Assembly: GCA_965221775.1 (NCBI GenBank)
Contig: CBDCSU010000005.1
Location: forward strand, 1,056,001 to 1,120,000
DNA: 64,000 nt
Direction: 5' to 3'
Source: Candidatus Latescibacterota bacterium
GTDB lineage: Bacteria; Latescibacterota; UBA2968; UBA8231
The position numbers and the translations under genes were made by a program. Positions 1 through 64,000 of this stretch are shown here, piece by piece. The notes beneath the pieces are model-generated. The model had not been told where the DNA came from. It did not search any database and saw nothing but the letters and a program-made list of their open reading frames with translations. How positions within the stretch are numbered: the first letter of the stretch is position 1; each line of letters begins with the position of its first letter.

Positions 1-45
1 GTGCGGCGACCATCTGGTCCGAAAGGACGAGCAGTATGTTGGGTC

Positions 46-1032
46 TCACGTTGCTCTCCCCTTGAACAGGTCGTCGTCGCGGTCGGTAGCCGGCGGCGGC
101 GCGATCGACAGCGCCGACACCTCCTCGCGCATCTCGTCCGACATGGCGAAGTCGAGGGCGGCGAGGGACGGCTTGAGCTGATCCAGATCGCGCCCGCCGA
201 CGATCGGCGCCGTCACGTCGGGATGCCCCATGGCCCACGCGACAGCCAGGGTCACCGGATGCACGCCCCGGTCGCCGGCATAGCGCACGAAGCGCTCGGC
301 GACTTCGTAGAACACGGGGTTGGCGTAGCGCTTCATGTAGTTGTCCAGTTCCAGGAGACGACCCCGCGCCGGCCGCTTGTCGACTCCGTACTTGCCGGTC
401 AGCAAGCCGCCCCCGAGGGGACTGTAGGTGATCACGCCCAGGCCCTCCGAGCGGGCCAGCGGCAGGACTTCCACCTCCACTTGCCGCTTGACCAGGCTGT
501 ACATGGGCTGAATGCAGGCGAAGGAGGCCAGCCCCTCGCGGGCGCAGTGGCCAAGGGCCTTGGCGATCTGCCAGGCGGCCCAGTTGCTCACCGCCGGGTA
601 GAGGATCTTGCCGCCGCGCACCAGGTCGTCGAGGGCGGCGAGGGCTTCCTCCATCGGCGTGTCTTCGTCGAAGTTGTGAACGAAGTACAGGTCGAGGCGG
701 TCCGTCTGCAGCCGCCGGAGACTGGCCTCTACGGCCTGCACGATATGCCGACGCGACAGGCCCCGGTCGTTGGGGCCGTCACCGATCGCATTGCAGACCT
801 TCGAAGTGATGACCAGCTCATCGCGCTCGCCCTGGATCAAGCGCCCCAGGATCTCCTCGGCGAGCCCCCTGGAATAGTTGTTGGCCGAGTCGAAGAAGTT
901 GATCCCCAGGTCGCGGCAGTAGCGGTACATCTGCCCGGAGGCCGCCTCGTCCGCATCGCCGCCAAAGGCCATGGTTCCACAGCACAGGCGGGACACCTTG
1001 ACCCCCGTGCGGCCCAGAATCCTGTACTGCAT
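46..1032 (-). CDS. Aldo/keto reductase
   Basis: N-terminal MQYRILGRTGVKVSRLCCGTM, plus FDSANNY, SLRRLQTDRLDLYFVH, IQPMYSL and YSPLGGGLLTGKY, all AKR motifs. Confidence 0.95.
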   Translation of the reverse strand: MQYRILGRTGVKVSRLCCGTMAFGGDADEAASGQMYRYCRDLGINFFDSANNYSRGLAEEILGRLIQGERDELVITSKVCNAIGDGPNDRGLSRRHIVQAVEASLRRLQTDRLDLYFVHNFDEDTPMEEALAALDDLVRGGKILYPAVSNWAAWQIAKALGHCAREGLASFACIQPMYSLVKRQVEVEVLPLARSEGLGVITYSPLGGGLLTGKYGVDKRPARGRLLELDNYMKRYANPVFYEVAERFVRYAGDRGVHPVTLAVAWAMGHPDVTAPIVGGRDLDQLKPSLAALDFAMSDEMREEVSALSIAPPPATDRDDDLFKGRAT

Positions 1033-1070
1033 CTATGGACTCTCCTTGCGATCCCCGCGCCTTGTCGTCG

Positions 1071-1691
1071 TTACACGTTCCCGGCTCGGGTGCTGATGCC
1101 GCATCGTTCCGCCACCGCTTCGGCCAGCGCGGCCACTCCGCGCCGCGGCACCATCAGCACCTTTGGGCCGCGCAGCACCGCAGTCGCCTTGTGCGGAATC
1201 TGGGTGGAGGCCCAGATCGCGGCGACGTCCGACCAGTCGAGCAGAGGCGCCACGGTCCGCCTGTTGGGGTTGGTCTCTGCGGTGACGAACCGGAGGTCGA
1301 TCCCATCGGCGCAGAGCCGTTCGAGCTCGCCGCGGGTGCCGGGAGATCCGCCTGCCACCAGGAGCTTCCTCCAGCCGACCTTCCGCATCGCCTTCAGCAT
1401 CCGCTCCACGGCGCGCCGGTTGTCGCTGCCGCCGCAGGTCTCGCAGTGCGCGGCCGCGACGATCACCGGATCGCGCCCTTCGCCGCGCACCGGCTCGCAC
1501 GCCGGTTTGTGGCAGTGCCGCACGAAGGCCGCGCCGAGCGCCCGCTTCACCGCCTCGATCTTGGTGGTGGCGATGCGGCTCTTGCCGGGCCGGGTCAGAC
1601 CTTCCCCGTAGAGCCGCTGCAGCGCCCGTTTGGCGCCCTCACCCTCGAAGCCAAGCGAGGACAGGAGCTCAGGTATGGCCAGGTCATCCAT
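1071..1691 (-). CDS. Hypothetical protein with Cys motifs and a DUF2325-like C-terminal domain
   Basis: 206-aa ORF with CHKPAC and CETCGG; the C-terminal LLVAGG...WSDVAAIWASTQIPHK resembles DUF2325. Confidence 0.6.
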   Translation of the reverse strand: MDDLAIPELLSSLGFEGEGAKRALQRLYGEGLTRPGKSRIATTKIEAVKRALGAAFVRHCHKPACEPVRGEGRDPVIVAAAHCETCGGSDNRRAVERMLKAMRKVGWRKLLVAGGSPGTRGELERLCADGIDLRFVTAETNPNRRTVAPLLDWSDVAAIWASTQIPHKATAVLRGPKVLMVPRRGVAALAEAVAERCGISTRAGNV

Positions 1692-1698
1692 GCAGGTT

Positions 1699-1746
1699 TC
1701 ACGCCCGGTCGATATCCACCGGCAGGACGCGAGGATCAGGACGCAT
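1699..1746 (-). pseudogene. 15-codon stub of a HepT/DUF86 HEPN toxin
   Basis: MRPDPRVLPVDIDRA* overlaps the stop of the MNT gene as HEPN partners usually do, and resembles their N-terminus. Confidence 0.55.
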
Positions 1747-2047
1747 AGACCAACTCACGGGAGCGTTCGATGGCTGCCCACAAATACGGGTTGTGGACGG
1801 AGCCGGACTCGACGAGATCGACGTGGCGCGCAAGGGTGCGGCGCAGGGCATCGACGAAGTCGAAATACTGGTCGAACGGGGCCAGTCCGCTGTGGGGATT
1901 GAATTCCACGAGAAAGTCGGCGTCGCTGGTCTCTGGATCGAAGTCCACGCCGCGCGCCGCCGAGCCGAAGACCTCAAGGCGAGCCACGCCGTAGCGCCGG
2001 CAGAGTTCCGCCAGTTCATCCTTCTTGTCAGCGATGGCGGCGTGCAT
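1736..2047 (-). CDS. MNT-family minimal nucleotidyltransferase (antitoxin)
   Basis: 103 aa: LCRRYGVARLEVFGSAARG...SDADFLVEF...VDLV (GS and DxD motifs). Confidence 0.9.
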   Translation of the reverse strand: MHAAIADKKDELAELCRRYGVARLEVFGSAARGVDFDPETSDADFLVEFNPHSGLAPFDQYFDFVDALRRTLARHVDLVESGSVHNPYLWAAIERSRELVYAS

Positions 2048-2061
2048 GATCACCTTCCCCT

Positions 2062-3252
2062 TCACACCACCGCCACCGAATCCCGCTCCACCTGATCCCA
2101 GTCGAGCTCTTCGGGGACGCGGTCGTTCCAGGCGATGGACATGTACCCGTCCTCGATGCAGGCAGTACCCCGGCAGTCGATCTGGTCCTCCGGCGGCCGG
2201 GGACCCTGGCCCCCGGTCTCGAAGAGCGGATCGTTGGCCACCGCCAGAATCGCATGAGGATCGCCGCCGTGGACCTCGACGCCGAAGGCCTCGGCCAGCT
2301 GCGCCTGCTTGATCTGGCCGGTGATGCCGACGCCGCGCTGGCGGGCGATGTCCACCGCCTCCAGGGCCAGGTAGGGGGCGGTCTGGAAGGGCTGGCCGCC
2401 GAGGTGGCCGATCCACTCCAGGGCGAGCACCGGCAGGTCGAGGGTGGCGCACAGCTTCTTCAGTCCGAGCAGGTCGTAGTCCTGCAGAGGCTCCTCGATC
2501 CAGGTGTAGTTGCACTCCTCCAGCACCCGGCCGATCTGCACCGCCTCGTCGTACGTGTAGGACTCCACCGGGTCGTGGAGCAGGATGAAGTCGTCGCCGA
2601 GGGCGGCGCGCAGCTCGCGGGCCAGCTCGGCGTTGCCCTTTACACCGCGGTAGGAGTGGTCCTTGGCGCCCTTGAAGCCGTCCTCCTTCACCTTCACCGC
2701 ATTGGCCACCATCTCGTCGATGGTGTTCCCGCCGTAGTTTCGGTACGCCGGCACCTTCTCGCGGCAGGCGCCGAGGAGGCGGTACACCGGCTGCCGCGCG
2801 TGGCGGCTGGCCAGGTCCCATAACATTCGGTCCACCATGTCGACGACGCCGCGGCCGGTGTAGTAGAAGCGCTGCGTGTACCACAGGCGCTGCCAGATGT
2901 ACTCGCGGTCGAAGGCGTCGACCCCCAGCAGCAGCGGTCCGATCTCGACCTTGAAGCGCCGCGCCTGGTGGGTCAGGTCGTCGGGGTGGAAGCCGTTGCC
3001 GAAGGAGGTGTACGCGTCCAGCGGCCCGTCGGTGACAAGGCGCAGGGTGGCGGTCCAGGTGGGATGGACGGTGTCGTCCGTACATGCCTCGAGCCAGCCG
3101 GCGGGCAGCTCCGGCGGCGCCCCGAAGCCGGCGGCGTGGGTGAACAGCCCCGACAGGCCGGGAGGCGCCTTCTCCATGCCGCCGCGGTTTCCCACCGACC
3201 GCGCCTGCGGCTCCCCCGGCCGGATGTAGATGCGCACGTCCCGGATCCGCAT
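2062..3252 (-). CDS. Mandelate racemase/muconate lactonizing enzyme family protein
   Basis: MLWDLASRHARQPVYRLLG, LLHD and WIEEPL. Confidence 0.9.
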   Translation of the reverse strand: MRIRDVRIYIRPGEPQARSVGNRGGMEKAPPGLSGLFTHAAGFGAPPELPAGWLEACTDDTVHPTWTATLRLVTDGPLDAYTSFGNGFHPDDLTHQARRFKVEIGPLLLGVDAFDREYIWQRLWYTQRFYYTGRGVVDMVDRMLWDLASRHARQPVYRLLGACREKVPAYRNYGGNTIDEMVANAVKVKEDGFKGAKDHSYRGVKGNAELARELRAALGDDFILLHDPVESYTYDEAVQIGRVLEECNYTWIEEPLQDYDLLGLKKLCATLDLPVLALEWIGHLGGQPFQTAPYLALEAVDIARQRGVGITGQIKQAQLAEAFGVEVHGGDPHAILAVANDPLFETGGQGPRPPEDQIDCRGTACIEDGYMSIAWNDRVPEELDWDQVERDSVAVV

Positions 3253-3256
3253 CGCT

Positions 3257-4291
3257 TCAGGCCCCCATGACGGTGGCGGTCTCGCGCTCCACGGCGGCCC
3301 AGTCCAGCTCCAGCCCGAGGCCGGGGGATTGCGGCACCGGGAGGTGTCCGTCGGTCAGTTGGAGGGGGTTGCGGATGAGGGGCTCGCCGCCCTGGGAGCC
3401 GGTGGCCGTGGCCTCGAACCAGGTGCAGTTGCGCAGGGCGCCGATGACGTGGGCGTGGACGAAGCCGAAGCCCACCCCCTTGGAGGTGATCTCGCAGTTG
3501 ACGCCGAAGCTCTCCGCCAGGCGGGCGATCTTGAGCATGTCGGTGATGCCGCCGCGCCAGGGCACGCTGGCGCGCACGATGTCGACGGCCTGCCGCGCCA
3601 GCATCTGCGAGGTGGAGAAGGCCGAGCCGGGCAGGTACTCGGCGGCGGCGATCGGCACGTCGAGGGCGTCGGCGAGCCGCTTCAGGCCCATCAGGTCGTA
3701 GTCGCGCAGGGGCTCCTCGAACCAGAAATACCGCTCCTCCTCCAGAACCCGCCCGACGCGCAGGGCCTGGGGATATGTGTAGGTCTGCACGGCGTCGTGC
3801 ATGAGGTGGAAGTCCGGCCCCACGGCGCGGCGGGCCTGGCGGGCGACCTCGATCATCGTCTCGGGGCCGTGGTAGCAGTGGTCCTTGTACCCGAAGAACC
3901 CCTCGTCGCGGGCGGTGACGGCGGCGTCGACGAAGTCGCCCACCGCCGGCAGGTTGGGCCCCATCTTGTAGGCCGGGAGGCGGTCGCGGAAACCGCCGAT
4001 GAGGCGGAAGACCGGCACGCCGCAGGCCTTGGCGGCCAGGTCCCACAGGGCCACGTCGAGAAAGCCGCGCACGGAGTGGGGCAGGTAGGCGAAGCGGTCG
4101 AGGCGGACCAACTCGTTCCACAGGCGCTCGCGCTCCATTGGGTCGGCGCCGACGACGGTGTCGCGGCAGGACTGGAGGATGTGGCGGGAACTGCTCTCGT
4201 CGACGCCGGGGCACCAGCCCTCCAGCTCGGTGTCGGTGCGCAGCCGCAGCAGGCCGCAGGGCTGGTGGATGTGGATTGCGGTGATGCGCAC
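3257..4291 (-). CDS. Mandelate racemase/muconate lactonizing enzyme family protein
   Basis: DVALWDLAAKACGVPVFRLIGG, LMHDA, WFEEPL, PGLGLELD; GTG start inferred. Confidence 0.9.
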   Translation of the reverse strand: MRITAIHIHQPCGLLRLRTDTELEGWCPGVDESSSRHILQSCRDTVVGADPMERERLWNELVRLDRFAYLPHSVRGFLDVALWDLAAKACGVPVFRLIGGFRDRLPAYKMGPNLPAVGDFVDAAVTARDEGFFGYKDHCYHGPETMIEVARQARRAVGPDFHLMHDAVQTYTYPQALRVGRVLEEERYFWFEEPLRDYDLMGLKRLADALDVPIAAAEYLPGSAFSTSQMLARQAVDIVRASVPWRGGITDMLKIARLAESFGVNCEITSKGVGFGFVHAHVIGALRNCTWFEATATGSQGGEPLIRNPLQLTDGHLPVPQSPGLGLELDWAAVERETATVMGA

Positions 4292-4305
4292 GAGGCCGGG
4301 TCCGC

Positions 4306-4947
4306 TCAGCTCTCCAGGGTTTCCAGCAGGGCCTGGGCGATGACGGTGTGGCCCGCGTGGTTCGGGTGCACGGGCTCGGGGCAGAAGCTCTCGGCATCGC
4401 GGTAGCGCAGCTGCTCCTGGAAGACGTCGTGGAGGCGCACCAGCAGCGTGCCGTACTTCTCGCTCATGCGCTCCACCACCTCGATGTACCGGGGAAGTAG
4501 GTCGAGCACCTGGGCCTGGAAGGCGTCGCCGCCTTCGTTCAGGGAGATGTAGAACGGCGAGATGAGGACCACCGGGCAGTCCAGCTCGCGCCGGGTGAGG
4601 TCGAGGATCTCGTCGTAGAGGGCCTCGAAGCGCTCCGGCGGCACGGCGTCGGGGGCACCGCCCAGGGCCGAGTGCAGGTCGTTGATGCCGATCTTCACCG
4701 ACAGCCGGTCGGGGCGGTGGGAGAGGACATCGTCGTGCCAGCGCCCGTGCAGGTCGGAGACCTTGTTGCCGCCGATGCCCTTGTTGATCCACTCGATGCG
4801 GCGCTCCGGCCAGCGCGCCGTCACCAGCTGGGTGAAGGTGCGCACGTAGCCGTTGCCCAACGGCGTCTCGGCGTCGCGGCGCCCGCAGTCGGTGATGCTG
4901 TCGCCGATGAAGAGGACGGTGGTGCCGTCCTGCAGCCAGTCGCTCAT
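4306..4947 (-). CDS. SGNH/GDSL hydrolase
   Basis: FIGDSIT, NKGIGG, IGIND, VHPNHAGH. Confidence 0.92.
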   Translation of the reverse strand: MSDWLQDGTTVLFIGDSITDCGRRDAETPLGNGYVRTFTQLVTARWPERRIEWINKGIGGNKVSDLHGRWHDDVLSHRPDRLSVKIGINDLHSALGGAPDAVPPERFEALYDEILDLTRRELDCPVVLISPFYISLNEGGDAFQAQVLDLLPRYIEVVERMSEKYGTLLVRLHDVFQEQLRYRDAESFCPEPVHPNHAGHTVIAQALLETLES

Positions 4948-6293
4948 GCCTGGACTCCTCCGTAGGTGCAGACGATCTCGTGGATGACACGGGTGGCGAA
5001 GAGCAGCTCGTCGATCGAGGTGCGCTCGTCGTGGCCGTGGAGCAGGCCCAGCTCGCCGGAGCCGGCCTGCCGGCGGTAGGGCATGAACCCGTAGACCTGG
5101 GTCCCCGGCCGGCGCGGCACGATGTGCTTGGCGTCGGTGCCGCCCGTGGACAGGACGGGAACGAGGGGGGCCTCGGGCTCGTGGCGGGCCATGACCGACG
5201 CGATGACGTCCCAGAACTCCCCCGCCGCCTCCGCCTCGAGGGGCGGGCTGTACTGGTCGACCTCCAGCTCCAGGCCGTTGCCGACGACGGCCCGCAGCTC
5301 GGCGAGGAAGCTCTCCCGCGTCTGGCCCGGCGCCAGGCGGCCGTCGATCCAGGCGGTCGCCTCGGCGGGGATGATGTTGATCCCCGAGCCGGCGGCGAGC
5401 ATGGTCACCGAGGCGGTGTTGCGCAGCAGGGCGCTCCAGCCGGCGCGCTCGGCGTCGTCGAGGGGCAGCCGCCTCAGGGCCGCGTCGCTGCGCTCCCCGT
5501 CGAACAGGTCCAGCAGGTCGGCGCGCAGTTCCGGCCGGCCCTCGGAGACCGCCTCGAAGAAGGTGCGCAGGGTGGCGGAAGGGTGGACGGGCAGGGCGTG
5601 GTCCTTCAGCGGCGCCAGGGCCGCCGCCAGGGTGAGGACAGCGTTGTCGGCATGGGGCACCGAGCCGTGTCCGGGCCGGCCCCGGGCCGTGGCCCGCAGG
5701 CGGCAGATCCCCTTCTGGCCCACCTGGCAGGTGGTGAACCGGCGCCCGCCGAGGCGCACCTCGTGGCCGCCGCCCTCGGTGAGAATCACCGGCGCCTCGA
5801 TCCCCGCCGGGTGGTGGTCCAGGAGCCACCCCGGGCCGTGGCCGCCCTTGCCGGCCTCCTCGTCGGCGGTGGCGGCGAACATCACGTCGCGGTCGAGGCG
5901 CAGGCCCTGCCGCTTGAGCAGCAGCAGCACCATCAGCTCGGCGGCGACCATGTTCTTCATGTCGAGGGCGCCCCGGCCCCAGACGAAGCCGTCGTCGATC
6001 TGGCCGCCGAAGGGCGGGTGCGTCCAGGCGCCGGCGTCGGCGGCGACCACGTCGGTGTGGCCGAGCAGCAACAGCGGCGGCTCGCCGCCCCCCTCCCAGC
6101 GGGTGGTCACGTTGCCGCGCCCGGGCGCCGACTCGGTGATCTCCGCCTCGAAGCCCTCCCCCTCCAGCACCGAGGCGAGGTAGCGGGCGGCCTCGGTCTC
6201 GTTGCCCGGCGGGTTGGTGGTGTCGATGCGGATCAGGGCCTGCAGGTGGGCGGTCACCTCGGCGCGTACGGCGTTCCAGTCGATGCCTTGCAT
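4944..6293 (-). CDS. M20/M25/M40 metallopeptidase
   Basis: GHTDVV, GRGALDMK, DEE, GGTDAK, HGHDER. Confidence 0.93.
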   Translation of the reverse strand: MQGIDWNAVRAEVTAHLQALIRIDTTNPPGNETEAARYLASVLEGEGFEAEITESAPGRGNVTTRWEGGGEPPLLLLGHTDVVAADAGAWTHPPFGGQIDDGFVWGRGALDMKNMVAAELMVLLLLKRQGLRLDRDVMFAATADEEAGKGGHGPGWLLDHHPAGIEAPVILTEGGGHEVRLGGRRFTTCQVGQKGICRLRATARGRPGHGSVPHADNAVLTLAAALAPLKDHALPVHPSATLRTFFEAVSEGRPELRADLLDLFDGERSDAALRRLPLDDAERAGWSALLRNTASVTMLAAGSGINIIPAEATAWIDGRLAPGQTRESFLAELRAVVGNGLELEVDQYSPPLEAEAAGEFWDVIASVMARHEPEAPLVPVLSTGGTDAKHIVPRRPGTQVYGFMPYRRQAGSGELGLLHGHDERTSIDELLFATRVIHEIVCTYGGVQA

Positions 6294-6335
6294 GATGGCG
6301 GGTAAACAAGAGGTTTCGGCGTTACCTTCAAAGCC

Positions 6336-7193
6336 ATGGCCCGCCCCGCCCTCCTGCTGCTCGCCCTCGTCTGGCCGTCGGCCTGTTCCGCCTCCGACCC
6401 CGCCGACGGCGACGGTTCGCGCCGGGCGCCCCCGTCCTTCGCCGATGCCGTCCCCACCCACGGGTACCGCATCGTCAACGTCTTCCCCCACGACCCGCGG
6501 GCCTTCACCCAGGGCCTGGTCTACCACGGCGGTTTCCTCTACGAGAGCACGGGCGGCGGCGTGCAGCTGACCTCGCGCCCGTCCGTCCCCTCCAGCCTGC
6601 GCCAAGTGGAGATCGAGACCGGACGGGTGCTGCGGGAGCTCACCCTCGAGCCGCGGTTCTTCGGCGAGGGCCTGGCCCTGCTCGAGGGGCAGTTGTTCCA
6701 GCTGACCTGGAGGTCGCGCGTCGGGTTCGTGTACGCTCTCGACGATTTCGCCCGACAGCGGGAGTTCGGCTACGCCACCGAGGGCTGGGGCCTCACCCAC
6801 GACGGCTCCGCCCTGATCATGAGCGACGGCTCGGCGCGACTGTCCTGGCGGGACCCGGCCACCTTCGCCGAGACCGGCGGCGTCGAGGTCCGCCACGAGG
6901 GCGAGCCCGTGCGCCGGCTCAACGAGCTGGAGTGGGTCGACGGCGAGGTCTGGGCCAACGTGCTGGAGTCCAACCGCGTCGCCCGCATCGACCCGGAGAG
7001 CGGCGCCGTGGTCAGTTGGGTCGACCTGACGGGACTGCTGACCTCGCGGGAACGGCGCCAGGCGGACGTGCTCAACGGCATCGCCTTCGACGCCGCCGGG
7101 GGGCGCCTCTTCGTCACCGGCAAGCTGTGGCCCTGGATGTTCGAGATCGACGTCGAGGCCGCCGCGCCAAGGAGCGCGCCCGCCGGCCCCTGA
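6336..7193 (+). CDS. Glutaminyl-peptide cyclotransferase (probable lipoprotein)
   Basis: PHDPRAFTQGL, FGEGL, EGWGLT, LNELE, VLNGIA, VTGKLW; signal peptide ending SAC. Confidence 0.92.
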   Translation: MARPALLLLALVWPSACSASDPADGDGSRRAPPSFADAVPTHGYRIVNVFPHDPRAFTQGLVYHGGFLYESTGGGVQLTSRPSVPSSLRQVEIETGRVLRELTLEPRFFGEGLALLEGQLFQLTWRSRVGFVYALDDFARQREFGYATEGWGLTHDGSALIMSDGSARLSWRDPATFAETGGVEVRHEGEPVRRLNELEWVDGEVWANVLESNRVARIDPESGAVVSWVDLTGLLTSRERRQADVLNGIAFDAAGGRLFVTGKLWPWMFEIDVEAAAPRSAPAGP

Positions 7194-7284
7194 CCGCCGC
7201 GGCCCCGGTCAGGCCCGACGCGGCGGCTTGCCGCCCGGGGGTCCGGCGTCGATCGTTACCACCAACCCCTCCCGGAGACGCCCG

Positions 7285-9003
7285 ATGGACAGCATCCTCA
7301 TCGCCGTGGCCGCCTTCGTCGGCTACCTGGCGGCCTACCACACCTACGGCCGCTACCTGAGCCGCAAGGTCTTCGGCCTCAGCTCCGACAACGTCACGCC
7401 CTCCCGCGAGCAGAGCGACGGCGTCGATTTCGTGCCCACCCGCAAGCAGGTCATCTTCGGCCACCACTTCACCTCCATCGCCGGCACGGGCCCCATCGTC
7501 GGCCCCGCCATCGGCATCATCTGGGGCTGGGTGCCGGCCCTGCTCTGGGTCTTCCTCGGCTCGATCTTCATGGGCGCCGTCCACGACCTCGGCGCCCTGG
7601 TGATCTCCCTGCGCCACAAGGGCCACACCATGGCCGACATCACCGGCATGGTGATGAACCGGCACCTGAAGATCATGTTCTTCGTCATCGTCTTCCTCGC
7701 CCTGCTCATCGTCATCGCCATCTTCGGCCTGGTCATCGCCGTCCTCTTCGACCTGTATCCGCAGGCCGTCTTCCCCGTGTGGATGGAGATCCCCATCGCC
7801 ATCGCCCTGGGGCGGGCGATCCTCCGGGGCCGCATCAACCTCACCGCGGCCACGGCGCTGGCCGTCGTCTCCATGTACGTCACCGTCGTCATCGGCCACT
7901 ACATGCCGGTGAAGATGCCGGAGATCGCCGGGATCCCGGCCACCGGCGTGTGGACCCTGCTGCTGCTCGCCTACGCCTACATCGCCTCCACCCTGCCGGT
8001 GACCACCCTGCTGCAGCCGCGCGACTACATCAACGCCTGGCAGCTCTTCATCGCCCTGGGGCTGCTCGTGCTCGGGGTCTTCGCCGCCGCGCCGGAGATG
8101 GTCGCCCCCGCCTTCCACCTCTCCCCCGAGGGGGCGCCGCCGTGGATGCCCTTCCTCTTCATCACCATCGCCTGCGGCGCCATCTCCGGCTTCCACTGCC
8201 TGGTGTCGAGCGGCACCTCCTCCAAGCAGGTGGCCTCCGAGCCGGACGCGCGCTTCGTCGGCTACGGCTCCATGCTCACCGAGGGGTTCCTGGCGACGAT
8301 CGTCCTCATCGCCTGCGGCGCCGGCCTCGCCCTCGCCTACACCGCCGCCGACGGCACGGCCCTCACCGGCCCGGCGGCCTTCGCCGCCCACTACGGCACC
8401 TGGGAGGCCTCCAGCGGCCTCGGTTCCAAGGTGGCCGCCTTCGTCGTGGGGGCCGCCAACATGATCTCCGCCCTGGGCCTGCCCCGGGAGCTGGCCATCG
8501 TCGTCATGGGGGTCTTCGTCGCCTCCTTCGCCGGCACCACCCTCGACACGGCAACGCGCCTGCAGCGCTACGTCATCAGCGAGCTGGCCGCGGACCTGCG
8601 CATCGAGCCCCTGACGCGGCGCCACCCGGCGACCCTGCTGGCCGTGGTCAGCGCCGCGGCCCTGGCGTTCTACAACGGCGCCGGCGGCAAGGGGGCGCTG
8701 CTGCTGTGGCCGCTCTTCGGCAGCATGAACCAGCTGCTGGCCGGCCTCGCCCTGATCGTCGTCACCTGTTGGCTCAAGCAGCAGGCCCGCAACTACCTGG
8801 TCACCCTGCTGCCGTCGCTGGCGATCTTCGTGTGCACGGCGTGGGCCCTGACCCACACCCTGGGCAGCCTCTACGGCAGCGGCAACGTGCCGAGTCTGGT
8901 CATCGGCGGCGTCGCCCTGGCCCTGCAGATCTGGCTCACCGTCGAAGCCCTGGGTCTGCTGCTGCGGCGCGAGCCGGCCGCGGCGGCGGCGGCCGGCGGC
9001 TGA
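7285..9003 (+). CDS. cstA: Carbon starvation protein A family transporter
   Basis: FGHHFTSIAGTGPIVGP, FITIACGAISGFH, LWPLFGSMNQL; many transmembrane segments. Confidence 0.93.
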   Translation: MDSILIAVAAFVGYLAAYHTYGRYLSRKVFGLSSDNVTPSREQSDGVDFVPTRKQVIFGHHFTSIAGTGPIVGPAIGIIWGWVPALLWVFLGSIFMGAVHDLGALVISLRHKGHTMADITGMVMNRHLKIMFFVIVFLALLIVIAIFGLVIAVLFDLYPQAVFPVWMEIPIAIALGRAILRGRINLTAATALAVVSMYVTVVIGHYMPVKMPEIAGIPATGVWTLLLLAYAYIASTLPVTTLLQPRDYINAWQLFIALGLLVLGVFAAAPEMVAPAFHLSPEGAPPWMPFLFITIACGAISGFHCLVSSGTSSKQVASEPDARFVGYGSMLTEGFLATIVLIACGAGLALAYTAADGTALTGPAAFAAHYGTWEASSGLGSKVAAFVVGAANMISALGLPRELAIVVMGVFVASFAGTTLDTATRLQRYVISELAADLRIEPLTRRHPATLLAVVSAAALAFYNGAGGKGALLLWPLFGSMNQLLAGLALIVVTCWLKQQARNYLVTLLPSLAIFVCTAWALTHTLGSLYGSGNVPSLVIGGVALALQIWLTVEALGLLLRREPAAAAAAGG

Positions 9004-9028
9004 ACCCGGGCGCCCCCTTCCCGCCCCC

Positions 9029-11059
9029 GTGACGCGGTTCCTCCAAGGCTGTCTCCTCGGGCTGCTTGGCGCCGGGACCGCCCTTGGCCAGTCCCTGGCC
9101 GGGGTCGAGTGGGACTCCCTGGACGACCTGCGACGCCTGGCCGCGGCGGCGACCCTGCGCCACGTCGCCCCGGGGATCGCCCTGGTCGACGCCGGACCCG
9201 CCGAGCTGGCGGCCCTGGGAGCGAAGGTTCGCTTCACGGACCGGGCCCGTCGGGGAGAGGCCTACTACCTCTCCGACCACGTGCACGACCGGCCGGCGGG
9301 CCCGCCCGTCACCACCGTCTACTGCGATCCGGGTGGCTGGGCCCTGCACCGGCTGCCCTCGCAGCGGCTGACCGAAGCCCTCGATCTCGAGCACTTCCTC
9401 TACCCCCTGCCCGAGCGCTACGCCACGCCGTCGCGGGCGAGGGCGCCGAGGGCCGCCCCGAAGCCGGCGCAGCGGCCCCCGTCGAGCCAGGTGCGCGGCC
9501 TCCTGGAGCAGGTCGACGTGGCGCGCATGCAGGCCGACCTCGACCGGCTGGTCTTCCACGACCCGGCCGCCGGCGCCGTGGCCGGCAACGTGCGCACCCG
9601 CCACGCCCGGCGTCCGGAGACCTTCGCCAGCACCACCTACCTGCGGCAGGAGCTGGCCGCCGTCCTGGGGGAGGAAGCCGTCCGGCTCGACACCTTCCAG
9701 GCCGTCCCCGGGGACTCGCTCATGTACAACGTCGTCGGCGAGCTGCGCGGCACCGATCCGGAGGCCGGCTACTGGGTCGTGTGCGCCCACTACGACGCCA
9801 TCGGCACCCTCTCCCGGCTCGCGGACATGGACCGCGTCGGCGAGGGCCGCACGGCCTGGGACTGGCGGCGGCACCCGGCGCCGGGGGCCGACGACAACGG
9901 CACGGGGGTGGTGCTCCTGCTCGAGACCGCCCGCATCCTCAGCGACCGGAGCTTCCCCTTCTCCATCCGCTTCATCGCCTTCTCCGGCGAGGAGCTGGGC
10001 CTGTGGGGCAGCCGCAGCTACGCGCGCCGGGCCGGGGCCCGCGGCGACCGCGTCCTCGGTGTGCTCAACTTCGACATGATCGGCTTCAACGACCTGGCCG
10101 AGCGCATCGAGCTGGTCACCAACCCGTCTTCGGCCTGGATCGTCGACCTCATGGTCGCCGCCGCGCAGCGCTACGACCTCGGCCTGCGCACCGACGTCCT
10201 CGAGGACCGCTTCGCCGGCCTCAGCGATCACGCCCCCTTCTGGGCCGAGGGCTACGACGCCATCCTCGCCATCGAGAACTACCTGCCCACGGACTCGACC
10301 TCGGCGGGCGTCGTGGACGGCGCCTACCGGATCAACACCCACTACCACACCGTGGCCGACCTGCCCGACTCGATCAACTGGGAACTGGTGACGGGCGTGA
10401 CCCGTCTGACGCTGGCGACGCTGGCCCAGTTCGGCGCCGAGGAGGGGCTGCCCAACCTCGCCGTCTTCGGCGGCGACCTGGCCGGCGACGGGGCGGGCGG
10501 CCTGCTGGCGCGGATCTCCAACCTCGGGCCGGTCCCGGCCGAGGGGCCCGTGGGCCTGCGCCTGCGCCGCTGCCGCAGCGACTCCAGCGGCTGCGAGGTG
10601 GTCTACGAGGGCGCCCACCCGGGGCCCGTCCCGCCGGGGGCCGCCGTCGAGGTGCGGGTGCCCTGGGGGCGCTACGGGGAGGCCCTGTTCCTCGTCGAGG
10701 TCGACCCCGGGGACCGGATCGCCGAGGAGGTGGAGACCGCCGACAACCGCGCCTTCGTCCACGTGCGTCTCGTACCCGACGAGGAGGTCCTCGTCTTCCC
10801 GAACCCCCTTCAGCGCTCCCGGGACGGCTTCGCCCGGTTCTTCGTGCCCGAGTTCTCCCGCCTGGACATCTACGACTCTCACGGGGTGCTGGTGTGGCAG
10901 GGGCGGGAGGAGTCGGGCAGCGTCGACCAGCGGGGCGAGATCCGCTGGACCGGCGTCAACGCCGCCGGGAACCTCCTCGGATCGGGGGTCTACTTCTACG
11001 AGGTGCGCAGCTTCGAGGGCGACTCGATCGAGGGCGGCAAGATCGCCGTGCTGAGATAG
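9029..11059 (+). CDS. Secreted M28 peptidase with CARDB-like and FlgD-Ig/T9SS-like C-terminal domains
   Basis: Signal peptide; CAHYD, PGADDNGTG, GEELGLWGS, SDHAPFW, YHT; tail FPNP...WTG.N..G..LGSGVYFY. Confidence 0.88.
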   Translation: MTRFLQGCLLGLLGAGTALGQSLAGVEWDSLDDLRRLAAAATLRHVAPGIALVDAGPAELAALGAKVRFTDRARRGEAYYLSDHVHDRPAGPPVTTVYCDPGGWALHRLPSQRLTEALDLEHFLYPLPERYATPSRARAPRAAPKPAQRPPSSQVRGLLEQVDVARMQADLDRLVFHDPAAGAVAGNVRTRHARRPETFASTTYLRQELAAVLGEEAVRLDTFQAVPGDSLMYNVVGELRGTDPEAGYWVVCAHYDAIGTLSRLADMDRVGEGRTAWDWRRHPAPGADDNGTGVVLLLETARILSDRSFPFSIRFIAFSGEELGLWGSRSYARRAGARGDRVLGVLNFDMIGFNDLAERIELVTNPSSAWIVDLMVAAAQRYDLGLRTDVLEDRFAGLSDHAPFWAEGYDAILAIENYLPTDSTSAGVVDGAYRINTHYHTVADLPDSINWELVTGVTRLTLATLAQFGAEEGLPNLAVFGGDLAGDGAGGLLARISNLGPVPAEGPVGLRLRRCRSDSSGCEVVYEGAHPGPVPPGAAVEVRVPWGRYGEALFLVEVDPGDRIAEEVETADNRAFVHVRLVPDEEVLVFPNPLQRSRDGFARFFVPEFSRLDIYDSHGVLVWQGREESGSVDQRGEIRWTGVNAAGNLLGSGVYFYEVRSFEGDSIEGGKIAVLR

Positions 11060-11063
11060 GGGA

Positions 11064-12869
11064 ATGAGCGCGAGACGGAGGAGGAGACGGTTTGCCGGCG
11101 CCGCGGCGGCGGCCTGCCTCGGGTTGGCCGCCGCCGCCGCGGGCGAGACCAGCCGGATCAGCGCCGAGGCCGCCGCCGCCTACCAGCTGCTCGAGATCAG
11201 GGATCCGGAGGCCGTGCCCGCCGACTTCACGGGCGGCGGCCCGGCCCACTACTGCGCCACCCCCCTGGCGGTGGCCGCCGTGGAGGCCCTGGAGGGCGCC
11301 GACCCCTTCGCCGGCCGCCTGCTGGCCCGCGCCCTGCAGCCGCCGTCCCTGGCCCACCACGCGGTCTCGCCCTCCGGCCACTTCCGGTTCCACTACGACA
11401 CCGAGGGCCCTGACGCCGTCGGTGCCGCCGACGCCGACGGCAACGGCGTGCCCGACTACGTCGACCTGGCGATGACCCTGGCCGACAGCGCCTGGCACGT
11501 GCAGGTGGAGGTCCTCGGCTACCAGGAGCCGCCGGAGGACGGGGGCTTCGGCGGGGGGGACGAGATCGACATCTTCCTGACCGACGTGGGCCGCTCCCGG
11601 CGCTACGGCCTCACCTATCCCTTGTCGGGCGGCGACAGCGGCCCCAGCTATCTCGAGATCGACAACGACTTCGAGAACCCGGTCTTCGGCACCGCCGACG
11701 GCGTCTGCTCCGGCTACAGCGGCTCCCGCGGCCACGACGCCCTGCGCGTCACCCTGGCCCACGAGTTCTTCCACGCCGTGCAGTTCGGCTACTACCAGGG
11801 CTACGACGGCGCCTGGTGGCAGGAAGCCTCGGCCACGTGGATGGAAGACGTCCTCCACCCCGGGGTGAACGACTATCTCCAGTACGTGTGCATCTTCCTG
11901 GAGTCCCCGAAGAGCGCCCTCGACAGCGGCGACCCACGGGTCGACCTGCACGCCTACGGCAGCTCGATCTTCGCCTTCTTCCTCGACCAGCGTTACGGCC
12001 GCGAGACGATCCGCTTCACCTGGGAGGAGCACGCCCGGAGGCGCGCCGTCAGCCTCGACAACTTCGACCGCGCCCTGCGCGACTTCCACGGCGAGGCCGG
12101 GGTCAGCGGCCCCGAGGCCGGCCTCGACCGCGCGTTCTCCGACTTCGCGGTCTGGTCCTGGTTCGTCGGCGACCGCCACCGCGACGAGTTCTTCACCGAA
12201 GGGGACCGCTACCCCTCCCGGGAGGAGCCGGCCTTCCCGGTGAGCGCCGGCGCCGCCGCGGCCGACAGCGGCGCCATCGACCACATGGCCAGCCGCTACG
12301 TCCGCCTCGATCCGCGTCTGCTCCCGGGGGGCGCCACCCTGCGCATCGACCAGCCCGGGGGCCGCTGGCGCAACCGCCTCCTCCTGGCCTCGCCCGACAG
12401 CCTCGAGGAACGGGACCTGCGGGCGGGCGGCAGGGTGACCGTGCGGGGATGGGACGCCTGGGACGAGGTCGTCCTCGTCCTCAGCAACGTCGACCGCACC
12501 GGCATCGGCTACGACTACGGCGTGGTGGTGGAGTACGACCCGGGGCTGGTGGACGAGGTCGGGCCGCCGGCGGCGGCCAGCCTCGACCCCGTGTGGCCGA
12601 ACCCCTTCCGGCCCGCCGGGCATGGCGCCGCGCGGATCCCCTTCGCCCTGCACCTCCCCAGCGCCGCCGGGAGCCTGACCCTGTACGCCGCCGACGGCCG
12701 CCGGGTGCGCCAGTTCGACCTGGGGGCGCGCTCGGCCCGCCGCCACCTGGTGAGCTGGGACGGCACCAACGAGTCCGGCGAGCCCGTGGGTTCGGGGATC
12801 TACTACGCGGTGCTGGAGGCCGAGGGGGTGTCCCTGCGGCGGCCGCTGGCCGTGGTGCGCGACCGCTGA
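11064..12869 (+). CDS. Secreted zinc metalloprotease (MXAN_6640-like) with FlgD-Ig C-terminal domain
   Basis: FRFHY, DADGNGVPDYVD, AHEFFHAVQFGY, WWQEASATWME; tail WPNPF...WDGTN..G..VGSGIYY. Confidence 0.85.
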   Translation: MSARRRRRRFAGAAAAACLGLAAAAAGETSRISAEAAAAYQLLEIRDPEAVPADFTGGGPAHYCATPLAVAAVEALEGADPFAGRLLARALQPPSLAHHAVSPSGHFRFHYDTEGPDAVGAADADGNGVPDYVDLAMTLADSAWHVQVEVLGYQEPPEDGGFGGGDEIDIFLTDVGRSRRYGLTYPLSGGDSGPSYLEIDNDFENPVFGTADGVCSGYSGSRGHDALRVTLAHEFFHAVQFGYYQGYDGAWWQEASATWMEDVLHPGVNDYLQYVCIFLESPKSALDSGDPRVDLHAYGSSIFAFFLDQRYGRETIRFTWEEHARRRAVSLDNFDRALRDFHGEAGVSGPEAGLDRAFSDFAVWSWFVGDRHRDEFFTEGDRYPSREEPAFPVSAGAAAADSGAIDHMASRYVRLDPRLLPGGATLRIDQPGGRWRNRLLLASPDSLEERDLRAGGRVTVRGWDAWDEVVLVLSNVDRTGIGYDYGVVVEYDPGLVDEVGPPAAASLDPVWPNPFRPAGHGAARIPFALHLPSAAGSLTLYAADGRRVRQFDLGARSARRHLVSWDGTNESGEPVGSGIYYAVLEAEGVSLRRPLAVVRDR

Positions 12870-12885
12870 GGCGTCAGGCGGTCGG

Positions 12886-12910
12886 GTGGTCCTGCTCCCG
12901 GCGCTGAGCC
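12886..12910 (-). repeat. Displaced copy of the 3' end of the SAF-domain gene (matches 13856-13880)
   Basis: 21/25 identity with a 13-bp exact core GGTCCTGCTCCCG; reads AQRREQDH versus ALRREQDR in the gene. Confidence 0.65.
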
Positions 12911-12941
12911 GCCCTTCGCGAGGCGGCCGGCCGCTGCCGGC

Positions 12942-13823
12942 TCACTCTCCCGCGACCTCGATCCGCAGACGGCAGTGGTCGCTCGCGCCCCACTCTTCGA
13001 CCGAGTTCATGGCGCGCACGCTTACGCTTTCGTGAAAACCGCGGGAGGCGAAGGCGTAGTCGAGCTGGTTCTGCGCGGTCCCGGGGTTCCTTCCGCGCGT
13101 GTAGTAGGTGGGGACGTTCAGGGTGTCCGGCGGCAGGCCTGGCGGCGTGGGACTCGCCCGCCGGCCCGCGGGGTGCCGGGGCCCCAGGAACTCCATGCCG
13201 AGGGCGTCCATCCTGTCCGTGACGGTGCGGTCGCGAGCCGGCAGCGCCAGGCGATTGTCGTCGGTGGCTCCGTAGATCATGTTCAGATCGCCCGCGGCGA
13301 GTATGCGGTGCGTACCCGGGTCGGTGCTGCCGATGAAGGCGGACAGGTCCGAGATGATGCGGTGCGCCGAGCCGTCCGAGTAGCCCACGGGCCACTTGCT
13401 GTCGGCGCGCGGATGCGGTGTGGTCCAGCGCGCGTACATGGACACGGCGATGAAGGGCGGGGCGTCCTTCGGGATGATGCGGGCTGCCGCTGTCGTCCCG
13501 ATCCCGCTGACGGCTATCTCGTCTTCAGCCGTAGCGCATATCGGGCTGACCTGCTTGAACCACTCGACCTCGACCCGGTCTGACAGCTTCACCACCATCG
13601 CCCAACGGTCGTACAGATGCGGCCACCGGTCGCCATACCAACGCGAATTCCAGAGATGCGCGTCCCAGTGTTCCACAGGCCCCGTATCAATTCTGTCAGC
13701 CACGTCGGGCGGCGGTGGTTGGCCCGCCTCCTGCAGCAGGGCCACGTCGGCGTCCATCTCCAGGAGTTGACGCCAGGGTTCGTCGCGTTTGGCGATGTTC
13801 CAGCTCACTGCAACTACGGCCAC
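12942..13823 (-). CDS. Endonuclease/exonuclease/phosphatase (EEP) family protein
   Basis: SWNI, DVALLQEA, AGDLN, QLDYAF, SDH; GTG start after GGAGG; codon usage looks less GC-rich than neighbours. Confidence 0.85.
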   Translation of the reverse strand: MAVVAVSWNIAKRDEPWRQLLEMDADVALLQEAGQPPPPDVADRIDTGPVEHWDAHLWNSRWYGDRWPHLYDRWAMVVKLSDRVEVEWFKQVSPICATAEDEIAVSGIGTTAAARIIPKDAPPFIAVSMYARWTTPHPRADSKWPVGYSDGSAHRIISDLSAFIGSTDPGTHRILAAGDLNMIYGATDDNRLALPARDRTVTDRMDALGMEFLGPRHPAGRRASPTPPGLPPDTLNVPTYYTRGRNPGTAQNQLDYAFASRGFHESVSVRAMNSVEEWGASDHCRLRIEVAGE

Positions 13824-13840
13824 CCGTCCCTCCGCTGATC

Positions 13841-15196
13841 TCAGGGATCGAGGATGCGGTCCTGCTCCCGCCGCAGCGCCAGCAGAAAGCCCTCCTCCAG
13901 AGCCACATCCGCGTAGCGCACCACTTCGCCGGCGGCCACGGCTGACTTCAGCCTCGCGCCGGACGACAGGCCGAGGGGCAGGAGCCCTTCGGCCCGGGCC
14001 GCCGCCGCGGTCTCGATCACCCCGTTCACCGTGTAGCCGCCGCCGCCGTCGAGGACCTCGCCGGCGCGCAGGTCCCGCTTGGCCACGGTCACCGTGTCGG
14101 CCACCGGTCGCTCGAGAGGCGCCCCCGTGGGCCGCTGGTAGAGGGCGGCCCGGGCGATCGACAGGGGCGCCTCCACGGCCACGAGGTGATACGCCCGCCA
14201 GAGCAGGAAGTTGCGGCCGTCCCCGCCGGCGTGGCAGTGGTAGCCGGCCAGGTCCTCGCGGATGAAGGGGTGCTCGGCGCGGATGACGCAGAACACGCCG
14301 GTGCCCAGCGGGTCGGGCAGCATCGTGCGTCCGTCGGCGGCGACGCTGTTGGCCAGCTCGACGACGCCGGAGCGGCCCAGCAGGCCCCCCTCCTCGCGCA
14401 GGCTCAAACGGCGCGGGATCTCCTCCACGTTGACCGAGGGCTCGTGCATGCCGCGCACGTCGGGCGGCAGGCCGGTCATGTTGGCCAGGGCCGTCATCTC
14501 CACCTGCGCCTTGGTGCCGTCGCGGAAGGAGTTGAACATCCTCGTGTTGATCGTGCGCCGCTCCATGAGGTCGTCGTCGAAGCCGTAGCGGTCCTGCACC
14601 GAGTCGGGGGTGCCGGCCTCGTCGTCGGCGTAACGCACGGTGCCGCGGCCGGCGGCGACGATCTCGAAGCCGAGGGTGCGGGCCCACTCGACCATCTCCA
14701 TGATGCAGCCGGGCTGGTCGCCGTCGACGAGGGTGTAGACCACGCCGGCGGCGTCGGCCCGCCTCCGGAGCAGGGCGCCCACGGTGACGTCGGCCTCGAC
14801 GTTGACCATGACCACGTGGCGGCCGGCCTCGATCGCGGCCAGGGCGTGGCGGGCGCCGGCCTCGGGCACGCCGGTGGCCTCGACGACGACGTCGACCTCC
14901 GCGCAGCCCGCCGCCAGCAGCGGGTCCCCGGTCACCGCGCACCGGCCCGAGCGCACGGCGTCGGCCACGGCGCTCTCTGAATCCGCCGCGACCCCCCGCT
15001 CCTGCTGCCCGCAGGCGGCCAGCACCTGCCGGGCGCGCTCCGGGTCGACATCGGCGACGACGGCGGTCTCCATCCCCGGAGACTGGGCGAGCTGCACGAT
15101 CAGGCCGCCGCCGAACTTGCCGGCGCCGATGACGGCCGCGCGCACCGGACGCCCGCGGCGCTCGCGCTCGGCCAGCAGGTCGCTGTAGAGGCTCAC
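13841..15196 (-). CDS. Homoserine-dehydrogenase-like oxidoreductase with C-terminal SAF domain
   Basis: VIGAGKFG, VMVNVEAD, DGDQPG, SFRDGTK, AKRDLRAGEVLDGGGGY. Confidence 0.9.
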   Translation of the reverse strand: MSLYSDLLAERERRGRPVRAAVIGAGKFGGGLIVQLAQSPGMETAVVADVDPERARQVLAACGQQERGVAADSESAVADAVRSGRCAVTGDPLLAAGCAEVDVVVEATGVPEAGARHALAAIEAGRHVVMVNVEADVTVGALLRRRADAAGVVYTLVDGDQPGCIMEMVEWARTLGFEIVAAGRGTVRYADDEAGTPDSVQDRYGFDDDLMERRTINTRMFNSFRDGTKAQVEMTALANMTGLPPDVRGMHEPSVNVEEIPRRLSLREEGGLLGRSGVVELANSVAADGRTMLPDPLGTGVFCVIRAEHPFIREDLAGYHCHAGGDGRNFLLWRAYHLVAVEAPLSIARAALYQRPTGAPLERPVADTVTVAKRDLRAGEVLDGGGGYTVNGVIETAAAARAEGLLPLGLSSGARLKSAVAAGEVVRYADVALEEGFLLALRREQDRILDP

Positions 15197-16206
15197 AGGG
15201 TCACGGTCCGGCCCGTCTGTCCCGCCTCCAGAGCGGCCAGGCAGAGGGCCAGGGACTTGACCGCGTCGGCGTAGGAGGAGCGGATCCTCGAGCCGTCGCC
15301 GGCGGCCACCGCCTCGACGAAGACCTCGTCGATCCCCGGACCCGGGGCGGTGCGGGTCTCGGTGGCCATCTCCTCCCCCTCGCCCTCTTCCCTGGGGCGC
15401 CGCTGCCGGACGGCCACCCGCTCCCGCCCCCAGGTGAGCAGGCACTGGTCGTAGAGGACGTCGACGATGTTGGTCTCGCTCCAGTCGAGGTTGTCGTAGG
15501 CCCAGGTCGTGGTCAGGGTGCCGAGGGCGCCGGACTCGAACTCGAGGATCACGGCGTGGACGTCGGGGCAGTCGATGTGGGGGATCTGGCGGTTGGCGTG
15601 GCGCGCCGTCACCGCGCCGACCTCGCCCACGAGGAAGCGCATCATGTCGAGGGTGTGGGTCGCCTGCTCCACCAGCTGCCCCCCGGACTGGGCCAGGGTG
15701 GTGACCCAGCTCTTGCGGTCCGGCGCGATACGGCCCGAGCCGCTCCAGTAGCGGCCGCTGGCGAGACTGACGGCGGCGCCTTCCAGGGCTTGGCGGGCGA
15801 TGTCGGTGGAGCCGAGGTAGCGGAGCTGGTAGCCGACGCAGGTGATCAGGCCGGCGTCCTCGACGGCGGCCTCGATGCGCAGGGCCGGGTCGAGGTGGCG
15901 GGCCACCGGTTTCTCGACGAAGAACGGCAGCCCCCGGTCGATGACGGCCAGCTCCGGCTCGCCGTGGGCGAAGACGGGGAGGCTGAGGTAGACGGCGTCG
16001 AGATCGTCGCGCTCGAGCATGCGGCGGAAGTCGGTGAAGGCCTCGGCGCCGGTGAGTTCGGCCGCCTCCCGGGCCCGGGCCTCGTCGATGTCGCAGACCG
16101 CCGCCAGGCGAGCCCGCTCCATGCCGGCCAAGCGGTTCATGTGCCCCCGGGCGTTGCCGCCACAGCCGATGAACCCGATGTCGACGGTCTTCTCTGCCTC
16201 TGCCAC
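15193..16206 (-). CDS. Gfo/Idh/MocA oxidoreductase
   Basis: GFIGCGG, EKP, GYQLRY, EQATH. Confidence 0.92.
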   Translation of the reverse strand: MAEAEKTVDIGFIGCGGNARGHMNRLAGMERARLAAVCDIDEARAREAAELTGAEAFTDFRRMLERDDLDAVYLSLPVFAHGEPELAVIDRGLPFFVEKPVARHLDPALRIEAAVEDAGLITCVGYQLRYLGSTDIARQALEGAAVSLASGRYWSGSGRIAPDRKSWVTTLAQSGGQLVEQATHTLDMMRFLVGEVGAVTARHANRQIPHIDCPDVHAVILEFESGALGTLTTTWAYDNLDWSETNIVDVLYDQCLLTWGRERVAVRQRRPREEGEGEEMATETRTAPGPGIDEVFVEAVAAGDGSRIRSSYADAVKSLALCLAALEAGQTGRTVTL

Positions 16207-16289
16207 GAGCGTCCCCTCCCTTTGCGGTCCGCGTCTGGCGTGAGCATAGCGGATGCCCGGAGCCGGAGAAAGGCGGACCCGGTTTTCTC

Positions 16290-16319
16290 TTGCCCGTCGA
16301 GCGAGGCCCTGGGTATACT
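16290..16319 (+). promoter_or_regulatory. Putative sigma70 promoter for the helicase gene
   Basis: TTGCCC-N18-TATACT in an AT-richer patch upstream of the ORF. Confidence 0.45.
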
Positions 16320-16336
16320 TATGAACCAGTGCTTGT

Positions 16337-19300
16337 TTGAGCCTCATTCCATCCCCAGCCCCGGTCGATTCCCCCTTGATCCGCAGAGTGTCACCCGACG
16401 AAGGCCAGCCCGGGTCCCCGGCCGGTGCGGACCTCGCCGCCTACCTGCGCTACCTCGAAGAGACCGCCCTCTCCGACAGCATCGTCCACCGGGAGACCCT
16501 GCCGCCGCGGCCGGCGCGTCACTCCCGCGGCCTCTCCCACCTCGGCGAGGGTGTCGGCCGGGTCCTCGCCGCCGCTGGCATCGACCGGCTCTGGAGCCAC
16601 CAGGAGGAGGGCATCGGCCACCTGCAGGCAGGGCGCGACGTCGTGGTGGCCACGCCCACGGCCTCGGGCAAGACCCTGGTCTACAACGCCGCCGTCCTCG
16701 CCGATCTCCTGCGCCACCCCTCGGGCTTCGCCCTCTACGTCTTCCCACTCAAGGCCCTGGAGCAGGACCAGCTCGACGAGCTGCGGGGCCTGCTGACGGC
16801 GATGGCCTGCGGCCTCACCGCCGAGATCTACGACGGCGACACCAAACGCCACGTGCGCGACCGCATCCGCCGCCAGCCGCCGAACATCCTGATCACCACG
16901 CCGGACATGCTGCACTCCGGGTTCCTGGCTTTCCACGAGGCCTGGGAGGAGGTGTGGCGCAACCTGCGCTGGGTGGTGGTCGACGAGCTGCACACCTACA
17001 ACGGCATCTTCGGCTCCCACGTCCTGCACCTCTTCCGGCGCCTGAGCCGGCTGTGCGCCGCCAGCGGCTCCGAGCCGCGCTACGTCACTTGCTCGGCCAC
17101 CATCGGCAACCCCCGGCCGCTGGCCGAAGGGCTCTTCGGCCGGCCCTTCACCGCCGTGACCCGCTCCGGGGCGCCGGAGGCGGCGCGCCACTTCCTGATC
17201 GCCGATCCCGTGGAGAGTCCCAACACCGCCGCCGCCCGCCTGCTGAGGTCCGCCGTCCTGCGGCGGCTGCGGTCGATCGTCTTCACCCGCGCCCGCGTGA
17301 CCACGGAGCTGATCTACCGGTGGGCCACCGACCACCGTCCGGAGCTGCGCGAACGGATCAGCTCCTACCGGGCCGGATACCTGCCCGAGGAGCGCCGGCA
17401 GATCGAGTCGCGGCTGCTCTCCGGAGACCTGCTCGGCGTGGTCAGCACCTCGGCCCTGGAGCTCGGCATCGACATCGGCGGGCTGGACCTCTGCGTCCTC
17501 GTGGGCTACCCCGGGTCGATCGTCGGCACCTGGCAGCGCGCCGGACGCGTCGGCCGCCAGGGCCGCGAGTCCGTCGTCGTCCTGCTCGCCGGCCGCGACG
17601 CCCTCGACCAGTACTTCGCCCGGCACCCGGAGCAGCTCTTCGGCCGCCAGATCGAGGACGCCGTGGCCGACCCCTCCAACCGCTACGTCCTCGAGCAGCA
17701 CCTGCCCTGCGCCGCCCGCGAGCGGCCCCTGACCCGCGACGAGCCGGGATACGCCGAGCTGGCCGGATACGCGCCGGCCCTGGAGCGGTTGACCGAAGGC
17801 GGGGAGCTGCTGCAGAGCGCCGACGGCGACACCTGGTTCGCCTCGCGCAAGCGGCCCCACCGGCGGGTGAGCATGCGTTCCATCGGCGAGAGCTGGTCGA
17901 TCGTCGCCGGCGGGTCGGAGCGGCGTCGACATGAGGCTTCTGCCGGCAACGGGGCGGCCGGCGGGGCGGAGTCAGCGCCCGCCGGGCGAGGGCGCGCCAT
18001 CGGCACGGTCTCCGGCGGCCAGCTCCACGCCGAGTGCCACGAGGGCGCCGTCTACCTGCACCGGGGCCGACAGTATCTCATCGGCGGGCGCCACCCGGCG
18101 AAGCGGCAGATCGAGGCCCGTGTCGTCGACGTCCCCTACCACACCCGGCCCAAGAGGGAGAAGGAGACGGAGATCCTCGAGGAGCTGGCCTGCCGGCCGA
18201 TGCACGGCTACCAGGCCAAGCTCGGGCGCCTGCTCGTGCGCTCCCAGGTGACGGCCTTCGAGAAGGTCCGCGCCGGCGACCAGACGGTGATCTCCCGCCA
18301 CCCTCTTGAGTGCCCGGTGGAGACCTTCGAGACCGTCGGCTTCTGGCTCGAGATGGACGCGCCCTTCAAGAAGCAGCTCAAGCGCCGGGGGCATCACTAC
18401 ATGGGATCGCTCCACGCCGCCGAGCACGCCGCCAAGTCGATCTTCCCGCTGCTGGCCCTGAGCAAGAGCACCGACGTGGGCGGCATCTGCTATCCCATGC
18501 ACCCGCAGCTGCGCAAGGGGGCGATCTTCGTCTACGACCACTACCCCGGGGGGATCGGCCTGGCCGAGAAGGGCTTCGACATGCTCGACCGCCTTCTCGA
18601 GCTGACCCTCGGCCTGGTGGAGGCCTGCGACTGCGAGGAGGGCTGTCCCTCGTGCATCCACTTCCCCACCTGCGGCGCCGGCAACCACCCCCTCGACAAG
18701 GCCGGCTGCGTGCACCTGCTGGAGCTGCTCTCCGGCCGCGCCAGCCTCGACGAGGAGTCCCTGGAGGTCGACGGCCTCGAGGCCGAGCCGCCCCTCTTCG
18801 CCGACTGGGAGTCGGACGGCGGCGAGGACGGCCCCGGGGCGACGGAGCCGGAGGAGCGGCACATCGTCGTCTTCGACCTGGAGACCCAGCTCAGCGCCGC
18901 CGAGGTCGGCGGCTGGAACCGCACCTACCTGATGAGGGTGAGCTGCGGCATCCTCTGGGACAGCCGCGGCGACGAGTTCGTCACCTACTTCGAGGACGGC
19001 GTGCCCCGGCTCATCGAGCACCTGCGGTCGGCCGATCTCGTGGTCGGCTTCAACTGCATCGGCTTCGACTACTCGGTCCTGCGCGGCTACACCCGCTTCG
19101 ACTTCCGCGACCTCGACACCCTCGACATGCTGCGCGAGATCCGCGGTCAGCTGAACTTCCGCGTCAGCCTCAACAGCCTCGCCCAGGCCACCCTGGAGGA
19201 GGAGAAGTCCGCCGACGGCCTGCAGGCCCTGCGCTGGTGGAAGCAGGGGCGTCTCGACCTGATCGAGGAGTACTGCCGCAACGACGTGCGCATCACCCGC

Positions 19301-19411
19301 GACATCTGGCGCTTCGGCCGCGACCACGGCTACCTGCTCTTCGACCGCCGCGGCGAGGGGCGGATGCGGGTGCCCGTGGACTTCCGGGAGAAGGTGACGG
19401 CGTTGGACTGA
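16337..19411 (+). CDS. MrfA/SftH (Hrq1-like) DEAH helicase with DUF1998 zinc domain, fused to a YprB/MrfB-like DEDD exonuclease
   Basis: PTASGKT, DELH, SATIGN, STSALELGID, QRAGRVGR, YDHYPGGIG, CDCEEGCPSC; C-terminal FDLET, GFN..GFD, YCRNDV. Confidence 0.92.
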   Translation: MSLIPSPAPVDSPLIRRVSPDEGQPGSPAGADLAAYLRYLEETALSDSIVHRETLPPRPARHSRGLSHLGEGVGRVLAAAGIDRLWSHQEEGIGHLQAGRDVVVATPTASGKTLVYNAAVLADLLRHPSGFALYVFPLKALEQDQLDELRGLLTAMACGLTAEIYDGDTKRHVRDRIRRQPPNILITTPDMLHSGFLAFHEAWEEVWRNLRWVVVDELHTYNGIFGSHVLHLFRRLSRLCAASGSEPRYVTCSATIGNPRPLAEGLFGRPFTAVTRSGAPEAARHFLIADPVESPNTAAARLLRSAVLRRLRSIVFTRARVTTELIYRWATDHRPELRERISSYRAGYLPEERRQIESRLLSGDLLGVVSTSALELGIDIGGLDLCVLVGYPGSIVGTWQRAGRVGRQGRESVVVLLAGRDALDQYFARHPEQLFGRQIEDAVADPSNRYVLEQHLPCAARERPLTRDEPGYAELAGYAPALERLTEGGELLQSADGDTWFASRKRPHRRVSMRSIGESWSIVAGGSERRRHEASAGNGAAGGAESAPAGRGRAIGTVSGGQLHAECHEGAVYLHRGRQYLIGGRHPAKRQIEARVVDVPYHTRPKREKETEILEELACRPMHGYQAKLGRLLVRSQVTAFEKVRAGDQTVISRHPLECPVETFETVGFWLEMDAPFKKQLKRRGHHYMGSLHAAEHAAKSIFPLLALSKSTDVGGICYPMHPQLRKGAIFVYDHYPGGIGLAEKGFDMLDRLLELTLGLVEACDCEEGCPSCIHFPTCGAGNHPLDKAGCVHLLELLSGRASLDEESLEVDGLEAEPPLFADWESDGGEDGPGATEPEERHIVVFDLETQLSAAEVGGWNRTYLMRVSCGILWDSRGDEFVTYFEDGVPRLIEHLRSADLVVGFNCIGFDYSVLRGYTRFDFRDLDTLDMLREIRGQLNFRVSLNSLAQATLEEEKSADGLQALRWWKQGRLDLIEEYCRNDVRITRDIWRFGRDHGYLLFDRRGEGRMRVPVDFREKVTALD

Positions 19412-19432
19412 GGCGGGCCGAGCCGGCCGGGG

Positions 19433-19807
19433 TCAGAGCTGGGCCAGGGCGGCGATCAGCGCCGTCTGGGCGCCGAAGAGGGTGACCATGATCCCGATGG
19501 TCCAGTAGAACCGGGTGTCCATGGTCCGGCGCAGCTCGTCGAGGCGGCGATCGACCTGGGCGAACCGCGCGTCTACCTGGGCGAAGCGTGCGTCCACCTG
19601 CGCCCGAAGCTCACCCAGTTCCGTGCGCAGGCCCTGGATGTCCCCGCGGACCTCCGTGCGCAGCTCACGGAGGTCGTGCCGGTGCTGCTCGCGATGGTCC
19701 CGGACCTCCAGCCGGAGATCCTTGATGTCCTCGCTGATATGGATGGCCCAGTGCATCTCTTCGGCCGGGGGTTCCTGCGGCGGTCCACCGCTCTCGGGCT
19801 GCGCCAT
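19433..19807 (-). CDS. Coiled-coil protein with C-terminal membrane anchor (DUF1640-like)
   Basis: Heptad repeats AQVDARF x2 and AQVDRRL, then hydrophobic FYWTIGIMVTLFGA. Confidence 0.75.
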   Translation of the reverse strand: MAQPESGGPPQEPPAEEMHWAIHISEDIKDLRLEVRDHREQHRHDLRELRTEVRGDIQGLRTELGELRAQVDARFAQVDARFAQVDRRLDELRRTMDTRFYWTIGIMVTLFGAQTALIAALAQL

Positions 19808-20184
19808 GGCGTGATTCCGTGAAATGTAGGGGGCGGGCTGCACGCTTCACAGTGCAAAGGGGATGCCAGACCCGCCCTCTCCGGGACCCGCGGATTCGGC
19901 CCGCATCCGTGCTGCGGGGGCCTCGTCCGTGTGAGCCTCGGCACACGGGGGCGTGTGGGGCGCCGAGGATGCGCGGCGGTCGAGCCACGACGAGGGCGAA
20001 GGGTGTCGAGCTCGCAAGTGTCGCCCCCGGTGGGGATCGTGCGGCAGCACATCTGCCGGCCGGCCGCGATCGGCAGGGTCCCCGGGAGATCGATCCCGGT
20101 TGACCAGGGGCGACGGCGGCGGCAGATTCCGCGCGCCCCATCCCTTCGCCAGGACGGGGTGTCGCCGCCGCCCGGAGATGATCG

Positions 20185-21114
20185 ATGGCCATCGCCATGA
20201 CCCCCGCCCAGCAGCGGGACTTCGAGGAGAAGGGGTTCGTCGTCCTCGATGACTTCCTCGACGAGCCGGAGGTCGACCGCCTCCTCGCCGCCGTCGACGA
20301 GGTCGCCGCCCGGGTCAGGGACTCCTCGGGACTCGGCCCCGAAGAGCCCTTCGCCGTGCGCAACGCCCTCGCCCACCATGAGGCCTTCCTCGACCTCGTC
20401 GATCACCCCAAGGCCCTGCCTCTCGTCGTCGACGCCATCGGCTGGAACATCCAGATCCGCACCTCCCACCTCGACTACCGCCCTCCCTATCCCGAGGGGA
20501 TGCGCGCCGGCGCCGTCGGCCTCGGCGACGGGGAGGACCAGGAAGCCTATCGCAACGTCAACTGGCACCCCGACCTGGCCGGCAACTACCTCTTCGAGGC
20601 CCCCTCCCTCGACGGGCGGCTGCCCTTCATGGAGATCAAGATCTTCTACGCCCTCTCCGACCTCAGCGAGCCGAACCGCGGCAACCTGTGGATGATGCCG
20701 GGCAGCCACCTGCGTCCGGTGCGGGAGCTGAGGGAGGGCGGCGGGGTCGACATGGAGGGCGCCGTCGAGCTGAGAACCCCGCCCGGCACGGCGGTGCTTT
20801 GGCGCACGGCCACCTGGCACTGCGTGGGTCCCAACCTGTCGGACCGGACCCGCAAGATCATGCACGTGGGCTACCACTACCGCTGGCTGCGCCCCACCGA
20901 CTACGTGGAGCAGGACCACGCCCTGATCGCGCGCTCCTCCCCGACCCGCCGCCAGCTGCTGGGGGCCCTGAGTCCCGGGTCGCACCCGCTCGGGGAGGAA
21001 CCGGAGTTCCACCCCGCCTCCCAGTACTGGATCACCCGCAACTGGGACGACGTCCCCCTCAAGGCCTGGGCGGAAGCGCAGGCCGGAGCGGCGGCGGCGA
21101 CGGACCCGATGTAG
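20185..21114 (+). CDS. Phytanoyl-CoA dioxygenase (PhyH) family Fe/2OG oxygenase
   Basis: FEEKGFVVL, WHPD, MPGSH, TWH. Confidence 0.92.
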   Translation: MAIAMTPAQQRDFEEKGFVVLDDFLDEPEVDRLLAAVDEVAARVRDSSGLGPEEPFAVRNALAHHEAFLDLVDHPKALPLVVDAIGWNIQIRTSHLDYRPPYPEGMRAGAVGLGDGEDQEAYRNVNWHPDLAGNYLFEAPSLDGRLPFMEIKIFYALSDLSEPNRGNLWMMPGSHLRPVRELREGGGVDMEGAVELRTPPGTAVLWRTATWHCVGPNLSDRTRKIMHVGYHYRWLRPTDYVEQDHALIARSSPTRRQLLGALSPGSHPLGEEPEFHPASQYWITRNWDDVPLKAWAEAQAGAAAATDPM

Positions 21115-21132
21115 CGTCGTCCCAAGGCAACC

Positions 21133-22311
21133 GTGGCTGCCACCGACTTCTCCATCTCCGGGCTGACCGCCTTCCACGTCGCTTTCAGCGACGAGCCGTC
21201 GTACTGGGAGGACTACAGGCGCGGCGTGGCCGCCGCCGCCGGCGCCCGCTTCGAGTTTCGCGACGGCTGGCGCACCGTCTACCCGCGCCTCGTGGAGAGC
21301 GTGATCGTGCGCGTCCAGCTCGCCGACGGATCCACGGGCTGGGGGGAGGCGAACTGCCCCATCGGCCCCGAGGTGGCGGCCCTAGTGGCCGAGAGCCTGG
21401 TCCTGCCCATGGCCACCGGCCGGGAGTTCGGCCACCCGGCGGAACTCTGGGAGTTCCTCTACGACGCCCAGCGGGGGCGCGGCTACGCCGCCGGGTACTG
21501 GCTCGATGCCATGGCCGCCGTCGACATCGCCCTGTACGACGCCATCGGCCGCCGGGAGGGCGTGCCCGCCGCCGCCCTCTTGTGCCAGGAGCCCCGGGCG
21601 CAGATCCCCGTGTACCTCTCCGGCCTGCGCCGGGCCTCGCCTGACGACCGCCTGGAGCACCTGCGCGCCTGGCTCGACACCGGCCTGCGCGGGGTCAAGC
21701 TGTTCTTCGACGGGGACCTCGACGCCGGTACGGCGGAAGTGGAGTTCCTGCAGTCCGGGGCGGCTATCGAGCAGTGGATGGTGGACACCCTGTGGATGGT
21801 GGCTCCCGAGCGCGCCGCCGAGGCCCGCAAGCGCTACGGCGACCTCGGCTGCCGCTGGCTAGAGTGCCCCCTGGAGCCGGAGGATCTCGACGGCCACCGC
21901 GAGCTGCTCCGCCACCCGGGGGCGCCGATCGCCCTGGGCGAGCACTTCCGCACCCACTGGCAGACGCAGGCCTGGTTCGACCCGCCGGCCCTGGAGGTCT
22001 TCCAGCCGGACGTGGGCCGCACCGGCCTCAGCGACGGCCTGCGCCAGCGCGACCAGGCGGCCGCCGCCGGGGTGCCGACGACGCCGCACATGGGCAACGG
22101 CCTCGGCCCCTTCCAGGCCGCCACCCTGCACTTCGCCGCCGCCTGCAGCGACGCCTGCCTGCAGGAGTTCCAGGCCGGCCTGGCGGAGCGCGCCGCCCTC
22201 GTGGGCACCACCGCCTGGGAGTACGCCGACGGCGGGTTCCGGCTCCCCGACGCGCCGGGTCTCGGCGTCGAGATGGACGAGGCCGCCCTGGCCCGCTACG
22301 CCGGCGCCTGA
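21133..22311 (+). CDS. Mandelate racemase/muconate lactonizing enzyme family protein
   Basis: GWGE, DIALYD, MVD, WLECP, LGE, QPD, PGLGVEMD. Confidence 0.9.
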   Translation: MAATDFSISGLTAFHVAFSDEPSYWEDYRRGVAAAAGARFEFRDGWRTVYPRLVESVIVRVQLADGSTGWGEANCPIGPEVAALVAESLVLPMATGREFGHPAELWEFLYDAQRGRGYAAGYWLDAMAAVDIALYDAIGRREGVPAAALLCQEPRAQIPVYLSGLRRASPDDRLEHLRAWLDTGLRGVKLFFDGDLDAGTAEVEFLQSGAAIEQWMVDTLWMVAPERAAEARKRYGDLGCRWLECPLEPEDLDGHRELLRHPGAPIALGEHFRTHWQTQAWFDPPALEVFQPDVGRTGLSDGLRQRDQAAAAGVPTTPHMGNGLGPFQAATLHFAAACSDACLQEFQAGLAERAALVGTTAWEYADGGFRLPDAPGLGVEMDEAALARYAGA

Positions 22312-22623
22312 CCCCTGCCGGAGCCGCTCCCGCCGGGGGGACCGCGAATTGGTGAGGCGGCCCTGCTCCCGCTACGCCGGCCGCTGCGCAACCCTTCGCT
22401 GGCCCCGCAGCCCCGGATCGGCCATGAGGGCGGGCCTGAAGCGCAGGGGTCGCCAGCACCTCGCGCGCGTGCGCCGGCCGGGTAAGCGATCTTCGTTGCG
22501 ATTCTCGCGGGGGGCAGCTACAGCCTGCGCCCGGGGCGGGTGCTGCTCGAGTCCCGGCCCCCGCGGCCCAGCCCGGAGTCCGCCACTTGGGGAGGCGTCC
22601 TCTCCGCCGCTATCTTGCCGCCC

Positions 22624-23583
22624 ATGCCAGACCTCGACCGCGCCCTCCTCCTCGACCTCTACCGCACCCTCTGCACGATCCGCCGCTTCGAGGAGTCCTG
22701 CATCCACCTCTACCGCCAGGGCGGGATCCGCGGCTACCTGCACCCCTACCTCGGCGAGGAGGCGATCGCCGCAGGCGTCTGCGCCGCCCTCGGCCCCGAC
22801 GACTACATCGTCTCCACCCACCGGGGCCACGGCCACTGCCTGGCCCGCGGCGGCCGCCTCGACCGCATGTTCGCCGAGATCACCGGCAAGGCCACGGGCT
22901 ACTGCGGCGGCCTCGGCGGATCGATGCACATCGCCGACGTGGAGGCGGGGAACCTGGGGGCCAACGGCATCGTCGGCGCCGGCATCCCCATCGGGGTGGG
23001 CGCCGCCCTCGGGGCCACCATCCGCGGCGAGAGCCGCCTGTGCGTCGTGTTCTCCTCCGACGGCGCCGCCTGCCACGGGACCTTCGGCGAGGCCCTGAAC
23101 CTGGCGGCGATCTGGGACCTGCCGCTGCTGCTGGTCATCGAGAACAACCAGTTCGCCGTCTCCACCACCGTCGACAAGTCGAGCCGCCTCAGCGAGCTGC
23201 ACAAGCGCGGCCTCGGCTACGGCGTCGAGGGCACCCGCGTCGACGGCAACGACGTGGCCGCCGTGTACGAGCGCGCCGCCGAGGCCCGGGAACGCTGCCT
23301 CGCCGGCGACGGGCCGCTCCTGCTCGAGGCGATGACCTACCGCCACGCGGGGCACCACGTGAACGACCCCGGCGACTACATGCCCCGGGACCAGGTGGAG
23401 CACTACAAGTCCCGGGACCCCCTGATCCTCTGCCGGCGGCACCTGGCCGAAGCCGGAGCGCCGGAGAGCGAGGTGGACGCCGTCGACGCCGAGGTCGAAG
23501 CCGCCATCGAGGCGGCCCTCGAGTTCGCCCGCACCAGCCCCGAGCCGGACGTGGACGCCTTCGTCCACCAGCTGCCGCCGTGA
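22624..23583 (+). CDS. TPP-dependent 2-oxoacid/acetoin dehydrogenase E1 alpha
   Basis: STHRGHGH, GGSMH, GANGIVG, ENN, TYR..GH. Confidence 0.93.
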   Translation: MPDLDRALLLDLYRTLCTIRRFEESCIHLYRQGGIRGYLHPYLGEEAIAAGVCAALGPDDYIVSTHRGHGHCLARGGRLDRMFAEITGKATGYCGGLGGSMHIADVEAGNLGANGIVGAGIPIGVGAALGATIRGESRLCVVFSSDGAACHGTFGEALNLAAIWDLPLLLVIENNQFAVSTTVDKSSRLSELHKRGLGYGVEGTRVDGNDVAAVYERAAEARERCLAGDGPLLLEAMTYRHAGHHVNDPGDYMPRDQVEHYKSRDPLILCRRHLAEAGAPESEVDAVDAEVEAAIEAALEFARTSPEPDVDAFVHQLPP

Positions 23584-24590
23584 CCGCAGCCGCCCCTCCG
23601 CCCACGGAGCAGGGACGGACCCTGCTCTACCGGGACGCCGTGAACGAGGCCCTGCGCCAGGAGATGGCCCGCGACCCCTCGGTGTTCTGCATCGGCGTCG
23701 GCATCGGCGAGCGCGGCGGCTCCTACCAGATCACCAAGGGCCTGCACGCCGAGTTCGGACCGAAGCGCGTCATCGATACCCCCATCGCCGAGCCGAGCAT
23801 CGTCGGCGCCGGCGTCGGCGCGGCGATCACGGGCATGCGCCCGGTGGTGGAGGTCCTCTTCGTCGACTTCACCCTGCTCACCATGGACCAGGTCGTGAAC
23901 CAGGCGGCCAAGTTCCGGCTCATGTCCGGTGGCAAGGGCTCGGTGCCCCTGGTCCTGCGCACCCAGGGCGGGGTCGGCGACTCCGTCGCCGCCCAGCACT
24001 CGCAGAGCCTGGAGGCCCTGTTCTACCACATCCCCGGCCTCAAGGTGGCCATGCCGTCGACGCCGTACGACGCCAAGGGCCTGCTCACGAGCGCCATCCG
24101 CGACGACGATCCGGTGATCTTCATCGAGCACAAGCTGCTCTACATGACCGAGGGGCCGGTGCCGGAGGAGGAGTACGCCATCGACCTCGGCGTGGCCGAC
24201 GTCAGGCGGGCCGGCCGGGACTGCACCCTCGTCGCCTGGTCGAACATGGTGCCCCGGTCCCTGGAGGCGGCCGAGCGGCTAGCGGCCGAGGGCATCGAGG
24301 TGGAGGTCATCGATCCCCGCAGCCTGGTCCCCCTCGACCGCCACGCGATCCTGGAGTCGGTGCGCCGCACCGAGCACGTGGTCATCGTCCAGGAGGCCGT
24401 GCGCCGCGGCGGCGTCGCCTCGGACATGGCCTCCATCATCCAGGCCGAGGCCTTCGACTACCTCGACGCCCCGGTGGAGATCGTGGCCGGGCGCAACACG
24501 CCGATCCCCTTCAGCCGCGGCCTCGAGCAGGCCTGCATCCCGCAGGTGGACGATATCCTCGCCGCCGTGCGCCGCGCCGTGTACGCATGA
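23580..24590 (+). CDS. 2-oxoacid/acetoin dehydrogenase E1 beta
   Basis: DTPIAE, GMRPVVE, AQHSQSLEA, DPVIFIEHK. Confidence 0.93.
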   Translation: MTAAAPPPTEQGRTLLYRDAVNEALRQEMARDPSVFCIGVGIGERGGSYQITKGLHAEFGPKRVIDTPIAEPSIVGAGVGAAITGMRPVVEVLFVDFTLLTMDQVVNQAAKFRLMSGGKGSVPLVLRTQGGVGDSVAAQHSQSLEALFYHIPGLKVAMPSTPYDAKGLLTSAIRDDDPVIFIEHKLLYMTEGPVPEEEYAIDLGVADVRRAGRDCTLVAWSNMVPRSLEAAERLAAEGIEVEVIDPRSLVPLDRHAILESVRRTEHVVIVQEAVRRGGVASDMASIIQAEAFDYLDAPVEIVAGRNTPIPFSRGLEQACIPQVDDILAAVRRAVYA

Positions 24591-26050
24591 GGCCCGTGCT
24601 CATGCCCCAGGTGGGCGAGAACCTGACCACCGGCGTGCTCCTGGAGTGGTGCAAGGCCGAGGGCGAGGCCGTGTCGCGGGGGGACGTGGTCGCCGTGGTC
24701 GAGTCGGAGAAGGCGGCCTTCGAGATCGTGGCCGAGGAGGACGGCGTGCTGCTGCGCCAGGACGTCGCCGCCGGCGACCAGGCCCGGGTGCTGGAGCCGA
24801 TCGCCTGGATCGGCGCGCCGGGGGAGGATCCGGACGACGCGGATTCCGCGGCCCGGCCGCCGCAGCGAGAGGCTGCCGCCGGGACGCCATCCGCCGCGAG
24901 TCCGTCGTCCGCCGCGCCGGGATCCGCGACCGGGACAGAAACGGCGGCGGAGTCCGCGGCGGGTCCCAGGGCGCCGGAGCGGGAAGCAGCCGGGGCTGCA
25001 GTGGACCCGCGGCCCTCGCCGGCACCGGAGGCCGCGGCGGCCCCGCCGCCTCGGGAGTCACGCACCGAGCCGGCAGCAACCCCTCGCGCTACTTCCGCAC
25101 CCGCCCCGCCGCGGGCGCATGCACCCGCGGTGACCGGCCTGGACCCGGGGCCCCGGAGCCGGGCCGCGGGCCCTGCCCCCGCGGGAGCCCCCGCCTCCCC
25201 CTCGGCCCGCCGGCTGGCGCGCCAGCTCCTCGTGGACCTGTCCTCGGTGCGCGGCTCGGGCCCGGGGGGCCGCGTGGTGCGCCGCGACGTGCTCACGGCG
25301 GCGCTGAACGACAGCGGCGGCCCCGTGCCCGCGGCGGCAGCGGTGCCCGCCGTGGTCGAGCAGGGCGACCGCCCGGCGCCGCACTCGCGGCTGCGGCGGG
25401 CCGTGGCCGAGCGCATGAGCGCCAGCGCCCGCCACATCCCCCACTTCCACCTCTTCGCCGACGTCGACGTCACCGAGGCCCAGGCCCTGCGCCGGGGGCT
25501 GGGAGGGGATCCGGCCGTCTCCCTCACCGACCTGCTGGTGGCCGCCGCGGCCCGGGCCCTGCGCCGTCACGAGCGCATCAACGCCCACGTCGGCGACAGC
25601 GGCCTCGTCCTCAAGGCGGGGTGTCACGTGGGACTGGCCGTCGCCGTCGACGAGGGGGTCCTCGTGCCGGCCCTGGCCGACGCCGACCGCAAGAGCCTGG
25701 CGGAGCTCGCCGAGGCCCGGGCCGCCCTCGTGGAGTCCGCCCGCCGCGGCCTGGTGCCGCCGGAACCGGCGCCGACCTTCACGGTGACCAACCTCGGCGG
25801 CCACGGGATCACCCGGTTCCTGCCCCTGATCAACCCCCCCGAGTGCGGCATCCTCGCCGCCGGCCGCAGCGAGGAGCGGGTCGTGGCCCGGGCGGGGGCC
25901 GCAGCGGTGCGCGAGGTGATCACCCTGGTCCTGGCCTGCGACCACCGGGCCGTGGACGGCGCCTACGCCGCCGGCTTCCTGGAGGATGTCCGGCAGGGCC
26001 TGGAGCAGCCCCGCGACCTCGCTGCAGGCGGAGGTCCCGCCGCCCCGTGA
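24587..26050 (+). CDS. Dihydrolipoamide acyltransferase E2
   Basis: Lipoyl ESEKA, Ala/Pro linker, ASPSARRLA...GSGPGGR, DHRAVDG. Confidence 0.92.
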   Translation: MRPVLMPQVGENLTTGVLLEWCKAEGEAVSRGDVVAVVESEKAAFEIVAEEDGVLLRQDVAAGDQARVLEPIAWIGAPGEDPDDADSAARPPQREAAAGTPSAASPSSAAPGSATGTETAAESAAGPRAPEREAAGAAVDPRPSPAPEAAAAPPPRESRTEPAATPRATSAPAPPRAHAPAVTGLDPGPRSRAAGPAPAGAPASPSARRLARQLLVDLSSVRGSGPGGRVVRRDVLTAALNDSGGPVPAAAAVPAVVEQGDRPAPHSRLRRAVAERMSASARHIPHFHLFADVDVTEAQALRRGLGGDPAVSLTDLLVAAAARALRRHERINAHVGDSGLVLKAGCHVGLAVAVDEGVLVPALADADRKSLAELAEARAALVESARRGLVPPEPAPTFTVTNLGGHGITRFLPLINPPECGILAAGRSEERVVARAGAAAVREVITLVLACDHRAVDGAYAAGFLEDVRQGLEQPRDLAAGGGPAAP

Positions 26051-27018
26051 GCCCCGCCGCCCCCCCCGGCGCCCCGGTCCTGTCCCTGGGCGAGGCCCTG
26101 GTGGAGTTCATGCCGGAGCCGGCGGGGCAGAGCATGCGCCGCGCCGTGAGCTGGAGGAAGTACGCCGGCGGCGGGCCGGCGACCTATGCCGCCGCGGTGG
26201 TGCGCTGCGGCCGGCCGGCGGCCCTGATCACGCGCCTCGGGGACGACGCCTTCAGCGACTTCCTGGTCGACGCCCTGGCGGAAGAAGGGGTCGACGTGTC
26301 GCGGGTCTTCCGCGTCCCCGGGCGCCAGGCCGGGATCTGCTTCCACGAGTGCATCGAGGGGCGTACCACCCTGGCCTTCCAGCGCCGCGACTCGGCGGCC
26401 ACCACCCTCGGCCCGGAGGACATCGACCCCGGGGCCATCGCCGGCGCCGCCGCCCTGCACGTGCCCGGCACCACCCTGCAGATCAGCGACGGCGCCCTCG
26501 AGGCGTCCCTGGCGGCCATCGCCTCGGCCCGGGACGCCGGGGTCCCCGTCTCCTTCGACCCGAACGTGCGCGCCCTCCCCGGCGCCGCCCGAACGGCCGC
26601 TGCCTTCGAGGAGGCCGTGGCCGCTGCCGACGTGGTCACCCCCACCCTGGAGGAGGCGGCGGCGATCACGGGTCGCGAGGATCCGGTGGAGGCTGGCCGC
26701 GAGCTGCTCGCCCGGGGTCCGCGGCTGGCGGTGGTGACCCTGGCCGCCGAGGGCTGCGTGGTCCTGGCCGAGGGCGCGGAACCCGTGCGCTGCCCCGGCT
26801 ATCCCGTGCCGGTGGTGGAGCCCACCGGCGCCGGCGACTGTCACGCCGCAGCGACGACGGTGGGCTTTCTCGAGGGCTGGGGGCCGGAGCGCATCGGCGC
26901 TTTCGCCAACGCCGCCGGCGCCATTGCCGTCACTGCCATGGGCCACTTCGGGCCGGCCCTGCCGACACCGGACCGCATCTCCGAGCTGATGGGCAGGGGC
27001 CCGGAGGCAGGGCGATGA
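26047..27018 (+). CDS. PfkB-family sugar kinase
   Basis: GEAL, AGGGP, FDPN.R, PTGAGD. Confidence 0.92.
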   Translation: MSPAAPPGAPVLSLGEALVEFMPEPAGQSMRRAVSWRKYAGGGPATYAAAVVRCGRPAALITRLGDDAFSDFLVDALAEEGVDVSRVFRVPGRQAGICFHECIEGRTTLAFQRRDSAATTLGPEDIDPGAIAGAAALHVPGTTLQISDGALEASLAAIASARDAGVPVSFDPNVRALPGAARTAAAFEEAVAAADVVTPTLEEAAAITGREDPVEAGRELLARGPRLAVVTLAAEGCVVLAEGAEPVRCPGYPVPVVEPTGAGDCHAAATTVGFLEGWGPERIGAFANAAGAIAVTAMGHFGPALPTPDRISELMGRGPEAGR

Positions 27019-27866
27019 CTCCGCTGCGCATCGCCCTCGCCCAGACGCGCCAGACCGCGGACCGGCAGGACAACCACCGCGCCATCGTGGAGGCGATCGA
27101 TCGCGCCGGGCAGCAGGACGCGCGCATCCTCTGCTTCCCCGAGGCCCAGACCTTCGGCTACCGGGTGGACATCGCCGAGCCGGCCGAGCCGACCCCCCTC
27201 GCCTGGCTCGAGGACCTCCACGCCGAGGTGGCCCACCGCTGCGCCCGCTTCGGCATGGCCTGCATCCTCGGCACCGAGGTGCCGTCGGCAGGCGGCCGGC
27301 CCTACAACTCGGCCCTGGTCATCGACGAGGACGGCGTCTTCCTGGGCGCCCACCACAAGACCATGCTCACGCCGCTGGACGCGCTCGCCTACGAACCCGG
27401 CACCGGCGCCCACACCTTCTCCCTCTTCGGGGTCACCGTGGGCGTGGTGATCTGCTTCGAGGGTCTGCGCTTCGCCGGCACCACGGCCGAGTGCGTGCGC
27501 CGCGGCGCCCAAGTCGTCTTCCACCCACAGAACAACACCACCCGCCCCAACGACTGGAAGATCCCCCTGCACCACGCCATGATCGTCACCCGCGCCGCCG
27601 AGAACACGGTCTGGTTCGCCTCGTGCAACGCCTGTCTGCCCCACCAGAACAGCCGCAGCCTCGTCGTGGCTCCCGACGGCCGCATCCACGCCCGCACGGA
27701 GCTGAAGCGCGAGGAGGTCCTGGTGGCCGACATCGACGTCAGTCAGGCGACGCGGGCCATGTTCCGCCTGGGCGAGCGGGGGGCGGCGGCGGGGGCCCTG
27801 GAGGACAGCGCGGGACTGCTGTTCGCGGACACGGTGAAGCGGGAGGAGTATGCCGAAGACGGCTGA
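27015..27866 (+). CDS. Carbon-nitrogen hydrolase (nitrilase family)
   Basis: Catalytic E-K-C triad in FPE, HKT and ICFE. Confidence 0.9.
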   Translation: MTPLRIALAQTRQTADRQDNHRAIVEAIDRAGQQDARILCFPEAQTFGYRVDIAEPAEPTPLAWLEDLHAEVAHRCARFGMACILGTEVPSAGGRPYNSALVIDEDGVFLGAHHKTMLTPLDALAYEPGTGAHTFSLFGVTVGVVICFEGLRFAGTTAECVRRGAQVVFHPQNNTTRPNDWKIPLHHAMIVTRAAENTVWFASCNACLPHQNSRSLVVAPDGRIHARTELKREEVLVADIDVSQATRAMFRLGERGAAAGALEDSAGLLFADTVKREEYAEDG

Positions 27867-27888
27867 CTCTCAGATTGAAGGAGGAGAT

Positions 27889-28074
27889 ATGGGCCTCTTT
27901 GAGGGCGCTCAATTCCTGATAGTGATTCTCTGGTTCCTGCTATCGACAGCCTGGGCCGTATCGCTGTGGTGGGAGCTTCGCCGAGCTCGTCGGAGTGTGG
28001 AGGCGATTCAACGGGTTCTGGAGTGGGAAGGAGCAAAGGGCCGAATCCAGAACTGGCAGGAAGGGGGAGATTGA
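27889..28074 (+). CDS. Small membrane protein
   Basis: Strong RBS AAGGAGGAG, one hydrophobic segment, AT-richer codons. Confidence 0.5.
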   Translation: MGLFEGAQFLIVILWFLLSTAWAVSLWWELRRARRSVEAIQRVLEWEGAKGRIQNWQEGGD

Positions 28075-28085
28075 GTCGCGCGAGC

Positions 28086-28140
28086 CCCGCCGCTCAGGGC
28101 AGATGCCAGCGTACCGGCTCCAGGCGCGTCTCCTCCGGCG
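28086..28140 (-). repeat. Displaced copy of the 3' end of the BNR/sialidase gene (matches 28578-28632)
   Basis: Reads APEETRLEPVRWHLP* versus SPEQTRLELVRWRLP*; stop codon and 8 following bases conserved. Confidence 0.85.
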
Positions 28141-28220
28141 CCGAGGCGGGAGCAGCGGTGCATGGCGAGCTCGAAAACGCTTGCGCGGGAACCGCTTGGA
28201 GAAGCCTTGACGCTTAGGGG

Positions 28221-28256
28221 GGCGATGCTCACCTTCGATTCAAGGTGAGCATCGCC
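28221..28256. repeat. Perfect 15-bp inverted repeat
   Basis: GGCGATGCTCACCTT-cgattc-AAGGTGAGCATCGCC. Confidence 0.9.
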
Positions 28257-28296
28257 GCTCTTCTGCTCACACCCCTGACCTCGGAGGGAACCGCCC

Positions 28297-28503
28297 ATGC
28301 GCGCAGATCAACAGCCAGCCACGAAGGCCGACCTTGAACAACTTGAGCGCAATCTGAGGACGGAGATCCGGTCTCTGACGACGATCGTGGAGAGAAAGTT
28401 CGCCACCCTCGACGAGCGGCTGACTCTGGCGGGTCAGGCCCTGGCCGGAGACACAGACAGCTGGCGCGAGAGGGTGGTCGAAGAGATGGCCGAACAGGAG
28501 TAG
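28297..28503 (+). CDS. Small coiled-coil protein (DUF1640-like ATKADL motif), possibly truncated
   Basis: RBS GGAGGG; PATKADLEQLERNLRTEIRSL. Confidence 0.55.
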   Translation: MRADQQPATKADLEQLERNLRTEIRSLTTIVERKFATLDERLTLAGQALAGDTDSWRERVVEEMAEQE

Positions 28504-28585
28504 GGGTCGCCGGGCGCCGAGCCGGCGGCCTGCGGGGCTCAGCCGAAGTCCCGCTGAGCCCACCCGTTTGGGATGGACCCGCCGC

Positions 28586-29725
28586 TCACGGCAGGCGCCA
28601 ACGCACCAGTTCCAGGCGCGTCTGCTCCGGAGACTCCCGGTACGAGTAGCAGGTCAGCAGCTCTTCATTCTCCAGCTCCACCGTGTTGCCGAACCCGCCT
28701 CCCTGGGCCAGGCCCCAGGGCGTGCGCCCCTCGATGGTGATCCGGTCCGCCGAGAAGTCCCAGGTCTCGCCGTCGTCGTGGCTGACCAGGGCCCGCAGGC
28801 CCAGAGGCTGGAAGGTGGACCGCTGGGTGTAGGTCAGTAGCACCCGCCCGTCCGCCAGCCGCAGGGCCCGCATGTAGTGCAAGCCGTAGTCCCCGAAGTC
28901 GCTCAGGCTCGACCAAGTGAGGCCGCCGTCGGCGGATCGGCACACCAAGGTCCGGTCGATGCCGTCGTCACCCGCGGGGACCGCGCGTCCGTCTTCCATG
29001 GGGAACATCGGGCTCGGGGGCCCGCAGCGGATCCAGTGGATGAGGTCGCCCCCGCGGGTCAGATAGTTGAAGTCCTCGCCGAAGAAGCCGTCGTAGTTGT
29101 CGTAGGGCCGCTCGCCGTAGTCGGGGATCGCCACCCGCCGGGTCTGGTCCCAGGTGACGCCTTCGTCCGTGGACCGCCACATCCAGGCCAAGGCCGAGTC
29201 CCCCAGGCTCACCCCGTAGAGCAGGGTCCCGTCGGGCCGCTCCACGACGTTGCGGCTGGTGTGCGTCCACTTCTCCTCCGGCTCGCCGCGGCGGGCCTCG
29301 CCCGTCAGCAGGAGCTTCGTCCGCTCCCAGGTGCGGCCGCCGTCGGTGGAGCGGTGCAGGTAGCTGTGGATGCTGCCGTCCTCGTTGCGGGCGTCCCTCT
29401 CCAGGATGTGGCTGCTGGAGAACAGAACGCCGGCGCTCGTGCAGGTCAGCCACTGCTCGCGGCCGATGACGTCATCGGCCACCTCGGGCTCCGTCCAGGT
29501 TCGGCCGCCGTCGACGGACCGCCGCAGGGGCATGGTCTCGGTCCAGGTGCCGGCCTCGGGGTCTCCCTTGTTGTCGAGGGAGACGAGGACCAGCTCGCCC
29601 CCGGGCAGGAGCGCCAAGCTCGGCTTGTACCCCTCCCCGAGGTCGAGGCGCTCGGCCTCGATCGTCCAGGTGCCCAGGCGGCGCGGGTGATCCACCCGGA
29701 TCGGCAGGTCGGTGGTCGGGTTCAT
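28586..29725 (-). CDS. BNR/Asp-box (sialidase-like) protein
   Basis: Asp-boxes SVDGGRTW, STDGGRTW, STDEGVTW, SADGGLTW, SHDDGETW. Confidence 0.88.
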   Translation of the reverse strand: MNPTTDLPIRVDHPRRLGTWTIEAERLDLGEGYKPSLALLPGGELVLVSLDNKGDPEAGTWTETMPLRRSVDGGRTWTEPEVADDVIGREQWLTCTSAGVLFSSSHILERDARNEDGSIHSYLHRSTDGGRTWERTKLLLTGEARRGEPEEKWTHTSRNVVERPDGTLLYGVSLGDSALAWMWRSTDEGVTWDQTRRVAIPDYGERPYDNYDGFFGEDFNYLTRGGDLIHWIRCGPPSPMFPMEDGRAVPAGDDGIDRTLVCRSADGGLTWSSLSDFGDYGLHYMRALRLADGRVLLTYTQRSTFQPLGLRALVSHDDGETWDFSADRITIEGRTPWGLAQGGGFGNTVELENEELLTCYSYRESPEQTRLELVRWRLP

Positions 29726-29815
29726 CTGGGGTCTCCTCGGGATCGGTGCCCTTGTTGCGGCCGTGGTGCCCTGCGTCTGAGGTTAGGGAAACCAGTTGCG
29801 CGTGGCATAGTTGCA

Positions 29816-29967
29816 GAACCCGACGACGAGATCGTGCTGGAAGCGTTGCCAACGGCCAGGCCGACGCGCTGCTCACCCACAACGTCAGGCACTTCGCGCC
29901 GGCGGTCCGGCGCTTCGGCCTGGGCACCCTGACGCCGGGCCGGTTGCTGGCGGAGATACCCGGATGA
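29816..29967 (+). pseudogene. C-terminal remnant of a PIN-domain toxin, frameshifted
   Basis: PDDEIVLEA, a frame change, then ANGQADALLTHNVRHF...TPGRLLAEI; N-terminus absent. Confidence 0.8.
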
Positions 29968-30209
29968 GCAACTCCGCATACCCCCTCAGGCTGCCCGCCT
30001 CCGTGAAGGCCGCGGCCCAGCGGCTCGCCAGCGAGGACGGGGTCTCCCTGAACCAGTGGATCGCATCGGCCGTGGCCCAGAAGATCGGCGCCGTCGAGAC
30101 CGCCGCGGAGTTCCTCCGGCGGCGCTCGGGCGATGCCGTGCCCGGGGACATGCTGCCCTTCCTCGAAACCGCGCCCGACGCCGCCCCGCCGCTGGAGGAC
30201 GAGCCCTGA
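29964..30209 (+). CDS. RHH (HicB-like) antitoxin
   Basis: MSNSAYPLRLPASVKAAAQRLASEDGVSLNQWIASAVAQK; ATGA overlap with the PIN remnant. Confidence 0.85.
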   Translation: MSNSAYPLRLPASVKAAAQRLASEDGVSLNQWIASAVAQKIGAVETAAEFLRRRSGDAVPGDMLPFLETAPDAAPPLEDEP

Positions 30210-31633
30210 CCCCCACCCGGCCGAACATCCTCCTCATCCTGATCGACGACCTGGGGTGGACCGACCTGGCCTGCTGCGGCAGCGAGTTCTACGAGACGCC
30301 CAACCTCGACCGGCTGTGCGGCGAGGGGATGCGCTTCTCCGACGCCTACGCCGCCGCGCCGGTCTGCTCGCCGACGCGGGCGAGCCTGCTCACCGGCAAG
30401 TACCCGGCCACCGTGGGCGTCACCGACTGGATCGACTGGCAGGGGCTGGTGCACCCGGCCCGGGGCGCCGTCGTCGACGTCCCCTACCTGAAGGACCTGC
30501 CCGCCTCCGAGCACTCCCTGGCCGCCGCCTTGTCCGACGCCGGGTACTCCACCTGGCACGTGGGCAAGTGGCACCTCGGAGGGCCGGGGCACCTGCCGGA
30601 GGATCACGGCTTCGAGGTCAACGTCGGCGGCGGCCACAGGGGCTCGCCCGGCGCCGGCGGCTACTTCAGCCCGTGGACGATCGAACCGCTCGCCGATGTC
30701 GACGTGCCCGAGGGCACCTACCTGACCGACTACCTCACCGACCGCGCCGTCGACCTGATCCGCCACGCCGGCGATCGGCCCTTCTTCCTCAACTTGTGGT
30801 ACTACAGCGTACACACGCCGATCCAGGCCAAGGCCGGGACGGTGGCGCGCTACGAGGACAAGGCGAAGGGCCTCGGTCTCGACCGCTTCGAGAGCTTCGC
30901 CGAGGGCGAGCCCTTCCCCTGCGAGCACAAGCGGAACCAGCGCGTACGCCGCCGGCTGCTGCACTCCGACGCGGTGTACGCCGCCATGATCGACGCCCTC
31001 GACGAGAACATCGGCCGCGTGCTCGACGCCCTCGACGAGACGGGCAAGGCCGGAGACACGCTGGTCATCTTCACCTCCGACAACGGCGGGCTGGCCACGT
31101 CGGAGGGCTCGCCGACCTGCAACGCCCCCCTGGCCGAGGGCAAGGGCTGGATGTACGAGGGCGGCACCCGCGAGCCCCTGATCGTGCGCTGGCCGGGGCG
31201 GCTCGCCGCCGGCAGCCGCTGCCGGGTGCCGGTGACCTCCCCCGACTTCTACCCGACGGTGCTCGACGCCGCCGGCCTGCCGCCGATCCCGGAGCAGCAC
31301 GTGGACGGCGTCAGCTTCCTGCCGCTCCTCGAAGGCGCCGGCGCCCTCGAACGGGAGGCGATCTTCTGGCACTACCCCCACTACGGCAACCAGGGAGGCA
31401 CCCCGGGCTCCTCGGTGCGCCGCGGGGACTGGAAGCTGATCGAGTTCTTCGAGGACGGACGGCGGGAGCTCTACAACCTGGCGGACGACTTGTCCGAGGA
31501 CCACGACCTGGCCGCGGAGAACCCCGACGTGGCGCGCGACCTGCACGAGGAACTGGCGGCCTGGCGGGAGACCGTGGCCGCGAAGATCCCGGCCCCCAAT
31601 CCCGGGCGGACGGGCAAGTCGAGGAAGGGATGA
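30206..31633 (+). CDS. Sulfatase (Cys-type); start codon uncertain
   Basis: PNILLILIDDLGW, CSPTRA, GKWHLG, TSDNGG, YEGG.R. Confidence 0.93.
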   Translation: MTPTRPNILLILIDDLGWTDLACCGSEFYETPNLDRLCGEGMRFSDAYAAAPVCSPTRASLLTGKYPATVGVTDWIDWQGLVHPARGAVVDVPYLKDLPASEHSLAAALSDAGYSTWHVGKWHLGGPGHLPEDHGFEVNVGGGHRGSPGAGGYFSPWTIEPLADVDVPEGTYLTDYLTDRAVDLIRHAGDRPFFLNLWYYSVHTPIQAKAGTVARYEDKAKGLGLDRFESFAEGEPFPCEHKRNQRVRRRLLHSDAVYAAMIDALDENIGRVLDALDETGKAGDTLVIFTSDNGGLATSEGSPTCNAPLAEGKGWMYEGGTREPLIVRWPGRLAAGSRCRVPVTSPDFYPTVLDAAGLPPIPEQHVDGVSFLPLLEGAGALEREAIFWHYPHYGNQGGTPGSSVRRGDWKLIEFFEDGRRELYNLADDLSEDHDLAAENPDVARDLHEELAAWRETVAAKIPAPNPGRTGKSRKG

Positions 31634-32661
31634 CCATGGGCAAGGAGACGGGAGGAGGGACGCTGCGAGCCGGCGTCATCGGCTGCGGCGGCCGCGGCCA
31701 TGCCCACGCCGAGGGCTACGCGGAGGACGAGCGCGTCACGATCGCCGCCTGCGCCGACCCCTCCGAGGAGGCCCGGACCGCCCTCGCCGAACGCTTCGGG
31801 GTGGAGCGGACCTGGGCCGACTACGAGGAGATGCTGGACCGGGAGCGCCTCGACCTCGTCAGCGTCTGCACCTGGCCCCACCTGCACCGGCCGATGATCG
31901 AGGCGGCCGCCGGCGGCGGCGCCCGGGCGATCCACGCCGAGAAGCCGATGGCCCCCACCTGGGGGGACGCCCGGGCCCTGCACGCGGCCTGCGAGGAGCG
32001 CGGGGTGCTGCTCACCTTCTGCCACCAGCGCCGCTTCGGCGACGGCTTCGCCACGGCGCGGGACCTGCTCCGCGACGGCGCCATCGGCCCCCTGCGCCGC
32101 TTCGAGGGCGTCTGCGCCAACCTCTTCGACTGGGGCACCCACTGGTTCGACATGATGTTCTTCTACAACGACGAGACCCCGGCGCGCTGGGTCATGGGCC
32201 AGATCGACGTCTCCGAGCACCGGGAGATCTTCGGCGTGCGGCTGGACACGAGCGGCCTGTCGTGGGTCCGCTTCGAGAACGAGGTCGAGGGCCTGCTGAC
32301 CACCGGCGACGCGGGCCACGCCGGACCGGCCAACCGCCTGATCGGCGAGGAGGGGGTGATCGAGGTGCAGGGCGGCGGCGGCGGCCTGCGGATGCAGCGA
32401 GGCGGCGGCTGGGAGGAGGTGGAGCACACCTCGGGGGTGCCGGCACCCCGACACACGATCGCCAGCGTCCGCGATCTGGTGGACTGCCTCCACAGCGGCG
32501 AGGAGCCGGAGCTGTCCAGCCGCAAGGCCCTGCAGGCGACGGAGCTGATCTTCGCCACCTACGAGTCGTCGCGCCGCCGCGGGCGCGTCGACCTGCCCCT
32601 GGAGGTGGAAGATTCCCCCCTGCTGAACATGCTCGAGGAGGGGGTGATCGGCGGCGGTTGA
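31630..32661 (+). CDS. Gfo/Idh/MocA oxidoreductase
   Basis: GVIGCGG, EKPMA, HQRRF, DWGTH. Confidence 0.92.
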   Translation: MTMGKETGGGTLRAGVIGCGGRGHAHAEGYAEDERVTIAACADPSEEARTALAERFGVERTWADYEEMLDRERLDLVSVCTWPHLHRPMIEAAAGGGARAIHAEKPMAPTWGDARALHAACEERGVLLTFCHQRRFGDGFATARDLLRDGAIGPLRRFEGVCANLFDWGTHWFDMMFFYNDETPARWVMGQIDVSEHREIFGVRLDTSGLSWVRFENEVEGLLTTGDAGHAGPANRLIGEEGVIEVQGGGGGLRMQRGGGWEEVEHTSGVPAPRHTIASVRDLVDCLHSGEEPELSSRKALQATELIFATYESSRRRGRVDLPLEVEDSPLLNMLEEGVIGGG

Positions 32662-32676
32662 GGCCCCGGCCGCCGG

Positions 32677-33633
32677 CTACTCCCGGCGCCGCAGCTCGAT
32701 GTCGCCGGAGAAGGTGGCCGCCTCGATGCGGGCGCCGCCGCCGCCGAGGGTGGCCCCCTCGATGTGGGCGCCGATGCGGGCGCCGAGGGTCAGGTCCCAG
32801 GCGCCGGGCTCCCGCTCTCCGCCGCCGAAGTCGCTGTCGATCTCCCCGGAGAACACCTCCAGCTCGACCTGGGCCCTGACCTCCGCGGGCAGCCGCAGGC
32901 CGATGTCGCCGCTCTTCGTCTCCAGCTTCAGGCGGCCGGCGGCGGCCAGGTCGCCTTCGAAGCCCAAGTCGCCGGTCAGGGACTCGGCGCTCCCCTTGCG
33001 CAGCGTGTCGACGCGGGCGTCGATGTCGCCGCTCACCGTGTCGATCTCGAACTCCCCGGCATCGAGACGGATCCAGATGGCGCCGCTCACCGACTTGGCC
33101 TCCACGCGCCCATCCGGGGAGCGCACCTCCAGGTCGCCGCTGACCGACGCCAGGTCGATCGCCTTCGAGCCGACATCGACGGCCACGTCGCCGCTGACCA
33201 CGTCCACCTCCAGGTCGCCGGTGAGCCCGGAGGCGGAGACATCGGCGCTCACGCACTCCACCTCCACCTCGCTGGCACGCGGGACCTGGACCACCAGGCG
33301 CGCCCTTCCGTGGTCCCTGAATCCCTCGAATCGGGAGTCGTGGATCACCTCCACCTCGATCGTCCCCCCGCGGCGCTCGAAGCGCAGCTCCTTCACGCCC
33401 CTGCCCAGGTGGCCGGTGACGGCGACCTCGTTCTGGTCCCAGGCCTGCACCTCGACGCGGCCCGAGATGTTGCTCACCTCGACCTTGCCGCGGGGATCGG
33501 CGTCCAATCGCTTCTCCACCGACTCCGCCGCGGCCCCCGCCGCGGTCAGCGCCCCCAGGAGAAGGACCCGAAGGCCGGGGCCCGGGCGGGGGCCGCGGAA
33601 GGCCGCCCGGGCGCCGCCGAGAGTGCTCTGCAT
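32677..33633 (-). CDS. DUF4097 beta-strand repeat protein, exported
   Basis: Repeated xVSGD motifs and a signal-like segment. Confidence 0.85.
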   Translation of the reverse strand: MQSTLGGARAAFRGPRPGPGLRVLLLGALTAAGAAAESVEKRLDADPRGKVEVSNISGRVEVQAWDQNEVAVTGHLGRGVKELRFERRGGTIEVEVIHDSRFEGFRDHGRARLVVQVPRASEVEVECVSADVSASGLTGDLEVDVVSGDVAVDVGSKAIDLASVSGDLEVRSPDGRVEAKSVSGAIWIRLDAGEFEIDTVSGDIDARVDTLRKGSAESLTGDLGFEGDLAAAGRLKLETKSGDIGLRLPAEVRAQVELEVFSGEIDSDFGGGEREPGAWDLTLGARIGAHIEGATLGGGGARIEAATFSGDIELRRRE

Positions 33634-33819
33634 GTTCATCTCCTCTCCCCGGTATCGACTCCGGAGGCCGGCTGGCCGGACCGTCCCGCCTCGCCTCCCC
33701 CAAGGAGGCTAATACGGATGGGATCCGCCGCAAAAGGGTCCCGCCCGCGCCTCTGCCGGTCAGCCATTTCCTATACTTGCGCGCCCCTGCTACCCACCCC
33801 CCGACGAAAGGAACCCTCC

Positions 33820-34566
33820 GTGAAAAGCCCCCGAGCGGTCGTGCGCAACTGGCGCGACAGCGAATGCTACCTCGGCCATGACAACGCCATCGTCTGGCCG
33901 ATCCTGAACCCCGCCGGCGACGGCTCGCCTTTCCGGTGCCTGACCCACCTGAGCGGCCTCGCCGGCCACTCCCTGCAGGGGGGCAAGAGCACCAACTACC
34001 ACGCCCACGCCGACTCCGAGCAGTACTACTACATCCTCTCCGGCCAGGCGGAGGTGCTCATCGGCACGGAGCGCCACGCCGTCAGCGAGGGATCGGTGGC
34101 CTACTTCCCTCCCGGGGTCTCGCACCAGCTCCTCGGCGAGACCAACCCCGACTGGATGCAGTACCTGATCATCACCTGCCCGGTGCCGGAGGGCCGGCGC
34201 GGCAGCGAGCCCCGGGTGCTGAACTGGCGCGACGCCCAGCCGAACATGGGCGTCCACGGCAACGCCGTGACCTGGCAGCTCCTGGAGCGGCTGGAGGCGG
34301 AGGAGCCGGTCACCGACCAGCCCTGCCTGCTCGCCTTCTGGTACCTGGCTCGGCAGGCCGTGGGCCGGGGCAAGGCCTCCGACTTCCACGTCCACAACGA
34401 CAAGGAGCAGGTCTACTACGTGCTGGAGGGAGAGGGCACGGTGGTCACCGGCTTCGACGCCCACCCGGTGAGGGAGGGCGACACTGTTTACCTGCCCATC
34501 GGCGTGCCCCACGCCATCCTCAACGACCGCCACGACGGCTGGCTCTCGTACCTCGTGATCAGCTGA
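33820..34566 (+). CDS. Bicupin protein
   Basis: Two cupin motifs: HAHADSEQYYYILSG...H and HVHNDKEQVYYVLEG...H. Confidence 0.88.
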   Translation: MKSPRAVVRNWRDSECYLGHDNAIVWPILNPAGDGSPFRCLTHLSGLAGHSLQGGKSTNYHAHADSEQYYYILSGQAEVLIGTERHAVSEGSVAYFPPGVSHQLLGETNPDWMQYLIITCPVPEGRRGSEPRVLNWRDAQPNMGVHGNAVTWQLLERLEAEEPVTDQPCLLAFWYLARQAVGRGKASDFHVHNDKEQVYYVLEGEGTVVTGFDAHPVREGDTVYLPIGVPHAILNDRHDGWLSYLVIS

Positions 34567-36188
34567 TGGCCTGGGACGTGCTGATCCGGGGGGGCCGCGT
34601 CGTCGACGGCAGCGGCAACCCCTGGTTCCGCGGCGACGTGGCCCTCGCCGGCGACCGCGTCGCCGCGGTGACCGCGCCGGGGGCCGTCCCGCCGGAGAAC
34701 GCCGGCGAGGTCGTCGACGCCGGGGACGCCGTGGTCTGCCCGGGCTTCATCGACATCCAGTCCCACTCGATCTATCCGCTGATGGCGGACGGCCGCTGCC
34801 TCTCCAAGATCACCCAGGGCGTGACCACCGAGATCATGGGCGAGGCCACCACCCCGGCGCCGGTGACCGGCCGCAACGAGGGCGGCATCGGCACCGCCGT
34901 TTACGGCGGCCTGCTGGCCGACTGGGTGGAGCCGGCGAAGAAGTGGACGCGCTTCCGCCACTGGCTGGAGGCGGTGGAGGCCGCCGGCACCTCGCCCAAC
35001 GTCGGCTCCTACCTCGGCGGCGGCACCCTGCGCAGTTGCGCCAAGGGGATGGACATGACCGCCGCCACGCCGGAGGAGCGGCGGCTCATGGCGCGGGTGG
35101 CGGCGGAGGCGATGGAGGACGGCGCCTTCGGCCTCTCGTACGCGCTGATCTACCCGCCCGACTGCTACGCCGACACCGGCGAGATCGTCGAGGTCTGCGA
35201 GGTCGTGGCCCGCTGCAACGGCAGCTACATCACCCACCTGCGGTCGGAAGGGGCGGAGATCTTCAGCGCCCTCGACGAGGCCTTCGAGATCGGCGTCCGC
35301 GCCGGTGTGCCGGTGGAGATCTACCACCTGAAGGCGGCGGGCCGGAACCACTGGGACAAGATGCCCGAGGTCATCGGCCGCATCGACCGGGCCCGCGCCG
35401 GCGGGCTGGACGTGGCCGCCGACATGTACCCCTACGACGCCTCGGGCACCGGCCTGACCGCGGTGCTGCCGCCGTGGACGGCGGAGGGGGGGAAGCTCTT
35501 CGAGCGTCTGGAGGACCCGGCCGAGCGCGAGAGGATCCGGCGCGCCGTCATCGACCCCGACGGCGGCTGGGAGCCGATGGTCACCGAGCACGGCCCCGAG
35601 GGGGTGATGCCGATCGGCTTCCGCAAGCCGGAGAACCAGGCGTACGTGGGCCGGCGCCTCTCCGAGATCGCCGCCGAGCGCGGCGAGGACTGGTTCGACA
35701 CCGTCTGCCACCTGCTGCTGTCGGAACGCCAGCGCATCGGCACGATCTACTACTCCATGACCGAGGACAACCTGCGCCTGCAGCTCGTCCAGCCGTGGGT
35801 CAAGATCTCCACCGACGCCGGCGGCGTCGACCCGGCCTGGGCGCGTGACCTGGGGCCGGTGCACCCCCGCGGCTACGGCACCTATCCGCGCGTCCTCGGC
35901 CGCTTCGTCCGCGACCTGGGGGTCCTGCCCCTGGAGGACGCGGTCCGCAAGATGACCTCGGCCGTGGCCGACCGTCTGGGCCTGCGCCAGCGGGGCCTGC
36001 TGCGCGAGGGCCTGCTCGCCGACGTGGTGATCTTCGACCCCGAGACGGTCTCGGACCGCGCCACCTTCGAGGAGCCCCACCAGTTGTCGACGGGGGTGCG
36101 CGATGTGTGGGTGAACGGCGGGCGGGTGCTTCGGGACGGGGAGCACACCGGGGCCACGCCGGGCCGCTTCGTGCGGCCCTGGAGCTGA
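34566..36188 (+). CDS. N-acyl-D-amino acid deacylase
   Basis: GGRVVDGSG, PGFIDIQSH, THLRSEG, HPRGYGTYPRVLG, ADVVIFDP. Confidence 0.93.
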   Translation: MAWDVLIRGGRVVDGSGNPWFRGDVALAGDRVAAVTAPGAVPPENAGEVVDAGDAVVCPGFIDIQSHSIYPLMADGRCLSKITQGVTTEIMGEATTPAPVTGRNEGGIGTAVYGGLLADWVEPAKKWTRFRHWLEAVEAAGTSPNVGSYLGGGTLRSCAKGMDMTAATPEERRLMARVAAEAMEDGAFGLSYALIYPPDCYADTGEIVEVCEVVARCNGSYITHLRSEGAEIFSALDEAFEIGVRAGVPVEIYHLKAAGRNHWDKMPEVIGRIDRARAGGLDVAADMYPYDASGTGLTAVLPPWTAEGGKLFERLEDPAERERIRRAVIDPDGGWEPMVTEHGPEGVMPIGFRKPENQAYVGRRLSEIAAERGEDWFDTVCHLLLSERQRIGTIYYSMTEDNLRLQLVQPWVKISTDAGGVDPAWARDLGPVHPRGYGTYPRVLGRFVRDLGVLPLEDAVRKMTSAVADRLGLRQRGLLREGLLADVVIFDPETVSDRATFEEPHQLSTGVRDVWVNGGRVLRDGEHTGATPGRFVRPWS

Positions 36189-36762
36189 GCCGCGGGAGTC
36201 CCGCCATGGGGAAGGCAGGCATCGCCCTTCACCGGGCGGCGGGTGCTGCGAGACCGGGAGCCACCGGCGCTACGAGGGGTTCCGCCATGAGGAAGGCAGG
36301 CCTCGCCCTTCGCCGGGCGGCGGGTGCTGCGCGACGGGGAGCACACCGGGGCCACCCCCGGCCGCTTCGTGCGGCCCTGGAGCTGAGCCGCCAGGAGTCC
36401 CGCCATGCGCAAGGCAGGCATCGCCCTTCACCGGGCGGCGGGTGCTGCGAGACCGGGAGCCACCGGCGCTACGAGGGGTTCCGCCATGAGGAAGGCAGGC
36501 ATTGCGCTTAACCGGGCGGCGGGTGCTGCGAGACCGGGAGCCACTGGCGCCACGAGGGGTTCCGCCATGGGGAAGGCAGGCATCGCCCTTCGCCGGGCGG
36601 CGGGTGCTGCGAGACGGGGAGCCACCGGCGCTACGAGGGATTCCGCCATGAGGAAGGCTGGCATTGCGCTTCGCCGGGCGGCGGGTGCTGCGAGACGGGG
36701 AGCCACCGGCGTTACGGGAAGTCCCGCCATGAGGAAGGCTGGCATCGAGCGCCGGGCGGCGG
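36121..36762 (+). repeat. Tandem array of 81-bp units at a gene junction, including a second copy of the deacylase 3' end (36319-36407)
   Basis: CCGCCATG recurs with ATG at 36206, 36287, 36405, 36486, 36567, 36648 and 36729 (spacing 81, 118, 81, 81, 81, 81). Confidence 0.95.
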
Positions 36763-39743
36763 CCCTGCTCTGGCTCTGGGCGGGAGGCGCCGGCGCCGGC
36801 GAGGCCTTCGTCACCGTCGATCTGACCGACCTCTACCACGGCCGCTTCATCGGCGCCGACATGGGCGACGGCTACCGGATCGCCGAGGGGCAGCTGCCCG
36901 CGGCGGGCTCCCGCGTCGAGATCGGGGGCATCCCCTTCCACATCGGCACGCGGGAGGGCGGCGACCACCTGGACGTGGGCCTGGCCCGCTGGCCCGATGT
37001 GGAGGAGGACCCGGTGGGGTTCTACTCCCACTACCAACCCGACGGGTACGGCGATCCCGAGTGCCCGGTGGTGCGCATCCCGCGGCAGAACTACTCGGGG
37101 CTCTACCTGCTCTGCCTGGCCGACACCGATCCCGCGAAGACCCCGGTGGTCTCCTTCCGGCTGGGGCTGCACGACGGCCACGGGATCCTCTACGACAGCG
37201 GCGTCACCGTGCCCCGGTGGGACGAGCCGGACAACGAGCGGGTCCTGGCCCACCGGCCGCTGCGCCTCACCGGGGAGGGTGGAGAGAAGGACGGGCGGCT
37301 GTTCGTGGTGAAGGCGCCCCTGCGTTCGGGGGACATCCAGGACATCGCCGAGCCGGGGGACCACCTGGACTTGGAGCTGACCAAGGAACTGCACGTGGCG
37401 GTGCGCAATCCCGACCCGGCGCGGTTCCGCGTGCGCCCCCTGGGCCGCCGCAGCGCCGTGCGCGTGGTCGCCCTCACCCTGGCGGTGGCGCCGATGCAGA
37501 TGCGGGTCTCTTCGGCGGAGGTGGGGAACGTCTTCGTGGCGCAGCCGCCGGTCTTCTCCGCGGCCCTGCGGAACATCACCTCTCAGCCGCGGCGGGCCCG
37601 GGTGGAGGCGGTGGCCACCGACTACTATGGCCGCGAGACCCGCACGCGGGGGAGCCTGCTGCTGCCGCCACTGGCCGCCGACACCCTGCGCCTGGAGCTG
37701 CCCCGGGAGACGCTCGGCTGGTTCGAGGTCGTCTTCCGCCTCCTCGACGGCGAGGAGGTCTCCGTCGAGCGCCGCACCACCTTCGCCCTGCTGCCCGAGG
37801 ACCGCCGGCGGGCGACCGTCCGGGACTCGCCCTTCGGTATCTGGTGCTTCGGCAAGGGCCACCGCGGCACCACCGTCGACCAGGCCGGGCCGCTGATGTA
37901 CAAGGCGGGGATCCGGCGCACCTTCGGCTTCGGCTACGAGGCGCTGCGGGAGCACGGCCTGACGAAGGGCCAGCACTCCAGCATCGTGGGCACCCACAAG
38001 GTCGGCGAGACGGACACCGAGGCCCTGCGCCGCACCTTCGAGGCGTGGCCGGAGACGCGCCAGGCCCTGGTCTTCCACGAGAGCAACATCGGGCTGCTGA
38101 AGACGCGTCCGGGGTTCCTGACGGGGGACGGACCGGCGCCGCTGGACTCGGCGGAGACGGCGGAGCTGGAGCGGCGCTGGGAGCACGCGGTGGCGGCCAG
38201 CGAGGCGGTGCGGCGCATCGACCCGGAGATGGAGCTGGTCTTCGGCAACATGGTGCAGCCCTCCATCGAGCAGTTCCTGGCGCGCGGGTATCCGCGTGAG
38301 CTCATCGACCGCCTGGGAGAGGAGTCCCCCGGCTTCATGCGCATGCCCGAGCGCCAGCCCGAGGTGGCCGGCTTCGGCAGCCTCTGGTGGATGAAGGAGA
38401 TGGCCCGCCACTACGGGTACGGCGACGTGGGGCTGGCCGTCTCCTTCGAGTGGATGTACCACTCCACCAACCCCGGCAACCTCCACCCGCGCACCGCCGC
38501 CGCCTACAACGTCCGCGACTGCCTGCTGGCCCTGGCCTACGGCGTGCCCCACGTCAACCCGGCCCTCGCCTACGACGTGGGCAACGCCTACTACTTCTCC
38601 AACTGGGGCGCCTCCGGCCTCGCCCACCGCCCGCCCGAGCTGAACCCCAAGCCCGGGTACGTGACCTACGCCACGCTGACGGCTCAGCTCGACCGGGCCC
38701 GGTTCTCGCGCAAACTGGACACGGGCTCCACCAGCCTCTTCGCCCTCGAGTTCACCCGCCCCGAGGGCGGCCCGGTCTACGCCCTGTGGACGATCCGCGG
38801 CGAGAGGGAGGTCCGCCTGTCCGTGCGCGGCTCGGGGCCCGCCCGGGTGACGAACGGCAGCACTCCTGCGGCGGCGCCCGCGGACGGCGAGGTGACCGTC
38901 GACGACGACGATCCACCGCGTAACGTCAGCGGCCCCGCGGCGGCCCTGGTGACGGACGGCATGGGCAACAGCTTTCCGGCGGATGTCGCGGACGGCGAGG
39001 GGGTCGTCCTCGTGGATGATTCACCGCGCTACCTCAGCGGCGTCGAGGTGATCGCGGTGAAGGCCGGGGCCTCGCGCTACACCGCGGCGCCCGGACCCCG
39101 GGCCGTCCTGCTTCACGACTTGAACGACCCCGGCGCCTGGCGGGTGAGCGCCCGCCGGGATACGGCCTTCGAGAACTACACCTGGGACGTGCTCCGCCGT
39201 CCGGGGCGTCTGTCCTGGAGTTCCGTGCAGGACCCCGAGCGCGGCGCCGTGACCCGCGTGGCCCTGGACGGACCCCAAGGCGGCCCGGACGTGACCGCCT
39301 GGTACAACTACTCCGAGCTGGACGAGCCCGTCCCGCTGCCGGGAGAGCCGCGCCAGATCGGCCTGTGGGTCCACGGCAACTCCAGCTGGAGCCGCATCGT
39401 CTTCGTCCTGGAGGACGCCGAGGGCGAGGAGTGGACCCACCTGGGGGCCGCCCTCCACGGCCGCGCCGACTGGAACACCAACGACACGGAGAGCACCTCC
39501 TTCGTCAACTTCGACGGCTGGCGCTACATGGGGATCGACCTGCCGGGGGAGCATCCCGTCGACCGCTACCAGTGGCCGCGCAAGTGCAACTGGCGCGCCA
39601 CCGGCGGCGACGGCCTGGTGGACCACCCGCTGCGGCTGAAGGGGTTCTACGTGCAGCTGCGGGAGAAGCTGGTCTACATCGACGAGATGGTGCCGGCCAC
39701 GAGCCGGCACCTGCTGCTCGACGACCTGATGTGCTCCTACTGA
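36729..39743 (+). CDS. Large secreted protein, possibly glycoside-hydrolase-like; reading frame open from 36405 through the repeats
   Basis: Signal peptide after the last repeat ATG; SPFG, ELNPKPGYVTYA and VNFDGWRY resemble GH/CBM modular proteins. Confidence 0.7.
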   Translation: MRKAGIERRAAALLWLWAGGAGAGEAFVTVDLTDLYHGRFIGADMGDGYRIAEGQLPAAGSRVEIGGIPFHIGTREGGDHLDVGLARWPDVEEDPVGFYSHYQPDGYGDPECPVVRIPRQNYSGLYLLCLADTDPAKTPVVSFRLGLHDGHGILYDSGVTVPRWDEPDNERVLAHRPLRLTGEGGEKDGRLFVVKAPLRSGDIQDIAEPGDHLDLELTKELHVAVRNPDPARFRVRPLGRRSAVRVVALTLAVAPMQMRVSSAEVGNVFVAQPPVFSAALRNITSQPRRARVEAVATDYYGRETRTRGSLLLPPLAADTLRLELPRETLGWFEVVFRLLDGEEVSVERRTTFALLPEDRRRATVRDSPFGIWCFGKGHRGTTVDQAGPLMYKAGIRRTFGFGYEALREHGLTKGQHSSIVGTHKVGETDTEALRRTFEAWPETRQALVFHESNIGLLKTRPGFLTGDGPAPLDSAETAELERRWEHAVAASEAVRRIDPEMELVFGNMVQPSIEQFLARGYPRELIDRLGEESPGFMRMPERQPEVAGFGSLWWMKEMARHYGYGDVGLAVSFEWMYHSTNPGNLHPRTAAAYNVRDCLLALAYGVPHVNPALAYDVGNAYYFSNWGASGLAHRPPELNPKPGYVTYATLTAQLDRARFSRKLDTGSTSLFALEFTRPEGGPVYALWTIRGEREVRLSVRGSGPARVTNGSTPAAAPADGEVTVDDDDPPRNVSGPAAALVTDGMGNSFPADVADGEGVVLVDDSPRYLSGVEVIAVKAGASRYTAAPGPRAVLLHDLNDPGAWRVSARRDTAFENYTWDVLRRPGRLSWSSVQDPERGAVTRVALDGPQGGPDVTAWYNYSELDEPVPLPGEPRQIGLWVHGNSSWSRIVFVLEDAEGEEWTHLGAALHGRADWNTNDTESTSFVNFDGWRYMGIDLPGEHPVDRYQWPRKCNWRATGGDGLVDHPLRLKGFYVQLREKLVYIDEMVPATSRHLLLDDLMCSY

Positions 39744-39828
39744 TCTGCGAGCCGGGTCCGCCCGACGGGGGCAACAGCGCCCCTGCGCGGCCGATCCGCC
39801 CGGCGCCTCGCAAGCGTCGGGGGCGTCG

Positions 39829-41067
39829 CTACTTCCCGTGGAAGCGGGAGTCGGTGAAGTTGAAGACCGCGGCTCCCGGCGCCTCGACCTCCAGGATCTC
39901 GGTGCCGGTCCAGCCGCTGTACTGCTTGCCCGGCAGGATTCCCAGCAGGGCGACCACCACCGACCGGGCCGGCATGTCCGCCTCGCCGCTGGCCCAGACC
40001 TCGCCCCCCTCGCCCGGAGTCCGCAGCCGCGCCTTGACGCCCCGGGCGTCCTGCTGACCGAGGTTCATCATCAGCAGGCGCACCGTCGGCGGATCCCGCA
40101 TGGTGCCCCAGTCGCCGCCGTCGTGGCCGGAGTGGAAGTACGGGAGGGCGAACTCCGACGAGCAGAACACCGCCGGCCCCTCGTAGCGCCGGGTGAACGC
40201 CTTCCCCAGCTCCAGCAGCTCGGGCGTAAGCCCGCTGCCGTCGGTGGGCGTCTCCAGGAAGCGGCCGCAGATCCCGTCGAGCTGCTCGTCGGTGAGCGGA
40301 CAGTTGTTCTCCTTCAGCTTCCACCTGCCGAAGAACCCCACGCCGGGCGACTCGGGGGCGACGAAGCGGATCAGGCGGACCTGTTGGTCCAGCTCCTCCG
40401 CCGTCTGGGTCCAGCGCCAGTCGCCCTTGTCCGCGGCCTCCTTGCCCAACCCCAGGGCCACCACGGATCTGTCGAGGAGGCCGACGAGACGCGCGGCCTG
40501 AAGCTGAAAGGGGATCATCCACGCGTCGTTGAGGTCGAAGTAGGTCTCCAGCAGGACGAGGTCGACCGTCTGCCGGTAGACCGCCGCCAGTTCCGGCGCC
40601 ACCGGGCCCCGCATCTGCCAGACCGTGATCCCCAGCTCCGGCCTCTTCTCGTGCACGGCCGTGAGGATGGCGGCCGTGTGCCGGTCGATGCCGCCGTCGT
40701 AGTCCCAGCCGAACTCGTCGATGTTGATCACGGGGTTGGGATTGTCCCCGAAGTCCATGTTCGCCAGGACGTCGGAGGCTTCGTCGACGGGCTTGCCAAG
40801 GAAGTTGTAGTGGACCACGCCCTCCGAGACGATCCCGCCCCTGGCCTCCCAGTGCCTCCAGTCGCCGCCCCGGGTGAAGGTCTGCGAGGCGAGTTCCGGG
40901 TAGGCCCCGTAGAAGGCGATCACCTTCTCCAGGCCCATGACCTTCCCGGGGCTGGGGCTGGTGCCGGTCGAGGCGCTCTCGGCGGACACGGTCTCAGCTC
41001 CCTGCAGCGTCAGGATCGACAGACAGATGCACCGCCACAGGGATGGCGGGCGCCGGCTCTTCTTCAT
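39829..41067 (-). CDS. Hypothetical exported protein
   Basis: Long ORF with host-like codon usage and a signal-like N-terminus; no recognised motif. Confidence 0.7.
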   Translation of the reverse strand: MKKSRRPPSLWRCICLSILTLQGAETVSAESASTGTSPSPGKVMGLEKVIAFYGAYPELASQTFTRGGDWRHWEARGGIVSEGVVHYNFLGKPVDEASDVLANMDFGDNPNPVINIDEFGWDYDGGIDRHTAAILTAVHEKRPELGITVWQMRGPVAPELAAVYRQTVDLVLLETYFDLNDAWMIPFQLQAARLVGLLDRSVVALGLGKEAADKGDWRWTQTAEELDQQVRLIRFVAPESPGVGFFGRWKLKENNCPLTDEQLDGICGRFLETPTDGSGLTPELLELGKAFTRRYEGPAVFCSSEFALPYFHSGHDGGDWGTMRDPPTVRLLMMNLGQQDARGVKARLRTPGEGGEVWASGEADMPARSVVVALLGILPGKQYSGWTGTEILEVEAPGAAVFNFTDSRFHGK

Positions 41068-41084
41068 GGGGCGCCTCCCAAAAG

Positions 41085-41380
41085 GGATGGGGGACCGAGC
41101 GAGGTCCGAGACAAGCGGCCTGCCCACCTCGGGAGGGGCGGGCACCGCATGGGCTGATGGGGAACCGGTGCGAGGTCCGAGACAAGAGGCCGTGCGAACC
41201 TCGGGCCGAGATACCGCTTGGGCCGGGGCACCGGAACGAGAGCCGCGGCAAAGCGGTCGTGCCGACCCCGGGATGGCAGATACCGTACTGGGCTGATGCG
41301 GAGGGACGGAACGCGGGGTTCGGGAAACTGTCGTACCGCGCCCGGGGATGGGGTGGGTACCGTATGGGCTGATCGTGGGA
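41085..41380. repeat. Degenerate ~70-bp tandem repeat, about 4 units
   Basis: ACCG..TGGGC(TGAT) near 41143, 41212, 41282 and 41359; CGAGGTCCGAGACAAG at 41100 and 41171. Confidence 0.65.
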
Positions 41381-41479
41381 GGTGCGGCGAGAGAGCTGTG
41401 CCGGCCAAAGCGGTGAGTCGACCGCCATGGCGTCGGGCGAAGCGCCGGAGCCCGGGCGGGCGCCGGCGGCCGGACGGCC

Positions 41480-41641
41480 TTACCGCTCCTCGCGGTAGAC
41501 GACGTGCTTGCGCACCGTGGGATCGTACTTCTTGATCTCCAGGCGGCCCTGCTGGTTGCGGCGGTTCTTGGAGGTGTAGTAGCGGTGGTCGCTCTCGGTG
41601 CTCTTCAAGGCGATCTGATTGCGGGGGCCGCTCTTGGCCAT
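41480..41641 (-). CDS. rpmG: 50S ribosomal protein L33 (Cys-free type)
   Basis: [42 protein letters not shown]. Confidence 0.96.
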
Positions 41642-41733
41642 GGCATTGCTTCCGGTGGGAGGTTTGCTGTCCTGAGCCGACAGAAGATACACGGATGGCC
41701 CGAATCCCGCTATATCCTCGGCGGCGGCGGCCC

Positions 41734-42621
41734 GTGAGCGGCCTGGCGCGCGGCGGCGCCCTGCACGCCCTGGCGGCGGTGCTCCTGTGGTCGACGGTGG
41801 CCTCCGCCTTCAAGCTCTCCCTGCGCGAGCTGTCGCCGCCGCAGCTCGTCTTCGCCAGCAGCCTCGTGTCGGCCGCCTTCCTCGGGACCGTCCTCGCCCT
41901 GCAGGGCCGCCTGCCGGAGCTGCTCACCCTGCCCCGCCGCCAGTGGCTGCGTTCCGCCGGCCTCGGGCTGCTCAACCCCTGCCTCTACTACCTGGTCCTG
42001 CTGGAAGCCTACCACCGGCTGCCGGCGCAGCAGGCCCAGGCCCTCAACTACACCTGGGCCCTGGTCCTCGCCTACCTGTCGGCCCTGCTGCTGCGCCAGC
42101 GGCTGCTGCGCACCGACGTGCTCGCCGGCTTCATCTGCTACGGCGGCGCCCTCGTCGTCGCCACCCGCGGTCACCTCCTCGAGCTGCGCTTCGACGACGG
42201 CCTCGGCGTCGCCCTCGCCTTGGGCAGCACCCTGATCTGGGGCCTCTACTGGGTCGGGATCACCCGCGATCCGGTGGATGCGGCGACGCGGCTGTTCCTC
42301 AACTTCCTCCTCGGACTGCCCTGGGCGGCCCTGGTCTGCGGCCTGCGCGCCGACTTCGCCTTCGGCTGGAAGGGCTGGGCCGGCGCCGCCTACGTGGGCT
42401 TCTTCGAGATGGGCCTCACCTTCCTCCTCTGGCTCGCCGCCCTGCGCCGCGCCGGCAACGCCTCCCGCGTGGCCAACCTGATTTTCCTCTCCCCCTTCCT
42501 CTCCCTGGTCTTCCTGCACCACCTCGTGGGGGAGAGGATCGAGACGGCCACGCTGGTGGGTCTCGCCGTCATCGTCGCGGGTCTGCTGATCCAGCGGCGG
42601 GGGGCGGCGCGGGGGCGGTGA
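41734..42621 (+). CDS. DMT/EamA family transporter
   Basis: About 10 transmembrane segments; [35 protein letters not shown]. Confidence 0.92.
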
Positions 42622-42864
42622 GGCCCGCCGGCGGGGGCGGCAAGGGCGGACGCTTCGCGGATGCTGGCTGAGGGCCCTTGCCTTTTTGGCAGTGACACGT
42701 AGGTTATTCGCCTGAACCTCGTGCTCTGATGCCTTGTGCATCTCTTCCGATTCCGAGCCGCCTTCTGGCCGGAAATCCTACGGGTTCACCATCTGACGCA
42801 GGCGCTTGGCGCCTGAATCAGTTGGTTCACACAGGATGCAGTTTCGCCAAGTAGAGAAAGAGGA

Positions 42865-44580
42865 ATGGGCAAAGCTGAAGAGGGCCGCTCCGGCCTTGTT
42901 GATTTTCCAAACGATCCAAGAGAGTTAGAGACACGCCAGATCCAGGAGTGCCTGCGCGATGCGGGCTTCTCCTCGGAGGACCAGGACTGGCTGCTGCGCG
43001 TCCTTGCACGCCCGGACTGCTTTGGGAGTACTGCACGCGACGCCGCATTCAAAGAGGGCTTCGTGGATACCTTCGAGGGCGTCCTGCGGCAGATTCTGGA
43101 TGGGACGAAGCCAGAGGACCGTCAGACCCGCCTGGCCATCCTGTTCGGCTTCATGCTCAACTGTGGTCCGGTCTACTACAGGGAGGAGCTTCGCCCCTCT
43201 GTCGAAGGATCCTGGGCAACCGAATTCCGGAGGCAGGCAGGGTTCTGTGCGCGAAGTCTGGACTGGCATACCCTCGACGCAATGAAGGACTCCTCGTCCT
43301 TCCTGTTCGCCAAGCTGATTCCACATCTCTTCCCTGATGGTCTGCCGTTGACAGAGGTCGTCAACCTCGATGCCCTCGATCCCGTCAAGCGAACGGAGTG
43401 GTCCAGCAGTGACTTCAGGGACCCTGGAGCTCTCGAATTCTGGCTGATCTGGCGCTTTCGCAATGATGAGGAGCATCGCGGCACGGTCAACCTGCGCACA
43501 CTGCTGCCGGCCTTTGTCGATCTTCCGCCAGAGGTCCTGGGGGAAAAGCTGCTAGGTCTCCTGAACGCCATCGACTATGCGCTGAACATTGCGAATGCCA
43601 GGAGTACCGCTGGACTGGATCCCATGAATCGAGGATGGCGACTGGTTGCCCGCGAGTTGACTCCCTTCCTGGAGCTCTTGCATGAGAAACAGCCCCACTC
43701 GCACCGGGAACCGTCGATCCTGCTCAAGGCATGGTGGGCGCTGGCCGTAAAGGTTCACGGCCGTAGCATGGGGGGGCTGGAAGAGGAGCTTTCCCCCGAA
43801 CGGAGAGACCAACTCGTTGAGAGTGCAGCCAAGCAATTCGGCCTTCTGCGCAAGGTATTGCGGGAATCGCCCGAACATTTCGCGGGCCAGGATTGCACCG
43901 GCCAGGTCTCCGACTTCTACCACGAGGCATTCCGCGTGCTGCGCATCTTCGCCCCCCCGTGGAAGCGGCTGAAGCCCCTGCTGCTGGTCTTCACCGGAAT
44001 GAAGATCCCCGCAGTTGCCCCAGACCTGCGCCCTTGGTCCGAATCGGGCAGAGAGCCCCCGCCGCATTCATATAGTCGGATACCTCTGTGGATCGCAATC
44101 AGCATGTATCCCCAGTATCTCCAAGATGAACTCAAGAGGGACCCCTACCTGCACGGCCTGCGCGAAGAGTTCGCCGCATTCTGTCTCGGGCGTCTCAAGA
44201 CAGACGCCGAGGCCAAGTTCGTCGAGCCTCGACCCTACTGGCGTCAGTCCTACGTACGGGCCTTGGCGGCCTTGCGCGTCAACCCCGGAGGCCGGGCGCA
44301 CCGGACCGTATTCTGGCTGCTCAACAACGATCCGGACGAGACGGTCCGCGCCTATGCCAAGAAGGCGCACAAGAGAATCCGGCACCTGGACCGCAAGAAA
44401 CCCAACCTGGATGACGGTGCCTCGCCTCGCCGCCCCCTCTTTGAGGCATTCTGGTGGCTCCGTCAGGCCCACCTCCTAACCCTCGGGATAGAGATTGATG
44501 CCGCAGGCGCCATGCGGACGCGCCGCAAGGAACTGCAGCGTACCCGGGAGAAGGATGACCGCCCCCGCTGGGAAGGGTAG
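42865..44580 (+). CDS. Hypothetical 571-aa protein, predicted mostly helical
   Basis: Long ORF with RBS AGAGGA; HEAT-like segment LLNNDPDETVRAYAKKA; no recognised family. Confidence 0.85.
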   Translation: MGKAEEGRSGLVDFPNDPRELETRQIQECLRDAGFSSEDQDWLLRVLARPDCFGSTARDAAFKEGFVDTFEGVLRQILDGTKPEDRQTRLAILFGFMLNCGPVYYREELRPSVEGSWATEFRRQAGFCARSLDWHTLDAMKDSSSFLFAKLIPHLFPDGLPLTEVVNLDALDPVKRTEWSSSDFRDPGALEFWLIWRFRNDEEHRGTVNLRTLLPAFVDLPPEVLGEKLLGLLNAIDYALNIANARSTAGLDPMNRGWRLVARELTPFLELLHEKQPHSHREPSILLKAWWALAVKVHGRSMGGLEEELSPERRDQLVESAAKQFGLLRKVLRESPEHFAGQDCTGQVSDFYHEAFRVLRIFAPPWKRLKPLLLVFTGMKIPAVAPDLRPWSESGREPPPHSYSRIPLWIAISMYPQYLQDELKRDPYLHGLREEFAAFCLGRLKTDAEAKFVEPRPYWRQSYVRALAALRVNPGGRAHRTVFWLLNNDPDETVRAYAKKAHKRIRHLDRKKPNLDDGASPRRPLFEAFWWLRQAHLLTLGIEIDAAGAMRTRRKELQRTREKDDRPRWEG

Positions 44581-44726
44581 ACCGGGCAGAGCCCATCGCA
44601 TCACAGGCCAGGAACTCTTGCCTTACTCAGGTGTCACCCATAGCGGAATCAACTCGTCGGTCCTCAATTGGGAAGAATGGTGTCCCCATGAGCCGACAAA
44701 TCCCAATAGGAAAGGAGGTGATAAGG

Positions 44727-44891
44727 ATGGCCAACTCTGGTAGCGAACGCAGTCAAGCTGATCTTGACAATCGCGCCAATCAGCTGAATTCCAATAACGA
44801 TGCTTATTGGCAGTCGCGAGAGCACGAGCAGAGACCCGATGATTGGGAATCTCGCGAGACTCAGGACTCGGCAGAGTCCGACAGTGGTTGA
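44727..44891 (+). CDS. 54-aa acidic Asn-rich microprotein
   Basis: Near-perfect SD AAGGAGGTG; DLDNRANQLNSNNDAYWQSREHEQRPDDW. Confidence 0.75.
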   Translation: MANSGSERSQADLDNRANQLNSNNDAYWQSREHEQRPDDWESRETQDSAESDSG

Positions 44892-45057
44892 TCGATGATC
44901 TCTTGAGTTGATCAGCCCGCACTCTCGATGCGCCCACACTTAGCGCCTTGATAGCCGCACTCCTGATCTCTCTGAGATCGTGTAGGGCGCGTCCTTTCAG
45001 ACCACTGGGCGACGGCAATCTCGTCCCCACACAGGTCCTCTGCGAAAGGAGACCGCA

Positions 45058-45927
45058 ATGCACCGCCACGTAATTCTGAACGCGCCAACAGTCAACTTTC
45101 ACCTGCTGGCATCCTGCAACATGAGTTGCGGGTTTTGTTTCGCCACATTTCAGGACATCCCCGGCCTATCCTGGTCGAACCGGGAGGATGACGCGTTTGC
45201 CATTGTGGACGCGTTGTGCATGGCCGGCTTCCGCAAGATCAACTTCGCCGGTGGCGAGCCAACTCTTCTGCCTTGGCTGCACGAGCTGATCCAGCGGACC
45301 CACTCACACGGCGTTACTACCTCCATCGTGACCAACGGCTCTCGAATCTCCGGGGACTGGCTCGACAGCCTGGACGGCAGTCTCGACATCGCTGCGCTGA
45401 GCATCGATAGCGTGGCTGTAGAGACGCAGCGCAAGATCGGCCGGGTCGAGAAAGGCAGAGGCAAGGAGCCCTTGAGCGAGGCTCACTACCTGGCTCTGGG
45501 TGAGATGATCCGGGCGCACGGCATCCGCCTGAAGGTGAACACGGTTGTCAACAGGTACAACTGTGCCGAGGACCTTCGCCCGTTCATCCTGGCGATTCGG
45601 CCGGAGCGTTGGAAGATGTTCCAGGCCCTTCCGGTAGAGGGTCAGAACGACGGCCGCATCGCCGAAATGACGGTGACCGACGACGAGTTCCGATGGTACG
45701 TAGAGCGCAATCGCACCGTCGAAGACTGCGGAATCGCGGTCGTGCCGGAGAGCAACGAACTGATGACGGGCAGCTACGTCATGGTCGATCCGCGCGGCCG
45801 CTTCTTCGACAACACCCAGGGGCGGCATACCTACAGCAGGCCGCTCCTGGAAGTAGGCGTCGCCCAGGCACTGAACGATGTGGTGGTACATGTCGGCGGG
45901 TTTCAGGAGAGGGGCGGGCTCTACTAG
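45058..45927 (+). CDS. Prokaryotic viperin (pVip), radical SAM antiviral ddhNTP synthase
   Basis: VNFHLLASCNMSCGFCF (CxxxCxxC), KINFAGGEP, SIVTNGS, LSIDS, KVNTVV, RWKMFQAL.VEGQND, ESNELMTGSYVMVDP.GRFFDN, C-terminal ERGGLY. Confidence 0.95.
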   Translation: MHRHVILNAPTVNFHLLASCNMSCGFCFATFQDIPGLSWSNREDDAFAIVDALCMAGFRKINFAGGEPTLLPWLHELIQRTHSHGVTTSIVTNGSRISGDWLDSLDGSLDIAALSIDSVAVETQRKIGRVEKGRGKEPLSEAHYLALGEMIRAHGIRLKVNTVVNRYNCAEDLRPFILAIRPERWKMFQALPVEGQNDGRIAEMTVTDDEFRWYVERNRTVEDCGIAVVPESNELMTGSYVMVDPRGRFFDNTQGRHTYSRPLLEVGVAQALNDVVVHVGGFQERGGLY

Positions 45928-46181
45928 TGACGGCCCCTCTGTTCCCCCTTTCGTACGATCGAGCGACGGGCGGGTGAGTGAGTAGCAAGAGACGTTCCGG
46001 CGGTCATCGTCGGGGCGTCTCTTGCGCCCGCGCTGCCCGCCGGGCACGTCTGGAACGCCCAATGAACCTCGTTGGCCACATGTCGGCCGGTCTTGCCGTC
46101 ATCGTCTCGGGACTGCTGATCCAGCGGTGGGGTGACCGCATCGGAGGCTCAGGGGCTTGTTCCAGCTTTACAGAGCCCTGG

Positions 46182-46200
46182 TGGTATCATACTGATACCA
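46182..46200. promoter_or_regulatory. Inverted-repeat operator upstream of the RHH antitoxin
   Basis: TGGTATCA-tac-TGATACCA, ending 2 nt before the ATG. Confidence 0.65.
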
Positions 46201-46202
46201 GC

Positions 46203-46433
46203 ATGAAATCGGTACACATCCGAGGTATCGAAGCAGCCACCCTGGCGGCCCTCAAGCGCCTGGCAAGGTGCCGCCGGCGGTCGCTTCAAGAAGAGCTCCG
46301 CGCCATCCTCGAGCGCGCGGCGCGTACGGCCCCTCCCGAGGAGCAAGCCGACCTGAGCTGGCATACCGTGGAGACCGGGCGCCGCTCGCCCACCTGGTCG
46401 CGCAGCGAGACATACGACGATCGAGGCCGGTGA
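46203..46433 (+). CDS. FitA-like RHH antitoxin followed only by a PIN-like stub
   Basis: MKSVHIRGI...LKRLA...RSLQEELRAILE; stub AVFADTAP* at 46435-46461. Confidence 0.8.
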   Translation: MKSVHIRGIEAATLAALKRLARCRRRSLQEELRAILERAARTAPPEEQADLSWHTVETGRRSPTWSRSETYDDRGR

Positions 46434-46457
46434 GGCCGTCTTCGCCGATACAGCGCC

Positions 46458-48164
46458 GTGACACACCCAACCCTCTCCGACACCAACCTGCCCGCCCCTA
46501 TGCGCGACGGCACCGTCCTGCGCGCCGACGTGTACCGTCCCGACGCGCCGGGCGCCTTCCCGGTCCTGCTGTGCCGCACGCCCTACGACAAGAGCGCCCC
46601 GAGGCAGGTCGAGACCGGCCGGCGCCTGGCCGAGCGCGGCTACGTGGTCGTCCTCCAGGACGTGCGCGGGAGGCATGCCTCGGACGGCGACTTCCTCCCG
46701 GGGTTCTACAGCGCCGACCACCGCGACGCCGAGGACGGGTACGACGCGGTCGAGTGGGCGGCGGGCCTGCCGGGGTCCGACGGCCGGGTCGGCACCTTCG
46801 GCGCCTCCTACGACGGCTGGGTGCAGTGGGAGCTGGCCACCACCCGGCCCCCGCACCTGGTATGCATGCTCGCCGGCGGGATCGCGGCGAACCTGCTCGA
46901 CCGCGAGCTGGGCGGCGTGTTGCGTCTCGGCCGGGTCCTGGACTGGACGGTGAACAACCTCTCCGTCGACGCGGCCCGGCGCCGGGGGGACCGCTGGAAG
47001 GCAGCGACGACCGACGAGGCGTCGCGCCTGTGGGTCGAGCGCGACCGCGGCAAGTGGCTGTGGTACCTGCCTCTCTACGACATCCCCGAGGCGGCCATGC
47101 CGGGCATGCGCGGCCACTGGCGGCGCTGGCTCGACGACCACACGGCCGACCACTTCCGCTTCCAGGAACGCCACGCCGAGGTCGACGTGCCCGTCCTGAG
47201 CACGGTCGGCTGGTACGACCAGCAGATCGGCACGATCCAGCAGTTCACGGGGATGAGGGCCAACGGCCGGACCGAACGCGCCCGCGCCGGCCAGCGGCTG
47301 ATCATCGGCCCCTGGACCCACACCCTGGTGGACCTGGACCGCCGCGTGGGCGACGTCGACTTCGGGCCGCAGGCGGAGCGCAGCTACTTCGACATCGCCG
47401 ACGAGTGGTTCGGCCACTGGCTGAAGGGGGACGCGCCGGGCGAGCCGGAGCGGCCGCCGGTGGAGCTGTTCGTCATGGGCGCCAACCGCTGGCGCTCGGA
47501 GGACGACTGGCCCCTGGCGCGGGCGCGGGCGACCGAGTACTTCCTGCGCAGCGACGGACACGCCGACATGAGGGCCGGCGCCGGCCGCCTGTCCCGCGAG
47601 GCGCCGTGCGAGGAGCCGGCCGACGAGTACGTCTACGATCCGCGGGATCCGCTCATGACCCTGTACACGCCGGCGGGACAGCACGCCCCCCTCGACCAGC
47701 GGGCCCTCGACGGACGGCCGGACGTGATGGTCTACCAGACCCCGCCCCTGGAGCGGGAGGTGGAGGTCACGGGCCCGGTGGAGGTCGTGCTGTGGGCGGC
47801 CTCCTCGGCGCCGGACACCGACTTCGTGGCCAAGCTGATCGACGTCTGGCCCGACGGCTTCGCCCAGGAGCTGTGCCACGGCATCGTGCGCTGCCGCTAC
47901 CGCGACTCCCTGGACAAACCGTCCCCGCTGGAGCCGGAGCGGCCGTACGAGCTTCGCATCCGGGTGAACCCCACCAGCAACCTCTTCCGCCCCGGCCACC
48001 GCATCCGCCTCGACATCAGCAGCAGCGACTTCCCGAACTTCGACCGCAACCACAACACCGGGGGCGACGACTACCGGGAGGCGGAGCTGCGGACGGCGCG
48101 CCAGCGGATCTTCCACGACGCCGCCCGGCCCTCCCGACTGGTGCTGCCGGTGATTCCGGGGTGA
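46458..48164 (+). CDS. CocE/NonD family hydrolase
   Basis: MRDGTVLRADVY, RTPY, QDVRGR, GASYDG, GWYD, IGPWTH, SSSDFP. Confidence 0.94.
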   Translation: MTHPTLSDTNLPAPMRDGTVLRADVYRPDAPGAFPVLLCRTPYDKSAPRQVETGRRLAERGYVVVLQDVRGRHASDGDFLPGFYSADHRDAEDGYDAVEWAAGLPGSDGRVGTFGASYDGWVQWELATTRPPHLVCMLAGGIAANLLDRELGGVLRLGRVLDWTVNNLSVDAARRRGDRWKAATTDEASRLWVERDRGKWLWYLPLYDIPEAAMPGMRGHWRRWLDDHTADHFRFQERHAEVDVPVLSTVGWYDQQIGTIQQFTGMRANGRTERARAGQRLIIGPWTHTLVDLDRRVGDVDFGPQAERSYFDIADEWFGHWLKGDAPGEPERPPVELFVMGANRWRSEDDWPLARARATEYFLRSDGHADMRAGAGRLSREAPCEEPADEYVYDPRDPLMTLYTPAGQHAPLDQRALDGRPDVMVYQTPPLEREVEVTGPVEVVLWAASSAPDTDFVAKLIDVWPDGFAQELCHGIVRCRYRDSLDKPSPLEPERPYELRIRVNPTSNLFRPGHRIRLDISSSDFPNFDRNHNTGGDDYREAELRTARQRIFHDAARPSRLVLPVIPG

Positions 48165-48357
48165 GACGCTCCGCGCCCAAGGCGGGCCGGCCAAGCTCAG
48201 CCGAGCCCCGACCAGCTACTTGAGATGGAGCACCCGCCGCGTCTGCACTCCGCCGGGATCGGTGAGCGCCCCGGGCGCGAAGGGGCCGCCGTGGGTCAGC
48301 GGATACCGCCCGCGGGAACGGCGGCGGGCTCCTCGATGCGAGCCTCGATCGCTGCCT

Positions 48358-49353
48358 TCACCGGTCCGCGCCCTCGCGCCGCGCCCGGGCCTCCTCGGCC
48401 TCGACTTCCCGCCGCACCTGCTCGAGCAGGCCCGTCACCCGGGCGTGGTTGATGGCCATCGCCTCGGCCCGGGTGCCGCCGCCGGGCGGCTCGAAGTGGG
48501 TGGCAACGGCCAGCACGGCGTCGCTGCCGTCCTCGACGAGGCGGCGGAAGACCGTCGAGTAACCCACCTCCCCCTCCCCGATCGGCCGCCAGGCGAACTC
48601 GCCGCCGGCCCCGTCGTGGACCTGCACGTCCTTCAGGTGCAGGGCCGCCAGCAGGGGCCGCAGGCGGTCGTACCCCTTCGTGGGCACCTCGCGCTCGCCC
48701 GACAGCACGTTGTCGGCGGGACCCCAGAAGGCCTGCAGACGCGGCGAGCCCAGCCGCTCGGCGAGCTGCTGGAAATGTGCCGTCGTGTTCGTGTAGTGGA
48801 ACGGCCGCTGGTTGACGATCAGGTCGACGCCGTGCTTCTCGGCCCGCTCGAGGAGCGCTCCGAAGATCTCGACCAGGCCCCGGAACTCGGCCTCCGAGAC
48901 GATGCCGCCGCCGGTGGCCCAGCGCATCGGCCAGCCGGGGGAGCGCGACCAGGTATCCGGCCAGTCCGTCCACTCGCCGGGCCACAGGAAGCCGTGGGTC
49001 GTCACGGCGCCGACGCCGAGGCGGGCGGCGATCTCCATCGTCCGCACGACGGCGTCGAAGTCGCGGCGGAAGACCTCGTGCTCCCGCAGTCGGCCCGGGG
49101 ACAGGTCCGTCAGCCGCAGGTCGTGGAAGGCGTGGCCGGCGCCGAGGGTGAACAGCTTGCGGCTCCGGGCGTCGACGCGCCGGGCCATGTCGTCCGCCTG
49201 GGCGTCGGTCAACTCCGGGACCGGCGTCTCGCCGGGGAGCCGCGAGAACCACACGTACTCGCTGCCCAAGTCGACGGCCACCTGCAGCCCCTCGTCCAGG
49301 GGCAGGGCCAGCTCGTCGAGCCAGATGGCGACGCGCAGTCGATCCTTCGCCAT
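48358..49353 (-). CDS. Sugar phosphate isomerase/epimerase TIM-barrel protein
   Basis: LHLKD, PIGEG.V.Y; AP-endonuclease-2/xylose-isomerase-like pattern. Confidence 0.8.
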   Translation of the reverse strand: MAKDRLRVAIWLDELALPLDEGLQVAVDLGSEYVWFSRLPGETPVPELTDAQADDMARRVDARSRKLFTLGAGHAFHDLRLTDLSPGRLREHEVFRRDFDAVVRTMEIAARLGVGAVTTHGFLWPGEWTDWPDTWSRSPGWPMRWATGGGIVSEAEFRGLVEIFGALLERAEKHGVDLIVNQRPFHYTNTTAHFQQLAERLGSPRLQAFWGPADNVLSGEREVPTKGYDRLRPLLAALHLKDVQVHDGAGGEFAWRPIGEGEVGYSTVFRRLVEDGSDAVLAVATHFEPPGGGTRAEAMAINHARVTGLLEQVRREVEAEEARARREGADR

Positions 49354-49354
49354 G

Positions 49355-49669
49355 TCAGTCGTTTCCGACGGCGGCCAGGGGCTGGATTCCCGCCAGGTCG
49401 GCTTCCTCCGCGCGTTGGGCGTGATACAGGTCCCACCGGGCCTGCAGGTTCAGCCAGAAGCCAGCCGTCATGCCGAAGAACCTCCCCAGGCGCAGGGCCG
49501 TGCCTGGGGTGATGCCGCGCCGGCGGTTGACCAGCTCATTGATCCGCTGGTAGGGCACGTGGATCGCGTCGGCCAGTTGCCGCTGGGTGACGTCCATCGG
49601 CAGGAGGAACTCCTCGAGCAGCATCTCGCCGGGATGGGTCGGCTCACGGTGGGTGGGGATGCGTGCCAT
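49355..49669 (-). CDS. higA: HigA-family antitoxin; no higB present
   Basis: PTHPGEMLLEEFL, TQRQLA, RINEL, ITPGTALRL, FWLNLQ. Confidence 0.92.
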   Translation of the reverse strand: MARIPTHREPTHPGEMLLEEFLLPMDVTQRQLADAIHVPYQRINELVNRRRGITPGTALRLGRFFGMTAGFWLNLQARWDLYHAQRAEEADLAGIQPLAAVGND

Positions 49670-49883
49670 CTCTCCGCTCGAAGTCCTCGTCATCGCCCAC
49701 GTCGGGCATCGCTCTGAGGTACTGCTCGAAGGACATCTCCGGCGACTTGGGTTCCGTGCCGAGGAGGGCCTCGCGCAGAATCGCCCGGTGCTCTTCCTCG
49801 ACGGAGCGGCCCTTCCGGCCGGCGCGCTCCTCGAGCCGGGCGACGACCTCCGGTTCCAGATTCCTGACGATGAGTCGTGCCAT
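49644..49883 (-). CDS. FitA-like RHH antitoxin; no PIN toxin present
   Basis: MARLIVRNLE...GRSVEEEHRAILREAL; upstream inverted repeat GACAAC-N4-GTTGTC at 49896-49911. Confidence 0.85.
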   Translation of the reverse strand: MARLIVRNLEPEVVARLEERAGRKGRSVEEEHRAILREALLGTEPKSPEMSFEQYLRAMPDVGDDEDFERRDGTHPHPP

Positions 49884-49992
49884 GCGGACGAGTATGACAA
49901 CCCTTGTTGTCGTCCGTCAATCCCGGCCGCCGCGAGAACCACTACCTTTCGCGGCTCCCGCTCCCCAGCCCCTGGACCAGGAGAGCACTCCC

Positions 49993-50787
49993 TTGACGAG
50001 CGAGTTGAGCTTCCGGGCCCGGGTGCCGGTCATCGACGCCAACGTCGGCGTCGGTCACTCGCATCTGCGGCCGGCCCCGGTCGACACCCCGGAGGAGCTG
50101 CGCGCCGAGCTGAACCGCCACGGCGTCGAGCGCGCGGTCATCCACCACCAGCACGGCGAGAGCCTCAGCGCCGTCACGGGGAACGACTTCCTCCACGAGT
50201 GGCTCGACGGCCACGAGGACGCCTTCATCCCCCAGTGGATGGCCAGCCCGGAGCCGGACAGCCTCAAGCAGCTGCAGCAGCTGCGCGCCGAGGGCCGGGT
50301 CAGCAGCGTGCGCATCCACGACTCGGGGGCCGCCAGTGTGCCTTTCGTCGACTGGGTCTACGGCGATCTGCTGGAGTGGCTGCAGGCCGAGGGCATCCCC
50401 GTGTGGATCTCCCTGCACGATACCTGGGACCCCTCGTGGATGGTGCGCAAGAACACGCCGGTGACGGAGGTGATGGAGATCCTGCGCGCTTTCCCCGGCC
50501 TGGTGACCGTCCTCCTCGGGCTCCACTTCGTGCACTCCTACTACGTGCGGCCCTTCCTCAAGCTCACCAGCGCCCGCCTGGAGCTGAGCCGCTACGAGGT
50601 CCTGCGCGAGCTCGAGGTGCTGGTCGCCGAGTTCGGGGCGGAGCGCTTCCTCTACGGTTCCTTCTACCCGCGTCTGGCCATGGGTCCCATGCTCTACTAC
50701 ATCCACAACGTCGGCTTCGACGAGGCGACCCTGGGGGCCGTGTGCAGCGGCAACCTGGAACGCCTGCTGGAAGGAGGCGCACGATGA
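49993..50787 (+). CDS. Amidohydrolase_2-fold protein lacking the canonical metal histidines
   Basis: IDANVGVG replaces DxHxH; FGAERFLYGS. Confidence 0.8.
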   Translation: MTSELSFRARVPVIDANVGVGHSHLRPAPVDTPEELRAELNRHGVERAVIHHQHGESLSAVTGNDFLHEWLDGHEDAFIPQWMASPEPDSLKQLQQLRAEGRVSSVRIHDSGAASVPFVDWVYGDLLEWLQAEGIPVWISLHDTWDPSWMVRKNTPVTEVMEILRAFPGLVTVLLGLHFVHSYYVRPFLKLTSARLELSRYEVLRELEVLVAEFGAERFLYGSFYPRLAMGPMLYYIHNVGFDEATLGAVCSGNLERLLEGGAR

Positions 50788-51527
50788 TCGCCGGCTCGGA
50801 GGTGATCGACTTCCACGGCCATCCCGGGCGCTGGGGCGTCTCCCACCTCGACCCGGTGCCGCTCTTTTCCGCCATGGACGCCGTCGGCATCGACCGCTCC
50901 GTCCTGTTCGACATCTGGCATCCCGAGGGCCGGCGCGCCAACGACATCACCGCCGCCCTCGTGGCCGCCCATCCCGACCGTCTCCTCGGCTTCGCCTACG
51001 TCTCCCCCCTGATGCCGCAGACGATCGTCCCCGAGCTGGAGCGGGCCATCGACCGGCTCGGCCTCAAGGGCATCAAGCTCTACCCTCCCTTCGTCGAGCC
51101 GCCGCTCAGCGACCCCGCCTGGTGGCCGATCTACGAGTTCGCCGACGACCGCGAGCTGGTCGTGCTGTGGCACACCGGGATCGAGCCCGGGTCCTTTCCG
51201 AGGTACATGGGGGAAGTGGCGGGGCGCTTCCCCGGGGCCCGCTTCGTCTCCGGACACTCGGGCAACTGTCCGCCCATGCGCCGCCAGGCGATCGACGTCG
51301 CCCTGGACCACCCCAACGTCTACCTGGAGACCTGCTCCACCTTCCGCACGCCGGGCGTGATCGAGCAGCTCGTGGAGGAAGCCGGGGCGGAGCGCGTCCT
51401 CTTCGGCTCCGACATCCCGCTGATGGACCCGCGGGCGCAGCTGGGCAAGATCATCACCGCCGACATCAGCGACGACGACAAGCGCCTGATCCTCGGCGGC
51501 AACGCCCGGCGCCTGCTGAAGCTGTAG
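50784..51527 (+). CDS. Amidohydrolase_2 family protein
   Basis: IDFHGH, GIKLYP, WHTG, GHSG, RVLFGSD, GGNARRL. Confidence 0.92.
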   Translation: MIAGSEVIDFHGHPGRWGVSHLDPVPLFSAMDAVGIDRSVLFDIWHPEGRRANDITAALVAAHPDRLLGFAYVSPLMPQTIVPELERAIDRLGLKGIKLYPPFVEPPLSDPAWWPIYEFADDRELVVLWHTGIEPGSFPRYMGEVAGRFPGARFVSGHSGNCPPMRRQAIDVALDHPNVYLETCSTFRTPGVIEQLVEEAGAERVLFGSDIPLMDPRAQLGKIITADISDDDKRLILGGNARRLLKL

Positions 51528-51553
51528 AGTCGGGAGAAGGGCCGCGGCCCCGG

Positions 51554-52783
51554 CTACCAGGCGAGGTGCCAGGGAACGGCGCGGATGCCCGGCCGCAGGG
51601 CCTGGGGCTCCTCGACGCGGCAGGCCAGCACCCCCCGGGCCTCGGGGCCGGCGAGGGCCAGCCAGCGCGCCAGGCCCTCGGCGTGCCCCGGGGTCGGGGT
51701 GGCCGTGGCCTTCACCTCGACGCCGTAGAGGCGGCCGCCGCGCTCGATGACGAGATCGACCTCGGCGATGGTGCTCGACTGCCAGTAGTAGAGGCCGGGT
51801 CTCTCGCCCTGCTGCCGGAAGGCCTTCAGCCACTCCCCCACCACCGCCGTTTCCACCAGGGGCCCGAGAGCGGGACCGTGGAGGACGGGTTCCTCCGAGT
51901 GAAGACCCATGAAGAAGGTGGCCAGCCCGGGGTCGATCAGGAACAGACGGGGGCTCTTTCGCAGGCGCTTGCCCAGGCTGCGGTAGTACGGCGGCAGCAG
52001 ATGGACGATCTGGCTGGTCTCGAGCACCGAGAGCCAGCGGCGGATGGTGGGGCCGCTGACGCCGACTTCGCGGCCGAGGTCGGCCATGTTGAGGGTGGTG
52101 CCCGTGCGGGCCCCGGCGAGCATGAGGAAGCGCGTGAAGGCCCCCAGGTCGGCGATCTGCGCCAAGTCGCGCACGTCGCGCTCGAGGTAGGTCTGGACAT
52201 AGCCGCCGAGCCAGAGCTGGCGGTCCACCCGCGGGTTGACGCGGGGCTCGGGAAAGCCTCCGCGCAGGAGCCAGTCCACCAGGTCGACCGGCTTCCGGGG
52301 CCGGTCACCGGCCAGCGGATCACCGAACACCTCTTCCAGCAGCGCATCGATTCCGCCGGGCGGGGGCCGCCCCTCGACTTCCGCCGTGGAGAGCGGGTCC
52401 AGCGTCAGGACGGCGACGCGACCCGACAGGGTCTGGCTCAGCCCCTGCATGAGGGCCAGGCTCTGCGATCCGGTCAGGAGCCAGCGGCCGGGCCGGCGGT
52501 CGGCGTCGATCTCCTCCTTGACGTAGTGGAGCAGCTCCGGGGCATACTGGATCTCGTCGAGGATCACCGGCGGGGAGGCCTCGGCGAGGAAGGCGACCGG
52601 ATCGGCCCGGGCCCGCTCCCGGACATCGGGCCGCTCGAGGGAGAGATAGCGGTGGGACCCGCCGAACTCGCGGCGCAGCAGGGTGGTCTTCCCCGTCTGG
52701 CGGGCACCGGTGATCAGCACGGCGGGAAAGGTGGCCGCCGCGCGGTGGATGGTCGGAGTCAGGTGGCGGGCGAGGTAGGGCAT
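51554..52783 (-). CDS. AAA_14 ATPase with DUF4143 domain
   Basis: GARQTGKT, LDEIQ, LTGS, GGFP, TYLERD, DPGL, EVDLV, EVK. Confidence 0.93.
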   Translation of the reverse strand: MPYLARHLTPTIHRAAATFPAVLITGARQTGKTTLLRREFGGSHRYLSLERPDVRERARADPVAFLAEASPPVILDEIQYAPELLHYVKEEIDADRRPGRWLLTGSQSLALMQGLSQTLSGRVAVLTLDPLSTAEVEGRPPPGGIDALLEEVFGDPLAGDRPRKPVDLVDWLLRGGFPEPRVNPRVDRQLWLGGYVQTYLERDVRDLAQIADLGAFTRFLMLAGARTGTTLNMADLGREVGVSGPTIRRWLSVLETSQIVHLLPPYYRSLGKRLRKSPRLFLIDPGLATFFMGLHSEEPVLHGPALGPLVETAVVGEWLKAFRQQGERPGLYYWQSSTIAEVDLVIERGGRLYGVEVKATATPTPGHAEGLARWLALAGPEARGVLACRVEEPQALRPGIRAVPWHLAW

Positions 52784-52805
52784 CTTGGTGCGAGTCCCGG
52801 ATTCG

Positions 52806-52836
52806 TGCAAATCTAACGCGGGAGATTAGATTTGCA
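52806..52836. promoter_or_regulatory. Perfect 11-bp AT-rich inverted repeat
   Basis: TGCAAATCTAA-N9-TTAGATTTGCA, 22 nt upstream of the ATPase ATG. Confidence 0.7.
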
Positions 52837-52917
52837 AGCCTGCTCGAGTCCCCATTCCTTGATGGGAGATCGTCCCGCCTTTGACAGACGAGAGACAAAT
52901 GGACTGAGGAGCCGCCC

Positions 52918-53257
52918 ATGCGCACCGTAGACATGTCTGGTCGAAGGCGCCGCCCGGGGCGAGCCTTTCGTCATCGCCCGGGCCGGCAAGCCGCTGGTCA
53001 AGGTCCTGGCGGTAGACGCTCCGGAGGCCGGACCCGCCGGCCGTACCGGGTTTCTGGCGGGCCGGATCTCGCTGCCGGACAACTTCGACCGCATGGGCTC
53101 GACCGAGATCGAGACCTTGTTCGAGGGGGGGGCGAGTGACCCCTTCGACCGGCTCCTGGTGGCCCAGGCGCAGATCGAGGCGATGACCCTGGTGACGATG
53201 GACGAAGTGGTGGGGCGCTACCCGGGGCCCATCCAGCTGATCGGTTGGACCGGGTGA
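52918..53257 (+). pseudogene. Decayed Phd/YefM-VapC module: frameshifted antitoxin fused to the PIN C-terminus
   Basis: MRTVDM, frame change, then LVEGAARGEPFVIARAGKPLVKV...ETLFEGG running in frame into DPFDRLLVAQAQIE...D. Confidence 0.88.
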
Positions 53258-54507
53258 GCTCCCCGGGCAGAGACGCCCTCGAAGGCAGCCGGGTGCAGTG
53301 GCGGAACCTGGCACTGCTGGCGCTGGCCGAGGTGCTGGGCATGTCGCTGTGGTTCAGCGCCTCCGCCGTCTCCCCCGCCCTGCAGGAGGCCTGGGGCCTG
53401 TCGGTGGCCGGCTCCGCCTGGCTCACCATGGCCGTGCAGATCGGCTTCGTCGCCGGCACCGCCCTGAGCGGCGTCCTCAACCTGCCCGACATCGTCAGCA
53501 GCCGCCGCCTCTTCGTCATCAGCGCCTGGCTGGGCGCCGCGGCCAACGCCGGCTTCGCTCTCTTCGCCACCGGACTCGAGTCCGGCCTCGTCCTGCGCTT
53601 CCTCACCGGCTTCTTCATCGCCGGGGTCTACCCCCCCGGCATGAAGCTGGCCGCCACCTGGACCCGGCGGCACCTCGGTCTCGCCATCGGCCTGGTGGTG
53701 GGGGCCCTGACCGTCGGCTCGGCGGCCCCCCATCTCGTGCGCTCCCTGTCCCACCAGGCCGTCGGCGGCGCGGCCTCCGACTGGACCCGCGTCGTCCTGG
53801 TCTCGTCGGCCCTCGCCGCCGCGGGGGGGCTGATCGTGGCCCTGTTCTTCCGGGAGGGGCCCTTTGCCGCCGGCGGCGCCCGCTTCAACCCGCGCTTCGC
53901 CCTCTCCATCTTCACCCGGCGGGACCTGCGGCTGGCCAACTTCGGCTACCTCGGCCACCAGTGGGAGCTGTACGCCATGTGGACGTGGGTGCCCCTCTTC
54001 CTGGCGGAGAGGGTGGCCGGAAGCGGCGGCTCAACCTCTCTCGCGGCCCTGCTCGCTTTTGCCGTCATCGCCAGCGGCGGGATCGGCTGCCTCGCCGGCG
54101 GCGCCGGCGCCGACCGCGTGGGCCGCACGGCGACGACGAGCGCCGCCATGATCGTCAGCGGCTGCATGGCGGTGCTGGCCGCGGTCTTCCACGCCGCCCC
54201 CCTGCCGCTGCTCACCGTCATCCTGCTGATCTGGGGAATCTCGGTGGTCGCCGACTCGGCCCAGTTCTCCGCGTCGATCACCGAGTTGAGCCCCCCGGAG
54301 TACACCGGCACGGCCCTGACCATCCAGACCTCGGTCGGCTTCCTGCTGACCCTGGGCTCGATCCAGCTGGTGCCGCTCGTCGTGGAGATGGGCGGCTGGC
54401 CCGCGGCCTTCCTCATGCTCGCCGCCGGTCCCGTCTTCGGCACCGCGGCGATGCTCCGGTTGCGCCGGCTGCCCGAGGCGGAGCAGTTGGCCGGGGGCCG
54501 GCGGTAG
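53245..54507 (+). CDS. MFS transporter
   Basis: About 12 transmembrane segments; AVQIGFVAG, VYPPGMKL, GHQWELYAMW, ADSAQFSA. Confidence 0.92.
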   Translation: MDRVSSPGRDALEGSRVQWRNLALLALAEVLGMSLWFSASAVSPALQEAWGLSVAGSAWLTMAVQIGFVAGTALSGVLNLPDIVSSRRLFVISAWLGAAANAGFALFATGLESGLVLRFLTGFFIAGVYPPGMKLAATWTRRHLGLAIGLVVGALTVGSAAPHLVRSLSHQAVGGAASDWTRVVLVSSALAAAGGLIVALFFREGPFAAGGARFNPRFALSIFTRRDLRLANFGYLGHQWELYAMWTWVPLFLAERVAGSGGSTSLAALLAFAVIASGGIGCLAGGAGADRVGRTATTSAAMIVSGCMAVLAAVFHAAPLPLLTVILLIWGISVVADSAQFSASITELSPPEYTGTALTIQTSVGFLLTLGSIQLVPLVVEMGGWPAAFLMLAAGPVFGTAAMLRLRRLPEAEQLAGGRR

Positions 54508-54559
54508 CGGTCCGTCAAGGACTCGGCCGACTGTTCTACCTTAAAGCGGAGGGCATCCC

Positions 54560-54832
54560 ATGAGCTTGAACATCAAGAACAAGGAGGTCGAGCGGCTGAT
54601 CGAGGAAGTCTCCCTCCTCACGGGAGAGAGCAAGACCGAGGCAGTGCGCCGCTCCCTGGAGGAGCGCCTCTCCCGCCTGGCCTGCCAGGGCGCCGCCGAT
54701 GACCGCGGCGGACGGTTGCGCCGATTCCTGGAGACGGAGGTCTGGCCCTATGTGCCGCCCTCGGAGCTGGGCAGGAAACTCGGCCGGGATGAAGAGGAAG
54801 AGATCCTGGGCTATGGCAAGGACGGCGCATGA
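54560..54832 (+). CDS. VapB-type (Rv0623-like) antitoxin; no vapC present
   Basis: MSLNIKN.EVERL...TGESKTEAVRRSLEERL...EEILGYG; its stop lies 8 nt from a convergent gene. Confidence 0.88.
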   Translation: MSLNIKNKEVERLIEEVSLLTGESKTEAVRRSLEERLSRLACQGAADDRGGRLRRFLETEVWPYVPPSELGRKLGRDEEEEILGYGKDGA

Positions 54833-54840
54833 ACCGGTCT

Positions 54841-64000: not shown

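Follow-up and report, generated by a model that had tools for sequence, protein, structure and literature searches.

Insertions with long target duplication at the ends of resident genes in a sponge-associated Latescibacterota bacterium

At three loci of the window (the whole 64,000-nucleotide stretch analysed here), short blocks of DNA have entered at the 3' ends of resident genes, leaving an intact gene on one side and a displaced copy of its end on the other. These loci, sites 1, 2 and 4, are traces left by "insertion with long target duplication", clean at sites 1 and 2 and less clean at site 4; site 3, grouped with them in the preliminary description, is not an insertion of this kind. The window belongs to G000, the genome of a sponge-associated bacterium of an uncultured lineage, 90% of which is coding, and was compared with the relatives G001, G002, G003, G004, G006 and G007. 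Since the same structures occur in the separately assembled G004, G002 and G007, they are not an assembly artefact. In descriptive terms, the events probably form a class of recombinase-independent insertion with duplication of the recipient's own target; the process needs neither a cargo-borne recombinase nor a fixed recognition sequence. In this genome the class recurs at about 40 loci, with cargo other than restriction-modification genes. Small foreign gene blocks, several with anti-phage defence genes, are gained at the ends of resident genes without a recombinase, and gene gain in which 25 to several hundred bases of the target are copied is a little-studied route.

Four duplicated gene ends in the window

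All four repeat pairs of the preliminary description are present where it had placed them, and its gene identities hold in Pfam, PADLOC and NCBIfam searches, one match (that of the EEP-family gene) lying below its cut-off. The features of site 1 are as follows.

13841-15445 (-): site 1 host, a DRL-type oxidoreductase with a C-terminal SAF domain (Pfam DRL_cat 2e-46, SAF 6.1e-7)
13856-13880 (unstranded): core copy in the functional SAF gene end (anchor), single in the empty sites of G006, G003 and G001
13841-13855 (-): final codons and stop that the SAF gene has gained from the insert (alignment; missing in the empty-site genomes)
12911-13840 (-): cargo region, an EEP-family gene followed by a G+C-rich hairpin
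12942-13838 (-): EEP-family cargo gene; a GGAGG ribosome-binding site of its own lies 3' of the SAF stop
12874-12910 (-): displaced original SAF gene end (old stop 12874-12876, core 12886-12910)

The SAF gene is called at 13841-15196, with coding signal from about 15196. Its protein ends in ...DRILDP* in the filled site, as against the native ...DRLTA* in G006. The displaced end, 4 nt from the stop of a convergent gene (11091-12869), is real and longer than had been claimed, the old stop codon being included. The two repeats (12888-12910 and 13858-13880) are identical at 20 of 23 positions, and the inferred ancestral cores are identical across 23-25 nt. The cargo is found in G000, G004, G002 and G007, not in G006, G003 and G001. 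Its EEP-family gene gives a weak, full-length match to Exo_endo_phos (Pfam; E 6.7e-5, 23.2 bits against a cut-off of 24.5) and has homologs in 18 of the 132 genomes of the class. Taken alone, site 1 is not significant: its score of 14 in the chance test described below is reached by 237 of 3684 permuted controls. It is accepted as an insertion because relatives have a precise single-copy empty site.

28586-29725 (-): site 2 host, a BNR/Asp-box repeat protein (Pfam BNR_2 2.2e-15)
28578-28630 (unstranded): anchor copy, comprising the final 15 codons, the stop and 8 nt further (repeat search, alignment)
28139-28577 (unstranded): cargo, with a hairpin (28216-28261) and a 68-aa ORF (28297-28503, +)
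28086-28138 (unstranded): remnant of the BNR gene end (old stop 28094-28096)

At site 2 the repeats agree at 45 of 53 positions. The cargo, whose 68-aa ORF matches no family above cut-off, is present in G000 and G004, while G002, G007 and G006 are without it and have one repeat copy. The G004 remnant differs from the functional end of G000 at one of 53 positions, and four of the eight differences in G000 are peculiar to the G000 remnant. At core position 33 the G000 remnant and every empty site have C and the other three copies T, which requires either that gene conversion took place afterwards or that the allele present at insertion differed slightly.

41695-42621 (+): site 4 host, an EamA/DMT transporter (Pfam EamA 1.1e-34)
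42559-42602 (unstranded): anchor copy in the DMT gene end (repeat search, alignment)
42603-46088 (+): cargo, a low-GC islet (0.53-0.66; GC profile)
42865-44580 (+): 571-aa protein of no family, site 4 cargo
45058-45927 (+): prokaryotic viperin, a radical-SAM protein (PADLOC pVip 1.5e-83; NCBIfam viperin_w_prok 288.9 bits, cut-off 180)
46089-46132 (unstranded): remnant of the DMT gene end (repeat search, alignment)
46203-46433 (+): FitA-like ribbon-helix-helix (RHH) gene adjoining the remnant (Pfam FitA-like_RHH 2.7e-8)

The site 4 repeats are identical at 40 of 44 positions, and the last 6 codons of the DMT gene (42603-42621) are unlike the remnant side. Homologs of the 571-aa protein occur at 42 Latescibacterota/Poribacteria loci. 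The site is a variable hotspot for which a clean empty allele was not found in the relatives: homology of the right flank begins at 46129 in G007 and at 46156 in a contig of run X2, and the same gene end carries a repeat of 44 nt in G000 and one of 181 nt, with other cargo, in G007. The islet is missing in G002 and G004, where the last ~80 nt of the RHH gene are joined in frame to the DMT gene; because of this fusion, their state looks like a secondary deletion and not like an ancestral empty site.

33936-36188 (+): site 3 host, an amidohydrolase/deacylase (Pfam Amidohydro_3 3.8e-19; coding signal 34560-36188)
36121-36747 (+): tandem array of 118-nt and 81-nt units (TRF, repeat search)
36729-39743 (+): large secreted-looking protein, with coding signal from 36741 and a likely true start after the array

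The stretch taken for inserted cargo at the deacylase gene belongs to the tandem array itself, and relatives differ in the number of its units (unit starts: 0 in G006, 3 in G004, 3 in G002, 7 in G000 and 10 in G007). The repeat pair (36116-36193 and 36314-36391) is 92% identical over 78 nt and extends to about 88 nt with one indel, the second copy of the deacylase end, at 36319-36407, lying inside the array. The array has periods of 199 nt (x2.2) and 81 nt (x4.4) by TRF, and its units are built from deacylase-end sequence, the spacer between the genes and the ~12 initial codons of the gene that follows. A contig of run X2 connects 36312 to 36752. The large protein, which has no Pfam or NCBIfam match, has an ORF from 36405 that reads through the array units.

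Recurrence in the genome and in relatives

The chance test compared the last 75 nt of 3684 called genes with the 10 kb following them downstream. A score of at least 20 was reached by 63 of 3684 real pairings, by none of 3684 with permuted downstream sequence and by 6 of 3684 on the inverted strand, so that the recurrence above chance suspected earlier is genome-wide; sites 2, 3 and 4, scoring 29, 53 and 29, exceed all permuted controls. The census, which covers this genome alone, counts about 40 loci of this kind. The supposed specificity for 3' ends and stop codons did not survive: a rough classifier gives 49 pairs at gene 3' ends against 28 at gene 5' starts, and one locus, L112, is on inspection a duplicated 5' start. 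Repeats measure 31-479 nt (median 89) at 26 loci of the 3' type and 23-236 nt at 15 loci of the 5' type. Both junctions are sharp at the 12 loci inspected. Site 3 and six adjacent tandem pairs, among them a perfect one of 73 nt on contig C4, are tandem duplications of the same anatomy without cargo.

Empty alleles exist in relatives, as had been predicted. Eleven insertion-type loci were examined, namely sites 1, 2 and 4 and eight elsewhere (site 3 being counted separately), and six have a clean single-copy empty site: sites 1 and 2 and four of the eight, L102 (in G004), L112 (in G004 and G006), L103 (in G006) and L094 (in G006). Site 4, L107, L110, L106 and L101, where no clean empty allele was found, are rearranged hotspots that other histories fit too. 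L112 is filled in G000, G002 and G007, yet G004, the closest relative, is empty there, so that the locus must have undergone no fewer than two events. The census also places part of a further insertion in the window.

63730-63769 (unstranded): remnant of a further insertion (census), with a single-copy empty site in G004

Its partner copy lies about 3.45 kb onward, outside the window, and its cargo, a PLD nuclease and a ThsB-like TIR protein (Pfam), extends beyond the window end.

Across loci the cargo includes viperin and its 571-aa partner, ThsB-like TIR, AbiEii and PLD nucleases, and also EEP, amidase, methyltransferase, P-type ATPase, luciferase-like oxidoreductase and transporter genes; no gene is common to the cargo of different loci (tblastx). 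Judged by composition the cargo looks foreign, GC being below 0.66 in 21 of 41 cases as against 13% of random segments.

Origin of the copies and routes of insertion

The preliminary description had read the two copies as diverged alleles rather than decayed duplicates. Ancestral-state tables give the reverse: the cores were identical, or at most one position apart, when inserted, and most differences are later, lineage-specific changes, mainly in the remnant. Likewise, the copies at L112 were identical at insertion. The copies are thus decaying duplicates. Homology-assisted capture, as proposed earlier, is not demonstrated, the anatomy being that of a duplication of the recipient's own target.

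At sites 1, 2 and 4 a foreign or accessory block of 0.44-3.5 kb has entered at a gene boundary, with direct duplication of 25-55 nt of recipient sequence; one copy is retained in the intact gene and the other decays as a non-functional remnant. Where the insertion point fell within coding sequence, a few new last codons come from the insert. The joining itself, and the subsequent excision and exchange of alleles, I infer as follows. The specific mechanism is put forward tentatively, as somewhat short of an even chance: the event would be illegitimate and associated with a break or with replication, the two ends of the incoming DNA being attached some tens to hundreds of bases apart, with a result that would amount to a short tandem duplication with the captured DNA at its new junction. 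In a genome that is so largely coding, only gene-boundary events would survive. Once present, the flanking repeats would permit precise loss of the insert, and filled and empty alleles could be swapped between strains through homologous recombination in the flanking genes. Site 3 is the version without cargo, a tandem duplication over gene end, spacer and next gene start that later expanded into a variable array. A Ku homolog is present (E 1.7e-41), and end joining is therefore available, but the data do not separate end joining, template switching and integration of a circle via a short shared segment.

A rather doubtful alternative is that cassettes cycle without an integrase: the islet with one repeat copy would excise as a circle via the flanking repeats and re-enter relatives by a single Campbell-type crossover at the shared gene-end segment. 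The repeats would then be the recombination substrate and not a by-product, although this is a route of propagation for which an initial target-duplicating insertion is still needed. The precise single-copy empty sites at six loci, the presence pattern of L112 at odds with relatedness, the near identity of the copies at insertion and, at site 2, the C/G states swapped between anchor and remnant in G000 and G004 all agree with it. The cores of 23-55 nt, however, are at or below the usual length for RecA-dependent crossover (threshold quoted in PMC2884548), neither a circular junction nor a joint across any cargo appears among the joints listed, and homologous exchange through long flanking genes accounts equally for the patchy distribution.

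The repeats could also be the attL and attR cores of decayed or non-autonomous site-specific elements, inserted at a gene-end att site by a tyrosine or serine recombinase whose gene was lost or acted in trans. This reading, already disfavoured, is unlikely. A gene end, an insert supplying a new one and a displaced old end are the usual anatomy of such elements; new last codons do come from the insert at sites 1 and 4, and, like att cores, the two copies started out identical. Yet a recombinase or transposase domain is missing from the window's cargo and from all 20 cargo proteins examined at 18 other loci, and the seven Phage_integrase matches of the genome lie outside the window, in agreement with the earlier remark that no integrase is present there. 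Seven integrase genes stand against about 40 unrelated targets, and an enzyme acting in trans would have a single specificity. No tRNA or Rfam RNA was found within the window. As had been noted, the targets have no sequence in common: no motif is shared by the cores, of 23-479 nt, or the cargo ends, apart from rows that overlap within a locus and a single ~200-nt repeat family on contig C6. Repeat boundaries at one gene end differ between G000 and G007, and gene 5' starts are struck as well.

Closer to the earlier view is homology-facilitated illegitimate recombination, in which a donor gene-end allele with cargo would recombine homologously in the gene and illegitimately on the far side, leaving the recipient end as the remnant. 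This route is established for transformable bacteria (cited in PMC2884548), the new tail at site 1 comes after the same EQDR residues as the native tail, and some copy differences are synonymous, the count of four out of four coding differences in the deacylase pair being correct. It is nevertheless quite improbable. No diverged donor allele is visible, because the ancestral anchor and remnant cores are identical; both junctions are sharp, where the homologous side should leave none; and none of 15 EEP loci outside the genus has an adjoining SAF homolog. A synonymous bias is expected anyway, because selection filters changes in the functional copy, and two of the four deacylase differences arose in that copy, since all relatives share the internal copy's state. 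That the filled state is ancestral, "empty" sites being deletions between pre-existing chance repeats in relatives, is very improbable: direct-repeat deletion is common (PMC2884548), the state of G002 and G004 at site 4 looks like one and L112 requires at least one loss, but repeats of 40-121 nt with 85-95% identity do not arise by chance (no permuted control reaches score 20), the empty state of site 1 extends to the distant relatives G001 and G003 (68-78% identity), and the cargo GC is foreign.

Comparison with known systems

Insertion with long target duplication was described for restriction-modification genes by Furuta, Abe and Kobayashi (2010, NAR, PMC2853133), and earlier by Nobusato et al. 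(2000, Gene 259:99); the mechanism is given as unknown in the former account. As described there, the inserts are below 20 kb, lack a mobility gene and are atypical in GC. Their flanking direct repeats vary in length from tens to about 420 bp; a related genome has one copy to which both can be aligned, and the repeats often lie over a gene 3' end (by 15 and 2 bp in H. influenzae). The present insertions are alike in these features. By contrast with that account, the cargo is mostly not restriction-modification, which argues against a role of restriction cleavage in insertion; about 40 loci are counted in a single genome, from an uncultured lineage associated with sponges; duplication extends to gene 5' starts, and cargo-less tandem duplications of the same anatomy coexist; and the site 1 repeat (25 nt) is under its 30-bp criterion.

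The head-to-tail 81- and 118-nt units of site 3, varying in number between relatives, are like variable-number tandem repeats that arise by slipped or unequal exchange. They differ in that the unit covers gene end, spacer and the start of the next gene, which therefore gains a string of in-frame pseudo-starts.

Integrative elements at the 3' ends of tRNA or protein genes, such as the actinomycete pSAM2 and SLP1, carry a replacement end. The insertions described here share with them the gene end as target, an insert able to give new last codons, the displaced old end and repeats identical when formed; they differ in having no integrase, conserved core or tRNA, in a repeat length that varies at one target and in carrying just one or two genes. 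CDI and Rhs toxin loci contain displaced "orphan" C-terminal modules, exchanged at a conserved motif in one gene family so that a functional domain is swapped. There too, a new gene end arrives with a companion gene and displaces the old end, which persists downstream as a fragment, but here the targets are unrelated housekeeping genes, of which at most 4-6 residues are altered.

Homology-facilitated illegitimate recombination in natural transformation (de Vries and Wackernagel 2002; Prudhomme et al. 2002; cited in PMC2884548) likewise catches foreign DNA beside a conserved gene with no dedicated recombinase. In that process one junction is homologous and the other illegitimate, and recipient DNA is usually lost, whereas the insertions described here have two sharp junctions and a duplication of recipient DNA.

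Repeat pairs, empty sites and the relation of the two copies

The window (G000:C5:1056001-1120000) belongs to a genome of 5.36 Mb, 70% G+C and six contigs (G000), and its sequence is present in sponge and marine metagenome runs; its source is therefore a bacterium that lives with sponges and has not been cultured. Genes were called by codon statistics, since high G+C yields many false open reading frames; this gave 4191 genes covering 90% of the genome. The genus offers nine further genomes. Judged from identities alone, G004 is the nearest to G000 (94-96%), followed by G002 and G007 (about 90-94%), G006 (about 83-92%) and five members at 68-81%. The read data used for the window are contigs rather than reads.

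All four repeat pairs reported in the preliminary description, at the ends of a SAF gene (site 1), a BNR gene (site 2), a deacylase gene (site 3) and an EamA/DMT transporter gene (site 4), are real, and the names given there to the host genes agree with family searches. The genome-wide comparison with a null that it proposed reveals an excess: when the last 75 nt of 3684 genes were compared with the next 10 kb downstream, 63 real pairings scored at least 20, against none in permuted and six in inverted-strand controls. Scores at this level also came from 46 internal gene segments, and from 35 gene ends when these were set against upstream DNA; G000 is thus generally enriched in local direct repeats, many of them being tandem paralogs. 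Sites 2, 3 and 4 score 29, 53 and 29, respectively. Site 1 scores 14, a value equalled by 237 of the 3684 permuted controls, so that taken alone it stands at chance level.

Alignment with sister genomes, which the preliminary description had put forward as a check, uncovered empty alleles at sites 1 and 2 and at four other loci, and for the two window sites the relatives settle that an insertion took place. At site 1, the cargo, an EEP gene, is found with its flanks in G000, G004, G002 and G007, while G006, G003 and G001 carry a convergent gene pair 4 nt apart with a single copy of the core; in G006 the matches to the two flanks share 25 nt, which is the repeat length. The insertion point lies 12 nt ahead of the native stop codon. 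The insert brings new last codons (DRILDP* versus DRLTA*), a ribosome-binding site, the EEP gene and a hairpin, and the old end of the SAF gene, stop included, is retained at 12874-12910. At site 2, the inserted unit of 492 nt consists of one repeat copy and 439 nt of cargo (a hairpin and a 68-aa ORF). It is present in G000 and G004 and missing from G002, G007 and G006, which have one repeat copy each; the flank matches overlap by 54-57 nt in G002 and G007, again the repeat length, and the target duplication is 53 nt. The 68-aa ORF has no Pfam family above cut-off, its sub-threshold match being to DUF6415 (E 0.006, 17.8 bits versus a cut-off of 27.5).

The preliminary description took the two copies of each pair for diverged alleles, one of them delivered by the incoming DNA. 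A table of all copies in all genomes instead shows that they are decayed duplicates. At site 1, only the G000 remnant has the changes at positions 35 and 37, the C at position 31 arose in the functional copy of G000 and G004, and the inferred ancestral cores are identical across 23-25 nt. At site 2, the remnant of G004 and the functional end of G000 agree at all but one of 53 positions, the exception being a change private to the G000 functional copy, and four of the eight differences between the G000 copies are private to the remnant; at position 33 a clean duplication fits only with later conversion. A further insertion locus of G000, L112, shows the same pattern of identical ancestral cores. 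The synonymous bias that had been adduced in favour of alleles is real in the deacylase pair but loses its force as a sign of divergence, because selection filters substitutions in the functional copy: two of the four synonymous differences in that pair are changes of the functional copy, all relatives matching the internal one. Homology-facilitated illegitimate recombination supposes that the functional end was already a diverged donor allele when the event took place; at sites 1 and 2 and at L112 the ancestral cores are identical, and no diverged donor allele is visible in the copy comparisons.

As to the source of the EEP cargo, no SAF homolog stands beside EEP homologs at any of 15 loci outside the genus, or beside one G000 paralog. 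The nearest EEP homolog is just 67-69% identical, so that the true donor is absent from the sampled genomes. Loci of another family in the same class (L039-L047) hold their EEP homologs between copies of a 28-nt motif ending GATTGAAAC. These copies are about 850-950 nt apart and resemble an array of single-gene cassettes, as in L047:
L047:1420-1447, copy of the 28-nt motif
L047:2367-2394, copy of the 28-nt motif
L047:3208-3235, copy of the 28-nt motif
The motif was considered as a cause of the G000 insertions and rejected, as it has no match in G000 with up to six substitutions.

A tandem array at site 3 and a variable segment at site 4

Site 3 is a tandem array, and what had been described as its cargo consists of repeat units. 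Over 36121-36747, TRF reports two periods, one of 199 nt (2.2 copies) and one of 81 nt (4.4 copies). A 118-nt unit runs from the last ~68 nt of the deacylase gene through a spacer into the first ~12 codons of the gene that follows, and the 81-nt unit is a version of it shortened by an internal deletion. The number of unit-start motifs varies among relatives (none in G006, three in G004, three in G002, seven in G000, ten in G007), a second deacylase end exists in G000 only among these five genomes, and a contig of metagenome run X2 joins 36312 straight to 36752. An ORF from 36405 runs through the array units, the coding signal beginning past the array, and 36729 is the likely true start of the next gene. 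Four to five in-frame copies of its first codons (MRKAGIAL...) precede that start at 36405-36728; automatic annotation will therefore over-extend the gene. The large protein encoded at 36741-39743 has no family above cut-off in Pfam or NCBIfam.

Site 4 is, in the genomes compared, a hotspot without a clean empty allele. In G000 a 44-nt target duplication encloses an islet of G+C 0.53-0.66 that encodes a 571-aa protein (42865-44580) and a viperin (NCBIfam NF038283, 288.9 bits versus a cut-off of 180; PADLOC pVip, 1.5e-83). G002 and G004 lack the islet, and their DMT gene retains the G000-type tail. In these two genomes (loci L027 and L028) the DMT gene continues in frame into the last ~80 nt, or ~26 codons, of an RHH gene, the fusion product being a transporter with a borrowed C-terminal tail; the in-frame fusion points to a secondary deletion. 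In G007 the end of the DMT gene is followed by a different cargo, a 98% copy of a xylose-isomerase-like gene whose usual place is after a peptidase gene. This copy lies between DMT-end repeats of 181 nt, as against 44 nt in G000, and is accompanied by a tandem gene pair. G006, G001 and G003 have unrelated DNA behind the DMT gene. One X2 contig matches the window up to 42594 and goes on for 540 unmatched nt, and in a second, 742 nt without a match precede the homology that starts at 46156. The two repeat copies therefore delimit the variable segment, for which several histories are possible. Runs X1 and X2 cover the flanks but give almost nothing over 42772-46091, a lack of cover that carries no weight. 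Among the joints listed when contigs were aligned to the window, none spans a cargo; most are short on one side or the other and probably belong to different organisms.

The duplicated xylose-isomerase-like TIM-barrel segment of G007 (locus L029) is 1053 nt long, and its copies, 98% identical, lie on either side of the DMT-to-peptidase block:
L029 1508-2558, reverse strand, first copy of the segment
L029 7155-8207, reverse strand, second copy of the segment
A second copy of the RHH gene and a 92-nt repeat pair adjoin the second copy. In the window, a perfect 8-3-8 palindrome at 46182-46200, which looks like an operator, directly precedes the start of a FitA-like RHH gene (46203); this gene has no partner toxin gene downstream.

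The 571-aa protein has no family above cut-off in Pfam, NCBIfam or PADLOC. It is kept at 48-72% identity in 42 loci of Latescibacterota, Poribacteria and a few other MAGs, and the viperin gene follows in 14 of the 42 only, so that the protein may be a fixed partner to a downstream module that varies. At three of these loci (L079, L087 and L063) direct repeats of 79, 181 and 222 nt (the last at 96%) flank cargo downstream of the 571-aa gene, and at two (L067, L070) the DNA behind the 571-aa gene contains pieces of its 3' end. The pattern of repeat-flanked cargo thus extends beyond the genus. Upstream of the 571-aa gene, the non-coding stretch 42712-42796 is 80-85% identical in four genomes of another family (G032, G034, G036, G038), one of which, G038, has two copies about 3.9 kb apart; no Rfam model matches it at gathering score.

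Insertion loci across the genome

Self-comparison of G000 in 24-kb windows, with the count confined to that genome, gave 1603 non-overlapping local direct-repeat pairs. Among pairs of up to 500 nt, 49 pair a gene 3' end with a copy in the non-coding DNA behind it, 28 are the mirror image at 5' starts, and 34 and 18 are tandem paralogs. The classifier is rough: L112, labelled a 3'-end case, proved on inspection to be a 5'-start duplication, and the ratio of 49 to 28 is therefore not to be taken as a bias. Requiring at least 78% identity and a spacer of 250-8000 nt left 26 3'-end and 15 5'-start loci, with repeats of 31-479 and 23-236 nt, respectively, and a median cargo of 1.3-1.4 kb. Cargo G+C is below 0.66 in 21 of the 41, versus 13% of random segments, and both junctions were sharp in all 12 loci inspected.

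Cargoes of different loci have neither a gene nor an end motif in common. Comparison of the 41 segments by tblastx returned only self-overlaps and a few weak matches of 34-59 residues; blastn-short, applied to cargo ends and cores, returned self-overlaps, a few matches of 13-18 nt and one ~200-nt repeat family on contig C6. Among 20 proteins encoded by cargo at 18 other loci are three PLD nucleases, a ThsB-like TIR protein, AbiEii, DUF6088, an AAA_14/DUF4143 ATPase, a PD-(D/E)XK nuclease, a methyltransferase, an amidase, a P-type ATPase, an LRR protein, a hydrolase, an ABC pair and a luciferase-like enzyme. No integrase or transposase domain was found among these 20 or in the window cargo.

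Eight census loci were compared with G002, G004, G006 and G007. Four of them (L102, L112, L103, L094) have a clean empty site with a single copy, and the overlap of the flank matches equals the repeat in L102 (40 nt), L112 (54 nt) and L103 (123 nt); L107, L110, L106 and L101 are rearranged or have flanks that are not conserved. A clean empty allele is thus available for six of the 11 insertion-type loci, site 4 and the last four named having none. The left flank of the insertion at L106 (L106:2-304) has four matches of 94-97% identity in G006 and is thus a multicopy element in that genome. The L112 insertion is present in G000, G002 and G007 and missing from G004 and G006, so that its history requires more than one event. 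The L112 repeat spans a ribosome-binding site and the first 14 codons of the downstream gene, contrary to the restriction to 3' ends in the preliminary description. Within the window, 63730-63769 is a 40-nt remnant of a gene end whose partner lies ~3.45 kb further, beyond the window end; between the two copies lie genes for a PLD-like nuclease and a ThsB-like TIR protein, and G004 has a single-copy empty site where G002 and G006 hold other cargo.

Mechanism and comparison with known elements

I infer that the likeliest mechanism is an illegitimate one, in which a break- or replication-linked event would join incoming DNA at two offset positions, insertions surviving at gene boundaries only. 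It is favoured by the lack of a recombinase and of a donor allele, by a Ku homolog, and by tandem duplications that have the same anatomy without cargo (site 3 and six adjacent pairs). The Ku homolog, single in G000, lies at G000:C5:826801-827343 within an open frame of 1128 aa and is possibly fused to other end-joining domains.

A site-specific integrative element is disfavoured by the absence of a recombinase in or beside the inserts and of a common core, by the variable repeat lengths and by differing boundaries at one target: no motif is common to the cores, and the DMT-end repeats measure 44 nt in G000 but 181 nt in G007. As the preliminary description had noted, the window contains no integrase, all seven Phage_integrase matches of G000 lying far from it; nor does it contain a tRNA or Rfam RNA. 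A DNA transposon or insertion sequence has against it repeats of 23-479 nt rather than of fixed length, with no common ends and no transposase.

The similar repeat-flanked loci of Latescibacterota and Poribacteria are the basis for a wider and more doubtful proposal. Recombinase-independent capture with target duplication might be, in this sponge-associated lineage and its wider relatives, a main entry route for defence and accessory genes, the islets then acting as integrase-free cassettes that excise precisely and re-enter relatives through the duplicated gene end. If true, host repair and recombination functions alone would suffice for general gene mobility. The G000 insertions bear on how anti-phage islets (viperin, TIR, AbiE, PLD nucleases) spread in integrase-poor genomes. 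They also call for caution in annotation, where remnants and tandem arrays produce false ORF extensions and false "alleles".

The anatomy of the G000 insertions matches insertion with long target duplication. The founding paper reportedly dates from 2000; the process, 25 years known and previously tied to restriction-modification genes, has scarcely been mentioned since: in the library searched, seven papers from 2016 on use the phrase "long target duplication", none of them in title or abstract. According to PMC2853133, the class was defined by genome comparison on restriction-modification genes and shows long, variable target duplications, no other mobile element, and repeats overlapping gene 3' ends; the mechanism is described there as unknown, double-strand breakage being suggested. 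The criteria used there are a segment missing from a related genome whose sequence matches both flanks, repeats reduced to one copy at the empty site, a duplication >30 bp, an insert <20 kb without mobility genes, and restriction and modification homologs both inside. Measured against these, absent segments with single-copy empty sites are found in G000 at sites 1 and 2, L102, L112, L103 and L094. Duplications >30 bp occur at site 2 (53 nt), site 4 (44 nt) and 26 loci (31-479 nt), site 1 falling short with 23-25 nt, and the window inserts, of 0.44-3.5 kb, are below 20 kb and free of mobility genes. A restriction and modification gene pair is where the G000 inserts differ: the window cargo consists of the EEP gene, the 68-aa ORF, and the viperin with the 571-aa protein, and one PLD protein with an NgoFVII-like domain, encoded elsewhere in the genome, has no methyltransferase partner among the cargo proteins examined. 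In PMC2853133 the gene pair defined the search, not the mechanism. With about 40 examples of unrelated cargo in one genome, and clean filled and empty pairs in close relatives for at least six, the G000 set separates insertion with long target duplication from restriction enzymes, shows duplicated copies identical at the outset, and forms a natural data set for the rules of joining.
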